Source: Patescibacteria group bacterium (lineage in GTDB: Bacteria > Patescibacteriota > UBA1384 > XYA2-FULL-43-10 > 1-14-0-10-43-13). From it: 64,000 nt of DNA. The number at the start of each line of letters is the position of its first letter. Positions within the stretch are counted from its first letter, which is position 1. A program made the translations under genes and the position numbers. Of this stretch, positions 1-64,000 are shown piece by piece. The notes under the pieces were generated by a model that saw only the letters and a program-made list of their open reading frames with translations, did not search any database and was not told the origin of the DNA. The stretch lies in contig JBAZNP010000001.1 in NCBI GenBank assembly GCA_041649155.1, forward strand, positions 494,564 to 558,563, in the 5' to 3' direction.

Positions 1-116
1 TTAGTTTTGACATTTTGGGGGATATCTGGTAAATTAGATTTAATATTAAATCATTAAGCTAGCTTGAATATGTGTTTGTGATAATTCTTGCTGGTCGAGA
101 ATTTTTTTAATGTTTT

Positions 117-193
117 GCGCGCTTAGCTCAGCTGGTTAGAGCATCTCGTTTACACCGAGAGGGTCGGGGGTTCGAATCCCTCAGCGCGCACCA
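117..193 (+). tRNA. tRNA-Val (anticodon TAC)
   Basis: Cloverleaf folds by eye. 7-bp acceptor GCGCGCT/AGCGCGC, anticodon loop tTACac, T-loop GGTTCGAATCC, encoded 3' CCA. Confidence 0.85.
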
Positions 194-312
194 TCCCACG
201 TTGCTCATCGAAGATGAGCGATGGGGAATGGTGCAAAGATTGATTCGAAAGTCGGAGGGCGGGTAGCCCGAGACGGGGTCGACGGATTTTTCAGCAGAAA
301 AATACCGGTGAC

Positions 313-333
313 CGAATCCCTCAGCGCGCACCA
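313..333 (+). repeat. 21-nt exact duplicate of the tRNA-Val 3' end (CGAATCCCTCAGCGCGCACCA)
   Basis: Same 21-mer at 173-193 and 313-333, seen directly. The intervening 119 bp has imperfect hairpins. Confidence 0.8.
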
Positions 334-490
334 AACTTCGCCCTTTGGGCTTCGCTTGGCGAGCCAAAGCAGAAGTTTGTCCAGCGAAGCTTTAGCGGAG
401 TTGGACATTTAATTAGAACGCCACTTTGTGGCTTTAGGATTTTTAGTCTAAAGTGCAGCGTTCTAAGTTCTAAAATCTAAAAACTAGATT

Positions 491-577
491 GGGCGGATGG
501 CGGAATTGGTAGACGCGCTACCTTGAGGTGGTAGTGAGAGAAATCTCGTGGAGGTTCAAGTCCTCTTTCGCCCACCA
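491..577 (+). tRNA. tRNA-Leu (anticodon GAG), type II with long variable arm
   Basis: Acceptor GGGCGGA/TTCGCCC, anticodon loop tTGAGgt, variable-arm hairpin, T-loop GGTTCAAGTCC, encoded CCA. Confidence 0.8.
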
Positions 578-595
578 CGTAAATAATATTTTTAC

Positions 596-994
596 ATGAC
601 AATATCTGAATTTTTTTCAAAAGATTATCTTTTCAATCCAAATACGCCGAGCGAAAGCAGATTATATGTTCCTTTAATCGCATTATTTGGAACATTGATT
701 GTATTTGCGATAATTACCAAACTTGTGCGTAACGTTGAGGTCAAGAAAATATCAGAAAGATTTTTTCTGTCTTTTCTGACCATGGGAGTCTTGGGCTTTT
801 TCTATCTGTTTTTCAGATATGAAGAACTGCCTTATCTTGGTTCTAGATTTTTTCTTTTATTAATTCTTGTTGTTTTGTTTGTGTGGGTTTTGATCGATGC
901 CATCTGGACATTACGATTTATGCCAAAATACAAGAAAGAGAAAAAGATAGAGGAAAGATACGAGAAATATTTACCAAAGAAAAAACGCAAGTGA
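596..994 (+). CDS. hypothetical small membrane protein with K-rich C-terminus
   Basis: 132-aa ORF with three hydrophobic segments and a lysine-rich tail. No recognisable family. Confidence 0.4.
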   Translation: MTISEFFSKDYLFNPNTPSESRLYVPLIALFGTLIVFAIITKLVRNVEVKKISERFFLSFLTMGVLGFFYLFFRYEELPYLGSRFFLLLILVVLFVWVLIDAIWTLRFMPKYKKEKKIEERYEKYLPKKKRK

Positions 995-999
995 CAGGA

Positions 1000-1031
1000 A
1001 CAATTGCTATATTGCTATATTGCTGTATTGC
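1000..1031 (+). repeat. tandem 8-mer repeat (ATTGCTNT x4) in rpsA leader
   Basis: attgctat attgctat attgctgt attgctgg read directly, followed by the palindrome CCGCCAGTTGGCGG (1047-1060). Confidence 0.7.
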
Positions 1032-1123
1032 TGGGGCTTCCCAACATCCGCCAGTTGGCGGAAACAATGTAACAATTTAACAATTAACGTGACAGGGGAT
1101 TCAGAATTGGAGAACAAAGGTTT

Positions 1124-2344
1124 ATGACAGAAGAAATTGAAAAGACAACGAAAAAAACTGAAACAATGGAAGATTTAATTAAAGAGCTTGGCGACAATCT
1201 TTTGCCTTTTGCAGAAGGTGACACTGTAGAAGCTACTATTTTGGCTGTTGGCGGAAATAGAATTTGGGTTGATGTTGCAGGTCAGTCACTTGGTTTTATC
1301 CCTGAGAAAGAAATTACAACAAAAACCGGCTTAAAAGTTGGAGATAAGTCTTATTGTACGGTTATTTCTATGGAAGATGATGCTGGAAATGTGGTTCTTT
1401 CAATGAAAAGAGCTGACAGAGAAAAATATTGGATTGATTTACAGCAAAAATTCGAGACAGGCGAGCCTGTTGCTATCAAAATTACTGACGCTAACAAGGG
1501 TGGTCTAATGACTGAACTTGGCGGCATTCAGGGCTTTTTGCCTGTATCTCAATTGTCTCCAGCTAACTACCCTAGAGTCACCGGCGGTGATAAAGACGAA
1601 ATTCTAAATCGATTGAGAAGATTTATCGGTCAGGAAGTGAATGTTAAAGTTATTAACTGCGACAAAGAGGGTAACAAGCTTATCTTCTCTGAAAAAGCAG
1701 TTAGAGCAACTGAAGTCAAAGCTAAAATTGATAAATATCATGTTAGTGATAAAGTTGTTGGCAAGATCACTGGCATTGTAGATTTTGGTCTGTTCATCAG
1801 TGTCGACCCTCAAATTGAAGGTCTTGTTCATATCTCTGAAGTGTCATGGAGCCGTGTAACTGACTTGAATAAAATATTCAAAGTTGGTCAGGAAGTTGAA
1901 ACAATGATTATCTCAGTTGATGATGGTAAGATTTCACTTTCTATAAAGCGTTTATTGCCGGATCCTTGGGTCAAAGCAGCTTCAAAATATAAAGTTGGAG
2001 ATGTTGTTAAGGGTGAAGTTACAAAAATCACTCCGTTTGGCGCTTTTGTTTCTCTTGATGAAGAAATTGACGGCTTGGTCCACATTTCAGAGCTTTCAAA
2101 AGACCACATTGTTGATCCTGGTCAAATTGTTGAACTTGGCAAGGAATATGAATTTAAGATTATCTCAATTGAACCTGATAGTCATAGATTGGGCTTGAGC
2201 TTAAAGACTGAAAAAGATTCAGGTGATAAGAAGGAAAAGAAAGCCAAGAAAGAGACTGAAGTAGAAGAGGTTGAAGAGACTGTTTCTGAGGAAAAAGAAG
2301 AGAAACCCAAGAAGTCGACTAAAAAAGCAAAAGAAGATAAATAA
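1124..2344 (+). CDS. rpsA: 30S ribosomal protein S1
   Basis: 406 aa with four repeated S1 RNA-binding domains (G.FV..G..GL.HISE pattern) and a K/E-rich tail. Confidence 0.85.
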   Translation: MTEEIEKTTKKTETMEDLIKELGDNLLPFAEGDTVEATILAVGGNRIWVDVAGQSLGFIPEKEITTKTGLKVGDKSYCTVISMEDDAGNVVLSMKRADREKYWIDLQQKFETGEPVAIKITDANKGGLMTELGGIQGFLPVSQLSPANYPRVTGGDKDEILNRLRRFIGQEVNVKVINCDKEGNKLIFSEKAVRATEVKAKIDKYHVSDKVVGKITGIVDFGLFISVDPQIEGLVHISEVSWSRVTDLNKIFKVGQEVETMIISVDDGKISLSIKRLLPDPWVKAASKYKVGDVVKGEVTKITPFGAFVSLDEEIDGLVHISELSKDHIVDPGQIVELGKEYEFKIISIEPDSHRLGLSLKTEKDSGDKKEKKAKKETEVEEVEETVSEEKEEKPKKSTKKAKEDK

Positions 2345-2377
2345 TCAGATTGTTCAGGACAATAATGAGGAGTGGTT

Positions 2378-2869
2378 ATGCAAATTAAATATTTGGGTAA
2401 TGAAAAATTTGAAGTTCGCACAAAGGATGTCAGAATTGATCTTGGTTACAAGATAAAAGTTAATGATTTTTCTTTTCCTGGTCCTGGAGAATATGAAAAA
2501 AACGGGATTTTTATCGAAGGAATTGTAAATAACGGAAATACTATTTATCTTGTACGTGCAGATGACATAAACATTTGTTATTTGGGAAATATTTCTCACG
2601 ATCTACGTGAAGACGAAGCGAAAGAGATCGGAGATGTTGATATATTGTTTGTTCCTATGGGAGAAGATGGTTCTCTTCCAACAAAAAAAGCTCTCGGATT
2701 GGTTTCTCTTATTGATCCCAAAATAGTTATTCCTATGTTGTATTCTGATCTTACTGAGTTTAAAAAGAGTGAAGGCATCAACGATGGGGAAATTGAAATT
2801 TTTAAGATCAAAAAAGCTGATTTGCCTATAAATGAACGACAAAATATTATTTTGACTCAGTCAAAATAA
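2378..2869 (+). CDS. hypothetical protein, possible metal-dependent hydrolase (beta-lactamase-fold-like)
   Basis: ORF 2372..2869. The ATG at 2378 follows GAGGAG. Weak resemblance to short MBL-fold hydrolases. Confidence 0.4.
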   Translation: MQIKYLGNEKFEVRTKDVRIDLGYKIKVNDFSFPGPGEYEKNGIFIEGIVNNGNTIYLVRADDINICYLGNISHDLREDEAKEIGDVDILFVPMGEDGSLPTKKALGLVSLIDPKIVIPMLYSDLTEFKKSEGINDGEIEIFKIKKADLPINERQNIILTQSK

Positions 2870-2920
2870 TATTCAATGTCAAAGTTCTAATATCTAATTC
2901 CTGCCTCGCCGGCAGGCGGG

Positions 2921-3000
2921 TCAAACAAAAATCCAAATTTCAAATTAATAAATACTCAATCATAAAGTTTATTAGTCATTAGAAATTAGGATTTAGAAAT
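2921..3000 (+). repeat. AT-rich intergenic repeat (AAAAATCCAAAT...TTAGAAATTAGGATTT family)
   Basis: Shares the ...cattagaaattaggattt... core with 23790-23914, 28540-28637 and 48110-48228. Confidence 0.55.
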
Positions 3001-3007
3001 TTAAACT

Positions 3008-3973
3008 ATGGGCTCCTTTACTAAATTAAAAGATATCCTTAATGGAGGGGATAGCTTTCTCTTGATTTGTCACAGAGATCCGGACGGTGATGCGCTTGGA
3101 TCGATTTTGGCTTTGAGTGAAGCGCTAAAAAATGAGGGCAAAAAAGTATCGATGGTTTGTTTGGACCGTGTTCCTGAAATATTTTCTTTTCTGCCTGACG
3201 TTTGCCAGTTGAAGAAAGACTTTTTGATTGGTAACTTTGATGCAATCGTGCTTTTGGATAATGGCGATCTTAGACGAACCGGCTTTCCGGAACGAATTAC
3301 GAGAATTAAAGAAAAGAACATTCCTTTAATTAATATTGATCATCACCCTAAGAATGATTTGTGGAAGTATGCCACTATTAATTATGTCAATGAATTGGCC
3401 TCATCTACTTCTGAGCTCATCTATGAGATTTTTAACGGGCTGGAGTGGAAAATTACGCCAAAGATTGCCACTGCTCTCTTGGCTGGTATTTTCTATGATA
3501 CCGGAGGATTTCAGCATACGAACACTTCAGTTGCTGTGTTAAATATTGTTTCAGATCTTCTTAAAAAAGGGGCAAAATTAAAAAAAGTTTCTGGAAGCAT
3601 TTCAAGCTCTCATTCAAACTCAATTACCCGACTGAAATTGTGGGGGATAGCCTTGGATCGCCTTTTAATAAACAGGCAATATGGCGTAGCATCTTCCTTT
3701 TTGCTTCGAAAAGAGATTGAAAAACTTAATGCATCGGATGACGAGGTATCTGGCTTGGTTAACTTAATCAGTGCTATTCCGGATACACAAGTGGCACTAT
3801 TGCTTTATGAGACGGAGGATGGTAAAATTAAAGGTAGTTTGAGAACGGAAAAAGACTCAGTTGATTTGTCAAAACTAGCTAGGATTTTGGGTGGTGGCGG
3901 ACATAAAAAAGCGGCAGGATTTTCTTTTTCTGGTCAGATTAAACAAATAAATAATATTTGGCAGATTGTTTGA
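3008..3973 (+). CDS. nrnA: DHH/DHHA1 phosphoesterase (NrnA-like oligoribonuclease/pAp phosphatase)
   Basis: DHH motif LICHRDPDGDALGS, a second IDHH motif and a C-terminal GGGH motif. Confidence 0.75.
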   Translation: MGSFTKLKDILNGGDSFLLICHRDPDGDALGSILALSEALKNEGKKVSMVCLDRVPEIFSFLPDVCQLKKDFLIGNFDAIVLLDNGDLRRTGFPERITRIKEKNIPLINIDHHPKNDLWKYATINYVNELASSTSELIYEIFNGLEWKITPKIATALLAGIFYDTGGFQHTNTSVAVLNIVSDLLKKGAKLKKVSGSISSSHSNSITRLKLWGIALDRLLINRQYGVASSFLLRKEIEKLNASDDEVSGLVNLISAIPDTQVALLLYETEDGKIKGSLRTEKDSVDLSKLARILGGGGHKKAAGFSFSGQIKQINNIWQIV

Positions 3974-3997
3974 GAGCAGTTATTAAACAGGCTCTAA

Positions 3998-4086
3998 GCC
4001 CGAGTGGTGGAATTGGTAGACACGCAAGACTTAAAATTTTGTGAGGGTTACACCTCGTGCCGGTTCGATTCCGGCCTCGGGCACCA
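3998..4086 (+). tRNA. tRNA-Leu (anticodon TAA), type II
   Basis: Acceptor GCCCGAG/CTCGGGC, anticodon loop cTTAAaa, long variable arm, T-loop GGTTCGATTCC, CCA. Confidence 0.8.
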
Positions 4087-4087
4087 A

Positions 4088-4122
4088 GAAAAAAAGACTA
4101 GATTATCTAGTCTTTTTTTCTT
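4088..4122. terminator. bidirectional rho-independent terminator
   Basis: Perfect hairpin AAAAAAAGACTAGAT-tat-CTAGTCTTTTTTTC, flanked by A and T runs. Confidence 0.8.
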
Positions 4123-4145
4123 GGTGCTCTTGCTTCCTCAACATC

Positions 4146-4174
4146 TTGAGTAGCTATCTTTGAACTGCTATCAT
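4146..4174 (+). promoter_or_regulatory. putative sigma-70 promoter (TTGAGT-N17-TATCAT)
   Basis: Hexamers read directly upstream of ORF 4225. Confidence 0.35.
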
Positions 4175-4224
4175 CAAAATAACCAATCAATCGGTCTGCC
4201 ATTGGGTAACGGAGGTGTATATAC

Positions 4225-4419
4225 ATGGTAAAAGAACTGCCGGTTTTAGAGCCAAGACCACAAAGTCAAAATCGAGTTTTCCAAGTGACCGAAGAACAGT
4301 TGGGTCATTACGCAGAAGAGATGTATGAACTGACGCATTCTGAACTAGAAAGGCTTGATCGTGATAGAATGCGTTCTGATGAAGCTGCCCATACCAGGAT
4401 GGTTCCTGGAGGAGTGTGA
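4225..4419 (+). CDS. small hypothetical protein (64 aa), paralog 1 of tandem pair
   Basis: ATG preceded by GGAGGTG. Product shares RVF..EE.G..A.E..EL...E.DR.DRM.S with the next ORF. Local GC about 48% against about 38% around. Confidence 0.5.
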   Translation: MVKELPVLEPRPQSQNRVFQVTEEQLGHYAEEMYELTHSELERLDRDRMRSDEAAHTRMVPGGV

Positions 4420-4432
4420 AGGAGGTCGGCAC

Positions 4433-4609
4433 ATGAAAGAAGCAAGTGGTTCATCGCAGAGGCACACAAGAGTATTTCGTGCGGACTCGGAAGAAGTAGG
4501 AAAACATGCAGATGAAATCTGTGAGCTAGTAGGTCCGAATATAGAAAGCGATAGGCGCGATAGAATGAGTTCTGCCACCGCCGTTCTCATTCGGGTAGTT
4601 TCCGGATGA
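4433..4609 (+). CDS. small hypothetical protein (58 aa), paralog 2 of tandem pair
   Basis: ATG at 4433 preceded by AAGGAGG. The sequence is paralogous to ORF 4225. Confidence 0.5.
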   Translation: MKEASGSSQRHTRVFRADSEEVGKHADEICELVGPNIESDRRDRMSSATAVLIRVVSG

Positions 4610-4689
4610 AAGTGACTTCTGGGGGGTAGGGCTTTTGCCTCGCCCCTTCCTTTTTATAAATAATTAGATTTTACATGTAATTATTATAG

Positions 4690-4722
4690 GAAAAAGCAGG
4701 TCCTGCAAGGACCTGCTTTTGA
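4690..4722. terminator. rho-independent terminator (serves minus-strand BCCP-like gene, also plus strand)
   Basis: Hairpin AAGCAGGTCC-tgca-AGGACCTGCTT with T-runs on both strands. Confidence 0.7.
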
Positions 4723-4739
4723 TGTTCTTTTAATGAAGT

Positions 4740-5045
4740 TTAAGCTTCCGGTGGCAGAAGTAAGACCAGATCGTCTCCTTCATGTACTAGTGTACCGTTC
4801 TCTACCATGATCTTGACGACCTTCATTGGCATAGGTCCATCAAACGGGATCGGGCTAAAGACTTTCATTGCCTCGATCAGGGCGACTTCATGCCCCGGTT
4901 CGATGATATCGCCGACTTTAATGAAAAGTGGTGTATTACCTGGACATGGAGAGTTGTAATAAAAGCCAACAAGCGGCGATTTGATGGCATACAACTTTTC
5001 TTTATCTGCTTCCGAAATGTCGAGACTTGCTTCAGTATTGGACAT
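4740..5045 (-). CDS. biotin-carboxyl-carrier-like protein (biotinyl/lipoyl domain, EAMKV motif)
   Basis: C-terminal SPLVGFYY...GDIIEPGHEVALIEAMKVFSPI...VHEGDDLVLL matches the BCCP biotinyl domain. Start set at the Met that begins the domain; the ORF is open further upstream. Confidence 0.65.
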   Translation of the reverse strand: MSNTEASLDISEADKEKLYAIKSPLVGFYYNSPCPGNTPLFIKVGDIIEPGHEVALIEAMKVFSPIPFDGPMPMKVVKIMVENGTLVHEGDDLVLLLPPEA

Positions 5046-5194
5046 TATTTTTCTATCTTCGCAGATGCTAGTTACTACAGCTGAGAGTGACACAAGAGAT
5101 TTTTCATCTAATCTCGTGATCTCTTTCGCAGCAGCATTGCTTAATCCAGCTGCTATCAAGACTCTAATATTGGCTTTATCTACTCTGTTTTCCA

Positions 5195-5761
5195 CTACGC
5201 ACCTCCTTCGAGCCAGCGGTGAAGCTTTATTCGATAGGGGCTGGCGATTGCGATCGCTAATGCGCACTTTGCTATGTCTGCAAGCACAAATGGCAGAACC
5301 CCAAAAGTTACTGCTTTGCCCAAGCCATGGACAAAGAACGACAGCCATATGGCTCCAAGTGTGTAGATAATCAATAGCCCAACTGCGGAAGCCAAAATCA
5401 TGGATGCAGGGCTTTTTGATCGCTCGCTAATTATTCCAATTGCTAGTGTAGCAAAAGGAAAAGCAATTAAATAACCTCCAGTCGGACCAAATAAAGCGCC
5501 TGGTCCTGATATTCCGGATGCTGCGATCATTCCTCCTGATCCAAGAACTACCCAGAAGCATGCTTGTGCCACTGAAGCTCCGCTTCCCAGCAAGAGACCA
5601 GATAGTACCACGACGAAAACCTGCATGGTTATTGGTACCGATGTGAATGGAAGATAGAGCGCCATTCGTGAAGACGCTACCATGGCGATTACTGTTAGTG
5701 CCATAAATAGAATGGCTCTGTCCCATAACAAAACCTTCGGTCGGACTAAAACCTGCGACAT
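5195..5761 (-). CDS. bioY: biotin transporter BioY (ECF S-component)
   Basis: 188-aa polytopic membrane protein with BioY motifs (VPIT.Q.F.V.L.G.LLG, GPTGGYL). RBS GAGGTGG present. Confidence 0.8.
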   Translation of the reverse strand: MSQVLVRPKVLLWDRAILFMALTVIAMVASSRMALYLPFTSVPITMQVFVVVLSGLLLGSGASVAQACFWVVLGSGGMIAASGISGPGALFGPTGGYLIAFPFATLAIGIISERSKSPASMILASAVGLLIIYTLGAIWLSFFVHGLGKAVTFGVLPFVLADIAKCALAIAIASPYRIKLHRWLEGGA

Positions 5762-5933
5762 TTGGTATCCACCTCATTTTCAAGATTGCATCAGGGATGC
5801 TCATAAAATAATAGGTAAAAAGATAATGTCTGTCAACCTATTTCAAAAATTAAAAGCGTTTATTTTTCTATTTTTTATATTTTTAAAATATGATATATAT
5901 ATACTGAGGCTAATAATTTAATATTCATAAATT

Positions 5934-6578
5934 ATGATCAAAAAGAGGGCGCTAGCTAAATACGGAGTAGCTGGAGTAGTAGTTTTGGCAGTGGCAACAA
6001 TGCTATATCTATATGTTCCGGTTTATTTCGGCGATACGGTGTATCCATTGAAATATGAGGAGTACATTAGAACGTATTCAACCAAATATGATGTTGACCC
6101 GACTTTAGTCGCGGCGGTTATTCTGCAGGAAAGCAGGTTTAATCCAAGTTCAGTTTCCAGCGTTGGAGCTCAAGGTTTGATGCAGTTTATGCCTGGCACT
6201 GCGGCAACGATGGCTAAAGAAACGGGCCGATGGCCGAATTATGACATTTTTGATCCCGAGACATCAGTTGAATTTGGGGCTGCTCATCTCAGGGACTTGC
6301 TGGTCAAGTATAATGGTAATGTTGATTTGGCTCTGTACGCATACAATACCGGAACCGGCAATGCGGCTAAGTACATTAATTCACCTTCGTCGATAGCTAA
6401 TTTTTCTTACGTTAAAAAAATACGAAATTATCAGACTGTATATCAATCAATGTATGCCAAGGAGCTTGGAACTGAGCCTATAAAAATTGAAAAAGTTGAT
6501 AATAATAAAGCGGAAGTCAGAGGATTTATCTGGTCACAAATATTTTCTAGTTTCTCAGACTACTTTGACAAGAACTAA
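5934..6578 (+). CDS. lytic transglycosylase (SLT domain) with N-terminal membrane anchor
   Basis: SLT motifs ES.FNP..VS..GA.GLMQFMP.TA and AYN.G. Confidence 0.8.
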   Translation: MIKKRALAKYGVAGVVVLAVATMLYLYVPVYFGDTVYPLKYEEYIRTYSTKYDVDPTLVAAVILQESRFNPSSVSSVGAQGLMQFMPGTAATMAKETGRWPNYDIFDPETSVEFGAAHLRDLLVKYNGNVDLALYAYNTGTGNAAKYINSPSSIANFSYVKKIRNYQTVYQSMYAKELGTEPIKIEKVDNNKAEVRGFIWSQIFSSFSDYFDKN

Positions 6579-6628
6579 AACAACAGATGACGAATCATAC
6601 AAAAAACAACAGATGACGAATTATACAG
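6579..6628 (+). repeat. tandem 23-nt direct repeat (AACAACAGATGACGAATYATACA x2) upstream of alaS
   Basis: Two copies, 6579-6601 and 6606-6628, with one mismatch, seen directly. Confidence 0.8.
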
Positions 6629-6644
6629 ATTATACAAATAATGA

Positions 6645-8456
6645 ATGATTATGAGAGCAAGTGAGTTAAGAAAATTATTTTTACAATATTTTGAAAAGAA
6701 GGGTCACAAAGTGATCCCTTCTGCTTCTTTGGTGCCTGAAAATGATCCGACAGTATTATTTACCACAGCGGGAATGCATCCGCTGGTTCCTTTTTTGATT
6801 GGTGAAAATCATCCTGAAGGAAAAAGGCTTGTTAATGCTCAGAGATGCATCCGAACGGACGATATTGATGAAGTGGGTGACAAGATCCATCATACTTTTT
6901 TTGAAATGCTTGGGAACTGGTCTCTGGGCGATTATTTTAAGGATGAAGCCATAGAAATGAGTTTTGAATTTTTAACTTCTCCTGAATGGTTAAATATTGA
7001 TAAGAGTAAATTTGCCGTATCGGTTTTTGTTGGTGACGACGATGCTCCTTTTGATCAGGAAGCTTACGATAAATGGATTTCACTAGGCATCGATCCGAAA
7101 AGAATTGCAAAATTACCAAAAAAGAATAACTGGTGGGGGCCTGCTGGTGAAACCGGACCTTGCGGTCCAGATACGGAAATGTTTTATTGGACGGGCGAAG
7201 GAGAAGTTCCTAAAATTTTTCAGGAAACCTGCGATGATCCGGATTGGGTTGAAATCTGGAATGATGTTTTCATGCAATATGATAAGACATCGGAAGGCAA
7301 ATTCGAGATATTGAAACAAAAAAATGTTGATACGGGCATGGGATTTGAACGAACGCTGGCTGTGATGAATGGATTGGATGATAATTATAGAACAGATCTC
7401 TTTTTACCGATCATTGAGAAAATTGAGGAGATTTCCGGTAAAAAATATAATGATAACGAAAAAGAATTCCGAATAATTGCTGATCACATAAAGGCGGCTG
7501 TCTTTGCGATTAATGACGGGGTTTTACCTTCAAACAAAGGCGCAGGCTATGTTGTTCGTCGTCTGATTCGTCGTGCGATTGTAAAGGGACAACAACTGGG
7601 AATTAAAGACAATTTCACTTCAAGGTTAGCTGATGTTGTTTTTGGGATTTATGACAGGGTTTATTATTCTTCGAGCGTAAGCGAGAAGTCTGACAGTTCT
7701 CGGCAAGTCTCGAACAATAAAAAGAATGACATTAAAAAAGAACTCGAAAAAGAAGAAGCAAAATTTAGAAAAACTCTTCAAGAGGGTTTGAAGATTATCG
7801 AAGAAAAAAAAGAAGTCTCAGGCAAAATATTATTCGATCTATATCAGTCATTTGGCTTACCATTGGAAATAAGCATTGAAGAATTTAAGCATAAAAATAT
7901 TGATGTTAATGACGAAGCAATACAGCAATATAACAATATGCTCGAAGAGCATAAACAGCTATCCAGAACTGCTTCTGCTGGCATGTTTAAGGGCGGACTG
8001 GCCGATGACGGTGAAATTGCTGTTAAATATCATACCGCTACTCATCTTTTGCATCAGGCTTTAAGACAGGTTCTGGGTGAACATGTCCAGCAAAAGGGCT
8101 CAAATATCAACTCGGAAAGATTGCGTTTTGATTTTACTCATACTGACAAAATGACGCCGGAACAAATTTCTGAAGTGGAAAATATTGTAAATGAGCAAAT
8201 TGAAAAGGATCTGTCAGTTACTATGGAGGAAATGTCGCCGGAAGAAGCGAAAAAACAAGGCGCACTTGGCTTTTTCGAGCACAAATACGGCGATAAAGTT
8301 AAAGTTTATACAATCGGCTCGGCTGATGATTATTTTTCACGTGAAATCTGCGGCGGCCCTCACGTTGAAAATATTGGAACCCTTGGACATTTTAAGATTA
8401 AAAAAGAAGAGTCCTCTTCGGCTGGTGTGAGGAGAATTAAAGCTGTTTTGGAATAA
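6645..8456 (+). CDS. alaS: alanine--tRNA ligase, minimal form lacking C-terminal C-Ala/DHHA1 domain
   Basis: N-terminal catalytic motifs (FLQYFEKKGHKVIPSASLVP, FTTAGM). Editing-domain HxxxH and CGGPHV motifs. Ends after GVRRIKAV at 603 aa. Confidence 0.85.
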   Translation: MIMRASELRKLFLQYFEKKGHKVIPSASLVPENDPTVLFTTAGMHPLVPFLIGENHPEGKRLVNAQRCIRTDDIDEVGDKIHHTFFEMLGNWSLGDYFKDEAIEMSFEFLTSPEWLNIDKSKFAVSVFVGDDDAPFDQEAYDKWISLGIDPKRIAKLPKKNNWWGPAGETGPCGPDTEMFYWTGEGEVPKIFQETCDDPDWVEIWNDVFMQYDKTSEGKFEILKQKNVDTGMGFERTLAVMNGLDDNYRTDLFLPIIEKIEEISGKKYNDNEKEFRIIADHIKAAVFAINDGVLPSNKGAGYVVRRLIRRAIVKGQQLGIKDNFTSRLADVVFGIYDRVYYSSSVSEKSDSSRQVSNNKKNDIKKELEKEEAKFRKTLQEGLKIIEEKKEVSGKILFDLYQSFGLPLEISIEEFKHKNIDVNDEAIQQYNNMLEEHKQLSRTASAGMFKGGLADDGEIAVKYHTATHLLHQALRQVLGEHVQQKGSNINSERLRFDFTHTDKMTPEQISEVENIVNEQIEKDLSVTMEEMSPEEAKKQGALGFFEHKYGDKVKVYTIGSADDYFSREICGGPHVENIGTLGHFKIKKEESSSAGVRRIKAVLE

Positions 8457-8463
8457 AATATTT

Positions 8464-8997
8464 ATGGAATATTTTGATATTCTTGACGAATCAGGTAGTC
8501 TCACAGGCAAACAAGCAACGCGCGAAGAGGCTCACGAAAAAGGTCTTTGGCATCGGGTTGCTCATATTTGGATAGTGAATTCTAAGGGAGAAGTCCTTAT
8601 TCAAAAGAGGTCACCTCAAAAAGATTCTTATCCAAATATGTGGTCAATGTCTTGTGAGGGGCATATTTCTGCTGGGCAAGAACCAATTCAAGGTGCTCTA
8701 CGCGAATTAAAAGAAGAATTGGACCTTGATTTAGAACAAAAACAACTTAGCTTGGCCTTTACTTATAAAAGAAGTGCGAGGCATTCCGATAGCTTTATTG
8801 GCAATCATTTTATTGACGTTTATGCAATCAAAAAAGATATTGATTTATCGGATCTTACAATTCAAGAAGAAGAAATATCGGAAGTTAAATGGATCAAAAT
8901 TGATGATTATGCTAACTCTGTAAAAAACAATGATCCAACTTTTCTAAACTATCCTGACGAGCTGAATAGGGTATTTGGAATATTGAAAAGCATTTAG
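8464..8997 (+). CDS. NUDIX hydrolase
   Basis: Nudix box GHISAGQEPIQGALRELKEELDL. Confidence 0.75.
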   Translation: MEYFDILDESGSLTGKQATREEAHEKGLWHRVAHIWIVNSKGEVLIQKRSPQKDSYPNMWSMSCEGHISAGQEPIQGALRELKEELDLDLEQKQLSLAFTYKRSARHSDSFIGNHFIDVYAIKKDIDLSDLTIQEEEISEVKWIKIDDYANSVKNNDPTFLNYPDELNRVFGILKSI

Positions 8998-9016
8998 GTT
9001 AATAGTATTAAATATA

Positions 9017-9048
9017 AGCTGTGTATACAACGGCTTTTTTTATTTGCT
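9017..9048 (+). terminator. putative rho-independent terminator after nudix gene
   Basis: Hairpin AGCTGT-gtatac-AACGGCT followed by TTTTTTT. Confidence 0.45.
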
Positions 9049-9106
9049 ATAATGTAATCAATGTGTTCTTAACTGAGGGGCATCCAATTTTTTTGGATGT
9101 GATAGA

Positions 9107-10357
9107 TTGTTTAAACTATTCAAAAATTCGACTAAGGATCATGCGATTGCTCTTGATATTGGAACTGAATTCGTAAAGGTTCTAGTTTATCGTATTGAGG
9201 GAGATAAAGCAGTTGTGGTCGGCAGCGGTCGGCAACACCAGAGTCTTTCTGATATGCAGGGTGGTCGTGTAACTGATATTTCCGGCGTTATCCGAAATTG
9301 TGAAATTGCTCTCGACAAAGCTTTTGAGGAAGCGGGAGTGACGCCGCGGCAATGTGTTATTGGAATTGCCGGTGAGCTTGTTAAAGGCACAACCACGACA
9401 GTTTATTATAAAAGAAAAGATCCTAAGGTCAGAATTGCAGTTAAGGAACTAAAAGAAATTATTGAACAGGTTCAGGCTAAGTCTTTTGAGAAAACCAGAT
9501 CAGAATTAGCTTGGGAAACGGGCCATTCTGAGATTGATGTTAAATTAGTTAATTCCGCGGTGGTTGATGTTAAGATTGACGGATATAAAGTTACAAATCC
9601 AGTAGGATTTCAGGGCAGGGACATTCAGGTGGGAATTTTCAATGCTTTTGCACCGATTGTTCATTTGGGAGCACTTCAGACTATTGCTGAAGGATTAAAC
9701 TTGGACTTGCTTGCAATTGCAGCCGAACCTTATGCAGTTGCCCAGTGTGTTGGTCTGGAGGATTCAGCAGAGTTTTCCTCTATATTTATCGATATTGGTG
9801 GCGGCACAACCGACATTGCAGTTGTGAGAAATGGCGGAGTTGAAGGTACGCGAATGTTTGCCATTGGCGGCAGATCGTTTACAAAATCAATTGCTGATAT
9901 GTTTGATCTGTCTTTCGCCGAAGCTGAAAAACTAAAACGCGATTATTCAACCGGAAAACTGGGAGAAAAAACCAAAACCCGTGAGAAAATTTCCCAAGCT
10001 TTGAAGAATGATTGCGAAGTCTGGCTTGCCGGTGTGCAAATTGCTTTAGAAGAATTCTCCAACGTTGATCTGCTGCCTTCTAAAATACTACTTTGCGGCG
10101 GCGGTTCGCTTTTACCTGACATTAAAGAATATTTAGAAAAAAAGTCATGGATAAAGGGCTTGCCTTTTGCTAAACAGCCAAAGGTTGATTTCATAAAGCC
10201 GTCGAGTGTGACTCATGTTAAAGATGAGACTGGCAAATTAACCGGATCGCAGGATGTGACTCCAATGGGGCTTGCTAATCTGGGAATTGATTTGGTTGGC
10301 GATCCGAGCATGGTTGACGGGATACTGGATAAGATTGTGGATGGAATTCGCTCGTAA
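9107..10357 (+). CDS. ftsA: actin-like ATPase, cell division protein FtsA-like
   Basis: N-terminal ALDIGTEFVKV, DIGGGTTDIAVV and a C-terminal LLCGGGS motif. TTG start inferred. Confidence 0.65.
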   Translation: MFKLFKNSTKDHAIALDIGTEFVKVLVYRIEGDKAVVVGSGRQHQSLSDMQGGRVTDISGVIRNCEIALDKAFEEAGVTPRQCVIGIAGELVKGTTTTVYYKRKDPKVRIAVKELKEIIEQVQAKSFEKTRSELAWETGHSEIDVKLVNSAVVDVKIDGYKVTNPVGFQGRDIQVGIFNAFAPIVHLGALQTIAEGLNLDLLAIAAEPYAVAQCVGLEDSAEFSSIFIDIGGGTTDIAVVRNGGVEGTRMFAIGGRSFTKSIADMFDLSFAEAEKLKRDYSTGKLGEKTKTREKISQALKNDCEVWLAGVQIALEEFSNVDLLPSKILLCGGGSLLPDIKEYLEKKSWIKGLPFAKQPKVDFIKPSSVTHVKDETGKLTGSQDVTPMGLANLGIDLVGDPSMVDGILDKIVDGIRS

Positions 10358-10379
10358 AGCGAATGATCAATTTTAAAAT

Positions 10380-10460
10380 GTCATTCCGACTCCCTGCGCT
10401 TTGTCGCAGGGGTGGAGAAATCTTATCAAAAGATTCCTCGACTGCGCTCGGGATGACAGC
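10380..10460 (+). repeat. palindromic element family 1 (GTCATTCCGAC...GCTCGGGATGAC), copy A
   Basis: 81 bp. Near-identical inverted copy at 12328-12408. Other copies listed below. Confidence 0.85.
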
Positions 10461-10519
10461 GTGTCGTTGCTTAAATTATAGGTTTAATTTTTTAAATCAA
10501 TATCTGTTATAATAATCTT

Positions 10520-12286
10520 ATGAATGAAATTATTTACTTAGAGCCATCAGAAGAAATTACTTCTGTAATTGACCGATTGAGAACCGTATCAGGAAATTCG
10601 GTTGCTTTTGTTATTCCGCGGGGCGCAACAATAGCTCAAAGTATTGTCAATTTAAAACTTCTGAAAAGAAGCGCAGCAGAGATGCAGAAAGAGATTTCAC
10701 TTGTGGCGACTGATAGGATTTCAAGAAATCTGGCTTCTCAAATTGGCCTAACGGTCTACTCGAAAGTCTCGGAAGCGGAAAAAGCTAAGCCTGTTGTTCC
10801 CGAAGCGAAAGTTGCGCAAAAAGATGAGCTTGATAGCGATAATGAAAATTCTCAGTTTAAAGTGAATAATTATTATCAGAATAAAAATAAAGAAGAGCCT
10901 GAAGAACCGGAAGAAGACGAAGAATTAAAAAGTGAAATCAAACAGATAGTCGAGGAACAGGATCAAGAAGAGGTTGGGGATACAGCAAAGCATGAGGTCC
11001 ATCATAATTCTTATAATGAGGAAGAAGATGATGAAGTTGAGATTAGAAAACGCCCAATCGTTGATAACGATCGCAACTATGAACCGCCAAAAGATAAAAA
11101 GATTATTCATCCAATGCCCAAGCCAAACGAAAAAAATTCTACTAACATAAAGGGATCAAGAAAAAAGATAATGATCTTTGTCTCTGTGTTTCTTCTGATT
11201 TCTCTAATTTCGTCTTATCTATTTTTACCTAGCGCTACAGCTAAAATACAAGTTAAAACTGAAGATTTTTCAACTGAAAAGGAAATTACGGTTGACCGTA
11301 GTGTAAAAGAGAAAAATACCAATAATCTAACTGTCTCAGGAAGTTTGCTTGAGCTGGAAAAAGAGAGTACAGAGCAATTTGATGCTACCGGTAAAAAAGA
11401 CATGGGAGAAAAGGCCACAGGAACATTAACTTTTAGTAATAATGCCGGCATTGATGATCAGATTGCTGCTGGTGCGATTGTAAAAAGTTCCGGTGGTGTG
11501 GAGTTTACTGTTGATCAGGCCGTGTCTGTACCAAAAGCATCATTAAATGCGGCAGGAGATAAGGTGGCCGGAAAATCATCCGGCAAAGTAACTGCCAAGA
11601 ACGCTGGCGAGAAGAGTAACCTGCCATCAACTTCCACTTATTCTGTGACTGGGAAAAACCTAATAACAGCATCAGGAGAAACTTCCGGAGGTGTCTCAAA
11701 AGAAGTTAAAATTGTAACAGAAGAGGATCTTACAAAGGCACAATTAGCTGTTAAAGAAATAATGTTAGATGCTGTTAAGAAAGATTTGGCCGATTTAGCC
11801 GATAAAGATAAGCTTTCTATTTTTGACAATGGTATTAGCAACGAGACGATCTCATTTAGCCCTTCTAAAAATATTAATGATGAAGCTGATAAATTTAGCT
11901 GCACGCTCAAATTGAAATTTTATGCGATCGGGTTTTCTAAAAAAGACCTGAATGATGTTTTGATTGCATCTTCAGAAAGTGGTCTTGGCGCTGATAAGAT
12001 GTTGATTGATCCAGAAGAAGCTGATATTACATATGACTTAATTGACAGCAGCAATGATAACGGAACTCTGAAGATTAAATCAAAATTAGTCGGCAAGTCC
12101 GGCCAGAAATTGGTTGAAGATACTATTAAAAATCAAATCAAAGGCAAGAGTGTAAATTCGGCTAAACAGATCATTCTGGGCAACAAAGATGTGGAGAAGG
12201 TGGATATAAGCGTTCGCTTTAGTCCGCTGAAGCGAATTCCACTCTTTGCTAAGAATATTAAGATAACTTTTGGGTTTGCAGAATAG
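10520..12286 (+). CDS. hypothetical bitopic membrane protein (acidic low-complexity linker, single TM, large extracytoplasmic domain)
   Basis: 588 aa. N-terminal globular segment, E/P-rich acidic stretch, TM IMIFVSVFLLISLISSYLFL. No recognisable family. Confidence 0.5.
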   Translation: MNEIIYLEPSEEITSVIDRLRTVSGNSVAFVIPRGATIAQSIVNLKLLKRSAAEMQKEISLVATDRISRNLASQIGLTVYSKVSEAEKAKPVVPEAKVAQKDELDSDNENSQFKVNNYYQNKNKEEPEEPEEDEELKSEIKQIVEEQDQEEVGDTAKHEVHHNSYNEEEDDEVEIRKRPIVDNDRNYEPPKDKKIIHPMPKPNEKNSTNIKGSRKKIMIFVSVFLLISLISSYLFLPSATAKIQVKTEDFSTEKEITVDRSVKEKNTNNLTVSGSLLELEKESTEQFDATGKKDMGEKATGTLTFSNNAGIDDQIAAGAIVKSSGGVEFTVDQAVSVPKASLNAAGDKVAGKSSGKVTAKNAGEKSNLPSTSTYSVTGKNLITASGETSGGVSKEVKIVTEEDLTKAQLAVKEIMLDAVKKDLADLADKDKLSIFDNGISNETISFSPSKNINDEADKFSCTLKLKFYAIGFSKKDLNDVLIASSESGLGADKMLIDPEEADITYDLIDSSNDNGTLKIKSKLVGKSGQKLVEDTIKNQIKGKSVNSAKQIILGNKDVEKVDISVRFSPLKRIPLFAKNIKITFGFAE

Positions 12287-12327
12287 AGACAATAAACTTT
12301 ATCAATAAATGTAATTGTTCATTCGCT

Positions 12328-12408
12328 CTGTCATCCCGAGCGAAGTCGAGGGATCTTTTGATAGGATTTCTCCACCCCTTCGACAAAGCTCAGGGAGTCG
12401 AAATGACA
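12328..12408 (-). repeat. palindromic element family 1, copy B (inverted relative to copy A)
   Basis: Its reverse complement matches 10380-10460 at about 90%. Confidence 0.85.
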
Positions 12409-12456
12409 ACAGGGTGAGCGCTTACTAATAAACAGATTGATACTTTAGATATTATT

Positions 12457-12879
12457 ATGATGTATTTAGGAATTGATTTTGGGAAGAAAAGAATTGGGTT
12501 GGCTTTGGGTCAATTGATTCCTAAGGGGGCAGGAGTAATTGACGGATTGAAAAGTCTGGAAGAAATTACTTCGACTATAAAAAATATTTGTCAAGAAAAT
12601 GAGGTTGATGAGATAGTCATCGGTTGGCCCAAAAAGCTGAGTGGGGATCCAGGCGATATTGCAGGGGATATAAAAATATTTTCCGAAAGTTTAAAAGAAA
12701 ATATTGGATTGCCAATTCGTTTTGAAGAAGAAGATCTAACCTCGGTTGAAGCGGAAGACATGATCAAGGAAAGCGGCAAGAGATTTAGCAGGGAAAGCGG
12801 CAAAACGGATGAGATTGCAGCTATACTCATACTTGAACGATATATTGATCATTTAAGCGAACCTAATAAGGAAAAGTGA
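12457..12879 (+). CDS. ruvX: Holliday junction resolvase-like RNase RuvX/YqgF
   Basis: YLGIDFGKKRIGLAL...IVIGWPKKLSGD pattern. 4-bp overlap with the downstream mltG, as in many bacteria. Confidence 0.85.
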   Translation: MMYLGIDFGKKRIGLALGQLIPKGAGVIDGLKSLEEITSTIKNICQENEVDEIVIGWPKKLSGDPGDIAGDIKIFSESLKENIGLPIRFEEEDLTSVEAEDMIKESGKRFSRESGKTDEIAAILILERYIDHLSEPNKEK

Positions 12880-13865
12880 TGAAGAAGACTATAAAAACTA
12901 TAATCACTTTGTTTTTAGTATTGTTGATTTTTTCAATTACCGGCTTTCTTTTCTATCTAAATTGGATCGTTCACACTCCTGTTGCTAAAGGAAGCAGCGA
13001 ATACAAGATTGTTGAGGTTAAAAAAGGCGAAGGCACTTTTCAAATTGCACAAAAATTGAAGAACAAAAATCTGGTTGCTTCTGACTGGGTTTTTTATTTA
13101 AATGCAAAGATTAAGTCAGGATCTCTTTCTGTCGGGTATTATAATCTGTCGCCAAGTATGACAATGCTTGATATTTATAACAAAATTTCTTCTGGGGACA
13201 CCAACATTGTGAAAGTCACTATTCCTGAAGGTTATCGCACAGAACAAATTGCACAAGTTCTAAATGAAAAAAGTGTGACAAATTATGAAAGTTTCATGGA
13301 AGCTGCTAAGAAATATGAAGGAAAGTTGTTTCCTGATACTTATTTTTTCCCAACCGGCATGTCAGATACTGATATTGTAAAAACAATGACCGATGATTTT
13401 TCCGAACGCACAAAAGATTTAAACGTTACAAATGAAGACCTTGTGATTGCTTCAATAGTTGAAAGGGAGACGATAAAAGATAATGAACGACCACTTATTG
13501 CCGGCGTTTATAAAAACAGGATAGTCAAGAGTATGAAACTGGAGGCTGACCCAACTGTCCAGTATGGGAAAGATAACTTGTCGGTCAAGTCTTTGTCTGG
13601 TGATGAACTTTTAAACTTCAAATTTTGGCAACCAATAACTTCTGCTGATTATAAAACAGTTGATTCTTCTTATAACACTTATTTAATATCCGGCCTTCCA
13701 CCGACGCCAATTTGCAATCCTGGCATCAAGAGCATTGAAGCAGCCATAAACTATGGGAAGCATAATTATATCTATTTCCTGCAGAACGGCGGCCAAATCT
13801 ACCCAAGCGAAACTCTTTCACAACATGACAAGTATAGACGAGACATTCTCGGGGCAAAGAACTAA
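12876..13865 (+). CDS. mltG: endolytic murein transglycosylase MltG (YceG family)
   Basis: N-terminal TM followed by a YceG-like domain (VTIPEGYRTEQIAQVL). Confidence 0.8.
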   Translation: MMKKTIKTIITLFLVLLIFSITGFLFYLNWIVHTPVAKGSSEYKIVEVKKGEGTFQIAQKLKNKNLVASDWVFYLNAKIKSGSLSVGYYNLSPSMTMLDIYNKISSGDTNIVKVTIPEGYRTEQIAQVLNEKSVTNYESFMEAAKKYEGKLFPDTYFFPTGMSDTDIVKTMTDDFSERTKDLNVTNEDLVIASIVERETIKDNERPLIAGVYKNRIVKSMKLEADPTVQYGKDNLSVKSLSGDELLNFKFWQPITSADYKTVDSSYNTYLISGLPPTPICNPGIKSIEAAINYGKHNYIYFLQNGGQIYPSETLSQHDKYRRDILGAKN

Positions 13866-13924
13866 AAGATTGGGCTAGTAATTTGATTTAGTTTGTATAT
13901 CGCTATCTTGGATACTTACTCTTA

Positions 13925-14021
13925 GCTTGACCGTTGGGATTTTTTGTGATGGACAATTAAGTCTAGATGTGTTATAAGTTTAATGGTGATTATTATTACT
14001 CAATGAGGGGGGGATTTGTGA
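13925..14021 (+). repeat. paralogous 5' leader (CTTGACCGTTGGGATTTTTT ... TTATAAGT ... GGGGGGATTTGTGAATG), copy 1
   Basis: Collinear similarity to the mreB leader at 14921-15007. Confidence 0.65.
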
Positions 14022-14861
14022 ATGTTGGAACAAAAAGCTATTGATTGCATCGTTTCTGAAGTTAGGCGAAAATTGGCCCTCCAGAAATCAGGAGAGCCGC
14101 AAACACGAACAACACAAACTGAATTTGCTACACTTTTGGATTTAAAAGCAAGAGAAGTTTGTCAGATTGTTAAAATTTGTCTTACAGAAAAGGAGCAACT
14201 GCAATGGCGGCGTCTTCCGTTGCAGCAGTGGCAGAGAGGGCCAAAGTTTTGGAAAATCATTGAATATGCTCGCTCATGTTTGGCGGAGGTCCGTCGAGGT
14301 AATCGATCATTTGTTCCCACTTTGAGATTTATCGGTAAGGAGTTCAATCTCTCTAGAGAGAGAGCCAGGCAAGTTCTTGCCGCCGGATTGACTGAGGTTG
14401 AGATTAGAGATTGGAAGAGATATAGCAGCAAGGGCCGTTCCAAGAAAGTAAAACAATTACGCGAGCAAAGCAAGGAAACCACAAACAAACAAAATGCGTC
14501 TAAGCGGCTGATTAGGTATTGTCGGTTTCTGATTCTACTTTTGAGAATTGGTAGGATCAAGAGGTTGCCTTCGATGCCGACAATCGCTAAGAAGTTAGAA
14601 ATTGGCCGTAGAGTCGGATGTTATCTCATGGAGAAGCTTTTAACTCTGGAAGAAAGGAGTTACTGGTCCAGATCGGTAACGATAAATCGGGTGTCTGCCT
14701 GTTTATCCGAAGAAGCGAAGCGGTTTCGTGACGGTGAAATTGATGTCTTGCCAGCAAAAAAAGACATTTGCGAGGAGTTTGGAGTATCTGGTTCGTATAT
14801 TTACTCCGTTGTTATTCCCAAGCTTTCCTCGGCGGACCAAAAAATTTGGAGAAGTTATTAA
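14022..14861 (+). CDS. hypothetical basic protein with three sigma-70-region-4-like HTH repeats
   Basis: Motifs FIGKEFNLSRERARQVL, PTIAKKLEIGRRVGCYL and ICEEFGVSGSYIYSVV. GC about 44%. Confidence 0.55.
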   Translation: MLEQKAIDCIVSEVRRKLALQKSGEPQTRTTQTEFATLLDLKAREVCQIVKICLTEKEQLQWRRLPLQQWQRGPKFWKIIEYARSCLAEVRRGNRSFVPTLRFIGKEFNLSRERARQVLAAGLTEVEIRDWKRYSSKGRSKKVKQLREQSKETTNKQNASKRLIRYCRFLILLLRIGRIKRLPSMPTIAKKLEIGRRVGCYLMEKLLTLEERSYWSRSVTINRVSACLSEEAKRFRDGEIDVLPAKKDICEEFGVSGSYIYSVVIPKLSSADQKIWRSY

Positions 14862-14920
14862 ACTGATGTAGAGTGAGCCGAAAGTTAGGCTCACTTCTTT
14901 TTTTGTTTGTAGAAGTTTCC

Positions 14921-15007
14921 TCCGTCTTGACCGTGGGGATTTTTTTATCTATGCTAAAAACAGTCGTCATTATAGTCAACGATGATTAATTCAGGGGTAT
15001 TTTTTGA
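14921..15007 (+). repeat. paralogous 5' leader copy 2 (mreB upstream; CTTGACCGTGGGGATTTTTTT-N-TATGCT)
   Basis: Contains a plausible -35 TTGACC and -10 TATGCT. Confidence 0.65.
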
Positions 15008-16060
15008 ATGAAAAATCCATTTAGCGCAATATTTAATAAGTTCTCACATGACATTGGCATTGACTTAGGTACTGCTAATACTTTGGTGTATGTTCGTGGT
15101 AGGGGGATCGCCATTGAAGAGCCTTCTGTTGTTGCGATCAATAAGCGAACTAAAGAAATCCTAGCCATCGGTCAGGAAGCAAAAAGAATGGTGGGGCGAA
15201 CTCCAGCCCATATCGTAGCGGTCAGGCCTCTGGTGGACGGGGTAATTTCTGATTTTGAAATAACCGAGCAGATGCTCAGATATTTTTTCGATCGGGTCCA
15301 TAAGGAAAAGTTTACTCTTCTTCCTCGTCCCCGAGTTGTGATCGGTATTCCTCATAGCGTTACTGAAGTTGAGAGAAGGGCGGTAGAGGAAGGGGCGATC
15401 AATGCCGGTGCCAGAGAAGTATTTCTTATCGAAGAACCAATTGCTGCCGCGATTGGTGCTCGTTTACCAATTCAGGACGCTTCCGGCAGCATGATCATCG
15501 ACATTGGCGGCGGCACAACAGAGGTGGCTGTAATGTCACTTGGCGGGGTTGTGGCTTCAAGATCGCTTCGAATTGCTGGAGATGAGATGAATGAAGATAT
15601 TATTCAATATGCAAGAGAAAAATTTAATCTGGTTTTGGGCGAAAGAACAGCCGAGGATATTAAAATCAAGATTGGTTCAGCTTGCGAGATGAAAGAGAAA
15701 CTGGAAACCCCGATGAGAGGAAGAAATCTTGTTACCGGTCTTCCTAAAGAAATCATTGTTAATGATGAGCAGATAAGGGAAGCAATTAAGAAATCTCTGA
15801 ATGCGATTATGGAAAGCATTCGGGTTACGATGGAAGAAACTCCACCTGAACTTTTGGCTGATATAATGGATAAGGGTATTGTTCTGGCTGGCGGCGGCGC
15901 TCTATTGCGCGGGTTGGATAAAAAAATATCTGAAGAGACAGAAACTCAGGTTCATATTGCAGATGATCCCTTAACTGCTGTGGTTAGGGGAACGGGAATA
16001 GTTCTGGAGGATTTGGATCTACTGTCCAATGTGCTTTTGCCGAAGGAATTTGGACGATAG
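15008..16060 (+). CDS. mreB: rod shape-determining protein MreB
   Basis: GIDLGTANTLVYV, DIGGGTTEVAV, LAGGGALLRGLD. Confidence 0.92.
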   Translation: MKNPFSAIFNKFSHDIGIDLGTANTLVYVRGRGIAIEEPSVVAINKRTKEILAIGQEAKRMVGRTPAHIVAVRPLVDGVISDFEITEQMLRYFFDRVHKEKFTLLPRPRVVIGIPHSVTEVERRAVEEGAINAGAREVFLIEEPIAAAIGARLPIQDASGSMIIDIGGGTTEVAVMSLGGVVASRSLRIAGDEMNEDIIQYAREKFNLVLGERTAEDIKIKIGSACEMKEKLETPMRGRNLVTGLPKEIIVNDEQIREAIKKSLNAIMESIRVTMEETPPELLADIMDKGIVLAGGGALLRGLDKKISEETETQVHIADDPLTAVVRGTGIVLEDLDLLSNVLLPKEFGR

Positions 16061-16163
16061 AAAAAGCTAAATGTTACTTTATTTACTTTATTGCTGCGGA
16101 ACTCGTTTTGCTCGAACAGTCCTCGCTAATAAAACCAACAAAATAACAGATAAATGCTGTGTT

Positions 16164-16252
16164 GTCATTCCCGCGAAGGCGGGAATCTAGAAACTATTAT
16201 ATGGATCCCAGGGCTTCACTCTCAAGCTGCACCGCCGAACCCGAGGATGACA
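16164..16252 (+). repeat. palindromic element family 1-related, copy F
   Basis: GTCATTCCCGCGAAGGCGGGAATC...CCGAGGATGACAG. Confidence 0.7.
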
Positions 16253-16259
16253 GAAGAGA

Positions 16260-17072
16260 ATGAGGTATCTGGCTCGAATAACAAATATCATCCTACTTAG
16301 TATGAAAAAGACAAAACTAATTTTAATTATCGTGGTTCTTTTAATTGTTTTAGTGGTTCCGTTCAAAAAAACCATTAATGTATTTTTAGTGAATAGTACG
16401 ACTGGCATTTCCAAAAGCTTCTCCAATGCGGGCAGAAAAACCAAAAGCGTGTTTTCTTTTGTTTCTGAAATATCCAGATTAAAAAAGCAGAATGCCGAAT
16501 TATCTGAAAAAATACTCTCTTTTGATGTCGATAGAAGCAAAATCTCCGAACTGGAGTATGAAAATTCCCTTCTCAAAAAAGAGCTCGGATATATGGAGGA
16601 GCACAAAGATTATTCTGTTATTCCATCAAGAATTATCGGAAGAGAGCCAACCAGTTTTCTTGACTATGTTATGATTGACAAGGGCTCAAAGGACGGAGTA
16701 ATTAAGGATGCGGCGGTGATATCGGGTGGGGCTTTGGTAGGTCAGATTAAAGAAGTATACGACAATCAATCAAAGGTAACTTTAATTACCAGCAAGGACT
16801 CAATTATTTTAGCCATGATACAAAAATGCCGATCAAAAGGAATATTGCGGGGAGGAATTTCCGGTCTTGTGCTTGAAGACATAACAAGAGAGGCGGAATA
16901 CCAACCTGGTGATTACATTGTAACTTCAGGTTTGGACGGCCAGATGAAAGAAGGAATTTTAATCGGCAAAGCAGGAAATTTGCAGTCGTCATCTTCTGAA
17001 TTATTTAAAAATATTTCTGTTGAGCCGGTTGCTGATTTGTCGAAGTTGGAATTAGTTTTTGTATTAAAATAA
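16260..17072 (+). CDS. mreC: rod shape-determining protein MreC
   Basis: N-terminal TM, coiled-coil LKKQNAELSEK..., C-terminal beta domain. Alternative start at 16302 (MKKTK). Confidence 0.8.
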   Translation: MRYLARITNIILLSMKKTKLILIIVVLLIVLVVPFKKTINVFLVNSTTGISKSFSNAGRKTKSVFSFVSEISRLKKQNAELSEKILSFDVDRSKISELEYENSLLKKELGYMEEHKDYSVIPSRIIGREPTSFLDYVMIDKGSKDGVIKDAAVISGGALVGQIKEVYDNQSKVTLITSKDSIILAMIQKCRSKGILRGGISGLVLEDITREAEYQPGDYIVTSGLDGQMKEGILIGKAGNLQSSSSELFKNISVEPVADLSKLELVFVLK

Positions 17073-17127
17073 AGATAGTGATTCCTTGTTATTTCATTGA
17101 AGAAGGGAATGATAAAAGACTATAAAA

Positions 17128-17628
17128 ATGAAATTTAATTTAACTAAAAGTTTATTTTTGGTTCTACTCGCCTTCATTTTGTCAATTTTAGACACATCTT
17201 TTTTTAGTTTTATCCCGATTTTAGGCGCGACTATAATTTCTTCATACATAACAATTATTAATTTTTCGATAACAGGCAAAACTAACGACTTTTTAATTTT
17301 TACAATCTCGGTTATTTTTTTCTTTTCAGCTTTTTCCTCTTTACCTGTTTGGATGATTGTTTTAACTTTTTTATTGATACCTTATTTAATTCATTATGTT
17401 AAAAATCATTTTTTCCCAGATCCATCAGCTCCATTCTCTATTGCATTTTTTATGGCTGGGACATTTTTATTTTCACTTATTTCACTTATCTACGGGAAAG
17501 AATGGAATATGACAGGAGTTATTTTAGTGTCCAGTTTTATTTTTGTTAATTCGTTGTTTGGAGTTTTTCTTTACTATATTTCCAGAAAGATTAAGAAAAA
17601 TTTTACCGGAAAGGATATTAACTTTTAA
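17128..17628 (+). CDS. mreD: rod shape-determining protein MreD-like membrane protein
   Basis: 166-aa polytopic ORF in the canonical mreBCD-mrdA position. Confidence 0.55.
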   Translation: MKFNLTKSLFLVLLAFILSILDTSFFSFIPILGATIISSYITIINFSITGKTNDFLIFTISVIFFFSAFSSLPVWMIVLTFLLIPYLIHYVKNHFFPDPSAPFSIAFFMAGTFLFSLISLIYGKEWNMTGVILVSSFIFVNSLFGVFLYYISRKIKKNFTGKDINF

Positions 17629-17629
17629 G

Positions 17630-19564
17630 ATGGATATTTTTGGAAATTTTTCTAAGTTAAAGGGCGATAAGAACAAGAGACGAATTCATAAAAAAGTCGA
17701 ACTAGATTATTCTTATTCTGAAACTGTTCTGAACTCAGTTGGCAAAGTGGAAGATAAGAGTTCGGCATCGACATCGTCCGGCAACATGAAAGCGCTTTTG
17801 CTTCTGTTTTTTTGTATATTGGGCGCAAGACTTTTTTTTCTTCAGGTGGTGAAAGGGGAATCAAATCAAAAGTTGGCTGAGGGTAATAGGGTGAGACCGA
17901 GAGTGATAGAATCAACAAGGGGGATTATTACTGATAAAGACGGGGTGTGGCTGGCCAGAAATGAACCGAACTTTGCTTTGGCTGTCTATCCTTCTGATCT
18001 ACCGAAAACTAAACCGGAACGTGAGGCGGTGTATGATAAACTATCAGAGATATCTGGAGAAACCGCTCAAGAGATAAAATCTTCTTCGGAGGAAAACGGT
18101 CTTTTGTCTCTTGATATGGTAACGATCAAGGACAATGTGTCTCATGACGACGCTTTAATTCTAGAGAAGAAGATAGCGGACCTACCAGGCGTTATTGTGG
18201 CAAAAAAAGCCAGTAGGGAATATACTATTTTACCAGGACTGGCTCACATACTGGGATATACAGGAAAAATTTCTCCGGAAGACATTGAAAATAACCCTGA
18301 TTATTTTCTATCGGATCGTGTTGGGAAAACCGGACTTGAGTACGAGTATGAAGAGTATCTACGCGGTAAACATGGTGTTGAACAGATTGAGGTTAATTCC
18401 AAAGGCAGTATTGTTAGGGTCCTGGTTCAGGATGGAAGTCGTGAACCGGTACCAGGTTATGATCTCTCTCTTTATCTTGATCGTGGTCTTCAGCAAAAAA
18501 CGGGTGACGCGTTAAAAAACGGAATTGAAGAAGCAAAAAAAATAACCGGTGATACTTCCATTAATTCTGGCGTGGCCATGGTTATGGACGTTAACTCGGG
18601 TGGAATTTTATCAATGGTTTCTTTGCCGGATTATGACAATAATCTTTTTTCGACCCAGATATCCTCGGCTGATTATCAGAAATTGATCAGTGATGAATCT
18701 TATCCGATGTTTGACAGGGCAACTAAAGGTACTTACCCACCGGGTTCGATTGTCAAAATTGTGATGGCTGCTGCTGGTTTGTCTGAAAAGGTGATCACGC
18801 CAAATACTTCATTTGATACTCCTTCTGAAATAAAAATTGGTGACTACACTTTTCCGGACTGGAAGGACCACGGTGTTACCGACATTGAAACGGCAATTGC
18901 GGAATCGAATAACATATTCTTTTATAGTATAGGTGGGGGCTACGATAAGATAAAAGGGATTGGCATAGACAGTATTAAAAAATATTGGGAACTTTTTGGC
19001 CTAGGAGAAAAAACGGGAGTAGATTTGCCTAACGAAGCGGAGGGTTTGCTTCCTGATTCGGAATGGAAAGAGAAGGTCAAGGGTGAACCTTGGTATATTG
19101 GCGATACCTATCATGTATCGATCGGTCAGGGTGATCTCTTGGTTACTCCAATTCAAATGTTAAGGGCAACTGCCACTATTGCGAATGGGGGGACATTATT
19201 GCAGCCTCAGCTTGTTCAAAAAATTAAAGACCAGGAAGGTAATATAGTAAAAGAGTTCGGACCAAGGGTAGAGAGAGAGAATTTTATTAGCTCTGATATT
19301 ATAAAGACAATTCAGGAGGGAATGAGATTAACTATTACTGGCGGTTCGGCCAAAAATTTGAATGATTTGCCTGTCTCAGTAGCTGGCAAGACGGGTACAG
19401 CTCAGTTTTTAAACAATCAGAAAACTCATGCATGGTTTGAATGTTATGCTCCATATGAAAATCCTGAAATTGCCATCGTAGTGTTAATCGATGGCGGCGG
19501 CGGCGGCCATGAAATTGCCGCTCCGGTGGCAAAGGAGATTTTAAACTATTATTTTACGAGATAA
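17630..19564 (+). CDS. mrdA: penicillin-binding protein 2 (transpeptidase)
   Basis: SxxK (GSIVK), SNN (ESNNIFF), KTG (AGKTGTAQ). Start ATG at 17630 is in-frame inside ORF 17543. Confidence 0.85.
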   Translation: MDIFGNFSKLKGDKNKRRIHKKVELDYSYSETVLNSVGKVEDKSSASTSSGNMKALLLLFFCILGARLFFLQVVKGESNQKLAEGNRVRPRVIESTRGIITDKDGVWLARNEPNFALAVYPSDLPKTKPEREAVYDKLSEISGETAQEIKSSSEENGLLSLDMVTIKDNVSHDDALILEKKIADLPGVIVAKKASREYTILPGLAHILGYTGKISPEDIENNPDYFLSDRVGKTGLEYEYEEYLRGKHGVEQIEVNSKGSIVRVLVQDGSREPVPGYDLSLYLDRGLQQKTGDALKNGIEEAKKITGDTSINSGVAMVMDVNSGGILSMVSLPDYDNNLFSTQISSADYQKLISDESYPMFDRATKGTYPPGSIVKIVMAAAGLSEKVITPNTSFDTPSEIKIGDYTFPDWKDHGVTDIETAIAESNNIFFYSIGGGYDKIKGIGIDSIKKYWELFGLGEKTGVDLPNEAEGLLPDSEWKEKVKGEPWYIGDTYHVSIGQGDLLVTPIQMLRATATIANGGTLLQPQLVQKIKDQEGNIVKEFGPRVERENFISSDIIKTIQEGMRLTITGGSAKNLNDLPVSVAGKTGTAQFLNNQKTHAWFECYAPYENPEIAIVVLIDGGGGGHEIAAPVAKEILNYYFTR

Positions 19565-19573
19565 CCATAAGGT

Positions 19574-19661
19574 GTCATTGCGATATCATGAAATGAAGAA
19601 GCAATCTATTTTATTCAAAGATTGCTTCGTCTCCAGTAAGAACTGGATGACTCGCAATGAC
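19574..19661 (+). repeat. palindromic element family 1 variant (GTCATTGCGA...TCGCAATGAC), copy M
   Basis: Inverted termini plus an internal hairpin GAAGCAATC...GATTGCTTC. Confidence 0.65.
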
Positions 19662-19675
19662 ATAGTTGCGTGCAC

Positions 19676-19705
19676 CATTGACAAAAATTGATCAAATAGG
19701 GTAGT
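19676..19705 (+). promoter_or_regulatory. putative promoter for greA (TTGACA-N18-TAGTAT)
   Basis: Hexamers read directly. Confidence 0.35.
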
Positions 19706-19774
19706 ATTCTGATGTTACTTGTTAAGTTGCACAAGATTTATATGCTTGTGTATTTATTTTTTCGGGGGTATACC

Positions 19775-20227
19775 ATGAGCAACATTTTAACCAAAGAGGG
19801 GCTAGAAAAACTTAAAAAAGAGCTTGATGAAATCAAGAACGTTAAGCTCAAAGAAGTGGCTGTAAAAATCAAAGAGGCGAAAGATCTTGGCGATTTATCT
19901 GAGAATGCTGAATACCATGAAGCAAAAAATGAGCAGTCATTTTTGTATGGTAGAGCCTTGAAACTAGAGCAAAAAATTAAAGATGCACAAGTCATAGAAA
20001 AACATGCAACCAATATTGTTGAAGCTGGTGCCGTTGTTGAAGTCGAAAATGATGGCGAGAAAATGAAGTTTGAAATTGTTGGTTCAGACGAATCAGATCC
20101 TCTTAACGGTAGAATTTCAATTGATTCTCCTATTGGTTTTGCTTTAGAGGGATGCAAAGTTGGCGACAAAGTTCCTGTAACAACTCCTGGCGGAAAAACT
20201 GAATACAAGATATTAAGCATAGCTTAA
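19775..20227 (+). CDS. greA: transcription elongation factor GreA
   Basis: LTKEGLEKLKKELDEI...GDLSENAEYHEAK. RBS GGGGGT precedes the ATG at 19775. Confidence 0.9.
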   Translation: MSNILTKEGLEKLKKELDEIKNVKLKEVAVKIKEAKDLGDLSENAEYHEAKNEQSFLYGRALKLEQKIKDAQVIEKHATNIVEAGAVVEVENDGEKMKFEIVGSDESDPLNGRISIDSPIGFALEGCKVGDKVPVTTPGGKTEYKILSIA

Positions 20228-20275
20228 TATCGGTATCAAGTATTAAGTATTACGTATCAAGTATTATATAAAAAT

Positions 20276-20301
20276 CGCCCGCGATAAGTTGGGCGTTTTT
20301 T
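20276..20301 (+). terminator. rho-independent terminator after greA
   Basis: CGCCC-gcgataagtt-GGGCG followed by TTTTTT. Confidence 0.7.
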
Positions 20302-20399
20302 GTATTTCCTGTGCCTAATATCTGATACTGAATACTAGATACTGGTTTTTGGTTATGCTATAGTGAAGTCAGAAAATAGTAATATTTGCAGGCAAAAAC

Positions 20400-21872
20400 A
20401 TGAACGAAAAAATTGGTGCAACTGAAAAAGAACTAATTGAATTTAGAAAAAAGAAACTGGCCGAAATAAAGGAATTGGGATCAAACCCTTATCCTTCAAA
20501 ATCTAGCAAGGATCATTCCGCCAAAGAAATATTGAATGAGCAAAAAGAGCTCATTTCTTCTGAAAAGAAAGTCACCGTTGCAGGCCGCTTGATGGCGCTT
20601 CGCGGTCATGGCAGGCTTGTTTTCGCGGACATTGCAGATGAATCAGGAAAAATGCAGGCAGTTTTGAAAGCGGATGAATTAACTAAAGATTTTAATCTTG
20701 TTTCCATGCTTGATCTTGGTGATTTCGTTGAGGTTTCCGGCACTGTTTTTGTGACCAAAGCTGGTGAAACTTCTGTTTTGGCTTCCGGTTTAAAAATATT
20801 GTCAAAAGCATTGAGACCGCTTCCTGAAAAACGCCATGGAATTCAGGACGAAGAAACTAAATTTCGAAAGAGATACTTGGAGTTTGCCATTAGTCCTGAA
20901 TCCAGAGAAATGTTTATTAGAAAAGCGAAGTTCTGGCAGGCAACCAGAGATTTTCTTGTTGAAAGAGGATTTTTAGAAGTTGAAACTCCTGTGCTTGAAA
21001 ATACTGCAGGCGGGGCAGACGCAAATCCATTTATCACTCATCATGACGCATTGGATATTGATGTATATTTGCGAATTTCAATGGGTGAGCTTTGGCAAAA
21101 GCGTTTGATGGTTGGCGGATTTGAAAAAACCTTTGAAATTGGCCGTCAATTTAGAAATGAGGGTATTTCCAGAGAGCATTTGCAGGATTACTCCCAAATG
21201 GAATTTTATTGGGCTTATGCCAACTACGAAGATTCGATGAAATTGGTTGAAGACATGTACAAATATATTGCCGAAAAAGCGTTTGGCACTCAAAAATTCA
21301 AAATCGGAGAATTTGACGTTGATTTAAGCGGAAAATGGGAGAAAATAGATTATGCGGAGACAATTAAGTCAAAGCAGGGCATTGATGTTCTAGCAGCTAC
21401 TGACGAAGAGATCAAAAATAAGCTTTCCGAGCTTAAAGTTAAATTTAATCCAAATGATCGTCGGGGACGTTTGATCGATACGCTTTGGAAGCAAATTAGA
21501 AAAGAAATTGCTGGTCCGGTATTTTTGATAAATCATCCAGTGGAAGTATCTCCATTGGCGAAGAGAAAAGAGGATAATTCAAAGCTAGTCGAGCGCTATC
21601 AGGTAATTTTGGCTGGCTCCGAAATGGGTAATGGTTACTCGGAGTTAAACGATCCAGAAGATCAGGCAGGAAGATTTCAGGAACAGGCCAAGATGCGAGA
21701 GGCTGGTGATAAGGAAGCTCAAATGCACGATGCAGACTTTATTGAAGCTCTCGAGTATGGAATGCCACCAACAACAGGTTTTGGTTTCTCAGAGAGATTA
21801 TTTTCATTTTTAGCTGACAAGTCAGCTCGCGAAACCCAAATGTTCCCGTTGATGCGACCAGATCACAAGTGA
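20400..21872 (+). CDS. lysS: lysine--tRNA ligase (class II)
   Basis: OB-fold N-terminus, motif 2 FEIGRQFRNEG, motif 3 GMPPTTGFGFSERL. Confidence 0.9.
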   Translation: MNEKIGATEKELIEFRKKKLAEIKELGSNPYPSKSSKDHSAKEILNEQKELISSEKKVTVAGRLMALRGHGRLVFADIADESGKMQAVLKADELTKDFNLVSMLDLGDFVEVSGTVFVTKAGETSVLASGLKILSKALRPLPEKRHGIQDEETKFRKRYLEFAISPESREMFIRKAKFWQATRDFLVERGFLEVETPVLENTAGGADANPFITHHDALDIDVYLRISMGELWQKRLMVGGFEKTFEIGRQFRNEGISREHLQDYSQMEFYWAYANYEDSMKLVEDMYKYIAEKAFGTQKFKIGEFDVDLSGKWEKIDYAETIKSKQGIDVLAATDEEIKNKLSELKVKFNPNDRRGRLIDTLWKQIRKEIAGPVFLINHPVEVSPLAKRKEDNSKLVERYQVILAGSEMGNGYSELNDPEDQAGRFQEQAKMREAGDKEAQMHDADFIEALEYGMPPTTGFGFSERLFSFLADKSARETQMFPLMRPDHK

Positions 21873-21983
21873 TTTATCATTTACCATTTATCAATTTTCA
21901 TTAATTTACCATTTGAAAATTGATCATTGAAAATTTATTGATAATTGAGAACTGAGCAATGATCATTGCTCCGAAGGAGCTCT

Positions 21984-23246
21984 ATGTTAGATATAAAATT
22001 TATTAGAGAAAATGTGGAGTTAGTTAAAACGAATGCCAAAAACAGGCTTTCAACCGTTTCGATTGATGAACTTTTGGAATTGGACAGAAAGAAAAGAGAG
22101 CTAGAAACTACAATAGATACTCTTAGAGCCGAAAGAAATGCTAATTCAAAAAATAAGCCTGATTCTAAAATTATATCCAAAATGAAAGAGTTAGGACTGA
22201 AAATATCTGATTTTGAAAAAGAATTGGGTCCAATTAATGAAAAATTTCAAGACCTTCTTTTGCAGGTGCCAAACTTAACTCATCCGGAGGTTAAAGTAAG
22301 TGAGGATGAGAATGATAATGTCATACTTGAAGAAAAATTCAAACCAACAAAATTTGATTTTATTCCGTTAGATCATGTTCAATTGGCGGAAAAACTAGAC
22401 CTTATAGATTTTGAACGAGGAATAAAAGTCTCCGGAGCAAAATTTTTCTACTTTAAAAATGAAGTTGCACTTCTGGAGCTCGCGTTAACACATTATGCTA
22501 TTGATGTTGCCATGAAGCATGGTTTTACTCCTATAATCACTCCTGACTTAGCTAAGAGGGATATTTTAGACAAAATGGGCTACAATCCACGTGGCGAATC
22601 AACACAAGTCTACAATATCGAAAATTCAGATTTAAGCTTAATCGGAACGGCAGAAATTACGATGGGCGGTTATCACAAAGACGAGGTATTAAAAGAGGAA
22701 GAATTGCCTAAAAAATATGTTGCGCTTTCACATTGTTTTAGAACGGAAGCCGGAGCTTATTCAAAGTTTTCTAAGGGAATTTTCAGGGTACATCAGTTTA
22801 CTAAAGTAGAGATGTTCGAATACACGACTCCTGAAAAATCGGAAGAAGCTCACAAAGAGTTGTTGGAAATTGAGAAAGAAATATTTGAAGGATTAAAAAT
22901 TTCTTTTCGTGTTATTGACCATTGTACTGCGGATTTAGGTGCGCCATCATATAGGACATACGACTTGGAAGCTTGGATGCCAGGGAAGCCGAACAGGGAA
23001 GGGAAACTTGGTGATTGGGCTGAGATTACTTCGACTTCAAATTGTACCGACTATCAAGCTCGTGGTCTGAATATTAAATATCAAACAAAAGATGGTGTAA
23101 AAAAATATTTGCATATGATCAACGGTACATCGATCGCAATGACGAGACCGATCATTGCAATACTGGAGAATTTTCAGCAAAAAGATGGTAGTATAGAAAT
23201 TCCGGAAGTTTTACATAAGTATTTATCGTTTAAAAAAATTGGTTAA
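21984..23246 (+). CDS. serS: serine--tRNA ligase
   Basis: MLDIKFIREN... coiled-coil N-terminus, class II core. RBS AAGGAG. Confidence 0.9.
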   Translation: MLDIKFIRENVELVKTNAKNRLSTVSIDELLELDRKKRELETTIDTLRAERNANSKNKPDSKIISKMKELGLKISDFEKELGPINEKFQDLLLQVPNLTHPEVKVSEDENDNVILEEKFKPTKFDFIPLDHVQLAEKLDLIDFERGIKVSGAKFFYFKNEVALLELALTHYAIDVAMKHGFTPIITPDLAKRDILDKMGYNPRGESTQVYNIENSDLSLIGTAEITMGGYHKDEVLKEEELPKKYVALSHCFRTEAGAYSKFSKGIFRVHQFTKVEMFEYTTPEKSEEAHKELLEIEKEIFEGLKISFRVIDHCTADLGAPSYRTYDLEAWMPGKPNREGKLGDWAEITSTSNCTDYQARGLNIKYQTKDGVKKYLHMINGTSIAMTRPIIAILENFQQKDGSIEIPEVLHKYLSFKKIG

Positions 23247-23372
23247 CTAGTTCGTTGGAGCCCTCCTTCGTTCTGGTTTAGCTCAAAACTTACAGGTTTG
23301 CAGCTAAATCTTCTCTACGGAGGGCGCGACAGGACTATTGTAAATTAACATTAAAGAGTCGCGGAGGTAATT

Positions 23373-23777
23373 ATGAAGATTGAGTTTCATACAAAAGGTG
23401 TAATTATAACGGCCAAGCAAAAGTCTTTGATGCAAAAGAAGCTTTTGAAGGTTAAAAAATATATTCCCGATGAAGAATTGATCGTAGATATTATTTTATG
23501 TGATGAAACAAGCCCAGAGAAGGGGGGAATTGATCAGGTTGTGAAATTGAGTGCTACTTTTGGTAAAGAAAAGGTCTATATTGAAGAAGCGGATAATCGG
23601 TTGATGAGAGCTTTTGCTATCGCCAATAAAAGATTTGATAGAAAACTCCAAGAATTTCATCGTGAAAAGACCGACAAAAATAAGAAAACTGGTGGTCTTC
23701 GCTGGGAAAAGGTAATGGGGGCACTAAGAATTAAGAGAAATAAAAAAGTTAATATTCAGGAAGAAGATCAAGAATAA
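23373..23777 (+). CDS. hpf: ribosome hibernation promoting factor / RaiA-like
   Basis: YfiA/HPF fold (MKIEFHTKGV...). Conserved position upstream of secA. Confidence 0.75.
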   Translation: MKIEFHTKGVIITAKQKSLMQKKLLKVKKYIPDEELIVDIILCDETSPEKGGIDQVVKLSATFGKEKVYIEEADNRLMRAFAIANKRFDRKLQEFHREKTDKNKKTGGLRWEKVMGALRIKRNKKVNIQEEDQE

Positions 23778-23789
23778 ACAGGTAAGAAA

Positions 23790-23914
23790 TAGTTAAAGTC
23801 CAAAATCCTAATTACAAATTACAAATAAAAATCTAAATTTCAAATTCTAAATTATTTGAACATTTAAGCATTTGGCATTTTATTTGAAATTAGATATTAG
23901 AGCTTAGAAATTTA
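23790..23914 (+). repeat. AT-rich intergenic repeat (same family as 2921-3000)
   Basis: aaattacaaattacaaataaaaatctaaat...ttggcattttatttgaaattagat. Confidence 0.55.
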
Positions 23915-23959
23915 TTGGGGAATTATAACTTGTTTCTTCGCCTTAAATGCAAGGAAATT

Positions 23960-26797
23960 ATGTCATTTTTAGATAAAATATTAGGTCATGCTGATAAAAA
24001 AGTTCTCTCACAATTGGGGTCTAAAGTTGAAGAAATAAACTCTTTTGAGCCGGCTTTTCAGAAATTAGCTGATAAAGAACTGAAAGATAAGACAAAAGAG
24101 TTTAGAAAAAAACTTCTTGAAGTAAAAGGTGATTACAATAAGGAAAACAAAATCAAGGAAGAAATTCTTCCTGAAGCTTTTGCTGTTATGCGAGAAGCTA
24201 TGAAGCGTGTTTGGGGGGAGCGTCATTTTGATGTGCAGATTATGGGCGGTATTGTGCTTCATCAAGGTAAAATTGCCGAGATGAAGACTGGTGAGGGAAA
24301 GACGATCGTGGCTGCTCTTTCTCTGTATCTCAATGCTTTAGCTGGCCATGGTGTTCATTTGGTCACGGTTAATGATTATTTAGCTCGACTGAACGGTGAG
24401 GGAATGGGCGAAGTCTACGACTTTTTGGGTCTTTCGACTGGCATTATTCAAAATAATCAGGAATCACATAGGTTTGTTAAAGAAAAGGACTACAAGCACT
24501 ATTCTGAGTGTGATGGAGGTAATCTAAAGCCTTGTTCCAGAACAGAGGCCTATGCCTGTGACATTACTTATGGCACGAACAATGAGTTTGGTTTTGATTA
24601 CCTAAGAGACAACATGGCTCCGGCTTTGCAATATTGCGTTCAAAGAGATTTGTATTATGCAATTGTTGATGAAGTAGACTCAATTTTAATCGATGAAGCC
24701 AGAACTCCTTTAATCATTTCGGCACCGGCGGAAGAATCAGCTAGTCTATATCAGCAATTTGCCGGACTAATACCAAAATTAAAGCCTGAAGACGACTACA
24801 TTGTTGACGAGAAAGATAGAGTGGCTACCTTGACGGACGGCGGTATTAAGAAAATGGAGCAGCTTCTTGGCGTTAAAAATATTTATGAAGCCGGTGGCAT
24901 TTCCATGGTTCATCATCTTGAGCAAGCGCTTAAAGCTCATACATTATTCAAAAAAGACAAGGACTATATTGTAAAAGACGGTGAAATTGTCATTGTCGAC
25001 GAATTCACTGGCCGTTTGATGGTCGGGCGTCGTTATTCCGAGGGGCTTCATCAGGCGATTGAAGCGAAAGAAGGAGTCGAGGTTAAACAAGAGTCGCAGA
25101 CAATGGCGACAATTTCATTCCAGAATTTATTTAGACTATATAAAAAACTGGCCGGCATGACTGGTACGGCTGCGACCGAAGCGGAAGAATTTTATAAAAT
25201 CTACAAACTTGATGTTGTTGAAATTCCGACTAATAAACCGGTTACAAGACGAGATCTTTCAGATCGGATTTACAAAAACGAAACTGGCAAATTGAAGGCG
25301 ATTGTCGATGAGGTAAAAAGTTTACAGGAAAAGGGTCAGCCGGTTTTGGTTGGAACTGTTTCCGTGCAGAAAAATGAATTAATCTCAAAAATGTTTAAGC
25401 GGGCGGGAATTAAGCACGAAGTTTTGAATGCTAAAAATCACGAACGTGAAGCAAAAATTGTCATGAAAGCTGGTCAAAAGGGAGCAGTTACGGTTGCCAC
25501 AAACATGGCTGGTCGAGGTACAGACATTAAGCTTGGAGAGGGTGTGGTTGAATTAGGCGGTCTTTTTGTCCTTGGTACCGAGCGTCATGAATCACGAAGA
25601 ATTGATAACCAGCTTCGAGGCCGAGCCGGACGACAGGGCGATCAGGGCGCTTCACAGTTTTATGTCTCAATGGACGACGATCTGATGCGTATTTTTGGTG
25701 GCGACAGAATGAAAAATTTGATGAATACTTTGGGTCTGCCCGAAGATATGCCGATTGAAAATAAAATGATTTCACGTTCGATTGAGTCATCGCAAAGAAG
25801 AGTGGAAGGGCACAATTTCGATATTCGAAAACATCTTGTTGAATATGACGACGTGATGAATAAGCACAGAGAGGTTATTTATCGAAAACGAAGAAAAATT
25901 CTTGAAGGGAATTTAGTTGAAGATGAAAGGCAGTCACCCCTTTCTTCTGTCATTTCGACTCCTCGAATTGATTCGAGGGTGGAGAAATCTCCTGTTGAAG
26001 ATCCCTCCACTTCGGTCGGGATGACAAGTAGTATTGAAGAACCTTTGACGATTAAGGACGAGGTATTGGGAATTATCGATGATGAAATCGAAGGTATCGT
26101 CAATTTAAATATTGAAGACAAAGAAAAGGCAAAAATAGAACTTGGTACATTACTTGGTGAGTCAAATGTTCCAGCTTCTTTGGATATTGAAGAGACAAAA
26201 AAAGCAGCTCGTAAGCTATATAAAGAACGGGAAGACAAATTCAGTCCGGAAGTAATGCGTAATGTTGAGAGAGCGGTTTATCTTAGAACGATTGATATTC
26301 TCTGGGTGGAACATCTAACGACGATGGACGAATTACGTACAGGCATCGGCCTTCGAGGGTATGGTCAGCGAGATCCTTTGGTTGAGTATAAACAAGAAGC
26401 TTATAGACTTTTTCAATCTCTTTTGGAAAATGTTGAGAGTTCGGTGGCTCGAATGATATTTAAGGTTGAAGTTCAAATGCCGGCGGTTACAACAGTAAGG
26501 CGTAAACCGCTTGAATATAAGGCACCGGATCCAGATGCAATCGGGGGAGTTGAAGATGAAGTAGAGGAAATTGGTCGGGAAAAGTCTGAAGTAAATTCTA
26601 ATTCTCAAATATTAAATGATAAAAATAGCAACGATGTGACTACTACAATTCGCCAAAAGGGAAAATCGGTCTATGAAAAAATGAGCGAGTATCAAACCGG
26701 TCCAAAATCTCAAGTAAAATCTGACAACAAAGTCGGCCGAAACGACCCCTGCCCATGCGGAAGCGGTAAGAAGTACAAAAAGTGTTGTGGAAAATAA
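23960..26797 (+). CDS. secA: preprotein translocase ATPase SecA (carries an in-frame palindromic-element insertion)
   Basis: DEAD-motor motifs and C-terminal zinc motif CPCGSGKKYKKCCG. Start MSFLDKILG at 23960 with RBS AAGGA. Confidence 0.9.
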   Translation: MSFLDKILGHADKKVLSQLGSKVEEINSFEPAFQKLADKELKDKTKEFRKKLLEVKGDYNKENKIKEEILPEAFAVMREAMKRVWGERHFDVQIMGGIVLHQGKIAEMKTGEGKTIVAALSLYLNALAGHGVHLVTVNDYLARLNGEGMGEVYDFLGLSTGIIQNNQESHRFVKEKDYKHYSECDGGNLKPCSRTEAYACDITYGTNNEFGFDYLRDNMAPALQYCVQRDLYYAIVDEVDSILIDEARTPLIISAPAEESASLYQQFAGLIPKLKPEDDYIVDEKDRVATLTDGGIKKMEQLLGVKNIYEAGGISMVHHLEQALKAHTLFKKDKDYIVKDGEIVIVDEFTGRLMVGRRYSEGLHQAIEAKEGVEVKQESQTMATISFQNLFRLYKKLAGMTGTAATEAEEFYKIYKLDVVEIPTNKPVTRRDLSDRIYKNETGKLKAIVDEVKSLQEKGQPVLVGTVSVQKNELISKMFKRAGIKHEVLNAKNHEREAKIVMKAGQKGAVTVATNMAGRGTDIKLGEGVVELGGLFVLGTERHESRRIDNQLRGRAGRQGDQGASQFYVSMDDDLMRIFGGDRMKNLMNTLGLPEDMPIENKMISRSIESSQRRVEGHNFDIRKHLVEYDDVMNKHREVIYRKRRKILEGNLVEDERQSPLSSVISTPRIDSRVEKSPVEDPSTSVGMTSSIEEPLTIKDEVLGIIDDEIEGIVNLNIEDKEKAKIELGTLLGESNVPASLDIEETKKAARKLYKEREDKFSPEVMRNVERAVYLRTIDILWVEHLTTMDELRTGIGLRGYGQRDPLVEYKQEAYRLFQSLLENVESSVARMIFKVEVQMPAVTTVRRKPLEYKAPDPDAIGGVEDEVEEIGREKSEVNSNSQILNDKNSNDVTTTIRQKGKSVYEKMSEYQTGPKSQVKSDNKVGRNDPCPCGSGKKYKKCCGK
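25949..26027 (+). repeat. palindromic element family 1, copy C, in-frame inside secA
   Basis: GTCATTTCGACTCC...GGTCGGGATGACAAG embedded in the continuous secA frame, encoding ...SVISTPRIDSRVEKSPVEDPSTSVGMTSS... Confidence 0.8.
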
Positions 26798-26930
26798 TGT
26801 AGTAAAAGAATAAATAAGCGGAGTCCTGCCGAAATGAAGTTTCGGTTGCGAGGTTGTAATCCTCGAACCGAACCTGAATGAAGGAGGGCGGAAGCGGCAA
26901 AAAGTATAAGAAATATTGTGGGAAGTGATA
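26798..26930 (+). repeat. hairpin insertion plus duplicated secA 3' end (mini-ORF MKEGGSGKKYKKYCGK)
   Basis: 26888-26928 is about 78% identical to the last 40 nt of secA. An 11-bp-stem hairpin TCGGTTGCGAGG..CCTCGAACCGA lies between. Confidence 0.7.
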
Positions 26931-26942
26931 TAAAGGAGGCAA

Positions 26943-27317
26943 ATGTCAGAAAATTTAAGTCCAGAATTTGAATCAAATAAAAGAATTTATAATAAATTGG
27001 TTCGTGATCAAATTCCGGAAATTATTGCTCGGGACAATGCTACTTGTGAAACACGAACAATGGAGCAGGAAGAATTTATAACTGCTCTTGCTGAAAAGTT
27101 AACAGAAGAATCAAAAGAATTTACTGAGGCTGAAGAAAAATCTGCACAGATAAAAGAGCTAGCCGATATTTCGGAAGTTATTAAGACAATCATGGCCGAA
27201 TTAGACATTGATCCCGATGAGGTAGAGGTTGTTCGCCAACAAAGACGAGATGAAAGAGGGGGATTTGAGAAAAGAATATTCTTGATCTCTACCGAGGGTG
27301 GAAACTACAAGAGTTAG
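26943..27317 (+). CDS. MazG/HisE-like nucleoside triphosphate pyrophosphohydrolase
   Basis: YNKLVRDQIPEII...ELADISEVI...RGGFEKRIFL matches the all-alpha NTP-PPase pattern. Confidence 0.65.
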   Translation: MSENLSPEFESNKRIYNKLVRDQIPEIIARDNATCETRTMEQEEFITALAEKLTEESKEFTEAEEKSAQIKELADISEVIKTIMAELDIDPDEVEVVRQQRRDERGGFEKRIFLISTEGGNYKS

Positions 27318-27360
27318 GTTAAGTTCTCTTTTTGGCGTTGATTAAGTGCGCTATGATCAT

Positions 27361-27445
27361 TTTGTAGTCCAGACTTTAGTCTGATAATTTTTTCAAGCTA
27401 AAACTTGCTCTGTATTACCGTTCGTAGTCTAAACTTTAGTTTGTC
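27361..27445 (+). promoter_or_regulatory. two 23-nt direct repeats (TTYGTAGTCYARACTTTAGTYTG) upstream of ftsE, candidate operator
   Basis: Copies at 27361-27383 and 27421-27443. Each holds the imperfect palindrome AGACTTTAGTCT. An extended -10 TGCTATAAT lies at about 27505-27513. Confidence 0.5.
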
Positions 27446-27550
27446 TTAACAAGATAAATCTTGTACTACGAACTACCTGTGGATTGGTGGGGTTGTCAAA
27501 TAGTGCTATAATGTTAAGTAGCTAATAAATGGTTATTTTAATGTTCGAAT

Positions 27551-27577
27551 GGATCCCCGATCAAGTCGGGGATGACG
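27551..27577 (+). repeat. palindromic unit GGATCCCCGATCAAGTCGGGGATGACG
   Basis: Near-identical to units at 57575-57601 and 58651-58677, and related to 35128-35152. Confidence 0.6.
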
Positions 27578-27587
27578 AGAGGGTTTG

Positions 27588-28520
27588 ATGGACGATGATA
27601 TAAAATTAAAAGAAGCCTCCTCTGATAAGGTTGCGGAGAATAAAAAAGAAGAGAAATCGGTTGAACCGGCGGCTTCTTCTATTGATCTAAAAACCGACGA
27701 CAAAGCAACTGCACCAGCCGAAAATAAACCAGAAAACGCCGCATCCGAAAAAGTCGAAGCAGGCGTCCCTGCTTCCGCTAAAAGTGGAATGCGGGAAAAG
27801 TCGGAAAAGCCTGTCCCTACCGTGAAAAGTGAAGGGGCGGTTATTGAATTTAAAAAAGTCTCAAAGACATATGGTAAGAATATTAAAGCTGTTGATAATA
27901 TCTCTTTTAAGATAGCACCAGGGGAATTTATTTCATTAGTGGGTCCTTCGGGAGCTGGTAAATCTACCCTTATTAAACTTTTGACTTGCGAAGAAACTCC
28001 AACGAGCGGACAGGTTCTAGTCTCCGAGAGAGATATCGCCAAACTAAAGAAGAAGGAATTACCATTTTATCGACGTAAAGTAGGTATAATTTTTCAGGAT
28101 TTCAAATTGTTGCCCAAAAAGACAGTTTATGAAAATGTGGCCTTTGCTTTGGAAGTGGCTGACTCAAAAAACAGTGAAATCGCGGATAGAGTACCAAAAA
28201 TTATTGAAATCGTTGGTTTGGGAAGTAGGACGAATGCGATGAGCGAAGAGCTTTCCGGCGGTGAGAAACAGAGAGTTTCTATCGCTAGAGCCTTGGTTCA
28301 TAAGCCAAAACTTTTAATTGCAGATGAGCCAACAGGGAACCTTGATCCCGTTACCACTTGGGAAATTATTGAGCTTCTGTTCAAAATCAACAATCAGGGA
28401 ACAATTGTTCTTCTGGCAACTCATGACAAGGAAGTTGTGGATGCGCTTCAGAGACGAGTAATTACCATGCGTGACGGTAAGATTATTTCAGATCAGGCAA
28501 AGGGGAAGTATATTCTTTAA
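27588..28520 (+). CDS. ftsE: cell division ATP-binding protein FtsE with roughly 85-aa low-complexity N-terminal extension
   Basis: Walker A GPSGAGKST, signature LSGGEKQR, Walker B LLIADEPT. Confidence 0.85.
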   Translation: MDDDIKLKEASSDKVAENKKEEKSVEPAASSIDLKTDDKATAPAENKPENAASEKVEAGVPASAKSGMREKSEKPVPTVKSEGAVIEFKKVSKTYGKNIKAVDNISFKIAPGEFISLVGPSGAGKSTLIKLLTCEETPTSGQVLVSERDIAKLKKKELPFYRRKVGIIFQDFKLLPKKTVYENVAFALEVADSKNSEIADRVPKIIEIVGLGSRTNAMSEELSGGEKQRVSIARALVHKPKLLIADEPTGNLDPVTTWEIIELLFKINNQGTIVLLATHDKEVVDALQRRVITMRDGKIISDQAKGKYIL

Positions 28521-28539
28521 TTGCAAAGCAATTAAAGAA

Positions 28540-28637
28540 TATGTCAAATTAAAAATTACAAATTACAAATAAAAATCCAAATGATCAAATTTCAATATAT
28601 TTGGCATTAGAAATTAGGAATTTAGGAATTATTAATA
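28540..28637 (+). repeat. AT-rich intergenic repeat (family of 2921-3000)
   Basis: aaattacaaattacaaataaaaatccaaat...ttggcattagaaattaggaatttagg. Confidence 0.55.
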
Positions 28638-29546
28638 ATGTTTCCACTAACTTTTTACAGAATAACTAAAATGTCGCTTGTTTCGTTTTGGCGTAATCGC
28701 TGGCTTTCTTTGGCTGCAACTTTGATTATGGTTCTGACTTTGATTACAATTTCATTTTTTGTAAGCATGATGCTGATTACAAACAGAACGACAGAGTCTT
28801 TGAAAGATAAAGTGGACATGTCTGTTTATTTTAACGATGACGCTTCAAAAGATCAGATTACAGCTATTCAAAATATTTTATTATCCCGCAGCGATATAAA
28901 AAGTGTTGATTATATTTCAAAAGAGAAGGCACTTGAGTCGTGGCGTAGTAGAAATAAAGATAATGAGGGAATTCGGGATTTGATTTCTGACACTGACAAT
29001 CCATTACCAAGGAGTCTTGAAATAAAAACTCAGGATCCCGAGGATTTGGAAAAAATCAACACCTTTTTAAGTTCTAAAGATTATCAATCCTTGATTAAAG
29101 AGATCAGTTACAAGAAAAACAAAGATTTGGTTGACCGTCTCGTTAAGATCACAAATTTTCTTAAAATTGCCGGTTGGTCAATGTCGTTATTGTTTGTGCT
29201 AATTTCCATATTGGTGATTTATAATACAATTCGATTAACAATTTTTGCACGTTCTGACGAAATTGAAATCATGAAACTTGTTGGCGCCTCCGATCTTTAT
29301 GTGCGGGGTCCATTTGTGTTTGAAGGAATGGCCTACGGTCTGATTGGTGCTATAATTTCATCAATTATATTTATATTTACTTTCAGGTTGACTGTCCCAG
29401 CAGCAGAAAATTATCTTGGTCTTTCAAACCTAAACTCCAATTATCTTGGCATTAGCTTAGCTTTAATAATTGGTTTGCAGTTTTTGGTGGGTTTGGCCTT
29501 GGGCATTTTCTGTTCTGTAATGGCGATTAAGAAACACCTAAAATGA
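28638..29546 (+). CDS. ftsX: cell division permease FtsX
   Basis: N-terminal TM, extracytoplasmic loop, three C-terminal TMs. Immediately follows ftsE. Confidence 0.8.
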   Translation: MFPLTFYRITKMSLVSFWRNRWLSLAATLIMVLTLITISFFVSMMLITNRTTESLKDKVDMSVYFNDDASKDQITAIQNILLSRSDIKSVDYISKEKALESWRSRNKDNEGIRDLISDTDNPLPRSLEIKTQDPEDLEKINTFLSSKDYQSLIKEISYKKNKDLVDRLVKITNFLKIAGWSMSLLFVLISILVIYNTIRLTIFARSDEIEIMKLVGASDLYVRGPFVFEGMAYGLIGAIISSIIFIFTFRLTVPAAENYLGLSNLNSNYLGISLALIIGLQFLVGLALGIFCSVMAIKKHLK

Positions 29547-29554
29547 CACGGAGT

Positions 29555-29659
29555 GTCATCTCGAGCAGAGTGTAACGGAGTCGAGTGATCTTTGAATAGT
29601 AATTCAATTAATTAGAAGATTCCTCCACCCTTGGACAAAGCCAAGGAGTCGGAATGACA
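29555..29659 (-). repeat. palindromic element family 1, copy D
   Basis: GTCATCTCGAGCAGAG...GAGTCGGAATGACAT. Confidence 0.75.
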
Positions 29660-29669
29660 TCTAAAAATA

Positions 29670-30866
29670 ATGAAAAATATAAAATTACAAATATTTGGAT
29701 CCAAAATAATTGCATTAATACTATGCTTTGCTTTTGTGCTGATACCTACAAATGTATTTGCTTTAACAAAGGCTCAACTGCAAGCACAAAGTGATTATTA
29801 TGCCGCTCAAGCTAAAGCTGCAGCCGCAGCTGCAGCTCAAAAACAAAAAGAAGCTGATGATGCTAAACGTCAGATGAATACTATCTCTGCAGATATTAAT
29901 TCAACGCAGCAAGATCTTAATTCGACCAAAGATGCAATGAGCAGTACTCAAGACAAGATTGATGAGCTGAGTGAAAAAATTAAGACGGAAGAGGATAATT
30001 TAACGCGTGAAAAAGCCAAAATGAATAATATTTTAGCTTCATGGTATATGGAAGGAGAAGATGGTCTGCTTGAAGCGATGATCGGGGCAAATAATTTATC
30101 GGAAATTGTTGATAAGCAGGAATACTATGACTCGATAAAGCAGCAAATTCAAACTGGTATGGATAAAATTGACGCCTTAAAAAAAGAATTAGATGCTCAG
30201 AAAAATCAACAAAATGAACAGTTGCAAGGTTTATCGATTTTGGAAGCAGACCAAGAAGAACAAAAGAAGACGCTTCAAAATCAGCAAGTTATGAAACAGC
30301 GTCTTTTAACTGATACCACTAATGCGGTTAAAGAGCTAAATGCACAAGAGCAAGAAGCGCTGAAAAAAGAAAAGGAAGCACAAGGGGAAATTCAGCGAAT
30401 GGAACAGATCGCTCAAGGTGGAAGTAATTGGGTTAGATCTGGAAGCAGTGCCTTTGGATTCATGTGGCCAGTCCCAGGAGCCTCAAAAGGGTGTGGTTTT
30501 GGATTTAGCAGTTGTTATTTTACGGGTGTTTTTCACACGGGAATTGATTTAAAACGATACTTAGGTGCTCCAGTTGTTGCTTCTAAGGCAGGAAGAGTTA
30601 TTGTAGTGAAAGACGGAATAGGCAATACGTATCCTTCGTCAAAAAGTTATGGAAATTATGTTCAAATAGAACATGAGGGCGGGGTCACTACGCTTTATGG
30701 CCATCTAAAAAGTGGTTCTCTCAGAGTCAGAGTTGGTGATAATGTTCAGCAAGGACAAGAAATTGGGGCGATGGGGAACACTGGATTTTCAACTGGTACA
30801 CACACACACTTTGAAATGAGAGATCCTTACGGAGTTGCAGTAGATCCGGCTCCATCTCTTCCATAG
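29670..30866 (+). CDS. M23 peptidase with N-terminal coiled coil (EnvC-like)
   Basis: Signal/TM, long Q/E/K coiled coil, M23 motifs HTGIDL and GYGNYVQIEH..G..TLYGHL. Confidence 0.8.
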   Translation: MKNIKLQIFGSKIIALILCFAFVLIPTNVFALTKAQLQAQSDYYAAQAKAAAAAAAQKQKEADDAKRQMNTISADINSTQQDLNSTKDAMSSTQDKIDELSEKIKTEEDNLTREKAKMNNILASWYMEGEDGLLEAMIGANNLSEIVDKQEYYDSIKQQIQTGMDKIDALKKELDAQKNQQNEQLQGLSILEADQEEQKKTLQNQQVMKQRLLTDTTNAVKELNAQEQEALKKEKEAQGEIQRMEQIAQGGSNWVRSGSSAFGFMWPVPGASKGCGFGFSSCYFTGVFHTGIDLKRYLGAPVVASKAGRVIVVKDGIGNTYPSSKSYGNYVQIEHEGGVTTLYGHLKSGSLRVRVGDNVQQGQEIGAMGNTGFSTGTHTHFEMRDPYGVAVDPAPSLP

Positions 30867-30964
30867 ATATTTTGAACTCCAAACTAAATAATAAGATTAT
30901 TTGTTCATTTCTGATGTCTGCTTGGTTGTTTTAATAGCCAATAACTTTATGATATTATGGACAC

Positions 30965-32194
30965 ATGGAAAAAAATCAAGAAAATGTGAAAAACACTAAA
31001 CAATTAAGAGCAAAAAGATTATTCTTTTTCGTTTTAATTCTTTTGGGTTTGTATATAATTTTTACGGTCGGATATTCTTTGGGGCAAAAAGGTGTTCCAA
31101 TTATTGCACCAAAAAGTCTTGTTAACTCTGACTCAACCCAACCGAAAGATGTGGATTTTTCTTTGTTCTGGGAGGCTTGGAATAAGTTAAAGGATCGATC
31201 GGACCAAAGCTTGGATTCTAACAAACTCGAAGAAGGGGCAATTTCAGGTATGCTTTCTTCGCTTGGCGATCCTTACACGGTTTACATGTCAAAAAACGAT
31301 AACCAACGTTTTCGGGAAGATATTCAAGGAGAATTTTCTGGTATTGGAATAGAGATTATTCAAAAAGACAATATGCCAACTGTAGTTGCTCCGTTATCGG
31401 GCTCTCCTGCGGAAAAAGCCGGATTGAAAGCAGGGGACATTATTTTGGAAGTCGATGGTCAGGATACAACAAAAATCGGGTTTGATGAAGTTATAAATAA
31501 AATCAGGGGCGAAGAAGGGTCAACAGTTAAGCTTTCAATTGCAAGAGAGGGAGCAAGTGACAAACAAACTTTTGAAGTGACACGCTCAAAAATTACAGTT
31601 AAAAGTGTTGAATGGGACTATAAAAATGAATCGGGAAAGAAAATATTATATGTAAAATTGAAGCAGTTCGGGGATGATACTGACGGGTTATTCAGCCAAA
31701 TGGCGAAAGAAGCTGTGAAGAATAAACCTGATGGAATAATATTGGATTTGAGAAATAATCCTGGTGGATACTTGGACACAGCCGTCAACGTTGCAAGTTA
31801 CTTTATTGAGGACGGTATTGTTGTTTCTGAAAAAGGAAAAACATCCAAAGACTATAAGGCTAAAGGCGGCGCGACATTAAAAGATTTCAATGTTACAGTT
31901 TTGGTTAATGGAGGTTCTGCTTCTGCTTCAGAAATAGTAACTGGCGCACTTAGAGACAGAAAAGGAAGTAAGATAATCGGCGAAAAAACATTTGGTAAAG
32001 GTAGCGTTCAGGAGCTTGTTGATTTGTCTAATGGATCAGCAGTAAAAATTACTGTTGCCAAGTGGTATACACCGAATGGTAGCCAGATAAATGGAGAGGG
32101 AATTAAGCCAAATATTGAAATTATTAAAGACGAAAACTTAAAAGATGATAATCAGCTAAATAGGGCGATAGAATTTCTAGTAAAAGGACAATAA
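30965..32194 (+). CDS. ctpA: carboxy-terminal processing protease (S41, PDZ domain)
   Basis: PDZ (GIGIEI...GSPAEKAGLKAGDIIL) and S41 catalytic region (SASASE, TFGKGSVQ). Confidence 0.85.
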   Translation: MEKNQENVKNTKQLRAKRLFFFVLILLGLYIIFTVGYSLGQKGVPIIAPKSLVNSDSTQPKDVDFSLFWEAWNKLKDRSDQSLDSNKLEEGAISGMLSSLGDPYTVYMSKNDNQRFREDIQGEFSGIGIEIIQKDNMPTVVAPLSGSPAEKAGLKAGDIILEVDGQDTTKIGFDEVINKIRGEEGSTVKLSIAREGASDKQTFEVTRSKITVKSVEWDYKNESGKKILYVKLKQFGDDTDGLFSQMAKEAVKNKPDGIILDLRNNPGGYLDTAVNVASYFIEDGIVVSEKGKTSKDYKAKGGATLKDFNVTVLVNGGSASASEIVTGALRDRKGSKIIGEKTFGKGSVQELVDLSNGSAVKITVAKWYTPNGSQINGEGIKPNIEIIKDENLKDDNQLNRAIEFLVKGQ

Positions 32195-32238
32195 GTTTCT
32201 GTTATAATATAGATAGCTTTTTGTGATAAAGGAGGGAC

Positions 32239-34428
32239 TTGGCGATTGATCCAAACAATCAAATTGGTGGTGTGCAAAATTCTACCGATCAAAACACTCC
32301 TGTTTCAGGTAGCCCATGGGAGGAGGAACTTGATTTACCCGAAACTCCATCCAAGAAAGAACCTGCTATTTTAGGTTCGCTTGATCCTAGCAACAATACT
32401 GACACTGAACAGCCAGTTCCTTTTAACGTACCGCAAAATATCGAAGAAAAAGTCGGTCAAAAAGTTCCGGCCGAAAATTATATTGTTCCAAAAGAACCTG
32501 CGATTGTGGGTGAACCAATGTCTATCGCTAAGCCTGCAGTGCCAGCTAATGAAAATATTCCAGTGTCTGAACCATTGGAGAATATGGCGAAAATTGAGAC
32601 TGTATCGCCAACGCAACCCGATTTTTTTGCTGGTAATGTAAGTCAGTCTTTATCCGAAGCACCTTCAGCATCTTTGTCTGATCAAATAAGCAACGGCGGC
32701 GGTCCTTCTAATCCCCCTGTTCCCCCAAAGCCTAAAAAAAATATTTTCAATGTATTTAGCAAATTTTCAAGAAAGAAGACGCCTGTTACAGAAAAGAGTG
32801 ATCCTGTCTTGTCCGCAAAAGAAATAGCTCCAGCGTTTCCTCCTTCTCCCTTTGAAAATAAAGGTCTTTTACCAGAAAAACAGAAATCAGAGGTTGTATC
32901 GACAAAAGATCTTACTCCGGCAAAGAGATTTAATTTCTTTAAAAACAGTCGCCGATTGGTTCCGGTTTTCGGCGTTCTGGTATTTTTCGTGTTTTTAATT
33001 GGGCTAACGGAATTGGGATTGTTGTCGCTGGGAGTGGAAAAAATTTATGGGGCTGTTGGTTTAGAAAAAATATGGGGTGGCTTGTCTGCTAATCCGGAAC
33101 AGGCCTTTTTGAAATCAGCACTGGAAATGCAAAAACACCCAAATTTCAAAATTAGCGGTAATATTACAATGTCTGTTGATAGCTCGATCGATTCACCAAT
33201 AACATCTCCTTTGTTGTCGGCAGCAGTTCAAAAAAATACTTTCGCGAAAAAAGATCAGAATGTTTCAAGGTCAACCAAGGCGATAAAAACAGCAACCGAT
33301 AGTACTGATGACATCTACGACATGTATGATCAAAGTACATCAACTGATTCAAGCACGGACAGCACGGTTGATACAAGCGAGGCAGATAGCTCAGAAAGTA
33401 GCTCATCAACAGCTGATACTAGTTCGTCGGACAGTTCTTCTTCTGCCGATAATAGCTCTTCCTCTGACACGACGGCTACATCCAGTAGTTCTGATTTTAC
33501 TGATGAGACCGATACTATTCAGGAGATTTCAGCTTCTTTTCAAACAAAGTCTAACGTTGATAGTCTTGAGACAAACGTAAGTGTGAATGGCGCATCAGAA
33601 ACATCAGAAGTTGATTTGCTTTTGAATAATGACAACCTCTTGGTTAAGAGCAGCGCCTTTAAATTTAGTAATAACGATGAAACCGATAAATGGTTATCTT
33701 ATTCTATCGCTAGTCTTAAAGAAAAGTCTTTGCAAAATAGCTTTTTTTCAATCAATTCAGACTCCGGTGTTTCAGTAATCGGAGAAAGAAGCTCCAATGA
33801 AAAAATTGGAGGAGTTAGATGTTATAAGTATGCGATCAGTAGCATTGAGATTGGAAGCGCTTTGTCATCAATTGGGATTACGTCTGATATGGTTCAAGGC
33901 ATATCGGGCGATATATGGATTGGTGTAAATGATAAATTAATCAGAAAAGCAGACTTAAAATTCATAACACCTGTTTCTTCTTCCGTGTCGTCATTTACCA
34001 TAACTTTGGAATTTTCCGACTTTGATGTTGAAAACAAGATAAGTCTACCGGATGATTCTGAGATAAAAGTTGTTTCGGAAAGTGCTTCAAATGACCAATC
34101 AGTTGTGACAACTACCAGTAAAGATCAGCAGAGAAAAAGCGATGTGGCTAAATTGTTGGATGCTTTAAAAGAATATAAAAAAGACCATAATAGCTATCCA
34201 ACATCAAATAGCCTATTGAAATTAAATACAACAGATAATATGATTAAAAAAGCGTTGGTGCCGGAATACATTTCGGAATGGCCTGCGGATCCGGTTGATG
34301 GATGGTATTATGCTTACAAGTCTGACGGTAAAAAGTGTTCAATCAGCGCTCGTCTTGAAAACCCAAGTGATTCCGAGGGGCAGATAATAGGTGGCGTGTT
34401 CCTGTACCTTAAGTACAACAACGAATAA
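32239..34428 (+). CDS. large hypothetical surface protein (P-rich N-region, TM, S/T/D-rich linker, pseudopilin-like C-terminal domain)
   Basis: 729 aa. TM LVPVFGVLVFFVFLIGL. Low-complexity STDSSTDS... region. C-terminus WPADPVDGWYYAYKSDGKKCSISARLENP resembles the GspG/type IV pilin C-terminal fold. TTG start inferred. Confidence 0.5.
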   Translation: MAIDPNNQIGGVQNSTDQNTPVSGSPWEEELDLPETPSKKEPAILGSLDPSNNTDTEQPVPFNVPQNIEEKVGQKVPAENYIVPKEPAIVGEPMSIAKPAVPANENIPVSEPLENMAKIETVSPTQPDFFAGNVSQSLSEAPSASLSDQISNGGGPSNPPVPPKPKKNIFNVFSKFSRKKTPVTEKSDPVLSAKEIAPAFPPSPFENKGLLPEKQKSEVVSTKDLTPAKRFNFFKNSRRLVPVFGVLVFFVFLIGLTELGLLSLGVEKIYGAVGLEKIWGGLSANPEQAFLKSALEMQKHPNFKISGNITMSVDSSIDSPITSPLLSAAVQKNTFAKKDQNVSRSTKAIKTATDSTDDIYDMYDQSTSTDSSTDSTVDTSEADSSESSSSTADTSSSDSSSSADNSSSSDTTATSSSSDFTDETDTIQEISASFQTKSNVDSLETNVSVNGASETSEVDLLLNNDNLLVKSSAFKFSNNDETDKWLSYSIASLKEKSLQNSFFSINSDSGVSVIGERSSNEKIGGVRCYKYAISSIEIGSALSSIGITSDMVQGISGDIWIGVNDKLIRKADLKFITPVSSSVSSFTITLEFSDFDVENKISLPDDSEIKVVSESASNDQSVVTTTSKDQQRKSDVAKLLDALKEYKKDHNSYPTSNSLLKLNTTDNMIKKALVPEYISEWPADPVDGWYYAYKSDGKKCSISARLENPSDSEGQIIGGVFLYLKYNNE

Positions 34429-34491
34429 ATAAGGAAAACCCCAGTTAAATAATTTCTCTTTGGTTAATATTTAACGGGGTAAAGGAGAATT

Positions 34492-35049
34492 ATGACAATA
34501 GTTTGGATTTTAGTGGGAATTATCGTGGTCTTGGTCTTGGTTGTGGTTTCGATGTATAATCGATTGGTTCAACTTAACATTAGAAGCGATGAAGCTTGGA
34601 GCGATATTGACGTTCAATTGAAACGAAGGTATGATTTAATCCCTAACCTAGTTGAAACAGTAAAGGGATATGCAAAACACGAAAAAGGTGTTTTTGAGGA
34701 AGTAACAAAAGCACGATCGGAAGCTTTGAGCGCTAAAGGGATTAAGTCAAAATCTGAGGCAGAAAACAAAATTTCTGAGGCTTTAAAGTCAATATTCGCT
34801 GTTGCGGAGGCCTATCCAGATCTCAAAGCTAGCCAAAATTTTAGCCAGTTACAAGACGAGTTAACTGATACAGAAGATAAAATTCAGGCTGCTAGAAGGT
34901 TCTACAACGCGAATGTTAGGGACTTAAATATTGCAGTTCAAAGTTTCCCAACCAACATTATTGCCAACATGTTTAGCTATAAAAAGAGAGAGCTATTCGG
35001 TTTGGAAGAAGCTGCAGCAAAAGAGCCGGTTAAAGTGAAATTCGAGTGA
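34492..35049 (+). CDS. lemA: LemA family protein
   Basis: N-terminal TM then YNRLVQL...EAWSDIDVQLKRRYDLIPNLV. Confidence 0.85.
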   Translation: MTIVWILVGIIVVLVLVVVSMYNRLVQLNIRSDEAWSDIDVQLKRRYDLIPNLVETVKGYAKHEKGVFEEVTKARSEALSAKGIKSKSEAENKISEALKSIFAVAEAYPDLKASQNFSQLQDELTDTEDKIQAARRFYNANVRDLNIAVQSFPTNIIANMFSYKKRELFGLEEAAAKEPVKVKFE

Positions 35050-35057
35050 AATTAGAA

Positions 35058-35211
35058 TTTCATCCTGAGCGAAGTCGAAGGATTTGTTCCTAATTCGACG
35101 ATAAATAATTAATACTGCCCCCTACGGTTTATCATCCCCGTGAAGACGGGGATCCAAGATAGTTTCAACTATTAGTAGATTCCCGCCTTCGCGGGAATGA
35201 CATAAAAAAAG
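35058..35211 (+). repeat. composite palindromic repeat cluster (family 1-related units)
   Basis: CATCCTGAGCGAAGTCGAAGGAT, ATCCCCGTGAAGACGGGGATCC, TCCCGCCTTCGCGGGAATGACAT. Confidence 0.65.
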
Positions 35212-35621
35212 TGGGAATGGCAGTGAATAATATTGCTAATAAAAGAAAAGGATTAAATATGAAAAAAATAAATTTTGGTAAAATCAAGCCAAATTTAAAT
35301 CTCAAAAAGATTAACTGGCCTAGCATAAAAGATTTAAGGAAAGATGCATTACTTGCCGTGCTATCTTATTTGCATGTTTTGGTCTTAATTCCTCTTATTT
35401 TTGGCAAAAAAGATGAGTTTGTGCATTATCATGCAAAACAAGGGTTCTTTCTTTTGATCATCTGGATTTTGGCAGGCTTTGCTTTTTACCTGCCTTACCT
35501 ACCATGGATATTTCTGATTGTATTATTTGTAGACATTCTGTTTGGCGTTCTTCATGTTATTTTTGGAAAAACCAGACCAATGCCTCTTTTCGGCAAGTTG
35601 GCCGAAAAAATAAACATTTAA
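35211..35621 (+). CDS. hypothetical membrane protein (DUF4870-like)
   Basis: Two hydrophobic helices, YHAKQGFFL motif. Alternative start MKKINFGK at 35259. Confidence 0.45.
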   Translation: MGMAVNNIANKRKGLNMKKINFGKIKPNLNLKKINWPSIKDLRKDALLAVLSYLHVLVLIPLIFGKKDEFVHYHAKQGFFLLIIWILAGFAFYLPYLPWIFLIVLFVDILFGVLHVIFGKTRPMPLFGKLAEKINI

Positions 35622-35627
35622 ATAAGA

Positions 35628-36524
35628 ATGACTTTTTACGATCAAATAGAATCAAATAAAAGAAAGTCGGTATTTTTTCTGACTCTCTTTTTGGTTTTTG
35701 TAATACTTTTGGGTTGGCTTTTTTCCCGTGTTTTCAATTCACCCATAATTTTATGGGTTGCAGTTGCTATAAGTGTTATTCAGGCTTTGGTCAGTTACTA
35801 TTCCGGTGACAAAATTGCTCTCTCGATTTCGGGCGCCAGAGAGATTGAAAAGAAAGACAACCCTCGTTTGTGGAATGCTGTTGAAAATTTGTGTATTACG
35901 GCTGGTATTCCGATGCCTAAGGTTCATATTATCAATGATCCCGCTCCAAATGCTTTTGCTACGGGAAGAGACCCTAAGCATGCTTCGATAGCTGTTACGA
36001 GCGGTCTTTTAGACACTATGTCTGATTCGGAATTAGCCGGTGTTTTAGCTCATGAAATCTCTCATATCAATAACTATGACATTCGTCTCATGACCATCAT
36101 TGTTGTTTTGGTCGGAGTCGTGACATTATTATCAGACTTTTTTTTGAGGTCAAGAATATTTGGTTTTGGCAGACGGGATAACAACAATGATGGCGGGCAA
36201 ATCCAACTAATATTATTAGTTGTGGCAATTGTCGCCTCAATATTAGCTCCTATTGCTGCAACGTTAATTCAACTTTCGATTTCGCGTAAGAGGGAATTCC
36301 TAGCTGACTCTTCCGGAGTTTCTTTGACTCGTTATCCTGAAGGTCTGGCCTCAGCATTGGAAAAAATTTCACAGTATAAGGCGCCAATGAAGAATGCCAG
36401 CGGAGCTATGGCTCACATGTATATTTCAAATCCTCTCGGTAAAAAACAATCTTATTTATCTAAAATATTTTCGACTCATCCTCCAATAGAGGAGAGAGTT
36501 CTTGCACTAAAGAAAATGAGCTAA
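35628..36524 (+). CDS. htpX: M48 zinc metalloprotease HtpX
   Basis: HEISHINNYD (HExxH), four TMs. The lemA-htpX neighbourhood is conserved. Confidence 0.85.
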   Translation: MTFYDQIESNKRKSVFFLTLFLVFVILLGWLFSRVFNSPIILWVAVAISVIQALVSYYSGDKIALSISGAREIEKKDNPRLWNAVENLCITAGIPMPKVHIINDPAPNAFATGRDPKHASIAVTSGLLDTMSDSELAGVLAHEISHINNYDIRLMTIIVVLVGVVTLLSDFFLRSRIFGFGRRDNNNDGGQIQLILLVVAIVASILAPIAATLIQLSISRKREFLADSSGVSLTRYPEGLASALEKISQYKAPMKNASGAMAHMYISNPLGKKQSYLSKIFSTHPPIEERVLALKKMS

Positions 36525-36527
36525 AAA

Positions 36528-36560
36528 AGAAAAGGACGTACGCCGCTTGGCACGTCCTTT
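36528..36560. terminator. hairpin terminator between convergent htpX and sigma-factor genes
   Basis: AAAGGACGT-acgccgcttggc-ACGTCCTTT with flanking A/T runs. Confidence 0.55.
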
Positions 36561-36709
36561 GGTCTGAGAAACTTCCGCTTCTGTTTTTTGATCCGATTTT
36601 TCGCTTGTCGGATCATAGAAAAACAAGTTTATAGTATCATATTTACAAAATTATTCAATATCATATTAACAAAACATTATTATTTTCTCATTAAGTATCT
36701 TTTCTGCGA

Positions 36710-36760
36710 TAAAAAAATCGCTGCATGCGGTGTTGCTTAAGCAACTGTGCATGCAGCGAT
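36710..36760 (-). terminator. rho-independent terminator of sigma-factor gene
   Basis: Nested palindrome ATCGCTGCATGC-GGTGTTGCTTAAGCAACTGT-GCATGCAGCGAT followed on the minus strand by TTTTTTT. Confidence 0.85.
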
Positions 36761-36790
36761 GTGGAGCAGAGATATTTCTGCATTGTCCAA

Positions 36791-37684
36791 TCAAAACTCA
36801 AAATATGTTTCGAGTCGACTGGCGGTAACGGCGCATCGGAGCTTCTTTTTGGCTCTTATCTCCAGCTGTCTTATGCGTTCACGTGTTACTTTGAATTCTT
36901 CCCCGACTTCTTCCAGTGTAGAGGTCATTTCGTCTTTTAGCCCGAATCGTTTTTCGATAATCAGTTTTTCTTGGGGACTAAGCCACAACATCAGTTCATT
37001 GAGGACTTTTGTGTCTTCGCATTTGAACATTTCTGTCATAGGGTCTACTGACCTTGGATCTATGAGTCGTTCTTGAAGCGACCTGTTATTGTCGTCTTCA
37101 ACTCGTTCGTCCAGCGAAACGAGTGCCTCTGACGCCTTGATCAAACGCAGTACCTTCTCTCCTGACAAATGAGTTAACTTGCATAGTTCCTCCATAGTTG
37201 GTTTCTTTCCATGCTCATCGGCAAAGGAGGATTCTATTTCGTGAAGTTTTCTGATGGATTGAATCACATAGCTTGGCAACCTGATAGCGCGTTCCTGACG
37301 TTCGATTGCCCTTGTGACAGCTTGTCGAATCCAGTTAGTTGCATAGGTCGAGAACCTGAATCCTTTGTTTGGATTAAAGCTCTCAACTGCTTTGAAAAGA
37401 CCAATATTGCCTTCCTGAATCAGATCAGGCAATGGCACTCCGGATCGTGAGTAAACTTTGGCCACGCTCACCACGAGCTTTAGGTTTGACTCGATTAACT
37501 TGTTCCTTGCTGTTTCGTTTCCCGACTGGGCTTTTCTTGCCAGATCACGTTCTTCTTCAACCCCTAAGAGGGGCCATCGGCCGATCTGAGCAAGATACAT
37601 ATCCATCGAATCACCTACACCTGAAACTCCCGGCATTTCCTCTTCTGTTTCTGGTTCTGGCAACTCAAGTAAACAACTATCCAT
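36791..37684 (-). CDS. RNA polymerase sigma-70 family factor (RpoD/SigA-like, compact)
   Basis: Region 2 (YLAQIGRWPLL, TYATNWIRQAVTRAI), region 3, region 4 (TLEEVGEEFKVTRERIRQLE). Start at 37684 has RBS GGAGGG; ORF open to 37717. Confidence 0.85.
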   Translation of the reverse strand: MDSCLLELPEPETEEEMPGVSGVGDSMDMYLAQIGRWPLLGVEEERDLARKAQSGNETARNKLIESNLKLVVSVAKVYSRSGVPLPDLIQEGNIGLFKAVESFNPNKGFRFSTYATNWIRQAVTRAIERQERAIRLPSYVIQSIRKLHEIESSFADEHGKKPTMEELCKLTHLSGEKVLRLIKASEALVSLDERVEDDNNRSLQERLIDPRSVDPMTEMFKCEDTKVLNELMLWLSPQEKLIIEKRFGLKDEMTSTLEEVGEEFKVTRERIRQLEIRAKKKLRCAVTASRLETYFEF

Positions 37685-37853
37685 TATTGCTAACCCTCCT
37701 CTTGGATGCATTTTCATACTTGTTTCTTCTATCAGATATGTGTCCGGTGATCATATTTATACACTTTTGTCATTAATTTGTCAATATTTAAAAATTTGCT
37801 ACTAGCCTAATTTTTTTCTTAATCTATTGAATTTGAAAGGTGAGCAAGGGTAG

Positions 37854-39893
<2,040 letters not shown>

Positions 39894-39898
39894 GTTTG

Positions 39899-39960
39899 TT
39901 CTTACGATTTTGGACGATCGGGGGATAATCGTAAGAATGGTTTGGCATTTTTGTTTTTTA
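39899..39960 (+). terminator. putative terminator after ligA
   Basis: Hairpin TTCTTACGATT...AATCGTAAGAA followed by a T-rich tract. Confidence 0.5.
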
Positions 39961-40051
39961 ATATCTCCTAGTTTTGGCACGGTCTATATAAGTAAAACGA
40001 CTTCCAGGGCGGAAGTCGTCGGCTTTAATGCATGGATTGTACTACGTGGTG

Positions 40052-40423
40052 TTATGCAGCGGGCGGGAGAGGATCAATAAGATCGGATATTGAAGCAACG
40101 GCTTCTTCGACAGTGGCATAGATGTCGAAAGTTTTGTTGAGGTCAGTATAATTGAAAACGTTGAGAATTCGTGGAGAGGAGCAAGCGAGGGCTAGATTCC
40201 CGTCTTGCTCTCTAATACGCCTCAAGCTACTGAGCATAACGCCAAGACCGGTGGTGTCTAAGTAATCGACCTTGTTTAAATCGACTATCAGATTGACCCC
40301 GTCTTCTTTCATGGTATCCATGATCTGCTGTTTAAGCTGTGGGGAAGTATAGATATCCACTTCGCCTTCAAGGCTTATAACGGGGAAGATACTTGCGGTG
40401 CTGACCTCCATTTTGAAAGCCAT
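40052..40423 (-). CDS. STAS-domain anti-sigma-factor antagonist paralog 1 (SpoIIAA-like; Thr at phospho-site position)
   Basis: VDLNKVDYLDTTGLGVMLS is the STAS signature. RBS AAGGAGGTG. Confidence 0.75.
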   Translation of the reverse strand: MAFKMEVSTASIFPVISLEGEVDIYTSPQLKQQIMDTMKEDGVNLIVDLNKVDYLDTTGLGVMLSSLRRIREQDGNLALACSSPRILNVFNYTDLNKTFDIYATVEEAVASISDLIDPLPPAA

Positions 40424-40449
40424 TTTTTTCACCTCCTTTTCAATTCCAT

Positions 40450-40821
40450 TCAAGTTGAGAAGATAGCGCAGTAGGCATCTTGCAAAGATCCATAAACATT
40501 CATGGTCTTTTGGGCTCTAGCTATTTCAAATATCCTTTCTATCTCTGGTGAGATAATAACATGGAATTCTACTTTGGCATTTAATACAGCCAATCTATTT
40601 CTGAGCCAATTTAACGATCCAAAACCAGCTACATCCATGTAACTAATTTCGCCCAAGTCTAAGATTAGCTTAGAGTTATTGGTTAGATACTCCTGGTTGC
40701 TTTCGAGATAATCGCGAACAGTCAGTTTGAAGTGATCTCTGGTCTCAAAATCCAGTATTCCCTTCACATTAATGACATAACCATCTTCTTTGTAGTGATG
40801 CCACTTGATTTCGATATCCAA
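40450..40821 (-). CDS. STAS-domain protein paralog 2 (non-phosphorylatable: MDVAGFG)
   Basis: STAS fold pattern LILDLGEISYMDVAGFGSL. Confidence 0.65.
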   Translation of the reverse strand: MDIEIKWHHYKEDGYVINVKGILDFETRDHFKLTVRDYLESNQEYLTNNSKLILDLGEISYMDVAGFGSLNWLRNRLAVLNAKVEFHVIISPEIERIFEIARAQKTMNVYGSLQDAYCAIFST

Positions 40822-40894
40822 TTTTCATCCTCCATGAAACATATTTGTCCCATGTGTTTATAACATAAATTAAATATTCTGTCTATACTAATAA

Positions 40895-40925
40895 GAAAAT
40901 GGCCTCTGCACTCAGAGGCCATTAC
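40895..40925 (-). terminator. rho-independent terminator
   Basis: AATGGCCTCTG-agtgc-AGAGGCCATT followed on the minus strand by TTCTTATT. Confidence 0.65.
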
Positions 40926-40952
40926 GGGTCATGATTGATAACCAATAAGCTA

Positions 40953-41309
40953 TCAATCGGGTGCTTGGTCAGCTTCTTCGACTGAAGGAAAAATTTTGAA
41001 GAAACGAAGCATACCTGTTATTTCTAGAAAATCTTTTATTCGTGAGCTAAGTCCAAATAATCGCAAGTCTCCGTCGCAGTCCCTAAGTCTTTTAAGCTGA
41101 CTGACTATCTCTTGCAAGACAATATTGTCTATAAAAACGATATTGGTCATGTCGATGATCACAATCGTTTTCCCTAGACCTAATTGTTCCGAGATTACGT
41201 CTTTAAACTTAGACGCATATTCCTTTTTTACTTCTCCTTGATCATTCTGCTCGGGCAAGATAACTGCATTGCCGTTCGGTGTTTCTTGGACTTGTATTCC
41301 TTTAAACAT
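40953..41309 (-). CDS. STAS-domain protein paralog 3 (Asn at phospho-site position)
   Basis: IVIIDMTNIVFIDNIVLQEIVSQL. ORF open to the TTG at 41345; ATG 41309 has an upstream AGGAGG. Confidence 0.6.
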   Translation of the reverse strand: MFKGIQVQETPNGNAVILPEQNDQGEVKKEYASKFKDVISEQLGLGKTIVIIDMTNIVFIDNIVLQEIVSQLKRLRDCDGDLRLFGLSSRIKDFLEITGMLRFFKIFPSVEEADQAPD

Positions 41310-41504
41310 TTCCCCTTTTATTCCTCCTGTGAGTTCAGTCTGCAATTACTTTTAGAGTACCATAGCCTGGCGACAGAAAAAAATAACAATGTAAAATAAT
41401 AAATTCAGATTACTAAATTTGATATCAAGTGAACCGAAAATATTATACGAGGCTTAAAACATAAAGATGTTGAACTCAAGCTCTAGAGGTGCTAATATTT
41501 AAAC

Positions 41505-41798
41505 ATGGCGAAATTGGATATTTCTCAAATAGAACATATTGCAAAGCTCTCAAGATTGGAATTAACCGATGAGGAAAAAAAGTTGTATTCAGAACAGCTT
41601 TCTTCTGTGCTTGATTATGTTGAGCAGCTTTCCGAAGTAGATACGGACAATGTCGAAGCGACGGCAAATATCACAGGACTTAAAAATGTCTTTCGGGAAG
41701 ATGAAGTCGAAGAGAGCGGTGTTTCTCATGATGATATAAAATTAAACGCTCCAGAATTTAAGAGTGATAGTTTCGTTGTGCCAGGTGTGTTTGAGTAA
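41505..41798 (+). CDS. gatC: Asp/Glu-tRNA amidotransferase subunit C
   Basis: Typical GatC sequence IEHIAKLSRLELTDEE.... Confidence 0.9.
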   Translation: MAKLDISQIEHIAKLSRLELTDEEKKLYSEQLSSVLDYVEQLSEVDTDNVEATANITGLKNVFREDEVEESGVSHDDIKLNAPEFKSDSFVVPGVFE

Positions 41799-41844
41799 CT
41801 AGAAAACAACAGATTACGAATTATACTAATAATACAGATCACAT

Positions 41845-43398
41845 ATGAAGTTACATGAACTAACAATTAAAGAGGCGAGTGAGAAGCTGGCGAATGGCGA
41901 AATCACTTCAGTTGAATTGACTGAGGCTGTTTTTGAACGGATCAATGCTGTTGAGCCAAGAGTCGGTGCATATATTACTTTATGTAAAGAAAAAGCGCTG
42001 GAAATGGCCGAAGCTTCGGACGAAAGAAGAAGAGACGGCAATATTTTAAGTGAAATTGACGGTATCCCAATTGCAGTAAAAGATTTGTTTTTAACCAAAG
42101 GTGTAAAAACCACTGCCGCTTCAAACATTTTAAACGACTTTATCCCTATTCACGAGTCAACTTCGACAAAAAATCTATGGAAAGCCGGAGCGGTTTTGAT
42201 TGGCAAGACCAATCTTGATCAGTTTGCTATGGGTTCTTCAACGGAAACTTCAGCTTATAAAACATCAAAAGAATTTAATTCAACTACCAGAAATCCTTGG
42301 GACCTAGAAAGAGTTCCCGGCGGTTCATCGGGTGGTTCTGCGGCGGCTGTGGCGGCAGATGAGTGCATTGCTGCGGTTGGTACGGATACCGGTGGCTCAA
42401 TTCGCCAGCCAGCTAGCCTTTGCAGTATCACAGGTTTGAAACCAACTTATGGCCGCGTTTCCCGTTATGGAGTAATGGCGATGGCATCTTCTCTTGATCA
42501 GGTTGGTCCGATGACTAAAACAGTGGAAGATGCTGCGATATTATTAAAATATTTATCCGGATGGGACAAATATGATTCGACAAGTTCAAAAAAAGATGTA
42601 CCAGACTATATAAAATCTATAAACAAAGATATTAAGGGTTTAAAAATTGGCGTTCCTAAAGAATTTTTTGCTGAAGGATTATCACCGGAGGTAAAAGAAA
42701 TTGTAGAAGAGGGAATAAATAAGCTTAAATCGCTTGGAGCTGAGATCGTTGATGTTTCTTTGCCAATAGCAAAATATGCTTTAGCTGTTTATTATATTTT
42801 AATGCCGGCGGAAGTTAGCTCAAATTTGGCCAGGTTTGATGGTATTAGGTATGGTCTATCGACCATCAAGAAACAAGATGCAAATATCAAAAATCTGGAG
42901 GAGGTTTATTCAAAGTCACGAGCGGAAGGTTTTGGTGATGAAGCCAAAAGAAGAATAATGCTTGGAAGTTATGTTCTATCAGCTGGCTACTATGATGCAT
43001 ATTACAAAAAAGCTCAGAAAGTTAGAACGCTGGTAAAAAAAGAATTTGAAGAGATATTCTCCAAGGTAGATGTGATTGTTACTCCTGTGACACCGACGCC
43101 TGCCTTTAAGTTCGGTGAAAAAGTTGCAGATCCTCTGTCAATGTATTTGTCTGACGTAATGACCGTACCGGTAAATCCGGCGGGCTTGCCTGCAATGTCA
43201 ATTCCGGCTGGATTTGTTAACGCCGCATCCACCGAAGGTGGAGCAGGCGCCCCTGCTTCCGAAGGAATGCGGGGAAATAAAGAACTTCCAGTCGGTATGC
43301 AATTAATTGGTCCAATGTGGGGAGAGCAAACTTTATTAAACGTTGGATCTGCATTTCAGGATGCAACAGAATTTCATAAAAAGAAACCTTCCTTATAA
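41845..43398 (+). CDS. gatA: Asp/Glu-tRNA amidotransferase subunit A (with in-frame palindromic insertion)
   Basis: Amidase signature GGSSGGSAAAVAA. Confidence 0.9.
   Translation: MKLHELTIKEASEKLANGEITSVELTEAVFERINAVEPRVGAYITLCKEKALEMAEASDERRRDGNILSEIDGIPIAVKDLFLTKGVKTTAASNILNDFIPIHESTSTKNLWKAGAVLIGKTNLDQFAMGSSTETSAYKTSKEFNSTTRNPWDLERVPGGSSGGSAAAVAADECIAAVGTDTGGSIRQPASLCSITGLKPTYGRVSRYGVMAMASSLDQVGPMTKTVEDAAILLKYLSGWDKYDSTSSKKDVPDYIKSINKDIKGLKIGVPKEFFAEGLSPEVKEIVEEGINKLKSLGAEIVDVSLPIAKYALAVYYILMPAEVSSNLARFDGIRYGLSTIKKQDANIKNLEEVYSKSRAEGFGDEAKRRIMLGSYVLSAGYYDAYYKKAQKVRTLVKKEFEEIFSKVDVIVTPVTPTPAFKFGEKVADPLSMYLSDVMTVPVNPAGLPAMSIPAGFVNAASTEGGAGAPASEGMRGNKELPVGMQLIGPMWGEQTLLNVGSAFQDATEFHKKKPSL
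43227..43275 (+). repeat. in-frame palindromic element family 3 (CCACCGAAGGTGG-GCAGGCGCCCCTGC), copy in gatA
   Basis: Encodes ASTEGGAGAPASEGMRG. A near-identical nucleotide segment is at 56477-56531. Confidence 0.8.
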
Positions 43399-43423
43399 GA
43401 AGTTTAAGGTCTATCTAATTTCT

Positions 43424-43470
43424 AGCCCCGATGTCATATCGGGGTTGCAACCGTCGAAATTCGACAAACC
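43424..43470 (+). repeat. intergenic repeat family 2 (CCCGATGTCATATCGGGG...TCGAAATTCGACAA)
   Basis: Second copy at 52457-52506. Confidence 0.7.
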
Positions 43471-43504
43471 TTAAACTTTACACTGGTATATTAATGGAAA
43501 AACG

Positions 43505-44158
43505 ATGGGAAAAAGAGCAAGAATAAGAAAACAGAAGATTGAGCAGGAAAAGATCGAGCGCAAAGAGATGCTTGAAAAAATTTACTATGAAAAAAATCCA
43601 TGGTTGAAATTTTGGAAAAGAATAGATTTCTGGATTTATACAGTTTGTCTCTTGGCTGTTATTGCTTATCCGTTTGCGATGAAAGGAAAAATTAACATGA
43701 ATGACAGGGCAATTATTCATACTTCAATGGGTGATATTGAGATTGAATTGTACGGAAAAGATGCACCTAAAACAGTTGATAATTTTGAAAAGCTTGCCAA
43801 AGAAGGTTTCTATGATGGTCTTTTATGGCATCGTGTTGTTGAAGGCTTTGTAATCCAGACAGGTGATCCAAACGGAGATGGAACTGGCGGTCCGGGTTAT
43901 CAATTTGACGATGAGATAAACAGTCAAAAATTTGTCACGGGATCAGTGGGTATGGCAAATGCCGGCGAAAACACAAACGGCAGCCAGTTTTTTATTACGA
44001 CTAGCGCAGAGGCTGAACAGTCATTGGATGGTAAATATACTAATTTTGGATTGGTTGTCAGGGGACTGGATGTAGTGCAGGCAATAGGCGTTGCTCCGGT
44101 TGATGAAAATGACAAGCCGCTTAGTGATATTACAGTTGAAAGTATTGAGATTAAATAA
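43505..44158 (+). CDS. ppiB: cyclophilin-type peptidyl-prolyl isomerase with N-terminal basic/TM anchor
   Basis: HRVV.GF..QTGDP, GPGYQFDDE, MANAGENTNGSQFFIT. Confidence 0.85.
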   Translation: MGKRARIRKQKIEQEKIERKEMLEKIYYEKNPWLKFWKRIDFWIYTVCLLAVIAYPFAMKGKINMNDRAIIHTSMGDIEIELYGKDAPKTVDNFEKLAKEGFYDGLLWHRVVEGFVIQTGDPNGDGTGGPGYQFDDEINSQKFVTGSVGMANAGENTNGSQFFITTSAEAEQSLDGKYTNFGLVVRGLDVVQAIGVAPVDENDKPLSDITVESIEIK

Positions 44159-44233
44159 TTTAAATTACCAAATGTTTAAACATTGTAAATTTAGATTTTT
44201 AATTCATTTTAAATTTTAAATTATAAATTAAAG

Positions 44234-44689
44234 ATGTCATATCAAAAACATTCTAAAAAACAGAGCAAAACATTTCTCGAGATAGCACTTGTTGGCATTA
44301 TGAGGGCTTTATGGTTTTTAATAAAACTTCCTTTCAAGGGTATGGCAAAAAAGAAGGGCATTTCGGTTGCAGAGCGAAATGAAATTACGTTAAGAAGACA
44401 TAAAATTGAAAGCCTTTTAAATAGTAATAGCGAAATTGAATTAAAACACGCTGTTTTAGAAGCAGATAAACTAGTTGATCACATTCTAAAATTGAAGGGT
44501 TATGAAGGCGACACTTTCGCGGACAAATTGAGATCAGCGGAAGAAAGCATGAGCCACTTAACATATAATGAAATCTGGCAGGGTCACAAAATCAGAAATC
44601 GTATTGCTCATGAGAATGAATTAAGAATCACGAATCAAGAATTAAGAACAGCCGCAGACAAGCTATTAAAATTCACAAAGAGTATTTAA
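44234..44689 (+). CDS. hypothetical HEPN-like domain protein with N-terminal hydrophobic helix
   Basis: 151 aa. C-terminal helical region with R-x4-H (RNRIAHE). Confidence 0.45.
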   Translation: MSYQKHSKKQSKTFLEIALVGIMRALWFLIKLPFKGMAKKKGISVAERNEITLRRHKIESLLNSNSEIELKHAVLEADKLVDHILKLKGYEGDTFADKLRSAEESMSHLTYNEIWQGHKIRNRIAHENELRITNQELRTAADKLLKFTKSI

Positions 44690-44788
44690 GCCATACAGAA
44701 AGCTAATATAACGAATTTAAACAAAAATTATTAAACGGTTAGTTTTTATTAGTTGTATTCGCCTTTTGTATAGAAGTAAGGAATATTT

Positions 44789-46186
44789 ATGCCAAATCTT
44801 AAAACTACAATCGGACTGGAAATTCATGTTCAGCTCAAAACAAAGAGCAAAATGTTTTGTCGTTGCGACAACAATGCTGAAAATAAAGCGCCAAATACGA
44901 CTGTCTGTCCGATCTGCTTAGGAATGCCGGGAACACTTCCTGTTATGAATAAACAGGCGGTTTTGTGGACGATTAAAACCGGTTTAGCTGTGAACTGTAC
45001 TATTCCCAAAATTGCCAAGTTTGACCGTAAACATTACTTTTATCCCGACTTACCAAAGGGTTACCAGATTAGCCAGTATGACGAACCGTTTTGTGTCGGT
45101 GGATATCTTGAAGTAGATGGCGCAAAAGTGCGATTTAATAGAATCCATCTAGAAGAAGATGCTGGAAAATTGATCCATTCAGACGGAAAAAGTCTGGTTG
45201 ATTTAAATCGTGCCGGCACGCCATTAATGGAAATAGTTACTGAGCCGGATATAACATCTCCAAAACAAGCAGGTGATTTTTTACGTGAACTCCAGAAAAT
45301 TGTTCGTGATGTTGTGCAGGTTTCTGATGCGAATATGGAGAAAGGGCATTTGCGTTGCGATGCCAACATTTCTATTACTGACGGTGAACGGATGTCAGAA
45401 ATTGTCGAGTTAAAAAACATTAATTCATTTCGTTTTGTCGAACGTGCGCTCATTCTCGAAGAAGAAAGATTGAAAGCAGAATATCCAAATTGGCCGGAGA
45501 AGAAAGGCAAGGTTACCAGAGGCTATGATAGCAAAAAGAATAGTACGTATGCCCAGAGGACAAAAGAGGAAGCGGCTGATTACAGATACTTTCCGGAGCC
45601 TGATTTGCCACCGATTGATACTAGCGAATTCAATCTGGAAGAATTAAAATCAGAAATCGGTGAAGACGAGAAAACCAAAATCGATAAATATATTAAATTG
45701 GGCATTAATGAGTCCGATGCCAAGGTATTGACCACCAATTCTAATAAAGAGAAAATGTTTATTAATATTTCAGAGCATTTAAAATCGAATAATTTATTTT
45801 CTATTCTTGCTACTGCAATAGTTCATAATTACTTTGGTTTTGAAGACATCACCATGGATAAATCCAATGATTATGCTGGAGCGATCGAGGCCTTGGTTGA
45901 CAAGAAAATATCAAAGAATGTCTTATCTCAAATTGTTGGTCAAATTCATGACAGTAACATCTCCTTTGAGGAGGCCTTCAGCAAATTCTCAGGTGAGAAT
46001 GAAAATATTGATTTAGACGAAATAATTTCAAAAATAATTTCCGATAATACTAAAGAAGTTGAGGCATATAAATCGGGTAAGAAGCAGCTGTTTGGATTTT
46101 TCATGGGACAAGTGATGAGAGAAACTGGCGGTAAAGTCGATCCTGCTCTTGTAAATAAAACGCTTCACGATAAGTTGGACAACTAA
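44789..46186 (+). CDS. gatB: Asp/Glu-tRNA amidotransferase subunit B
   Basis: TIGLEIHVQL, CRCDNN, C-terminal GatB/YqeY. Confidence 0.9.
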   Translation: MPNLKTTIGLEIHVQLKTKSKMFCRCDNNAENKAPNTTVCPICLGMPGTLPVMNKQAVLWTIKTGLAVNCTIPKIAKFDRKHYFYPDLPKGYQISQYDEPFCVGGYLEVDGAKVRFNRIHLEEDAGKLIHSDGKSLVDLNRAGTPLMEIVTEPDITSPKQAGDFLRELQKIVRDVVQVSDANMEKGHLRCDANISITDGERMSEIVELKNINSFRFVERALILEEERLKAEYPNWPEKKGKVTRGYDSKKNSTYAQRTKEEAADYRYFPEPDLPPIDTSEFNLEELKSEIGEDEKTKIDKYIKLGINESDAKVLTTNSNKEKMFINISEHLKSNNLFSILATAIVHNYFGFEDITMDKSNDYAGAIEALVDKKISKNVLSQIVGQIHDSNISFEEAFSKFSGENENIDLDEIISKIISDNTKEVEAYKSGKKQLFGFFMGQVMRETGGKVDPALVNKTLHDKLDN

Positions 46187-46338
46187 TAATCCTCGCAATG
46201 ACAAAGGAAGTTTTTACAAAATCACATTGCTTAAACAGTAATTTGGTAATATAATTAGAACTACTTAGGCTTTATATCTTATAGATTAAAAATTTGGGCT
46301 AAAGGCCCATCAGCCTCTGGCTGAAAATTGGAGGGGAA

Positions 46339-46608
46339 ATGATAATTGATGTTCTTATTCAAATCTTGATAGTGGTTGCCATAGTTGCAATTACGCTTCT
46401 GATTATTGTTCTTTGGAAAACAAATATAGTACTGGATGATTTCAAGGAAACCAGCAAGATTGCAAAGAGGAGAGTAAAGCAGCTAGATAGCTGCCTTGAT
46501 GGTCTAGAAAATGCAATTAACAATGCTTCGAGTGTAATTAAAGGATTTTGTTCTTCTTTGGAGACCGGTCAAAAAATTAAAGAAAAATTAAAAAGTTTTT
46601 GGGAATAA
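46339..46608 (+). CDS. DUF948-like small membrane protein
   Basis: N-terminal TM plus coiled coil. Pairs with the downstream YtxH-like gene. Confidence 0.5.
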   Translation: MIIDVLIQILIVVAIVAITLLIIVLWKTNIVLDDFKETSKIAKRRVKQLDSCLDGLENAINNASSVIKGFCSSLETGQKIKEKLKSFWE

Positions 46609-46620
46609 GGAAGGAAAATC

Positions 46621-46854
46621 ATGACAAATAAACCGGAAGGATCTAATGGTAAATTTGTAATTGGCGCTGTGCTTGGCGTATTGGCTGGTGCAGTTGCAGG
46701 AGTTTTGCTTGCGCCGCGAAGTGGTAAAGAAACCAGAAAAATCGTAGCAAGCAAGACAAAAGAATATAAAAAGAGCGGAACGGAGTTTGTCGCGAAAGAA
46801 GCGAGTGTCGCTAAGAAAGCTATTGAAGATACTGTTGATAAAATTAAAAAATAA
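46621..46854 (+). CDS. YtxH-like protein
   Basis: GAVLGVLAGAVAGVLLAPRSGKETR is the YtxH signature. Confidence 0.65.
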   Translation: MTNKPEGSNGKFVIGAVLGVLAGAVAGVLLAPRSGKETRKIVASKTKEYKKSGTEFVAKEASVAKKAIEDTVDKIKK

Positions 46855-46868
46855 ATAGGTGAGGTTAT

Positions 46869-48077
46869 ATGAAAAAAGTTGAATATGAAGATTCAATTGA
46901 TGATGATTTGAGAGGTGATGTAAAACCAAAAAGACGTAGGTGGGCTCTTTTTATTGCAATAGTTGTTATTGCCTTTATTGTTGGAGTCATCGGTGGGTTG
47001 GGTGGAATTTTAGTTCTGTCGGCAGATAACGGAAATATAGCTAAAAAATTGGGACTTAATTTTTCCGAGCTTTCAATTCCAACTATAAAAACTGAAAAGC
47101 TGGTTTTGGAAGAATCCAATGCAGTTATTGATGCTTCCGCTAAAGTATCGTCGGCGGTTGTTTCAATTCAGCAAAAATCAACTGTTCAGGATCAATTTGG
47201 CCAAACATATGAGACAGGTGGATCTGGTACTGGTTTTATTATTACAAATGATGGCTTAATTCTAACAAATAAACATGTGGTTACTGATACAACTGCAAAA
47301 TATACAGTAACAATGGACGATGGTAAAATATACGATGCTGTCGTGCAATCGGTTGATCCTTTTCAGGATATTGCGGTAATAAAAATCGATGCTAAAAATT
47401 TACCGGTTGTTGAACTGGGAGATTCAGATGAATTGAAGGTGGGGCAGTGGGTGGTCGCTGTAGGAAACGCTTTGGGTAAATTTGAGAATACTGTAACGGT
47501 CGGAATTATTTCTGCTAGAAATAGAACAATTGAAGCTACCGATGACCAAGGTAATAATTCTGAATCTATGGACAATGTTATACAAACAGATGCCGCAATT
47601 AATTCCGGTAATTCTGGCGGTCCGTTGGTTAATCTGAAAGGTCAGGTTATTGGGATAAATACTGCAGTTGCTGCTGATGCACAAGGTATTGGGTTTGCTA
47701 TTCCTATTAACGAAGCGAAATCAGCAATCGACAGTATTAAAAAAACCGGCAGAATTATAAGGCCCTATCTGGGGGTTAGATATCTGCCTATTACAAAAGA
47801 AATTGCCACAGCTAATAAATACCCTGTTGATTATGGGGCACTGATAGTGAAGGGCAGTTCGGATAGTCAGGTTGCAGTTGTGCCTAGTTCGCCTGCGGAT
47901 AAAGCGGGAATTACTGAAAACGATATTATTCTAGAAGTTAACGGCGATAAAATTGACGAGAATAACGGATTGATAAAGCTTATTCAACAATATCAAGTTG
48001 GGGACACAGTGGAACTAAAAGTTCTTTCTAACGGTGATGAGAAGACGGTTAAGGTCAAGTTAGAAGAAGGAAAGTAA
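46869..48077 (+). CDS. htrA: HtrA/DegP trypsin-like serine protease with PDZ
   Basis: GSGTGFIIT...LTNKHVV (His), D, GNSGGPLVN (Ser), C-terminal PDZ. Confidence 0.9.
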   Translation: MKKVEYEDSIDDDLRGDVKPKRRRWALFIAIVVIAFIVGVIGGLGGILVLSADNGNIAKKLGLNFSELSIPTIKTEKLVLEESNAVIDASAKVSSAVVSIQQKSTVQDQFGQTYETGGSGTGFIITNDGLILTNKHVVTDTTAKYTVTMDDGKIYDAVVQSVDPFQDIAVIKIDAKNLPVVELGDSDELKVGQWVVAVGNALGKFENTVTVGIISARNRTIEATDDQGNNSESMDNVIQTDAAINSGNSGGPLVNLKGQVIGINTAVAADAQGIGFAIPINEAKSAIDSIKKTGRIIRPYLGVRYLPITKEIATANKYPVDYGALIVKGSSDSQVAVVPSSPADKAGITENDIILEVNGDKIDENNGLIKLIQQYQVGDTVELKVLSNGDEKTVKVKLEEGK

Positions 48078-48078
48078 G

Positions 48079-48107
48079 AAAAAAATCCGCCTAGAGCGGA
48101 TTTTTTT
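48079..48107. terminator. bidirectional rho-independent terminator
   Basis: AAAAAAATCCGC-ctaga-GCGGATTTTTTT. Confidence 0.8.
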
Positions 48108-48109
48108 AA

Positions 48110-48228
48110 ATGTCTAAACCTTAATGCCTAATGACTAATAAAAATCTAAATGACAAATTTATAAATTTAATAATTGGACATTTTATTTGAAATTAGAAAT
48201 TAGGATTTTGGATTTAAATGATTGATGC
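48110..48228 (+). repeat. AT-rich intergenic repeat (family of 2921-3000)
   Basis: ttggacattttatttgaaattagaaattaggattttggattt. Lies between convergent genes. Confidence 0.55.
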
Positions 48229-48259
48229 TTGTTTGGGTTAATTAGAATAATTAGGTCAA

Positions 48260-49171
48260 TTAGACATTTATTTCTACATATCGATCTAAGCCGGCCAAAT
48301 CTTTTATTAGTTCCACCTCAGAGTGGGGGAATTGTTTTTTTGCAAATTCCAAAATTGATTTTGCGTTACGGCAGTCAAGTTCTAGCAATATTAATCCGTC
48401 TTGAACAACGTGACTTTTTGCTTCAATTAAAAATCTTTTAACAATCGCCATGCCGTCATCATCGGCAAAAATTGCACTTTGTGGCTCAAAGGAAATGCCT
48501 TCTTTAATTCCATGATTCATAATTCTAGATTCATGATTCTGGTGGCGGGGGACGTATGGTAAATTTGCGGTGATTAAATCAAATTTTTTATTTAAAAATC
48601 GGTTGGAGAATAGATCGGAATTATAAAATTTAATATAGTTATCAACTTTATGATTTTTTGAATTTTTTTTAGCAACCGCTATCGCCTTCTTCGAAATATC
48701 TGTCGCATAAAATGCGACAGAATCATGAATCATGAATCTTGAATCAAGGAGGGATTTAATAAGCGAAATTATGATACAACCAGAACCAGTTCCCACATCG
48801 AGAATATTTATTTTCTCATAATTCTTGATTCTAGATTCTTGATTCTGAAAAAAAACTATGCTTTTTTCCACCAGCCATTCGGTCTCTGGCCGCGGGATGA
48901 GTACATTTTTATTTACTATAAAATCATTGCCAAAGAATTCTTTGTGCCCTAAAATGTAGGCGATTGGCTCCCCTATTTTTCGTTTTCTGATATGGTGGCG
49001 GAAACGATAATATTGTGAGTTTGTAATTAAGTACTCTGGATGAGAGAAGATAAAAACATCATTTTTGGAGGTAGTTTTCATCAAAAGCAATTTAGCATCA
49101 ATTTCTGCCGATTTAATGCCGGCATTTTTTAGCTCGAGAATTGATTTATTTAAAAGAGATTGAAGTGTCAT
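48260..49171 (-). CDS. prmC: release factor glutamine methyltransferase PrmC/HemK
   Basis: N-terminal MTLQSLLNKS. SAM motif ILDVGTGSGCI and NLPY (NPPY-type). The ORF stays open upstream to the ATG at 49312, through a palindromic element. Confidence 0.8.
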   Translation of the reverse strand: MTLQSLLNKSILELKNAGIKSAEIDAKLLLMKTTSKNDVFIFSHPEYLITNSQYYRFRHHIRKRKIGEPIAYILGHKEFFGNDFIVNKNVLIPRPETEWLVEKSIVFFQNQESRIKNYEKINILDVGTGSGCIIISLIKSLLDSRFMIHDSVAFYATDISKKAIAVAKKNSKNHKVDNYIKFYNSDLFSNRFLNKKFDLITANLPYVPRHQNHESRIMNHGIKEGISFEPQSAIFADDDGMAIVKRFLIEAKSHVVQDGLILLELDCRNAKSILEFAKKQFPHSEVELIKDLAGLDRYVEINV

Positions 49172-49177
49172 TGATAT

Positions 49178-49312
49178 GTCATTTCGAGCCATTCCGAACC
49201 CGCTGCTGGGCGGATTTGAGGAAGGCGACCTGCCTGCCGGCAGGCAGGGAAATCCTATCGCATACGCGATGACGGGATCCCTCGACTCGCATTCACTCGC
49301 TCGGGATGACAT
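49178..49312 (-). repeat. palindromic element family 1, copy G (135 bp), in-frame upstream extension of prmC
   Basis: GTCATTTCGAGCC...GCTCGGGATGACAT with an internal palindrome GACCTGCCTGCCGGCAGGCAGG. Confidence 0.8.
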
Positions 49313-49319
49313 TTAATTG

Positions 49320-50384
49320 TTAGCTTTGTTGTGCAAGCTTTAAGGCTTGGTCTTCGTCTATTAGAGCGGTAATTATTGGTTCAATGTCGCCGTTCATAAT
49401 TTTAGGCAGGGAATGCCAAGACTGGTTAATTCTATGATCTGTAATGCGATCCTGAGGGAAATTGTAGGTTCTAATCTTTTCTGATCTGTCACCTGTTCCA
49501 ATCTGGGATTTTCTTGCGTCCCCTCTTTCTTTCGCCAGTCTTTCTTCTTCTGCCACAAGCAAACGCGAGCGTAAAATACTCATGGCTTTAGCTTTGTTCT
49601 TTAGCTGGCTTTTTTCATCCTGACAACTTACCACCAAGCCTGTTGGTAAATGAGTTATCCGGACAGCAGAATCAGTTGTATTCACTGACTGTCCGCCAGG
49701 TCCAGATGAACGGAACACATCTATTCTGATTTCGTCTGGTTTTATTTCGATATCTGCTTCTTCTGCTTCAGGGAGAACAGCCACGGTAATTGTGGAGGTG
49801 TGAATTCGACCTGACTTTTCTGTTTCAGGAACACGCTGAACCCTGTGAACTCCACTTTCATATTTCATTTTTGAATAGACTTTTTCACCTTTTACTTCAA
49901 GTGCCATGTATTTGACACCGCCGACTCCCGATGTTTGAGATGATAAAATGCCAATATGCCAGCCTAGTGTTTCGGCGTAATGTGAGTACATTCGGAAAAT
50001 TTCTGCGGCAAAGAGCTCTGACTCTTCTCCGCCCGCTGCTGGCCGTATTTCAATTATAACGTTCTTTTCGTCCAATGGATCTTTCGGCAATAATTCAAGC
50101 TCAAGTTCTTTTTCGAGAACCTGTTTTTCGTTTTCTAGATCAGATAGTTCTTCTTGCGCAATTTCTTTTAGTTCTTCGTCTTCGCTTTGCAGTATTTCTT
50201 TATTTTCCTTGATATTTTTTTGTACAACGAAAAATCGCTCGGTTTTCTTAGCAAAATCTTCAGATGCTGACTTCTCTTTAGCCAGTTTTGCGTATTCTGA
50301 AGGATCGCCCTGAATTGCAGGGTCATTAAGCTTATTCTCGAGTTCTTTGTACCGGTCTAAAATTTTTTGTAATTTATCATTCAT
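49320..50384 (-). CDS. prfA: peptide chain release factor 1
   Basis: GGQ motif ([23 protein letters not shown]), RF1-type PxT region. Start [12 protein letters not shown] at 50384; ORF open to 50471. Confidence 0.88.
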
Positions 50385-50435
50385 ATAAATAAAAATTGCT
50401 ACATTGCTAAATTGTTGAATTGCTAGGATTACCCA

Positions 50436-50482
50436 ACAATATAACAATAAAACAATATAACAATATAACAATATAACAATTA
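50436..50482 (+). repeat. tandem 8-mer microsatellite (ACAATATA)n
   Basis: acaatataacaataaaacaatataacaatataacaatataacaat. Confidence 0.75.
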
Positions 50483-50489
50483 ATTAAAG

Positions 50490-50759
50490 TTATTTATCGT
50501 CTTTTTTGTTTGAACCGTTGTTGTTCTTTTTTTCTGTTTTGGCTTCTTTAGCTTTGCTGGCTGCTTCCATTCTGGCTTTAAACTTGTCTACGCGTCCGGC
50601 AGTATCAACTAACTTTTGCTTGCCTGTGTAGAATGGGTGACATTGAGAGCAGATTTCAACCTTGATTTCCTTTTCGGTTGATCCAACAGAAAATACTGCG
50701 CCGCAAGCGCATTTAACTTCTGCATCGTTGTAGTATGTTGGATGAATTCCTTGTTTCAT
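50490..50759 (-). CDS. rpmE: 50S ribosomal protein L31 with K-rich C-terminal tail
   Basis: [10 protein letters not shown]...CxC...CxxCHPFYTG. Confidence 0.9.
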
Positions 50760-51002
50760 TTCATTCTCCGATTGAATTTACTCAATAAGATTAACACAAA
50801 CCTTGTCCTGCGTCAATATTTATGCTAAAGTAATCTTGTTTTTAATAAATCGTCCCGACGTTCATCGGGATAATACACACGCCTATCTCAAAATTCTTCC
50901 CGTCTGGTGGGAGCCAGCCGAGGATTGTTAGGCGGAAGTATAAAGAATTTAATCGATCCCACGTCGCCCCTAGGGGGCTATGCGGGACAGAAAGGAATTG
51001 TT

Positions 51003-51707
51003 ATGGTAAATTTACCGTCTCTACGCGAGATGCTTGATGCTGGTGTTCATTTTGGTCACAAGACCTCTAGATGGCACCCAAAAATGGAGCCTTACATTTT
51101 TATGGCTAAGAACGGGGTTTCTGTTATCAATCTGGAAAAAACAGAGGAAGAACTTAAAAAAGCTGTTGACTATGTTCGTGATTTGGCTGTTTCTGGTAAA
51201 ACCATTGTTTTTATTGGTTCGAAGAAGCAAGCTGGGGAAATTGTTAAAAAGGCAGCAGTTAATTGTGGTATGCCCTACGTTAACTTTCGTTGGGTTGGTG
51301 GAACTTTAACAAACTTTGAGACTGTTAAAGTTGCAATTAAAAAATTCAAAGCACAGAAAGAAGAATTGGAAACATCTAACGCAAAACTTTCCAAAAAGGA
51401 ATTATCCAAGCTTAGAGAAGTTGTTGAAAAAGGCGAAAAACTTTTTGGCGGAATGGTGAATCTTGAAAGAAAGCCTGACGCCTTAATTCTTTTGGGTGTT
51501 CATGATGAAAGAAACGCCTTAAGAGAAGCCAACTTAGAAAAAATTCCTGTTGTTGGTATGGTTGATACAAATATGGATCCAACCAATGTCGCATATCCGG
51601 TTCCTGCAAATGACGATGCTACAAAGTCAATTGAACTATTTGCTAATTTATTTTCACGAGTGATAAAGGAAAATAAAGGCTTGGCTAAAGCTAAAGAAGA
51701 AAAATAA
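51003..51707 (+). CDS. rpsB: 30S ribosomal protein S2
   Basis: MVNLPSLREMLDAGVHFGHKTSRW. RBS AAAGGA. The ORF extends upstream to 50907 with no supporting signals. Confidence 0.9.
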   Translation: MVNLPSLREMLDAGVHFGHKTSRWHPKMEPYIFMAKNGVSVINLEKTEEELKKAVDYVRDLAVSGKTIVFIGSKKQAGEIVKKAAVNCGMPYVNFRWVGGTLTNFETVKVAIKKFKAQKEELETSNAKLSKKELSKLREVVEKGEKLFGGMVNLERKPDALILLGVHDERNALREANLEKIPVVGMVDTNMDPTNVAYPVPANDDATKSIELFANLFSRVIKENKGLAKAKEEK

Positions 51708-51830
51708 ACATACAAAAGGCGAATAAAACGAATAAAAGCTAAAAGTTAAATTCGTTTTTCGCTCAAATTAGTTATATTAGCTTTCTGTATGGTTTTAAAC
51801 AATTAAGAAAGCAATAAATCTTAAAGGAGT
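51703..51830 (+). repeat. conserved leader element shared by tsf and gap (GCGAATAAAACGAATAAAA...TTCGCTYAAATTAGTTATATTAGCTTTCTGTAT)
   Basis: Second copy at 60523-60615. Confidence 0.7.
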
Positions 51831-51833
51831 ATT

Positions 51834-52424
51834 ATGACTATAACTGCAAAACAAATCGCTGAGTTTAGAGCCAAGACTGGTCTTCCTATGATGGAGTGCA
51901 AAAAAGCCCTGACTGAAACAAGTGGCGATGAAGAAAAGGCGTTAGAATTTTTAAGAAAAAAAGGCATAGTTAAAGCAGCGGAGAAATCAGAACGGGACAC
52001 TAAAGCTGGTTTGATTGAGTCTTACATTCATAATGGTGGAAGAATCGGGGTTTTGGTTGAAGTTCTATCTGAAACCGATTTTGTAGCCAAGAATGAGGAA
52101 TTTAAATCATTTGTTCATGACATAGCTCTTCATATCGCAGCTGTAAATCCAAAATATGTCTCGAAAGAAGAAGTTCCAGCTGAAGAGATTAAAGAGCAAA
52201 AGAAAAATTTAGAAGAACAAGTTGCTGGCGAAAACAAGCCTGCTGAGATTGTTGAAAAAATCATTAGCGGTAAACTTGAAAAATATTATTCTGAAATTTG
52301 TCTTTTAAACCAGCCCTATGTCAAAGATCCGGATATTACTGTTGGCGAGCTTCTTTCTAGTAAGATACAAAAAATTGGTGAAAATATTGTAATTTCCCGT
52401 TTTGTTCGATTTGAAATTGCTTAG
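51834..52424 (+). CDS. tsf: elongation factor Ts (short form)
   Basis: ITAKQIAEFRAKTGLPMMECKKAL is the UBA-like N-terminus. Confidence 0.9.
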   Translation: MTITAKQIAEFRAKTGLPMMECKKALTETSGDEEKALEFLRKKGIVKAAEKSERDTKAGLIESYIHNGGRIGVLVEVLSETDFVAKNEEFKSFVHDIALHIAAVNPKYVSKEEVPAEEIKEQKKNLEEQVAGENKPAEIVEKIISGKLEKYYSEICLLNQPYVKDPDITVGELLSSKIQKIGENIVISRFVRFEIA

Positions 52425-52456
52425 TAGTGTGTTAGAATTAGGTGAGGATATCAAAT

Positions 52457-52506
52457 TTTAGTCCCGATGTAATATCGGAATTGCAATCGTTGAAATTCGA
52501 CAATCC
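52457..52506 (+). repeat. intergenic repeat family 2, copy 2
   Basis: GTCCCGATGTAATATCGGAATTGCAATCGTTGAAATTCGACAATCC. Confidence 0.7.
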
Positions 52507-52531
52507 TTACCTAATTTTGAACAGGAATATC

Positions 52532-53245
52532 ATGGCAAAATTAAAATACAAACGCGTACTATTAAAACTCTCAGGGGAAGTTCTTTTGGGGTCACAGGAT
52601 TTTGGTATTGATCCGGAGGTTGCTGATTTTATCGCCTCTGAAATAAAAGACCTTGTAAAAATTAAGGCGAAAGTCGTGATCGTTTTTGGCGGTGGCAATA
52701 TTTCAAGAGGTCGTGATGCACATCATAAAGGATATGACAGGATTACTGGTGATCGAATTGGGATGCTTGGAATTGTTATGAATTCCCTGGCTCTAGGTAA
52801 TGCTTTAAGCAAGATTGACGTTGCCAATAAAGTATATTCTGCTGTTGATATGCCAAAAATCTGTGCCAGCTATTCTCACGAGAAAGCTTTAGATGATCTG
52901 GAAGATGGTAAAGTAGTGATCATCGGTGGCGGGACAGGTAGCTTTCATTTTTCGACTGATACTGCGGCGGCGCTTAGGGCATGCGAACTTGATTGCCAAG
53001 TGGTTTTAAAGGCAACCAAGGTTGACGGTGTCTACGATAAAGATCCGCAAAAATTTTCCGAAGCTAAAAAGATTTCTGAACTGCATTATCTTGATCTTAT
53101 TAATAATGATTATAAGGTAATGGATTTTACAGCTGTAACATTGTGCATGGACAACAAACTACCTATTCTGGTATTTGAATTAATGAAACGAGGAAACATT
53201 AAAAGAGCAGTTTCTGGTGAAAAAATTGGAACAATAATCGATTAG
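52532..53245 (+). CDS. pyrH: UMP kinase
   Basis: KYKRVLLKLSGE, GGGN. RBS AGGAA. The ORF extends upstream through a repeat. Confidence 0.9.
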   Translation: MAKLKYKRVLLKLSGEVLLGSQDFGIDPEVADFIASEIKDLVKIKAKVVIVFGGGNISRGRDAHHKGYDRITGDRIGMLGIVMNSLALGNALSKIDVANKVYSAVDMPKICASYSHEKALDDLEDGKVVIIGGGTGSFHFSTDTAAALRACELDCQVVLKATKVDGVYDKDPQKFSEAKKISELHYLDLINNDYKVMDFTAVTLCMDNKLPILVFELMKRGNIKRAVSGEKIGTIID

Positions 53246-53353
53246 CAATACTAATTACAAATATACAAATTATTACAAAAAGTACGTGAAAGAATTAATA
53301 CCCCAGTTAAATAATTTCCCTTTGGTCAATATTTAACGGGGCAAGGGAGTAAC

Positions 53354-53911
53354 ATGATAGATCAAATAATTACAGATATTAAGCCAAAAATGAAGAGCGC
53401 TATTGACAATTTAACTACTGAATTACAGAGAGTCAGGACTGGAAGAGCGAACGCCAGTATTTTGGATGGAATTTCAGTCCCATATTATGGGTCTACTTCT
53501 TCGATCAGAGAAATGGCTTCAATCACAATTCCAGAACCTACTGTGATTGCAATTAAACCTTGGGACAGGAATGCTTTATCTGACATTGAAACGGCGATCA
53601 GGTCCTCTGACATTGGTTTGTCTCCCATCAATGATGGTGTTCAGGTAAGATTGGTTTTGCCTCAAATGACCGAAGAAAGAAGGAAGGAAATAGTCGGTCA
53701 AGTGAAGAAAATGGGGGAAGATGCCAAAGTTTCAATTAGAAATGTTCGTGGCGACGCATGGACAAAGGTTCAACAGGCGGTGAAGAAAAATGAGGCAACC
53801 GAAGATGATAAATACGGTGCCGAAGAAGAGTTGAACAAATTGACATTGGAAAAAAACAAAGAAATTGACAAAATAATTTCTGACAAAGAAATAGAAATAA
53901 TGAAGATTTAA
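53354..53911 (+). CDS. frr: ribosome recycling factor
   Basis: RRF pattern and the rpsB-tsf-pyrH-frr gene order. Confidence 0.9.
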   Translation: MIDQIITDIKPKMKSAIDNLTTELQRVRTGRANASILDGISVPYYGSTSSIREMASITIPEPTVIAIKPWDRNALSDIETAIRSSDIGLSPINDGVQVRLVLPQMTEERRKEIVGQVKKMGEDAKVSIRNVRGDAWTKVQQAVKKNEATEDDKYGAEEELNKLTLEKNKEIDKIISDKEIEIMKI

Positions 53912-53924
53912 TAGAGATTTTTAT

Positions 53925-55010
53925 ATGATTCTCACTATAGTTGTGTTTTTGCTTGTAATCGGTGTTTTAATTCTGGTTCATGAATTTGGCCATTTTATTA
54001 TGGCTAAAAAAGTCGGCGTTAAAGTCGAGGAATTTGCTATCGGGTTTCCTCCAAGATTGTTTTCAAAGAAAAAAGGTGAAACCGAATATTCTATAAATGC
54101 TATTCCGCTTGGCGGTTATGTTAAAATGCTTGGCGAGCTTGAGCATTCAAAAGATAAACGGGCATTTGAAAATCAGACTCCTGGAAAACGTTTTTCTATT
54201 GCGGTAGCCGGCGTGGTAATGAACTTAATTTTAGCTTGGGTTATATTAACCATTGGTTTTGCAGCCGGAATGTCGCCGATCGTTTCTTCGCCGGATGCAA
54301 TTCCAGGCAAGAAACTTTCTTCTGAAATTATTTTTGCTGACGTTAGTCCTAACTCTTCTGCTGAAAAAGCCGGAATTTTGTCCGGAGATGTGGCAATATC
54401 TGCTACATCGAGCGGAGAATTGGTGGAATTTTCATCCTTAGACCAATTTGATAAATATAACAGCGATCACAAAAATCAGGTTGTAAAATATCAGATCAAA
54501 AGAGACGGTAATACGATTGAAAAAGAGGCCGCGCTCTCTGACGATAGTGATTCACAACTGGGAGTGGCAATTATTGAGAAAGCGGTCATAAGGGTTCCAT
54601 GGTACAAGGCTCCTTATGTTGCATTGCATGAGACATATGAAATTGTAAAATTGACATTCGAATTTTTCGGCAGCTTTGTAAGTAAGTTATTCTCAACTGG
54701 GACGGTGGAAGAGGGTGTCGGCGGTCCGGTTGCGATCTATGTCTATACTGGCATGGCGGTTAAGGCAGGAGCAATGGTGCTTTTACAATTCGTTGCTCTT
54801 CTTTCAATCAATTTAGCAGTTATAAATATTTTACCTTTTCCGGCTTTGGATGGCGGAAGATTGGTATTTATTTTACTTGAGAAAATCTTTAAAAAAAGAG
54901 TAGTTAAAGAGAAGGTTGAAAACACTATTCATCTTGTCGGCTATGCCCTACTCATTCTTCTAATAGTAGCCATCACATATAGAGATATCGCAAATTTATT
55001 TCACAAATAA
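53925..55010 (+). CDS. rseP: site-2 protease RseP (M50 with PDZ)
   Basis: HEFGHFIMAK (HExxH), PDZ, LDGG motif. Confidence 0.85.
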   Translation: MILTIVVFLLVIGVLILVHEFGHFIMAKKVGVKVEEFAIGFPPRLFSKKKGETEYSINAIPLGGYVKMLGELEHSKDKRAFENQTPGKRFSIAVAGVVMNLILAWVILTIGFAAGMSPIVSSPDAIPGKKLSSEIIFADVSPNSSAEKAGILSGDVAISATSSGELVEFSSLDQFDKYNSDHKNQVVKYQIKRDGNTIEKEAALSDDSDSQLGVAIIEKAVIRVPWYKAPYVALHETYEIVKLTFEFFGSFVSKLFSTGTVEEGVGGPVAIYVYTGMAVKAGAMVLLQFVALLSINLAVINILPFPALDGGRLVFILLEKIFKKRVVKEKVENTIHLVGYALLILLIVAITYRDIANLFHK

Positions 55011-55034
55011 CCCCCCATCTAGTTTATATTAAAT

Positions 55035-55108
55035 GTCATTTCGACCCCCCGGCTTGTCGGGGTTGGAGAAATTTTATCAAAAGATCCCTCGACTACGCTC
55101 GGGATGAC
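55035..55108 (+). repeat. palindromic element family 1, copy H
   Basis: GTCATTTCGACCCCCCGGCTTGTCGGGGTTGGAGAAATTTTATCAAAAGATCCCTCGACTACGCTCGGGATGACAATGG. Confidence 0.85.
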
Positions 55109-55120
55109 AATGGAGAAACT

Positions 55121-56344
55121 ATGAAACAATCACAACTTTTCTTCAAAACCCGAAAAGAGGTTCCTGCTGATGCCGATTCAATAAACGCATCTTATTTGGT
55201 GCGGGCTGGTTTTGTTCATAAACATATGGCTGGTGTGTATGCGCTTCTGCCGCTTGGCTCAAGAGTTTATCGTAAAATTGAAAATATTATTCGAGAGGAA
55301 ATGGACGCTGTTGGCGGACAAGAAATACTAATGAATGTATTGCAGCCGAAAGAACTCTGGGAAGAAACAAATCGATGGGAGTCGGCGATTGATGTTTTTT
55401 ATAAATTAAAAGACAGTCGTGGCAAAGAGTTAAATTTAGCTCCGACACACGAAGAAGAAGTTACGGATATTGTTCGAAAAAATATTGGATCATATAAAGA
55501 ATTACCGTTTAGCTTGTATCAGATCCAAACCAAGTTCCGAAATGAACCAAGAGTTAAGTCCGGTCTTTTACGCGGCCGTGAATTTATAATGAAAGATATG
55601 TACAGCTTTTCGGAAAGTCAGGAACAACACGACAAATTTTATGAAAAAGTCATACCATCTTACTTTAATGTTTTCAAAAGACTTGGTTTGAATGCCAAAC
55701 TTGTGGAGGCATCGGGCGGTATTTTTTCCAAATATTCTCATGAATTTCAGGTTATAACCCCAGTTGGCGAAGATACAATTTTTTATTGTGACAAATGTGA
55801 TTTTGCTCAGAATAAAGAGATTGCGGAAGTCAAAGATGGCGATAAATGTCCAAAATGCGATGGGAAAATTAAGAGTGATCGTGGGATTGAAGTCGGCAAT
55901 ATTTTTCCTCTTAAAAACAGATTTTCTGAACCAATGAAAGCAACTTTCCTTGATAAAGACGGCAAAGAACAGAATTTTATTATGGGATGCTACGGTATCG
56001 GTTTGACTAGGAGTCTGGCCACTATTGTTGAAATATATTATGATTCGACAAAAAACAAGATGATCTGGCCGGAGGAAGTTGCTCCATATCAAATTCATCT
56101 ATTGTCTTTAAATAAAAACGAAGAAGCTGATAAATTGTATGAAAAACTCATAAAAGACGGTGTTGAAGTTTTGTATGACGATAGAAACATGTCAGCTGGA
56201 GAAAAATTTGCAGAAGCTGATTTGGTTGGTTGTCCAAAAAGAATTATTGTTTCTGAAAAGTCTCTAAAAAGTGGTGGCGTTGAAGTAACTGATGTAAAGA
56301 CGAGCAAATCAGAAATCCAGAAAATAGAATCACTTAAGATATAA
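55121..56344 (+). CDS. proS: proline--tRNA ligase, minimal form without INS editing domain, with Cys4 insert
   Basis: Class II motifs (FRNEPRVKSGLLRGREFIMKDMYSF) and a C-terminal anticodon-binding domain, at 407 aa. Confidence 0.8.
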   Translation: MKQSQLFFKTRKEVPADADSINASYLVRAGFVHKHMAGVYALLPLGSRVYRKIENIIREEMDAVGGQEILMNVLQPKELWEETNRWESAIDVFYKLKDSRGKELNLAPTHEEEVTDIVRKNIGSYKELPFSLYQIQTKFRNEPRVKSGLLRGREFIMKDMYSFSESQEQHDKFYEKVIPSYFNVFKRLGLNAKLVEASGGIFSKYSHEFQVITPVGEDTIFYCDKCDFAQNKEIAEVKDGDKCPKCDGKIKSDRGIEVGNIFPLKNRFSEPMKATFLDKDGKEQNFIMGCYGIGLTRSLATIVEIYYDSTKNKMIWPEEVAPYQIHLLSLNKNEEADKLYEKLIKDGVEVLYDDRNMSAGEKFAEADLVGCPKRIIVSEKSLKSGGVEVTDVKTSKSEIQKIESLKI

Positions 56345-56451
56345 ATATAGTTTAACCGATCATGGAAAAGTATAACTCAGACTAAAATACGAGTTATACT
56401 TTTTTTGCAGTATCATGGTTTTTCGATTCAATAAGTGTTATATAGTTAGTA

Positions 56452-57942
56452 ATGACAAAAAAAATATCAGACGTCGCATCCACCGAAGATGGAGCAGGCG
56501 CCCCTGCTCTCGATGAAAGCGAAATGCGGGGAAAAATCAAAGACTTTCCCAAAGCTCCGGGGATTTATCAATTTATCGATGATGACGGTAAGATTTTGTA
56601 TATTGGCAAAGCGAAAAATCTGCAGAATAGGATAAAATCATACTTTTTAAAAGAAGTTGGCAGGGGTCCGGCAATTGATTTAATGATCCAACTAGCAAAA
56701 GATATCAAATGGACAACAACGGAGAGCGAGATTGAAGCCATTTTGCTTGAAGCGGAATTAATTAATAAACTGAAACCGAAGTATAATGTTCGTTTGAGGG
56801 ATGATAAGTCATTCTTGGTAATTAAGATTGCCAAGAAAATTTCTAATTCCAAATATTCTTCGAGCGATAGCGAGAAGTCTGGAAATAGAGTTCTCGGCAA
56901 AGCCTCGAACAATAATATTGATAATTGGCAAAATTTTCCATGTGTTGAGCTTGTTCGATTTAAGGATGTTGATTTTTCTGACAAGTCCGCGGATTACTTT
57001 GGGCCGTACCCATCGGGACTGCTTTTAAAGAAATCGATAAATTATTTAAGAAAAGTATTTCCTTTTCGGGATTGTTCTAAAACAAAATATAATACATACC
57101 GCAAAAAAGGCCGACCCTGCATTTATGGTGACATACGGGTTTGCACCGCGCCTTGTGTCGGCTGGGTAAATGAGAAAGAATATCAAAAAAATATTAATTA
57201 CTTTAAAGACTTTTTGCGCGGTAAAAAGGGGTCTATTATTAAAAAATTAAAAACTCAAATGCAAGATCTTAGTAAGGCTAAGCGTTTTGAAGAAGCTGGT
57301 CTTGTTCGAAATAAGCTTAATGCTTTGGATCACATGAAAGATGTTGCGGTTGGCTTGCGAGACGATGCTTTTAACGGTGAAAACATTATTTTTCCAAGAA
57401 TTGAGTGTTACGACATTTCAAATATTGGGGAGTCATATGTTGTTGGTTCCATGGTTGTATTTAAAGACGGAAAACCTAGCACAGACGATTATCGTAAATT
57501 TAAGATTAAGAATAAACCTACATTGTCATTCCAGCCTGTAGCTCGAGAGCTGGAATCCAGGAAAGGGGAAACTGGATCCCAGATCGAGTCTGGGATGACG
57601 CATAGTGGAGAAAGCGATTTATCAAGATTGAACGAAATGCTAGACCGCCGTTTTAAAAACGATTGGCCGCTTCCAAATTTGATCGTGATTGATGGTGGAG
57701 AAAATCAGTTAAGAGTGGCAACAGATATATTAAAAAAACATAGCTTAAATATTCCGGCAGTTTCTATTTCAAAAGGGAAAAGAAGAGATAAAAACGAATT
57801 TCATTTTTCTGATGAAGCAACCGCAAAATATATTAGTAAAAATGTTTCTTTGCAAAATGTGCTGATTCAAGCACGTGACGAAGCCCATCGCTTTGCCATA
57901 AATTATTATCGATCTCTGCATAAAAAAGGGTTGTTTAAATGA
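56452..57942 (+). CDS. uvrC: UvrC-like excinuclease (GIY-YIG + UvrC core + RNase H-like domain; no C-terminal HhH2)
   Basis: GIYQFIDDDGKILYIGKAKNL, UVR-like FEEAGLVRNKLNAL, ECYDISNIGESYVVGSMVVFKDGKP, IDGGENQL, RDEAHRFAI. Carries two in-frame repeat elements. Confidence 0.8.
   Translation: MTKKISDVASTEDGAGAPALDESEMRGKIKDFPKAPGIYQFIDDDGKILYIGKAKNLQNRIKSYFLKEVGRGPAIDLMIQLAKDIKWTTTESEIEAILLEAELINKLKPKYNVRLRDDKSFLVIKIAKKISNSKYSSSDSEKSGNRVLGKASNNNIDNWQNFPCVELVRFKDVDFSDKSADYFGPYPSGLLLKKSINYLRKVFPFRDCSKTKYNTYRKKGRPCIYGDIRVCTAPCVGWVNEKEYQKNINYFKDFLRGKKGSIIKKLKTQMQDLSKAKRFEEAGLVRNKLNALDHMKDVAVGLRDDAFNGENIIFPRIECYDISNIGESYVVGSMVVFKDGKPSTDDYRKFKIKNKPTLSFQPVARELESRKGETGSQIESGMTHSGESDLSRLNEMLDRRFKNDWPLPNLIVIDGGENQLRVATDILKKHSLNIPAVSISKGKRRDKNEFHFSDEATAKYISKNVSLQNVLIQARDEAHRFAINYYRSLHKKGLFK
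56477..56531 (+). repeat. in-frame palindromic element family 3, copy in the UvrC-like gene N-terminus
   Basis: CATCCACCGAAGATGGAGCAGGCGCCCCTGCTCTCGATGAAAGCGAAATGCGGGGA encodes ASTEDGAGAPALDESEMRG. Confidence 0.8.
57525..57603 (+). repeat. palindromic element family 1-related, copy I, in-frame inside the UvrC-like gene
   Basis: GTCATTCCAGCCTGTAGCTCGAGAGCTGGAATC...GGATCCCAGATCGAGTCTGGGATGACGCAT, close to the intergenic copy at 58601-58677. Confidence 0.8.
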
Positions 57943-57949
57943 GAAAAAC

Positions 57950-57980
57950 CCGCCTTTTTGGGGCGGGCCTTCGGTGGCAG
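57950..57980 (-). terminator. rho-independent terminator (lipoprotein gene; also ends the UvrC-like transcript)
   Basis: CCCGCC-tttttg-GGGCGGG with AAAAA/TTTTT flanks. Confidence 0.7.
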
Positions 57981-57985
57981 AAAGA

Positions 57986-58441
57986 TCACTTCGTAGCACG
58001 TGCATGTTCAATGGCCTTCACCTTCCACTCCGTGCCGATAGTATCGGCTACTTCCTGAGCGAAGCCTATCGCGTCTATGTTGTCGGTAAGGTTCTCATGG
58101 AAAGTGTTACCGTTCTTGTCGGTAATAGTCACATTTGTGCTAAGTGAGCTAGGCTTAGAGGTGATTACCAGACTAGCAGTTTTCCTTGAGGCTCGCTGAG
58201 CTCCATTCATGATAAGGACCTCAAATACCTTTGTGGGGATTTCTTGCCCTTTCGATGCATTGAATATAGTCTCGTGCACCAGATTATTAGCAAGAAGAGC
58301 GTACTGGGCCGACACAGGGAGTTTTTTGAACTCCTTGACCATGGCGACTTGTTCGATAGTAAGAGGCTTTGTTTCCTCTTTGTTGCCACAACCGGCAATA
58401 ATGACGATAATTACTACTAAAATTGCTAATCTCAGTCTCAT
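57986..58441 (-). CDS. hypothetical lipoprotein
   Basis: Signal peptide MRLRLAILVVIIVIIAGC with a lipobox. RBS GAAAGG. The ORF extends to 58492. Confidence 0.55.
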   Translation of the reverse strand: MRLRLAILVVIIVIIAGCGNKEETKPLTIEQVAMVKEFKKLPVSAQYALLANNLVHETIFNASKGQEIPTKVFEVLIMNGAQRASRKTASLVITSKPSSLSTNVTITDKNGNTFHENLTDNIDAIGFAQEVADTIGTEWKVKAIEHARATK

Positions 58442-58600
58442 AGTTACCTTTCGATTCCACACCTCGTTCCGAGGCCAGTGGAGTGAAAACACTATTTACC
58501 TTATATCATATTTATATGTTTTTGTCAATATTTATTCAATTCTGGATTGCGAAAAGGTAATTAGCGTATTATAATGGAAGTACTTAAATAAAATTCGGTC

Positions 58601-58677
58601 GTCATTCCAGTCTGTGGCTTGGAGCTGGAATCTATATAAATAATCTTCTGGATCCCAGATCAAGTCTGGGATGACGC
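58601..58677 (+). repeat. palindromic element family 1-related, copy J
   Basis: GTCATTCCAGTCTGTGGCTTGGAGCTGGAATC...GGATCCCAGATCAAGTCTGGGATGACGC. Confidence 0.8.
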
Positions 58678-58692
58678 TAAAGGCACAATTTT

Positions 58693-59727
58693 ATGGTTAA
58701 ATCTTTTCTAAAAAAATGGTGGAATGATCTCAAATATGATCCGGGTGATCCTCGTCAATTGGCTGGCGGGCGTATTCGTGTTGCTGCAATTGGTGGAGGT
58801 ACAGGATTGGCCACATTGCTTCGTGGTTTGAAGGATTATTCTAATGATATTTCAGCAATTGTCTCAGTAGCAGACAACGGAGCTTCTTCGGGAGAAATCA
58901 GGAAAGAGTTCGACATATTGCCCCCTGGCGATATCCGTAAATGCATTTCGGCTTTGGCTTATGATGAGAAACTAGTTTCTGAACTATTAGAATATAGATT
59001 TGAAAAGGGCAATAATTCTTTTTCCGGCCATACGTTAGGAAACATCTGGATTACTGGACTTGCAAACTATTTTGGATCATTTGAAAAAGCACTTGAAGTA
59101 ACGACCGAACTTTTCAAAACTGCCGGCAAAGTTTTACCTGCCACACTTGATGATATTGATATAAAAATAGAGTATGAAGACGGAGATGTCTTAACCGGTG
59201 AAGTTCACTTAGACGAAGTCTTGAAAAAAATAAAAAAGATATTCCTAAGCAAGGAAAGTCCTAAGGCTTATGATGGCTCTCTCAGGGCTTTAGCGGAGGC
59301 TGATTTAATTATTATTGGTCCTGGCAGTTTGTATGGTAGTATAATTCCCAATTTGCTTATTCCTGGGATAAAAAAGGCAATTTTAAACAATAAAAAAGCG
59401 ATAAAGGTTTATATAGCCAATTCTTCTACTGAAAGAACTCAGACTCGGGATTATTCTATAGACGATCATATTAAAGTCATAAATGATCATACTTTGGAAA
59501 GACTGTTTGATTATTGCTTGGTTAATGATAAGGTTCTTAAAAGTTCATCGGAACAGTCCAAACTTGGAGAGATAAATAATATTACTACAGATAAAGAAAA
59601 AATCGATGAAGTGCAGATAGTTAAGGGTGATTTAATAAACGAGAAAAATCCTCTTTATCATGATTCGGAAAAATTATCTAAAGCGGTTGTTGAGTTATAC
59701 AATAAATTTAAAGATAACAGAATATAG
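58693..59727 (+). CDS. YvcK/CofD-like gluconeogenesis factor family protein (UPF0052)
   Basis: RVAAIGGGTGLATLLRGLK...VADNGASSGEIR is the YvcK signature. Confidence 0.85.
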   Translation: MVKSFLKKWWNDLKYDPGDPRQLAGGRIRVAAIGGGTGLATLLRGLKDYSNDISAIVSVADNGASSGEIRKEFDILPPGDIRKCISALAYDEKLVSELLEYRFEKGNNSFSGHTLGNIWITGLANYFGSFEKALEVTTELFKTAGKVLPATLDDIDIKIEYEDGDVLTGEVHLDEVLKKIKKIFLSKESPKAYDGSLRALAEADLIIIGPGSLYGSIIPNLLIPGIKKAILNNKKAIKVYIANSSTERTQTRDYSIDDHIKVINDHTLERLFDYCLVNDKVLKSSSEQSKLGEINNITTDKEKIDEVQIVKGDLINEKNPLYHDSEKLSKAVVELYNKFKDNRI

Positions 59728-59778
59728 ATAACTGTTATCCGTCCAACTGTATTCTGTTTACTAAAAAAGGAGGGGAAT

Positions 59779-60519
59779 ATGAGAAGACCAATGGTGGTGG
59801 GGAACTGGAAAATGTATACAGAGGCATCAGATGCTCATGTTTTGGCTACTTCAATAAGAAACTATGTTTCCAATATTAAAGAAATTGAGATAGTCCTTTG
59901 TCCTCCAATAATTTGGCTTTCTGAAATTTTGTCGATTGTCGGGAAAGGCGGAAGAATTGAACTGGGTGCGCAGAATATGTTCTATGAAAAAGAGGGTCCT
60001 TATACTGGTGAAATTTCCCCTATGATGATTAAAAATCTGGCCAAGTATGTAATTATTGGTCATTCTGAGAGAAGAGAGCATTTTGGAGAAACAAATCTAG
60101 ATGTCAACGAAAAAGTAATCGTTGCATTGCGGGCTGGACTTTATCCGATTATTTGTGTTGGGGAAAAGAAAAAATCTGTTAATTATCCGACAAGTGTAGT
60201 AAACCAGCTTAAGGAAGCTTTGGCTCATGTGCCTAAAAAATATTACGCACAAGTAGTGATAGCCTATGAGCCTGTTTGGGCGATTGGTACTGGAGAAAAT
60301 GCCGATCCTGAGTATGCAGCCAAGGTAATTTCGCAATTAAGGCAGCTTGTTTTACGTGATTCCCCTATTTTATATGGCGGAAGTGTTAATTCGAAAAATG
60401 CGGCAGGATTTGCAAACAGACCGGAAATTGACGGTTTATTGGTCGGCGGTGCAAGTTTAAGGGCATCTGAATTTGTTAAAATTTGCTCAACATGGGCAGA
60501 GAAGAAAAGTTTTAAGTAA
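59779..60519 (+). CDS. tpiA: triosephosphate isomerase
   Basis: VVGNWKM, IIGHSERR, YEPVWAIGTG. Confidence 0.9.
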   Translation: MRRPMVVGNWKMYTEASDAHVLATSIRNYVSNIKEIEIVLCPPIIWLSEILSIVGKGGRIELGAQNMFYEKEGPYTGEISPMMIKNLAKYVIIGHSERREHFGETNLDVNEKVIVALRAGLYPIICVGEKKKSVNYPTSVVNQLKEALAHVPKKYYAQVVIAYEPVWAIGTGENADPEYAAKVISQLRQLVLRDSPILYGGSVNSKNAAGFANRPEIDGLLVGGASLRASEFVKICSTWAEKKSFK

Positions 60520-60522
60520 TTA

Positions 60523-60615
60523 TACAGATAGCGAATAAAACGAATAAAAACTAATAACTATTTAATAAATCTTCGCTTAAATTAGTTATATTAGCTTTCT
60601 GTATTGAAGGAGGAG
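60523..60615 (+). repeat. conserved leader element (copy 2; upstream of gap)
   Basis: GCGAATAAAACGAATAAAAACTA...TTCGCTTAAATTAGTTATATTAGCTTTCTGTATTG then RBS GGAGGAGG. Confidence 0.7.
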
Positions 60616-60620
60616 GAAAT

Positions 60621-61610
60621 ATGAAAATTGCAATCAATGGTTTTGGCAGGATCGGCAGGGCGGCTGCAAAAATTATTTTAGATAAACCTAATCTCGAGCT
60701 TGTGGCGGTCAATGACTTAGGCGATTTGCCAACTTTGGCTCACTTATTGAAATATGATAGCTGCTATGGCGTTTATTGCAAAGAGGTCGGATATGATGAA
60801 AACGAAATCATCATAAATAATCATAAGGTTTTGTTCTATTCCGAAAAAGATCCTTCCAAATTGCCATGGGCGGAGCTTGGAGTAGATGTAGTGATCGAGT
60901 CAACTGGTATATTTTTAACAAAAGAAGCTGCGAAGGCTCACTTGGATGCCGGTGCTAAAAAAGTGGTTCTTTCTGCTCCTGCGAAAGATGAGACACCGAC
61001 TTTTGTGATTGGTGTCAATGAAAAGAAATATGCTGGTGAAAAAATTGTCTCAAATGCATCTTGTACGACGAACTGTATAGCACCTGTGATGAAAGTTCTG
61101 GAAGATTGCTTTGGTGTCGAGAAATCGTTAATGACAACGATCCATTCTTATACTGCTGACCAAAATCTTGTTGATGGTCCACACAAGGATTTGAGAAGAG
61201 CAAGGGCAGCGGCAGTTAATATTGTGCCCACTACCACAGGAGCAGCAAAGGCAGCTTTTAAAACCATCCCTACTCTTGAGGGCAGGTTTGATGGATTGGC
61301 AATTAGAGTTCCGACTCCGGTTGTTTCTCTAGCTGATATCACAGCAGTTCTAAAAAAGAATACTTCAATTGAAGAAATTAATAAGAAATTTTCTGAGGCA
61401 AGTGAAGGAGAATATTCTGATATTTTTATTACTAGCGAAGAACCATTGGTTTCTTCTGATCTGGTTATGAATCCAGCTTCTTCGATAGTCGATTTACCGC
61501 TAACACAAGTTGTTAAAGGTGACTTGGTTAAGGTTGTTGCTTGGTACGATAATGAATGGGGATACTCCAATCGACTCGTTGAGCTAGCTCAACTCGTCTC
61601 AAATTATTAA
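60621..61610 (+). CDS. gap: glyceraldehyde-3-phosphate dehydrogenase
   Basis: INGFGRIGR, ASCTTNCIAP, WYDNEWGYS. Confidence 0.9.
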   Translation: MKIAINGFGRIGRAAAKIILDKPNLELVAVNDLGDLPTLAHLLKYDSCYGVYCKEVGYDENEIIINNHKVLFYSEKDPSKLPWAELGVDVVIESTGIFLTKEAAKAHLDAGAKKVVLSAPAKDETPTFVIGVNEKKYAGEKIVSNASCTTNCIAPVMKVLEDCFGVEKSLMTTIHSYTADQNLVDGPHKDLRRARAAAVNIVPTTTGAAKAAFKTIPTLEGRFDGLAIRVPTPVVSLADITAVLKKNTSIEEINKKFSEASEGEYSDIFITSEEPLVSSDLVMNPASSIVDLPLTQVVKGDLVKVVAWYDNEWGYSNRLVELAQLVSNY

Positions 61611-61660
61611 TTTTCAATTTATAATTTATAAAAAATTTTAAATTTTAAATTCCACTGGAG

Positions 61661-61888
61661 GTGGACATGTGTTTAGCTGTTCCTGGAAAAGTTAAAAAAA
61701 TTGAAGAAAGTTTTGCTTATTTTGATTTTGACAATAAAGAATACAAGGCAGATATTTCTTTGGCGCCAGAAGTAAAGGTTGGCGATTGGATTTTAATGCA
61801 TGACGGAAGAGCTTTGTCTAAAATTTCTCAAAAAGAAGCAAGAGAAAACCTGGAGTTTATTAAAACCCACGAAGAGATGGCCAAATAG
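61661..61888 (+). CDS. hypC: [NiFe]-hydrogenase maturation chaperone HypC/HupF family
   Basis: N-terminal MCLAVPGKV. Alignable to the HypC consensus (DF...VGDW.L.H.G.A......EA.E.L). Confidence 0.7.
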   Translation: MDMCLAVPGKVKKIEESFAYFDFDNKEYKADISLAPEVKVGDWILMHDGRALSKISQKEARENLEFIKTHEEMAK

Positions 61889-61917
61889 TGGAAGGTGGAA
61901 GGTAGAGGGTGGAAGGG
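61888..61917 (+). repeat. left inverted repeat of four-helix-bundle cassette (GTGGAAGG tandem heptamers)
   Basis: GTGGAAGGTGGAAGGTAGAGGGTGGAAGGG. Partner at 62285-62307 reads GTGGAGGGTAGAAGGTAGAAAGG in reverse complement. Confidence 0.6.
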
Positions 61918-61919
61918 AA

Positions 61920-62276
61920 TTATTTTGCTTTTCTATTATTAATCAAAGCCGATATCATTCGACTCAGAGGTTTTCTGATTTTATCAAGGCAATCAAATTC
62001 GATCTGAGATATATATTTCAATTCTTTCGCAATGGTAAATAATGTATCTAGTTCATTACAGGAACCCAATGCGATATATAAAAACTGTATAAATTCTTTG
62101 TTTGAATTTCGACCGTATCCTTCAGCAATATTCGCAGGTATCGATACTGCTGCCCTATTGATCTGAGAGATAAGACCATAAATTTCTGATTTCGGAAATT
62201 TTGAGGTTGCCTCATAACACAAAATCGTTAACTCTATTCCGTCTTGCCAGATCTTCAAATTTCTATAACCTCCCAC
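61920..62276 (-). CDS. four-helix-bundle protein (23S rRNA intervening-sequence protein family, TIGR02436-like)
   Basis: ISQINRAAVSIPANIAEGYGRNSNKEFIQFLYIALGSCNELDT matches the family consensus. Confidence 0.75.
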   Translation of the reverse strand: MGGYRNLKIWQDGIELTILCYEATSKFPKSEIYGLISQINRAAVSIPANIAEGYGRNSNKEFIQFLYIALGSCNELDTLFTIAKELKYISQIEFDCLDKIRKPLSRMISALINNRKAK

Positions 62277-62284
62277 ACTAAAAT

Positions 62285-62307
62285 CCTTTCTACCTTCTAC
62301 CCTCCAC
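62285..62307 (+). repeat. right inverted repeat of four-helix-bundle cassette
   Basis: CCTTTCTACCTTCTACCCTCCAC. Confidence 0.6.
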
Positions 62308-62309
62308 TT

Positions 62310-63104
62310 TTAGAGATCTTTATTTTTAAAGATAAATATAGAACTAATCAATCCCGCTAGTAATATTCCTAGCAGTATTTCAATGTGCAATAAATTTAAA
62401 TTGCCTGTTTCGAGGAGTTTTTGTGGGTCGTAAGTATAAAAGAGAGAAAACTTGTCATAATCTTTTAATTTATCAACTAATTTTGTCATAGCGGTAAAAA
62501 CATATAGGCCTATTACGATAGAAAGTGTGGCTGAGGCGACGGTAATTTTACTCTTTACCAGGGAAGAAATTAAAATAGCGATTCCATATATTGACCATAA
62601 AAATATTATTGCCATAATCGAGAAGGCAATCAAGCCTTTAAAACTAATATCCACGTTGTAAAGTTTGCATAGGATAAAAATGGAAAGACTTGTGGCCTTA
62701 ACCAATAAGGCAGTGTAAAAGAGGCTGACGACAGCTTCAGACAGAACTAATTTTGTTCTCGAAATTGGCTGGGAAAGCTGGAATTCAATAGTTTTCTTCT
62801 CGATTGCTCCGGCAATAGTGGAACCGGCAGATGAAGCGACATAAAAAGCAATGATGATAATAAAAAATAGTGATAAAAATTCCATTGAGATAAATCCCTC
62901 GAATTTGGCAAGACTTATCATGTCGCTTGCGCCGAAAAATTTCAAAAGTTCCTTTGGATAGGCTGCATACATTTTTTCCAAGTCTACCTGTTGTATTGTG
63001 GGATAAAGTCCAACGATCATCCAAGCGTACGCAAAAAGACCGGTGAAATAATAAATTATACTTTTGAATTGCTCTTTAATTTTTTGAATAATGATGTTGA
63101 ACAT
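62310..63104 (-). CDS. ABC-2 type transporter permease
   Basis: Six predicted TMs. Start MFNIIIQKI at 63104; ORF open to 63167. Confidence 0.65.
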   Translation of the reverse strand: MFNIIIQKIKEQFKSIIYYFTGLFAYAWMIVGLYPTIQQVDLEKMYAAYPKELLKFFGASDMISLAKFEGFISMEFLSLFFIIIIAFYVASSAGSTIAGAIEKKTIEFQLSQPISRTKLVLSEAVVSLFYTALLVKATSLSIFILCKLYNVDISFKGLIAFSIMAIIFLWSIYGIAILISSLVKSKITVASATLSIVIGLYVFTAMTKLVDKLKDYDKFSLFYTYDPQKLLETGNLNLLHIEILLGILLAGLISSIFIFKNKDL

Positions 63105-63241
63105 AGTATTTTTCAGAAATGGATAGCGAATGTGTACTAATGGCAAATATGCGAATTTTAACCTCACCCAACCTCTCCTTGTAAAGGAGAGGAGCTATTA
63201 GTAAATTAGCTATTGGTTCAATTAGCCATCCATTGTTAATT

Positions 63242-64000
63242 TTATTTATAATAATGCATAAATATGTCTTCAAGCGATGGTTCGGAAATTTTAATGTCCG
63301 AAATGTTGAACTTGGAGATTCTCTTAATTATGTCTCCATTATTGCCAACCGTAATCAAATTATAACCGTTTCTTACTCGCTCAATTTTTTTTACGCCCGC
63401 GCTTCGAAGTTTTAGCAGGGGAATGGCCTCGGCGGTTTCTATATATACATTTCGGATATTTTTATTTCTGAAATCTTCAATGTTTTCTATTCTTAATAAT
63501 TTACCATTTTTTATAATTCCAACACGATCACAGGTTTTTTCAGCTTCTTCTAGAATGTGCGTAGAAAAAAAAGTGGTCGCTCCCCATTCTTTAGCCTCCA
63601 AAATTAAATCGTAGAAAGTTTGCTGGTTGAGTGGATCAAGTCCAGAAGTTGGTTCGTCCAAAATCAGGAGTTTCGGTTTGTGCATCATTGCCAAAATTAT
63701 TGCCAGTTTCTGTTTGTTGCCCTTAGAATAATCACCAACTTTTCTGTTTACATCAAGGCCCAATTTTTTGATTATTGATTTTAAATATTTTTTATCGATA
63801 TTTTTCTTGAAACCGGAAATATATTTAATACATTTTATTCCTGTCATATTTTCGGGTAAATATATTTCTCCTGGCAGAAAACCAATGTTCTGACGTATTT
63901 TGATAGAGCTTTTAATAGTATCTAAACCAAATATACGGACTGATCCTTTTGTTGGCCTAACTAAGTCGAGAAGAAGCTTGATGGTTGTGGTCTTTCCTGC
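63242..64000 (-). CDS. ABC transporter ATP-binding protein (5' end beyond window)
   Basis: The frame continues to the window edge. Walker A AGKTTTIK on the reverse strand at about 63975, signature YSKGNKQKL, Walker B LLILDEPTSGLD. Confidence 0.85.
   Translation of the reverse strand, partial: AGKTTTIKLLLDLVRPTKGSVRIFGLDTIKSSIKIRQNIGFLPGEIYLPENMTGIKCIKYISGFKKNIDKKYLKSIIKKLGLDVNRKVGDYSKGNKQKLAIILAMMHKPKLLILDEPTSGLDPLNQQTFYDLILEAKEWGATTFFSTHILEEAEKTCDRVGIIKNGKLLRIENIEDFRNKNIRNVYIETAEAIPLLKLRSAGVKKIERVRNGYNLITVGNNGDIIKRISKFNISDIKISEPSLEDIFMHYYK

What the first reader, a model, noticed from the sequence alone, without database searches (positions are those of the whole stretch)
13925..15007. Triple-HTH basic protein gene inserted between mltG and mreB, carrying a duplicated copy of the mreB 5' leader
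The roughly 100-bp regions upstream of ORF 14022 and of mreB are collinearly similar. They share CTTGACCGT(T/G)GGGATTTTTT, then TTATA(A/G)GT...GATGATTA, then GGGG..ATTT.TGAATG, including the same TGAATG start context. So either the whole promoter/leader was duplicated together with an inserted gene, or both genes are under one common control element. The protein is 279 aa and basic, with three sigma-70 region-4-like helix-turn-helix units (LSRERARQVL-type). It has slightly higher GC and no obvious family. It may be a lineage-specific transcription factor co-regulated with the cell-shape operon.
Basis: seen in the sequence. Interest (0 to 1): 0.6.

Follow-up and report, generated by a model that had tools for sequence, protein, structure and literature searches.

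The report
Orphan four-HTH gene splitting mreB promoter
A rare, strain-specific gene for a DNA-binding protein built from four sigma-factor-like repeats lies in a highly variable gap in front of the cell-shape gene mreB, and the "shared leader" is only a 20-base copy of part of the mreB promoter, an interesting but minor case of genome evolution.

Summary
The 20-mer CTTGACCGT[T/G]GGGATTTTTT is real. It occurs only twice in the 64-kb window, exactly 1000 bp apart, flanking ORF 14022-14861. The rest of the "collinear leader" is not above chance, apart from a similar G-run ribosome-binding site. Eight relatives' loci show that the mreB-proximal copy is the -35 hexamer plus spacer of a deeply conserved mreB promoter (TTGACC-17-TATGCT). 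None of them has a second copy.

The mltG-mreB gap is a hypervariable slot. It is empty in three relatives, 281 nt of non-coding DNA in the closest one (about 88% nucleotide identity), and holds unrelated genes in the others.

The ORF looks like a separate transcription unit, with its own candidate promoter (TGGACA-17-TGtTATAAG), a G-rich Shine-Dalgarno and a strong terminator. The roughly 980-nt cassette appears to sit inside the mreB promoter, and the 20-bp duplication keeps that promoter intact.

The protein is basic (pI 10.1) and has four homologous ~60-aa repeats, not three. Their HTH resembles sigma-70 region 4.2, and repeat 2 keeps the SRERARQ recognition motif. It is not a sigma factor. 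The family has only 3 clusters among about 15 billion proteins. One homolog occupies the same slot in another clade; another lies between rplO and secY.

Co-regulation with mreB is unsupported. Binding of the protein to -35-like sites is an inference only.

The parts
12876..13865 (+). mltG (YceG-family endolytic transglycosylase). It forms the left border of the variable slot.
   Evidence: Pfam YceG, E 8.5e-77. Synteny ruvX-mltG-[slot]-mreB-mreC-mreD-PBP2-greA is seen in all relatives.
13895..14923 (.). Segment with no counterpart in the closest relative, L019, which has 169 unrelated nt here.
   Evidence: blastn blocks between the window and L019 end at 13894 and resume at 14924, with 87-89% identity on either side.
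13926..13945 (+). Distal copy of the 20-mer, CTTGACCGTTGGGATTTTTT. It is a severed copy of the -35 hexamer and spacer of the mreB promoter, with no -10 behind it.
   Evidence: Its 5' flank, CTCTTAG, is identical to the flank of L005's mreB promoter. Right-anchored flank alignments give p 0.024-0.05 against L005, L003 and L019. Seventeen nt after TTGACC comes TGGACA, which is not a -10 (sequence).
13950..13978 (+). Candidate promoter of the ORF itself: TGGACA, a 17-nt spacer ending in TGt, then TATAAG (an extended -10).
   Evidence: Read directly from the sequence. The scan tool does not list it because it requires T at position 6 of the -10. The P0123 gene in L007 has TGGACA-17-TAAAGT at a similar distance from its start, but that alignment is not significant. 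This is inference.
14007..14013 (+). G-run Shine-Dalgarno, 8 nt before the ATG.
   Evidence: Sequence. A GGGG Shine-Dalgarno is rare in the window, 5 of 56 genes. The L007 homolog has the same GGGGGGAT.
14022..14861 (+). ORF of 279 aa (NCBI MFA4996024.1, WC536_02695), a basic protein of four tandem HTH repeats.
   Evidence: Homolog P0122 matches over the full length at 43% identity, E 5e-53, and P0123 at 28%, E 1e-6. AF2 with a 3-sequence alignment gives mean pLDDT 82.9, all-helical. pI 10.1.
14034..14213 (+). Repeat 1 (aa 5-64).
   Evidence: hhalign: R1 vs R2 E 1.3e-6, R1 vs R3 E 3.6e-5.
14241..14423 (+). Repeat 2 (aa 74-134). Its HTH, PTLRFIGKEFNLSRERARQVL, is the repeat most like sigma-70 region 4.2.
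   Evidence: Pfam Sigma70_r4 on residues 100-124, E 7e-4. hhalign to the host's own sigma factor region 4.2 covers 22 aa, E 8.7e-5. PDB SigA region 4.2, E 6e-6 with the repeat profile.
14496..14675 (+). Repeat 3 (aa 159-218), reached through a long basic linker helix (aa ~125-175).
   Evidence: hhalign: R2 vs R3 E 2.9e-5, R3 vs R4 E 2.1e-6. AF2 helix 125-175.
14676..14858 (+). Repeat 4 (aa 219-279).
   Evidence: hhalign: R2 vs R4 E 3.1e-7.
14871..14906 (+). Intrinsic terminator of the ORF: a 9-bp stem (GAGTGAGCC...GGCTCACTT) followed by a T-run.
   Evidence: Terminator scan. Fold energy -15.9 kcal/mol, z -3.67 against shuffles.
14926..14945 (+). Proximal copy of the 20-mer, CTTGACCGTGGGGATTTTTT. 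It is part of the functional mreB promoter.
   Evidence: It is orthologous to the promoters in L019, L001, L003, L005, L025 and L026.
14927..14955 (+). mreB promoter: TTGACC, 17 nt, TATGCT, followed by the conserved AAAAACAG.
   Evidence: Promoter scan. About 40 nt are nearly invariant in 7 genomes, and the architecture is kept in the more distant L027 and L028.
15008..16060 (+). mreB.
   Evidence: Pfam MreB_Mbl, E 8e-143. 89-97% amino-acid identity in relatives.

Best explanation
ORF 14022-14861 is a sporadically distributed accessory gene of a Patescibacteria (CPR) genome. It lies in a hypervariable slot between mltG and the deeply conserved mreB promoter.

The gene appears to be a separate transcription unit of about 980 nt. 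It has its own sigma-70-type candidate promoter (TGGACA-17-TGtTATAAG), a G-run Shine-Dalgarno and a strong intrinsic terminator.

The cassette sits inside the mreB promoter, immediately after the first 20 nt (the -35 TTGACC plus 13 nt of spacer). Those 20 nt are present on both sides:
- The distal copy keeps the ancestral upstream flank but is cut off from the -10.
- The proximal copy keeps the ancestral -10, leader and mreB.

The duplication is therefore an insertion or recombination footprint that left mreB with an intact promoter. Insertions that did not restore the -35 would probably have been selected against. It is not a duplicated leader and not a dedicated common operator.

The product is a basic DNA-binding protein made of four homologous ~60-aa modules. 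Each module is a long helix, an HTH and a C-terminal helix ending in L-T/S-x-x-E-x-x-x-W. Repeat 2 keeps the S/T-R-E-R-x-R-Q recognition helix of sigma-70 region 4.2. The most likely activity is sequence-specific binding to TTGAC-like (-35-like) sites, probably including sites in its own promoter region (autoregulation).

Shown: the anatomy, the conservation pattern, the repeat homology and the sigma-4.2-like HTH.
Inferred: the insertion mechanism, use of the candidate ORF promoter, and DNA binding with its targets.
For: 20-mer:
- It occurs only twice in the window, 1000 bp apart.
- Eight relatives' loci have exactly one copy, always abutting the -10 TATGCT and mreB.
- Window-L019 homology breaks at 13894 and resumes at 14924.
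- The distal copy's 5' flank matches relatives' promoter-upstream flanks: a 7-nt identical run with L005, p 0.024-0.05. The proximal copy's flank does not, p 0.16-0.98.

Slot content:
- It differs in every genome. It is empty in L026, L028 and the P0049 contig. L019 has 281 nt of non-coding DNA.
- L001, L003, L005, L025 and L027 carry unrelated genes.

Transcription unit:
- A terminator follows the ORF.
- The ORF's GC is in the top 5% of window segments.

Protein:
- The repeats are homologous: 5 of 6 profile pairs have E <= 3.6e-5, with z 9-18.
- The repeat profile hits region 4.2 of primary sigma factors in the PDB, best E 6e-6, and nearly all of the 60 listed hits are sigma factors.
- Pfam Sigma70_r4 matches 3 of 11 repeats, best E 1e-5.
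- The top Foldseek PDB hits are sigma factors, though weak, E 0.06-1.
- The family is tiny: 3 clusters in 1.84 billion representatives.
Against: - No empty-site sequence with the same upstream flank exists, so the insertion point is inferred from flank similarity of modest significance.
- L019 differs from the window over the whole of 13895-14923, not only the 980 nt, so at least one further replacement must be assumed.
- A 20-bp duplication is longer than usual transposon target duplications, and no recombinase or terminal inverted repeats are present.
- A homolog (P0122) sits in the same slot in a clade with only 52% MltG identity. This fits either ancient residence with many losses or repeated targeted acquisition, and neither is resolved.
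- The candidate ORF promoter is read by eye. Its resemblance to the L007 promoter is not statistically significant.
- The genome-wide copy number of the 20-mer could not be checked, because the genome is in neither searchable collection.
Confidence: 0.6

Rival explanations
1. Common operator. The 20-mer is the binding site of the four-HTH protein, kept in two copies so that the protein autoregulates and also controls mreB.
For: - Both copies contain CTTGACC, and repeat 2 keeps the sigma-4.2 residues (SRERARQ) that in sigma-70 read the -35 element (the role of those residues is from established knowledge).
- The distal copy is still 19/20 identical although it has no -10 behind it.
- The L007 homolog also has TTGACC and TGGACA hexamers upstream.
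Against: - The 20-mer, as the lineage's version of the mreB promoter, is equally conserved in six relatives that lack the protein. Its conservation therefore needs no such protein.
- 19/20 identity is equally explained by a recent duplication. L019, at 88% nucleotide identity, lacks the second copy.
- TTGACC-type hexamers are common.
- There is no binding data.
Confidence: 0.15
2. Small site-specific mobile cassette. The 1-kb unit integrates at the mreB promoter through a 20-bp att-like core or by Campbell-type recombination, mobilised in trans. This would explain the flanking direct repeats and the recurrence at the same slot.
For: - Direct repeats exactly bracket 980 nt.
- Two of the three family clusters occupy the mltG-mreB slot, in two clades whose sister genomes have empty slots.
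- The third lies in another conserved operon gap, rplO-secY.
- GC is mildly atypical.
Against: - There is no integrase or transposase, and no terminal inverted repeats.
- The L007 copy has no flanking direct repeats and is part of a larger 4.6-kb island.
- There are no relatives in phage, plasmid or viral collections.
- Unrelated genes fill the same slot in other genomes without any repeat, so the slot is generally permissive.
Confidence: 0.12
3. Whole promoter and leader duplication, followed by divergence of the middle part.
For: The 20-mer is shared, and so is an unusual ribosome-binding context: GGGG plus TGAATG occur together in only these 2 of 56 genes.
Against: - There is no significant similarity over the ~55 nt between the two blocks. 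Neutral decay would not leave 19/20 identity next to none.
- The -10 and AAAAACAG, invariant in all relatives, are absent from the distal copy.
- The G-run Shine-Dalgarno is shared with the distant homolog in another context, so it is probably intrinsic to the gene.
Confidence: 0.08
4. The 20-mer is the 3' half of a terminator-like hairpin that overlaps the -35, with the G-run arm followed by a T-run. It would insulate mreB from upstream transcription, and the distal copy would then terminate mltG transcripts.
For: - The terminator scan flags CTCCGTCTTGACCGTGGGG+T-run.
- Hairpins with the -35 in the loop can be drawn in 7 of 8 copies, although the 5' flanks are unrelated.
Against: The stems are weak and rich in G-U pairs. 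They are no better than with random 16-nt flanks from the same loci: individual p 0.09-1.0, Fisher p 0.12. The fold z-scores are only -1.5 and +0.1.
Confidence: 0.07

Closest known systems
Domain 4 (region 4.2) of primary sigma-70-family sigma factors
   Same: The HTH core of the repeats, especially repeat 2 (TLRFIGKEFNLSRERARQVL), aligns with region 4.2 ([24 protein letters not shown]). The repeat profile gives E 6e-6 against PDB SigA. The R-E-R-x-R-Q recognition-helix motif is kept. Each repeat is a small helical unit like sigma-4.
   Different: There is no region 2 or region 3. No Pfam Sigma70_r2 or r3 hit was found for the window ORF, and the similarity to the host's own sigma factor is limited to 22 residues. 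The module is repeated four times in tandem and ends in an extra helix with a conserved L-T-x-x-E-x-x-x-W. Nothing suggests binding to RNA polymerase core.
Tandem-HTH DNA-binding proteins (Myb R1R2R3, the paired domain, AraC/XylS two-HTH domains, transposase N-terminal HTH pairs). This comparison is from general knowledge.
   Same: Several small HTH units lie in one chain, which would be expected to read an extended or composite DNA site. Weak structural matches were found to multi-HTH viral proteins, the Mos1 transposase and AdpA.
   Different: There is no sequence or profile match to any of these families. The unit here is sigma-4.2-like and four-fold. The structural matches have low TM-scores (<= 0.23).
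Target-site duplications and att-core repeats flanking inserted DNA
   Same: A direct repeat of host sequence brackets a foreign segment.
   Different: At 20 bp it is longer than usual transposon duplications. No transposase, integrase or terminal inverted repeats are present. The repeated sequence is part of an essential promoter, so selection for keeping mreB expressed may explain why it was retained.
Variable accessory-gene slots ('islets') between conserved core genes
   Same: The same intergenic position between mltG and the mreB promoter holds different, unrelated genes, or nothing, in each of ten relatives.
   Different: The slot is very small, 0-3 kb. Its right edge coincides to the base with the start of the conserved mreB promoter.

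Membership tests
Sigma-70 family sigma factor | Region 2 (core binding and -10 recognition; Pfam Sigma70_r2) | tested here: not met
   No Sigma70_r2 hit at E <= 1. hhalign of the family alignment against the host's 308-aa sigma factor aligns only 22 residues of region 4.2.
Sigma-70 family sigma factor | Region 4.2 HTH with a -35 recognition helix | tested here: met
   The repeat profile hits SigA region 4.2 in the PDB, E 6e-6. Repeat 2 carries the SRERARQ motif.
Pfam PF04545 Sigma70_r4 domain | Score at or above the gathering cut-off (24.1 bits) | tested here: not met
   The window protein scores 19.4 bits, E 7e-4, below the cut-off. Three of 11 repeats across the family match, best E 1e-5.
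Insertion sequence / transposon | Transposase gene and terminal inverted repeats | tested here: not met
   There are no transposase family hits. No inverted repeat pairs the ends 13946 and 14925.
Insertion sequence / transposon | Direct duplication of the target flanking the insert | tested here: met
   20-bp repeats at 13926 and 14926. The length is atypical.
Integrase-mediated integrative element | Site-specific recombinase, and att core repeats at both ends | tested here: inconclusive
   Repeats are present. No recombinase lies within or next to the segment. Mobilisation in trans cannot be tested.
Sigma-70-type promoter (proximal copy, mreB) | -35 and -10 hexamers with a 17-nt spacer, conserved in orthologous position | tested here: met
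   TTGACC-17-TATGCT. It is conserved in 8 relatives. Activity was not tested.
Sigma-70-type promoter (distal copy) | A -10 hexamer 16-18 nt after the -35 | tested here: not met
   At 17 nt the hexamer is TGGACA. The site is not listed by the scan.
Intrinsic terminator (after the ORF) | GC-rich stem-loop followed by a T-run, more stable than shuffled sequence | tested here: met
   -15.9 kcal/mol, z -3.67.
Known RNA leader / riboswitch | Match to an Rfam family in either leader | tested here: not met
   No relevant Rfam match at E <= 1 in 13700-16400. The leader folds are not better than shuffles.

The most novel reading that the evidence does not exclude
The protein founds a class of 'sigma-4 repeat' regulators. 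It would be a chain of four sigma-70 region-4.2-derived modules that recognises -35-type hexamers, or mimics sigma domain 4 on RNA polymerase. It would thereby compete with the housekeeping sigma factor at selected promoters. Here those would be its own promoter and that of the mreB cell-shape operon, whose -35 region it carries in two copies. The cassette would also home to such promoters.
Probability: 0.1. Interest if true: 0.65.

Novelty: new variant of a known kind. Interest (0 to 1): 0.3.

Why it matters
If the protein does bind -35-like sites, it would be a simple natural example of a sigma-domain-4 module reused as a stand-alone, multimerised DNA reader. That would be relevant to how sigma factors and HTH regulators are related, and to transcription control in CPR bacteria, for which almost nothing is known experimentally.

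The locus also gives a clean example of how a gene can land inside the promoter of an essential operon and survive, because the -35 region was duplicated. It further shows that a tiny intergenic slot next to a deeply conserved promoter can turn over its content between close relatives.

As it stands, this is an orphan HTH gene with an insertion footprint. It is useful for annotation, but it is not a new system.

Tried and rejected
1. Formal alignment of the two leaders. Only the 20-mer and the ribosome-binding site align, and the rest is at chance level.
2. Genome-wide search for the 20-mer. Neither genome contigs nor metagenome contigs holds this genome. All hits were chance matches in unrelated taxa, except L019, which turned out to be the closest relative.
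3. Hairpin/terminator overlapping the -35. This is not better than with random flanks, Fisher p 0.12.
4. Conservation of the ORF's promoter between the window and the L007 homolog. It is suggestive by eye (TGGACA-17-TA[T/A]AAG, GGGGGGAT Shine-Dalgarno), but the local alignment gives p about 0.3.
5. Homology between the ORF and the genes that fill the slot in relatives. None was found.
6. Degenerate second copies of the promoter piece in relatives' slots. None was found.
7. Links to phage, plasmid or defence systems. There were no meaningful PHROG or PADLOC hits, no tblastn matches in phages or plasmids, and no IMG/VR relatives.
8. Rfam families in the leaders. None was found.
10. DNA of the P0122 contig was not available.
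11. Literature searches found nothing on tandem sigma-4-like repeat proteins.
Full report
**Where the window comes from.** The ORF product is identical to NCBI MFA4996024.1, 'MAG: hypothetical protein WC536_02695 [Patescibacteria group bacterium]', on a 798,787-bp contig. The same DNA is 100% identical in an ENA assembly (603-kb contig) and in a Logan assembly of SRR8542065. The arrangement is therefore not an assembly artefact.

**Checking the observation.**
- The 20-mer CTTGACCGT[T/G]GGGATTTTTT is at 13926-13945 and 14926-14945, exactly 1000 bp apart. These are the only matches in the 64-kb window at up to 3 mismatches, against 0.08 expected, and 0 of 100 shuffles reached 2.
- Beyond the 20-mer the two upstream regions do not align convincingly. 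MAFFT and Smith-Waterman recover only the 20-mer and the ribosome-binding/start block. For the sequence downstream of the 20-mer, the global score has p about 0.04 and the local score p about 0.17.
- The start context is nevertheless unusual. Among 56 crude gene starts, GGGG at -20..-6 occurs in 5, TGAATG in 3, and both together only in this ORF and mreB.
- The protein is 279 aa and basic, pI 10.1.
- Its GC is 43.2%, against 38.2 +/- 2.9% for the window, which is in the top 5%.
- mltG and mreB are confirmed by Pfam.

**What the 20-mer is.** I fetched the mltG-mreB region from relatives found through MltG homologs. These were L001, L003, L005, L025 and L026, with MltG identity of 66-77%, and L027 and L028, at about 51-53%. 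A metagenome scan for the 20-mer found L019, the closest relative, with 87-89% nucleotide identity and 97% MreB identity.
- In all of these loci mreB is preceded by CTTGACCG...TTTTTATCTAT(G/T)(C/G)TAAAAACA. This reads as a -35 TTGACC, a 17-nt spacer, a -10 of TATGCT, TATTGT or TATTCT, and a conserved start region.
- About 40 nt are almost invariant, while the sequence immediately upstream is unrelated from genome to genome.
- The mreB-proximal 20-mer is thus the -35 hexamer plus 13 nt of spacer of a deeply conserved mreB promoter (promoter scan).
- None of the relatives checked for it has a second copy, even at 6 mismatches.

**The slot.** The content between mltG and the promoter differs in every genome:

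| Genome | Content of the mltG-mreB slot |
|---|---|
| L026, L028, P0049 contig | nothing (80-109-nt gap) |
| L019 | 281 nt of non-coding DNA |
| L001 | a 134-aa membrane protein on the other strand |
| L003 | 276-aa and 257-aa proteins |
| L005 | a 94-aa protein and a 117-aa glyoxalase-like protein |
| L025 | a 915-aa beta-propeller-like protein |
| L027 | a glycosyltransferase and a 329-aa protein |

 None of these is related to the ORF. Against L019, homology stops at window 13894, 29 nt after the mltG stop, and resumes at 14924, 2 nt before the proximal 20-mer. The 1029 nt in between correspond to 169 unrelated nt in L019.

**How the second copy arose (inference).**
- The distal copy is followed by GTGATGGACA rather than the conserved TATCTATGCT, so it has no -10.
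- Its 5' flank resembles the sequence upstream of relatives' mreB promoters. There is a 7-nt identical run, CTCTTAG, abutting the 20-mer in L005. Right-anchored alignments give p 0.024, 0.05 and 0.048 against L005, L003 and L019.
- The 5' flank of the proximal copy resembles none of them, p 0.16-0.98.
- This is the pattern expected if about 980 nt (13946-14925) entered the promoter right after the 20-mer and the 20-mer was duplicated. The distal copy then keeps the ancestral upstream context, and the proximal copy keeps the ancestral -10, leader and mreB.
- The mechanism is open. It could be a long staggered target duplication, Campbell-type integration through the 20-bp homology, or illegitimate recombination.
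- No transposase, integrase or terminal inverted repeats are present.
- Because mreB needs its -35, only events that restored it would be expected to persist.

**The gene as a unit.**
- Inside the insert there is a near-consensus candidate promoter: TGGACA (13950-13955), a 17-nt spacer, then TATAAG (13973-13978) preceded by TGt (this is my reading).
- A seven-G Shine-Dalgarno lies 8 nt before the ATG.
- A strong terminator lies at 14871-14906 (-15.9 kcal/mol, z -3.67).
- No Rfam family matches either leader, and neither leader folds better than shuffles.
- The idea that the 20-mer is half of a terminator-like hairpin was tested against random flanks and is not supported, Fisher p 0.12.

**The protein.**
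- It has four homologous repeats, not three: aa 5-64, 74-134, 159-218 and 219-279. Each ends in L-T/S-x-x-E-x-x-x-W-R/K.
- Profile-profile comparisons between the repeats give E from 3e-7 to 4e-5 for five of six pairs, with z 9-18 against column-shuffled controls.
- AF2 with the 3-sequence family alignment gives mean pLDDT 82.9 and pTM 0.42. The fold is all-helical, with a long helix (125-175) joining two pairs of repeats.
- A profile of the 11 repeats in the family hits region 4.2 of primary sigma factors in the PDB. The best hit is B. subtilis SigA, E 6e-6, and nearly all of the 60 listed hits are sigma factors.
- Pfam Sigma70_r4 matches 3 of 11 repeats, best E 1e-5. The window protein stays below the curated cut-off, at 19.4 against 24.1 bits.
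- Foldseek's top PDB hits are sigma factors but weak, E 0.06-1.
- Repeat 2 reads PTLRFIGKEFNLSRERARQVL. The window's own 308-aa sigma factor (36791-37717, minus strand) reads [20 protein letters not shown]. hhalign aligns just these 22 residues, E 8.7e-5.
- The R-E-R-x-R-Q helix is the part of sigma-70 region 4.2 that contacts the -35 element. That statement rests on established structural and genetic knowledge, not on a test here.
- The protein lacks region 2 and is not a sigma factor.

**The family.** HMMER against 1.84 billion cluster representatives finds only two relatives.
- P0122 (295 aa, 43% identity, four repeats) lies on an ENA contig with the order ruvX-mltG-P0122-228 aa. This is the same slot, in a clade whose MltG is only 52% identical to the window's. 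No DNA is available for it. Its sister genomes have empty or differently filled slots.
- P0123 (233 aa, 28% identity, three repeats) lies in a 4.6-kb island between rplO and secY of another CPR-like genome. The island also carries a divergent sigma factor (phrog_351, E 8e-13) and a NYN-domain protein.
- The upstream region of P0123 also has TTGACC, TGGACA-17-TAAAGT and a GGGGGGAT Shine-Dalgarno. The alignment to the window's ORF leader is not significant, and no direct repeats flank that gene.
- There are no relatives in phage, plasmid or IMG/VR collections.

**Verdict.**
It is a 20-bp duplication of the core of the mreB promoter, bracketing a strain-specific, apparently self-contained gene that lies in a hypervariable slot.
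- The reading 'duplicated leader / common control element' is not supported.
- 'Lineage-specific sigma-4-like HTH protein inserted between mltG and mreB' is supported.
- Regulation of mreB by the protein, through the TTGACC-containing 20-mer, remains an untested possibility. I put it at roughly 10-15%.
- The gene family is new and very small. In kind it is a variant of tandem-HTH DNA-binding proteins.

Noticed in passing
window 34438-34479 and 53300-53341 (+): A 42-nt palindromic element, ACCCCAGTTAAATAATTTC[T/C]CTTTGGT[T/C]AATATTTAACGGGG, occurs in two copies that are 40/42 identical. Each lies directly upstream of the Shine-Dalgarno of an unrelated gene: a LemA-like gene at 34492 and a ribosome-recycling-factor-like gene at 53354. 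It folds into a hairpin of about -14 kcal/mol (z only -1.3 to -1.5) and has no Rfam match. This is a second case in the window of a short upstream module shared between unrelated genes.
   Followed up: partly
window 14926-14965; L019, L001, L003, L005, L025, L026, L027, L028 upstream of mreB: The mreB promoter, CTTGACCG-N10-TTTTTATCTATnnTAAAAACA, is almost invariant across genomes whose MltG is only 51-77% identical. Even spacer and start-region bases are conserved, which suggests constraint beyond the two hexamers.
   Followed up: partly
L007 7793-12428: A 4.6-kb island lies between rplO and secY of a CPR-like genome. Its S5-L15 region has no L30 gene. The island carries the three-repeat homolog P0123, a 365-aa protein whose N-terminus looks like a signal peptide (read by eye, not tested), an 81-aa gene, a divergent 262-aa sigma factor (phrog_351, E 8e-13; Sigma70_r3 sub-threshold) and a NYN-domain protein.
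   Followed up: partly
window 16164-16187 (+) and about 35190 (-): A REP-like palindrome, GTCATTCCCGCGAAGGCGGGAATC, lies just downstream of mreB and occurs once more in the window. Similar GTCATCCTGAGC/GTCATTTCGAGC motifs are clustered in L007 12070-12200.
   Followed up: no
window 14957-14985 compared with L003 8735-8750: The mreB 5' UTR of the window and of L019 carries about 20 extra nt (TCATTATAGTCAACGATGAT) compared with L003. The UTR can form two small hairpins, one of which covers the Shine-Dalgarno, but the fold is not significant, z -0.86.
   Followed up: partly
window 9107-10357 (+) and the same position in all relatives: A second actin-fold gene, FtsA/PilM-like and 416 aa, followed by a 588-aa low-complexity protein, is syntenic upstream of ruvX-mltG in every relative examined.
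   Followed up: no

Follow-up and report, generated by a model that had tools for sequence, protein, structure and literature searches.

How does nearly the same stretch of DNA come to lie in frame inside unrelated genes? In the 64,000-nucleotide stretch of Patescibacteria DNA analyzed here (the window), an earlier note had pointed out a near-identical segment in gatA and in a uvrC-like gene, with a possible relative in ftsE. The segment was present as described. A 32-mer covering hairpin 1 and the core matched at 43225 with no mismatch and at 56476 with one mismatch, against a shuffled expectation of 0.00. The 14-mer GCAGGCGCCCCTGC, allowing up to two mismatches, gave five strand-wise matches at three loci (27759, 43243 and 56494), against 0.10 in shuffles. 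Repeat clustering placed the three copies in one family; identity to the gatA copy was 88% and 75% for the other two.

The three loci stood as first located, but the boundaries did not. Comparison of empty and filled sites, together with a covariance model, put the true ends a few bases wider. The ftsE relative had been taken for a short degenerate piece. It is a family member, but a full-length one, in which the first hairpin has decayed. The copies and their host genes are as follows.

41845..43398, plus strand, gatA host gene, amidase family, 517 aa
43221-43274, plus strand, gatA copy, 54 nt, GC 0.70, 74.6 bits
43221-43249, plus strand, gatA hairpin A, CGCCGC.AT-CCACC-GAA-GGTGG-AGC.AGGCG
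43250-43274, plus strand, gatA hairpin B, CCCC.TGCT-TCC-GAA-GGA-A.TGCGGGG
56452..57942, plus strand, uvrC-like host gene, GIY-YIG nuclease, UvrC-like, 496 aa
56472-56531, plus strand, uvrC-like copy, 60 nt, GC 0.63, 67.6 bits
56472-56500, plus strand, uvrC-like hairpin A
56501-56531, plus strand, uvrC-like hairpin B
27588..28520, plus strand, ftsE host gene, with a low-complexity N-terminal extension of about 80 aa that contains the copy
27737-27796, plus strand, ftsE copy, 60 nt, GC 0.58, 75.7 bits (top score of the three)
27737-27765, plus strand, ftsE hairpin A, two pairs broken, decayed
27766-27796, plus strand, ftsE hairpin B, terminal pair in the T...A form

The shared sequence is a GC-rich, probably mobile double-hairpin unit of 54-60 nt, sitting in-frame in gatA, the uvrC-like gene and ftsE. 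The GC content of the copies (0.58-0.70) stood well above that of the whole window (0.38). All three copies were read in frame, and their lengths (54, 60 and 60 nt) were multiples of three, as had been claimed. For ftsE, the ORF finder put the start at TTG 27585; the likely start is ATG 27588, which is preceded by GAGAGGG. At 57572-57601, the uvrC-like gene also contains another hairpin insert, which is not related to this element.

When both strands of the 64 kb were scanned with the full model, filters being off, no fourth copy was found, and there was none in the 10 kb upstream of the window, taken from a near-identical assembly. There were thus three copies within the approximately 74 kb examined (window plus 10 kb upstream) of a source contig of 798,787 nt. 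The genes of the window were all housekeeping genes, and neither a transposase nor a small GIY-YIG gene was found among them.

The uvrC site was available in both empty and filled states. The empty site in L204 (P0153) read ...TTGACAGA joined directly to AAAAATCAAA. In the filled site of L182 (P0154), ...TTGACAGA was followed by the element (CGCCGCAT...ATGCGGGG) and then by AAAAATCAAA, a gain of exactly 60 nt. The comparison between these two sites revealed no target-site duplication. It also fixed both ends of the mobile unit exactly: the unit begins at the first base to pair in hairpin A and stops at the last one to pair in hairpin B. In the uvrC-like gene of the window, the 60-nt copy lies in codon 7, after the second base.

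Empty and filled alleles of gatA were also compared at the DNA level. Same-site presence and absence was found among relatives 75-86% identical in DNA. When the proteins were set against their orthologs, the insert proved patchy rather than general, and the closest orthologs were without it. In UvrC, the closest ortholog (P0153, 88% identity) lacked the insert. The GatA insert occurred in three of 120 homologs; the closest orthologs, P0002 (90% identity) and P0003 (84%), were without it, and P0007 (86%) and P0030 (74%) carried it. In P0030, the site was filled by another subtype, whose first hairpin is long. Since two subtypes were found at the gatA site, this site had been hit more than once.

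The commonest landing context was A-rich, GA|AAA. Over 34 copies, the position -1 was A in 19 and the position -2 was G in 13, and positions +1 to +3 were mostly A, without a sharp motif.

The minimum free energy fold of the gatA copy consisted of two hairpins (-32.9 kcal/mol, z -4.7). In the alignment of copies, standard pairs occupied 97% of the stem cells. Both-sided changes were found at 11 pairs, and the covariation score was reached by none of 500 shuffles. Wherever a stem pair varied, compensatory changes were found, and this was true of both terminal pairs. The stems thus keep pairing through compensatory changes, which means that the hairpins matter to the element. The invariance of the core columns, on the other hand, was partly an artefact, because the search pattern had fixed those columns.

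The terminal pair 34:64 was never left unpaired, with U-A in 17 copies and C-G in 12, although it showed two states only, so that a few evolutionary events could explain it. The other terminal pair, 3:33, changed from C-G to T-A in copy L161b, a change that the search pattern could not have selected. These two pairs bear on the palindromes proposed earlier. The hairpin CCACC-GAA-GGTGG was borne out and covaried. The central palindrome GCAGG-CGCC-CCTGC makes more sense as the point where two inverted hairpin units meet, a reading supported by the covarying pairs 34:64 and 3:33. In hairpin A, GCAGGCG pairs back with CGCCGC; in hairpin B, CCCTGC pairs forward with GCGGGG. A third, small hairpin, TTCC-GAA-GGAA, had not been listed before. 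Hairpin B is approximately the reverse complement of hairpin A, and the model matched the reverse strand at 40-51 bits. The left end is CGCCGCAT and the right end, reverse-complemented, is CCCCGCAT or TCCCGCAT; these are terminal inverted repeats.

A tRNA-like cloverleaf, with a CCGCAT/ATGCGG closing helix and three hairpins, fitted equally well (97% of cells paired). It was disfavoured because its closing and central helices were invariant, because it left columns 34 and 64 unpaired despite their perfect covariation, and because 3:33 covaried in L161b. We preferred the two-hairpin fold over a cloverleaf or cruciform form.

Such a fold raised the question of a nucleic-acid structure used by the host, such as a site of protein binding or cleavage, a signal for the processing or stability of mRNA, or a leader that controls GIY-YIG genes, the spread of which would be secondary or ancient. 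The compensatory preservation of both hairpins and a fold energy well below shuffled controls are what such a structure would show. However, the uvrC and ftsE copies in the window had the most non-Watson-Crick stem cells among all copies (4 and 3), and the uvrC-like copy had four broken stem pairs relative to its orthologous copy in L182. Over the stem cells of all copies, G.T (5) did not exceed A.C (8); these counts were uninformative on the RNA strand and gave no sign of sense-strand RNA folding specifically. With Rfam 15, only tRNAs were found in the window at the gathering score, and the element had no match at E values up to 10. There was also no Rfam match in four loci carrying the element. 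A known RNA family was rejected on these empty results.

The family extends beyond the window. A first scan of public genomes used too loose a pattern and gave 115 hits, of which four were real and most were chance matches in GC-rich genomes. Approximately 31 further true copies were found in low-GC contigs of candidate phyla from several metagenomes and genomes, Saccharibacteria included. In viral contigs, looser and strict patterns gave noise or nothing, and BLAST against phages and plasmids gave no match to the element. No literature was found on such elements in candidate-phyla bacteria.

Most copies were intragenic. The coding copies lay in genes for L3, L15, L24, S15, L1, BipA, an aldolase and others, unrelated to each other. 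About 14 copies were non-coding, and their lengths (58, 59, 74 and 76 nt among them) included non-multiples of three; overall, the element ranged from 54 to 76 nt.

In coding sequences, 20 of 21 copies had a single orientation and a common 5' reading frame, even though the element is open in each of its six frames. The length was a multiple of three in 18 of 20 coding copies, and a continuous reading frame passed through each of the three copies in the window and through 18 coding copies from other places. The common 5' frame gives a peptide of the form AAS..GAG(A/V)PAS..GMR(G/E). In the gatA copy, the peptide is AASTEGGAGAPASEGMRG, corresponding to GatA residues about 461-478.

Could target preference produce this bias? 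In the genes of the window, GA|AAA occurred 324 times in the sense strand, 183 of these in the observed codon phase, and 109 times in the antisense strand. The expected share in the observed orientation and phase was therefore about 42%, which cannot alone yield 20 of 21. Target preference as the sole cause of the frame bias was rejected as too weak.

The uvrC and ftsE copies were also considered as non-coding 5' leaders. This was ruled out, because the empty-site UvrC ortholog keeps the MTK start, and because the ftsE extension has a ribosome-binding site and is also in frame in L175, which carries the orthologous copy.

The location of the insert in GatA, which the earlier note had suggested mapping, was a low-confidence loop between two C-terminal beta-strands (450-459 and 480-488). 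In the AlphaFold model, pLDDT was below 50 at residues 466-476. The solved GatA structures are without the insert, and Aquifex GatA (3H0L) is gapped at its position.

The single reading frame in nearly all coding copies, together with a peptide rich in A, S, G and P, could be taken for a protein-level motif, a linker or modification site acquired by convergence or domain shuffling. We regard this as extremely improbable. It is contradicted by the non-coding copies with their lengths not all multiples of three, by identity at the nucleotide level that includes synonymous positions, and by the low AlphaFold confidence for the segment. The pair 34:64 couples an Ala/Val codon to a Gly/Glu(-Asp) codon, a coupling for which the protein offers no reason. 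In the L153 copy, the 3' half is in a different frame. The preference for a mobile element over a convergent protein motif was upheld by absence from orthologs, exact insertion in the DNA, non-coding copies and covariation of the stems at the nucleotide level. Both conditions that the earlier note had named as evidence against mobility turned out in favour of it, since further copies were found and the insert was scattered rather than general among orthologs.

We consider it quite probable that these two adjacent GC-rich hairpins make up a mobile DNA element that is non-autonomous and is tolerated in genes only where it codes for a flexible loop. The hairpins would form on single-stranded DNA, and a structure-specific enzyme acting in trans would cut and join at the hairpin bases. 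Genic insertions would survive only when their length is a multiple of three, when they are read in the AAS..GAG frame given above, and when they lie in a loop at the protein surface, in a linker or in an extension of a terminus. With such a survival filter, the peptide would be a tolerated by-product and not a functional motif.

Conservation between orthologous filled sites was unlike that of plain junk. At gatA, the element was 96% identical and the flanks 72-79%; at uvrC, 93% versus 73-93%; at ftsE, 95% versus 79-86%. The difference is a sign of selection, of gene conversion or of repeated re-insertion.

A possible source of the enzyme was found in six distinct candidate-phyla loci. In each, a remnant of the tRNA-Ser 5' end is split by a non-coding copy, and a gene for an 80-aa GIY-YIG protein follows directly downstream. 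The order is a promoter-like -10 box, the first 8 or 10 nt of tRNA-Ser, the element, the remainder of the fragment, a ribosome-binding site, the GIY-YIG gene (PF01541) and an intact tRNA-Ser. The element stands in these leaders in either orientation. In Bacteroidota-like contigs, homologous GIY-YIG genes lie in tRNA-Ser or tmRNA genes, and a double hairpin of another kind, 22 nt long and likewise exact at its ends, breaks up the displaced fragments. No literature was found on GIY-YIG/tRNA-Ser cassettes in bacteria. A minimal, Slx1-like form of GIY-YIG nuclease has been described (PMC1564403).

From the gene adjacency in the six loci, the stand-alone 80-aa GIY-YIG nuclease is the best candidate for the mobilising enzyme, a tentative assignment. 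It is conceivable, but doubtful, that the double hairpins and this nuclease form a two-part mobile system, with a nuclease cassette that has inserted in tRNA-Ser genes and, among Bacteroidota-like relatives, in tmRNA genes. The nuclease would then read hairpin or cruciform DNA by its shape and cut at the hairpin bases, and the double hairpins would move in trans to new sites, with no target duplication.

The leaders and the conservation also bear on a structure used by the host. Its proponents could cite the higher conservation of the element than of the flanking essential genes at all three orthologous sites, and the position in the 5' leader of GIY-YIG genes, fixed across distant lineages, where the stems differ yet pair. 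Against this stand the varying orientation in those leaders, the unrelated host genes and the presence and absence at the same site among close relatives. With the stem counts and Rfam results above, we judge a host structure unlikely.

A homing-type insert, in which a site-specific nuclease cuts empty sites and repair copies the insert from filled DNA, would spread between genomes at fixed sites. It would fit the gatA site, which is filled across lineages with diverged flanks and a conserved element while intermediate lineages are empty, and the uvrC copy, which the window shares with L182 while the closer L204 is without it. The GIY-YIG family linked to the element includes homing endonucleases. 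However, the element occupies at least 18 sites that are unrelated and whose flanks are only weakly alike (GA|AAA). The 80-aa nuclease is without a DNA-binding domain able to read long sites, and two subtypes occurred at the gatA site. Homing is thus very unlikely, and a non-autonomous mobile element remains the preferred explanation.

Several known systems resemble the element in part. The Rickettsia palindromic elements (RPEs; Ogata et al. 2000, 2002), according to a review of MITEs, are about 100-150 bp long and lie in-frame in unrelated housekeeping genes, where they are translated as extra segments tolerated by the protein fold; non-coding copies exist too, and their mobilising enzyme is given as unknown (PMC10969869). 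Like the RPEs, the present element is a palindromic repeat, translated in frame in unrelated genes, with non-coding copies as well. Unlike them, it is 54-60 nt in the window (54-76 nt overall) and its hosts are Patescibacteria, not Rickettsia. It also differs in having two hairpins, exact ends and no target duplication, and in one subfamily tied to tRNA-Ser/GIY-YIG cassettes. The sequence family, too, is presumably a different one.

In fungal mitochondria, the double-hairpin elements or GC clusters (Paquin, Laforest & Lang 2000, as cited in PMC7218506) are very short, consist of two GC-rich hairpins and lie scattered in a genome that is rich in AT; their presence or absence between relatives was taken as evidence of mobility. 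The present element is likewise short, GC-rich, two-hairpin and optional between relatives, but the resemblance is architectural only. The mitochondrial elements are organellar and eukaryotic, whereas the bacterial element sits in frame in many essential protein genes, which is not a hallmark of the fungal ones. In Allomyces, double-hairpin elements reportedly adjoin mobile GIY-YIG ORFs that duplicate part of the host gene.

REPs are extragenic imperfect palindromes that start with GTAG, and their hairpins are thought to act on single-stranded DNA. As in REP/REPIN sequences, two inverted units form a doublet here; unlike them, the element starts with CGCCGCAT and is mostly intragenic. No RAYT or TnpA gene was found in the 64-kb window. 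Movement of the IS200/IS605 type involves a hairpin at both ends and no target-site duplication. The element shares both features with IS200/IS605-derived elements. Those insert next to a fixed target of 4-5 nt; at the left end of the copies here, a weak GA/AA preference was seen and no sharp motif. Like classical MITEs, it is small and non-autonomous, with inverted ends CGCCGCAT and CCCCGCAT; unlike them, it is much shorter, makes no target-site duplication and is all hairpin, with no internal unique sequence. Occasional in-frame fusions of MITEs with host genes are on record (PMC10969869).

Protein-coding palindromes have so far been known mainly from Rickettsia, and an apparently unrelated, much shorter family is now found in Patescibacteria. 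On this evidence, invasion of this kind may be possible in small, AT-rich, reduced genomes in general. In practice, the inserts can break assemblies (as in L191), make proteins look more diverged than they are and mislead gene callers. The exact ends, the lack of duplication and the tRNA-Ser/GIY-YIG link together make the question of the mover testable, with a 54-60-nt substrate and an 80-aa candidate enzyme. A two-part system, if true, would be a route of transposition or homing so far undescribed in bacteria, and it would time and again reshape ribosomal proteins and other essential proteins in lineages with small genomes. The invaded host proteins include GatA, L3, L15, L24, S15, L1 and BipA, and SecA by a different element; such inserts may regularly supply lineage-specific loops and extensions of candidate-phyla proteins.

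The earlier note had claimed that gatA, the UvrC-like gene and, in degenerate form, ftsE share palindromic stretches, and these were present in the window as stated. A 32-mer taken across the core and the hairpin before it matched at 43225 and 56476 only (0.00 expected from shuffles). The 14-mer core, with up to two mismatches, gave five strand-wise matches at three loci (0.10 expected). A repeat search of the window placed the three copies in one family (D5), and the covariance model of the element (R1), run with filters off, found no further copy there. The elements contain 58-70% G+C, compared with 38% for the window. With the ends defined at the uvrC site, the gatA copy is 54 nt long and the ftsE copy 60 nt. 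The copies, with their identity to orthologous filled sites, are:

27737-27796, + strand: copy in ftsE; element identity 95%, flanks 79-86%
43221-43274, + strand: copy in gatA; element identity 52/54 (96%), flanks 72-79%
56472-56531, + strand: copy in the uvrC-like gene; element identity 93%, flanks 73-93%

The ftsE copy lies within an N-terminal extension that starts at ATG 27588, preceded by GAGAGGG, and the frame is kept in a relative (L175). The copies in the window are thus all coding.

The source is a Patescibacteria genome, and relatives are labelled Berkelbacteria. Comparison with orthologs lacking the insert was proposed in the earlier note. In an alignment of 120 GatA homologs, the stretch from GF(V/T)x to (N)K(E)LPVG was longer only in the query, P0007 (86% identity) and P0030 (74%); the closest homologs, P0002 (90%) and P0003 (84%), had no additional residues there. 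The note also proposed mapping on structure: Aquifex GatA (3H0L) has an alignment gap at this position, and in an AlphaFold model the insert lies in the loop that joins strand 450-459 to strand 480-488, where residues 466-476 have a pLDDT below 50.

The closest UvrC-like ortholog, P0153 (88%), reads MTKRLTE-KIKNFPKAPGIYQF without the insert, and the query and P0154 carry 20 additional residues after codon 7. At the DNA level, the empty locus L204 and the filled locus L182 differed by exactly CGCCGCAT...ATGCGGGG, 60 nt, landing between GA and AAAAATC, with no duplicated base at the target.

Further copies, for which the earlier note had suggested a search, exist beyond these three genes. A loose pattern applied to public genomes returned mainly chance matches in GC-rich genomes; four matches were true copies, from Saccharibacteria and one other Patescibacteria genome. 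A stricter pattern gave 45 loci in metagenome contigs; about 31 of these were true copies, and their contigs had 33-47% G+C. R1, which was built from 29 copies, added a single further divergent copy in the retrieved loci. In 36 kb of sequence taken from a near-identical assembly and an empty-site relative it found no copy. Nothing resembling the element was found in Rfam, viral contigs, phage records or plasmid records, and our literature search found no account of such an element for candidate-phyla bacteria. The coding copies were in the following hosts:

Ribosomal proteins: L3, S15, L15 (two lineages), L24, L1
Enzymes and others: BipA, class II fructose-bisphosphate aldolase, a GNAT acetyltransferase, an RNHCP-domain protein
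Remaining: membrane proteins, a GspE-N-like protein, orthologs of the window ftsE and uvrC copies

One non-coding copy (L148/L160, 5780-5839) lies between rnpA/rpmH and dnaA, the usual replication-origin region.

The exact 60-nt insertion, the patchy distribution among orthologs and the copies in unrelated genes and non-coding DNA bear out the mobile-element reading of the earlier note, and we consider it likely that this is a mobile insertion element.

The coding copies shared one orientation and one 5′ reading frame in 20 of 21 cases, although the element is open in all six frames. Their length was a multiple of three in 18 of 20; lengths of non-coding copies include 58, 59, 74 and 76 nt. 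In the window genes, the target GA/AAA (slash, insertion point) was three times as frequent on the sense strand as on the antisense strand, mainly in the observed codon phase. From this preference the arrangement seen would be expected in only about 42% of cases, and selection on the encoded peptide must therefore contribute to the shared orientation and frame.

In the copy alignment, all ten stem pairs of the first and third small hairpins varied with pairing kept; standard pairs occupied 97% of the cells, and the covariation score was reached by none of 500 shuffles. The invariance of columns 6-10, 27-40 and 57-62 is partly an effect of the search pattern. The sequences fit a cloverleaf as well as two long hairpins. 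In the gatA and uvrC copies the latter have the minimum free energy, and the outermost base pairs of the two hairpins (columns 34:64 and 3:33) are the ends of the inserted DNA. Columns 34 (C/T) and 64 (G/A) were paired in 29 of 29 copies (17 U-A, 12 C-G), and the other terminal pair changed from C-G to T-A in copy L161b; the search pattern had left both pairs free. The two-hairpin fold was thus favoured over the cloverleaf. The stem cells contained five G.T and eight A.C; with G.T not in excess, nothing points to sense-strand RNA specifically. The window uvrC and ftsE copies had four and three non-Watson-Crick stem cells, the highest among all copies, which looks like local decay.

Conservation of the element above its flanks at the orthologous filled sites does not fit simple junk. 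The uvrC insert, with an unusual third hairpin, was common to the window and L182 (82% DNA identity) and absent from the closer L204 (86%), which indicated exact loss or allele replacement. Two subtypes of insert occur at the gatA site, which was therefore filled more than once. Hairpin selection, gene conversion, exact excision with re-insertion, or homing-like spread could contribute. In L191 (public assembly GCA_023484645.1, 11378-12641), gatA is broken exactly within the element, restarts from about residue 70 and continues as far as another copy, which is complete. The cause is either an assembly error or a rearrangement at the repeat.

About 14 distinct copies are non-coding, and for six of them an 80-aa GIY-YIG gene (PF01541) lies 10-15 nt downstream, with an intact tRNA-Ser after it. 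At these loci the element, in either orientation, splits a 15-18-nt remnant of the tRNA-Ser 5′ end at nt 8/9 or 10/11, with a -10-like box just upstream and no duplication in the flanks. Homologous 80-aa genes occur inside or beside tRNA-Ser or tmRNA genes in Bacteroidota-like contigs (L192, L195, L199, L203). A different double hairpin of 22 nt, TCCCGAAGGGAYTCCTTCGGAR, splits the displaced pseudo-tRNA fragments there; the break lies after nt 8, within the anticodon loop or within the T-loop. Slx1 is structure-specific. Prokaryotic stand-alone GIY-YIG proteins are described as minimal Slx1-like nucleases (PMC1564403). Together, the tRNA-Ser/tmRNA contexts, the interrupted fragments and this Slx1-like nature make the nuclease a reasonable candidate for the enzyme moving the element, a role that is possible but less likely than not. 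The 64-kb window encodes housekeeping proteins only, and no small GIY-YIG gene was found in it.

A tRNA-Val gene (117-193) in the window is followed by a strongly folding 119-nt stretch (z -4.7) and an exact 21-nt copy of its 3′ end, broken in the T-loop (313-333). As at the GIY-YIG cassettes, this is the signature of a tRNA-gene insertion leaving a displaced fragment; unlike them, it contains no open reading frame (117-333).

Other repeats were also seen in the window. A second hairpin family, CTGGATCCCAGATCRAGTCTGGGATGACGC, lies in the ftsE 5′ leader (27549-27578), upstream of a cofD-like gene (58648-58677) and in frame within the uvrC-like gene (57572-57601), where its peptide includes TGSQIESGMT and the closest ortholog, P0153, has no insert. 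This family is probably the first element implied by the earlier note, which counts its own as the second. UvrC-like residues about 130-165 and 355-385 (56840-56950, 57510-57610) are hypervariable insertion hot spots; homologs P0152-P0191 carry varied short peptides there (e.g. VIPAKAGIQ, SFQPVARELESR, FLISNQIPNPK, RNDN), which look like translations of various small repeats. A third family consists of nested palindromes, each about 90 nt long and bounded by TGTCATTYCGAC...TCGGGATGACA (about 10370-10460, 25940-26030 and 55020-55110); two copies are intergenic and one is in frame in secA (peptide including SSVISTPRIDSRVEKSPVEDPSTSVGMTSS).

A leader of 69 nt that contains a long hairpin, CCCCAGTTAAATA...TATTTAACGGGG, is common to 34427-34495 and 53289-53357, ending at the ribosome-binding site and ATG of a LemA-like gene and the unrelated frr. 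A 57-nt intergenic repeat with a hairpin (43417-43473, 52453-52509) has a promoter-like layout, TTGCAA...17 nt...TTAAAC, and is kept 3′ of gatA in L191, a 75% identical relative. AT-rich intergenic repeats with AAATTACAAAT and ATTAGAAATTAGGA units (families D1, D2, D9) lie at 23793-23917, 28537-28632, 48106-48220 and 2968-3004. A '23S rRNA intervening sequence protein' gene (PF05635; 61920-62276, - strand) stands among housekeeping genes, distant from any rRNA gene in the window.

Like Rickettsia palindromic elements, as far as PMC10969869 describes them, the element is in frame, translated and tolerated, and it falls outside them in size and lineage. MITEs differ from it by their target-site duplication, and REPs by their GTAG end and by lying outside genes. 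With IS200/IS605-type relics it shares hairpin ends and the absence of duplication, but no sharp target motif stands out. The closest in architecture are the double-hairpin elements of fungal mitochondria, on the description available from PMC7218506. We file the element as a Patescibacteria mobile double hairpin that adds a loop rich in A, S, G and P to essential proteins.
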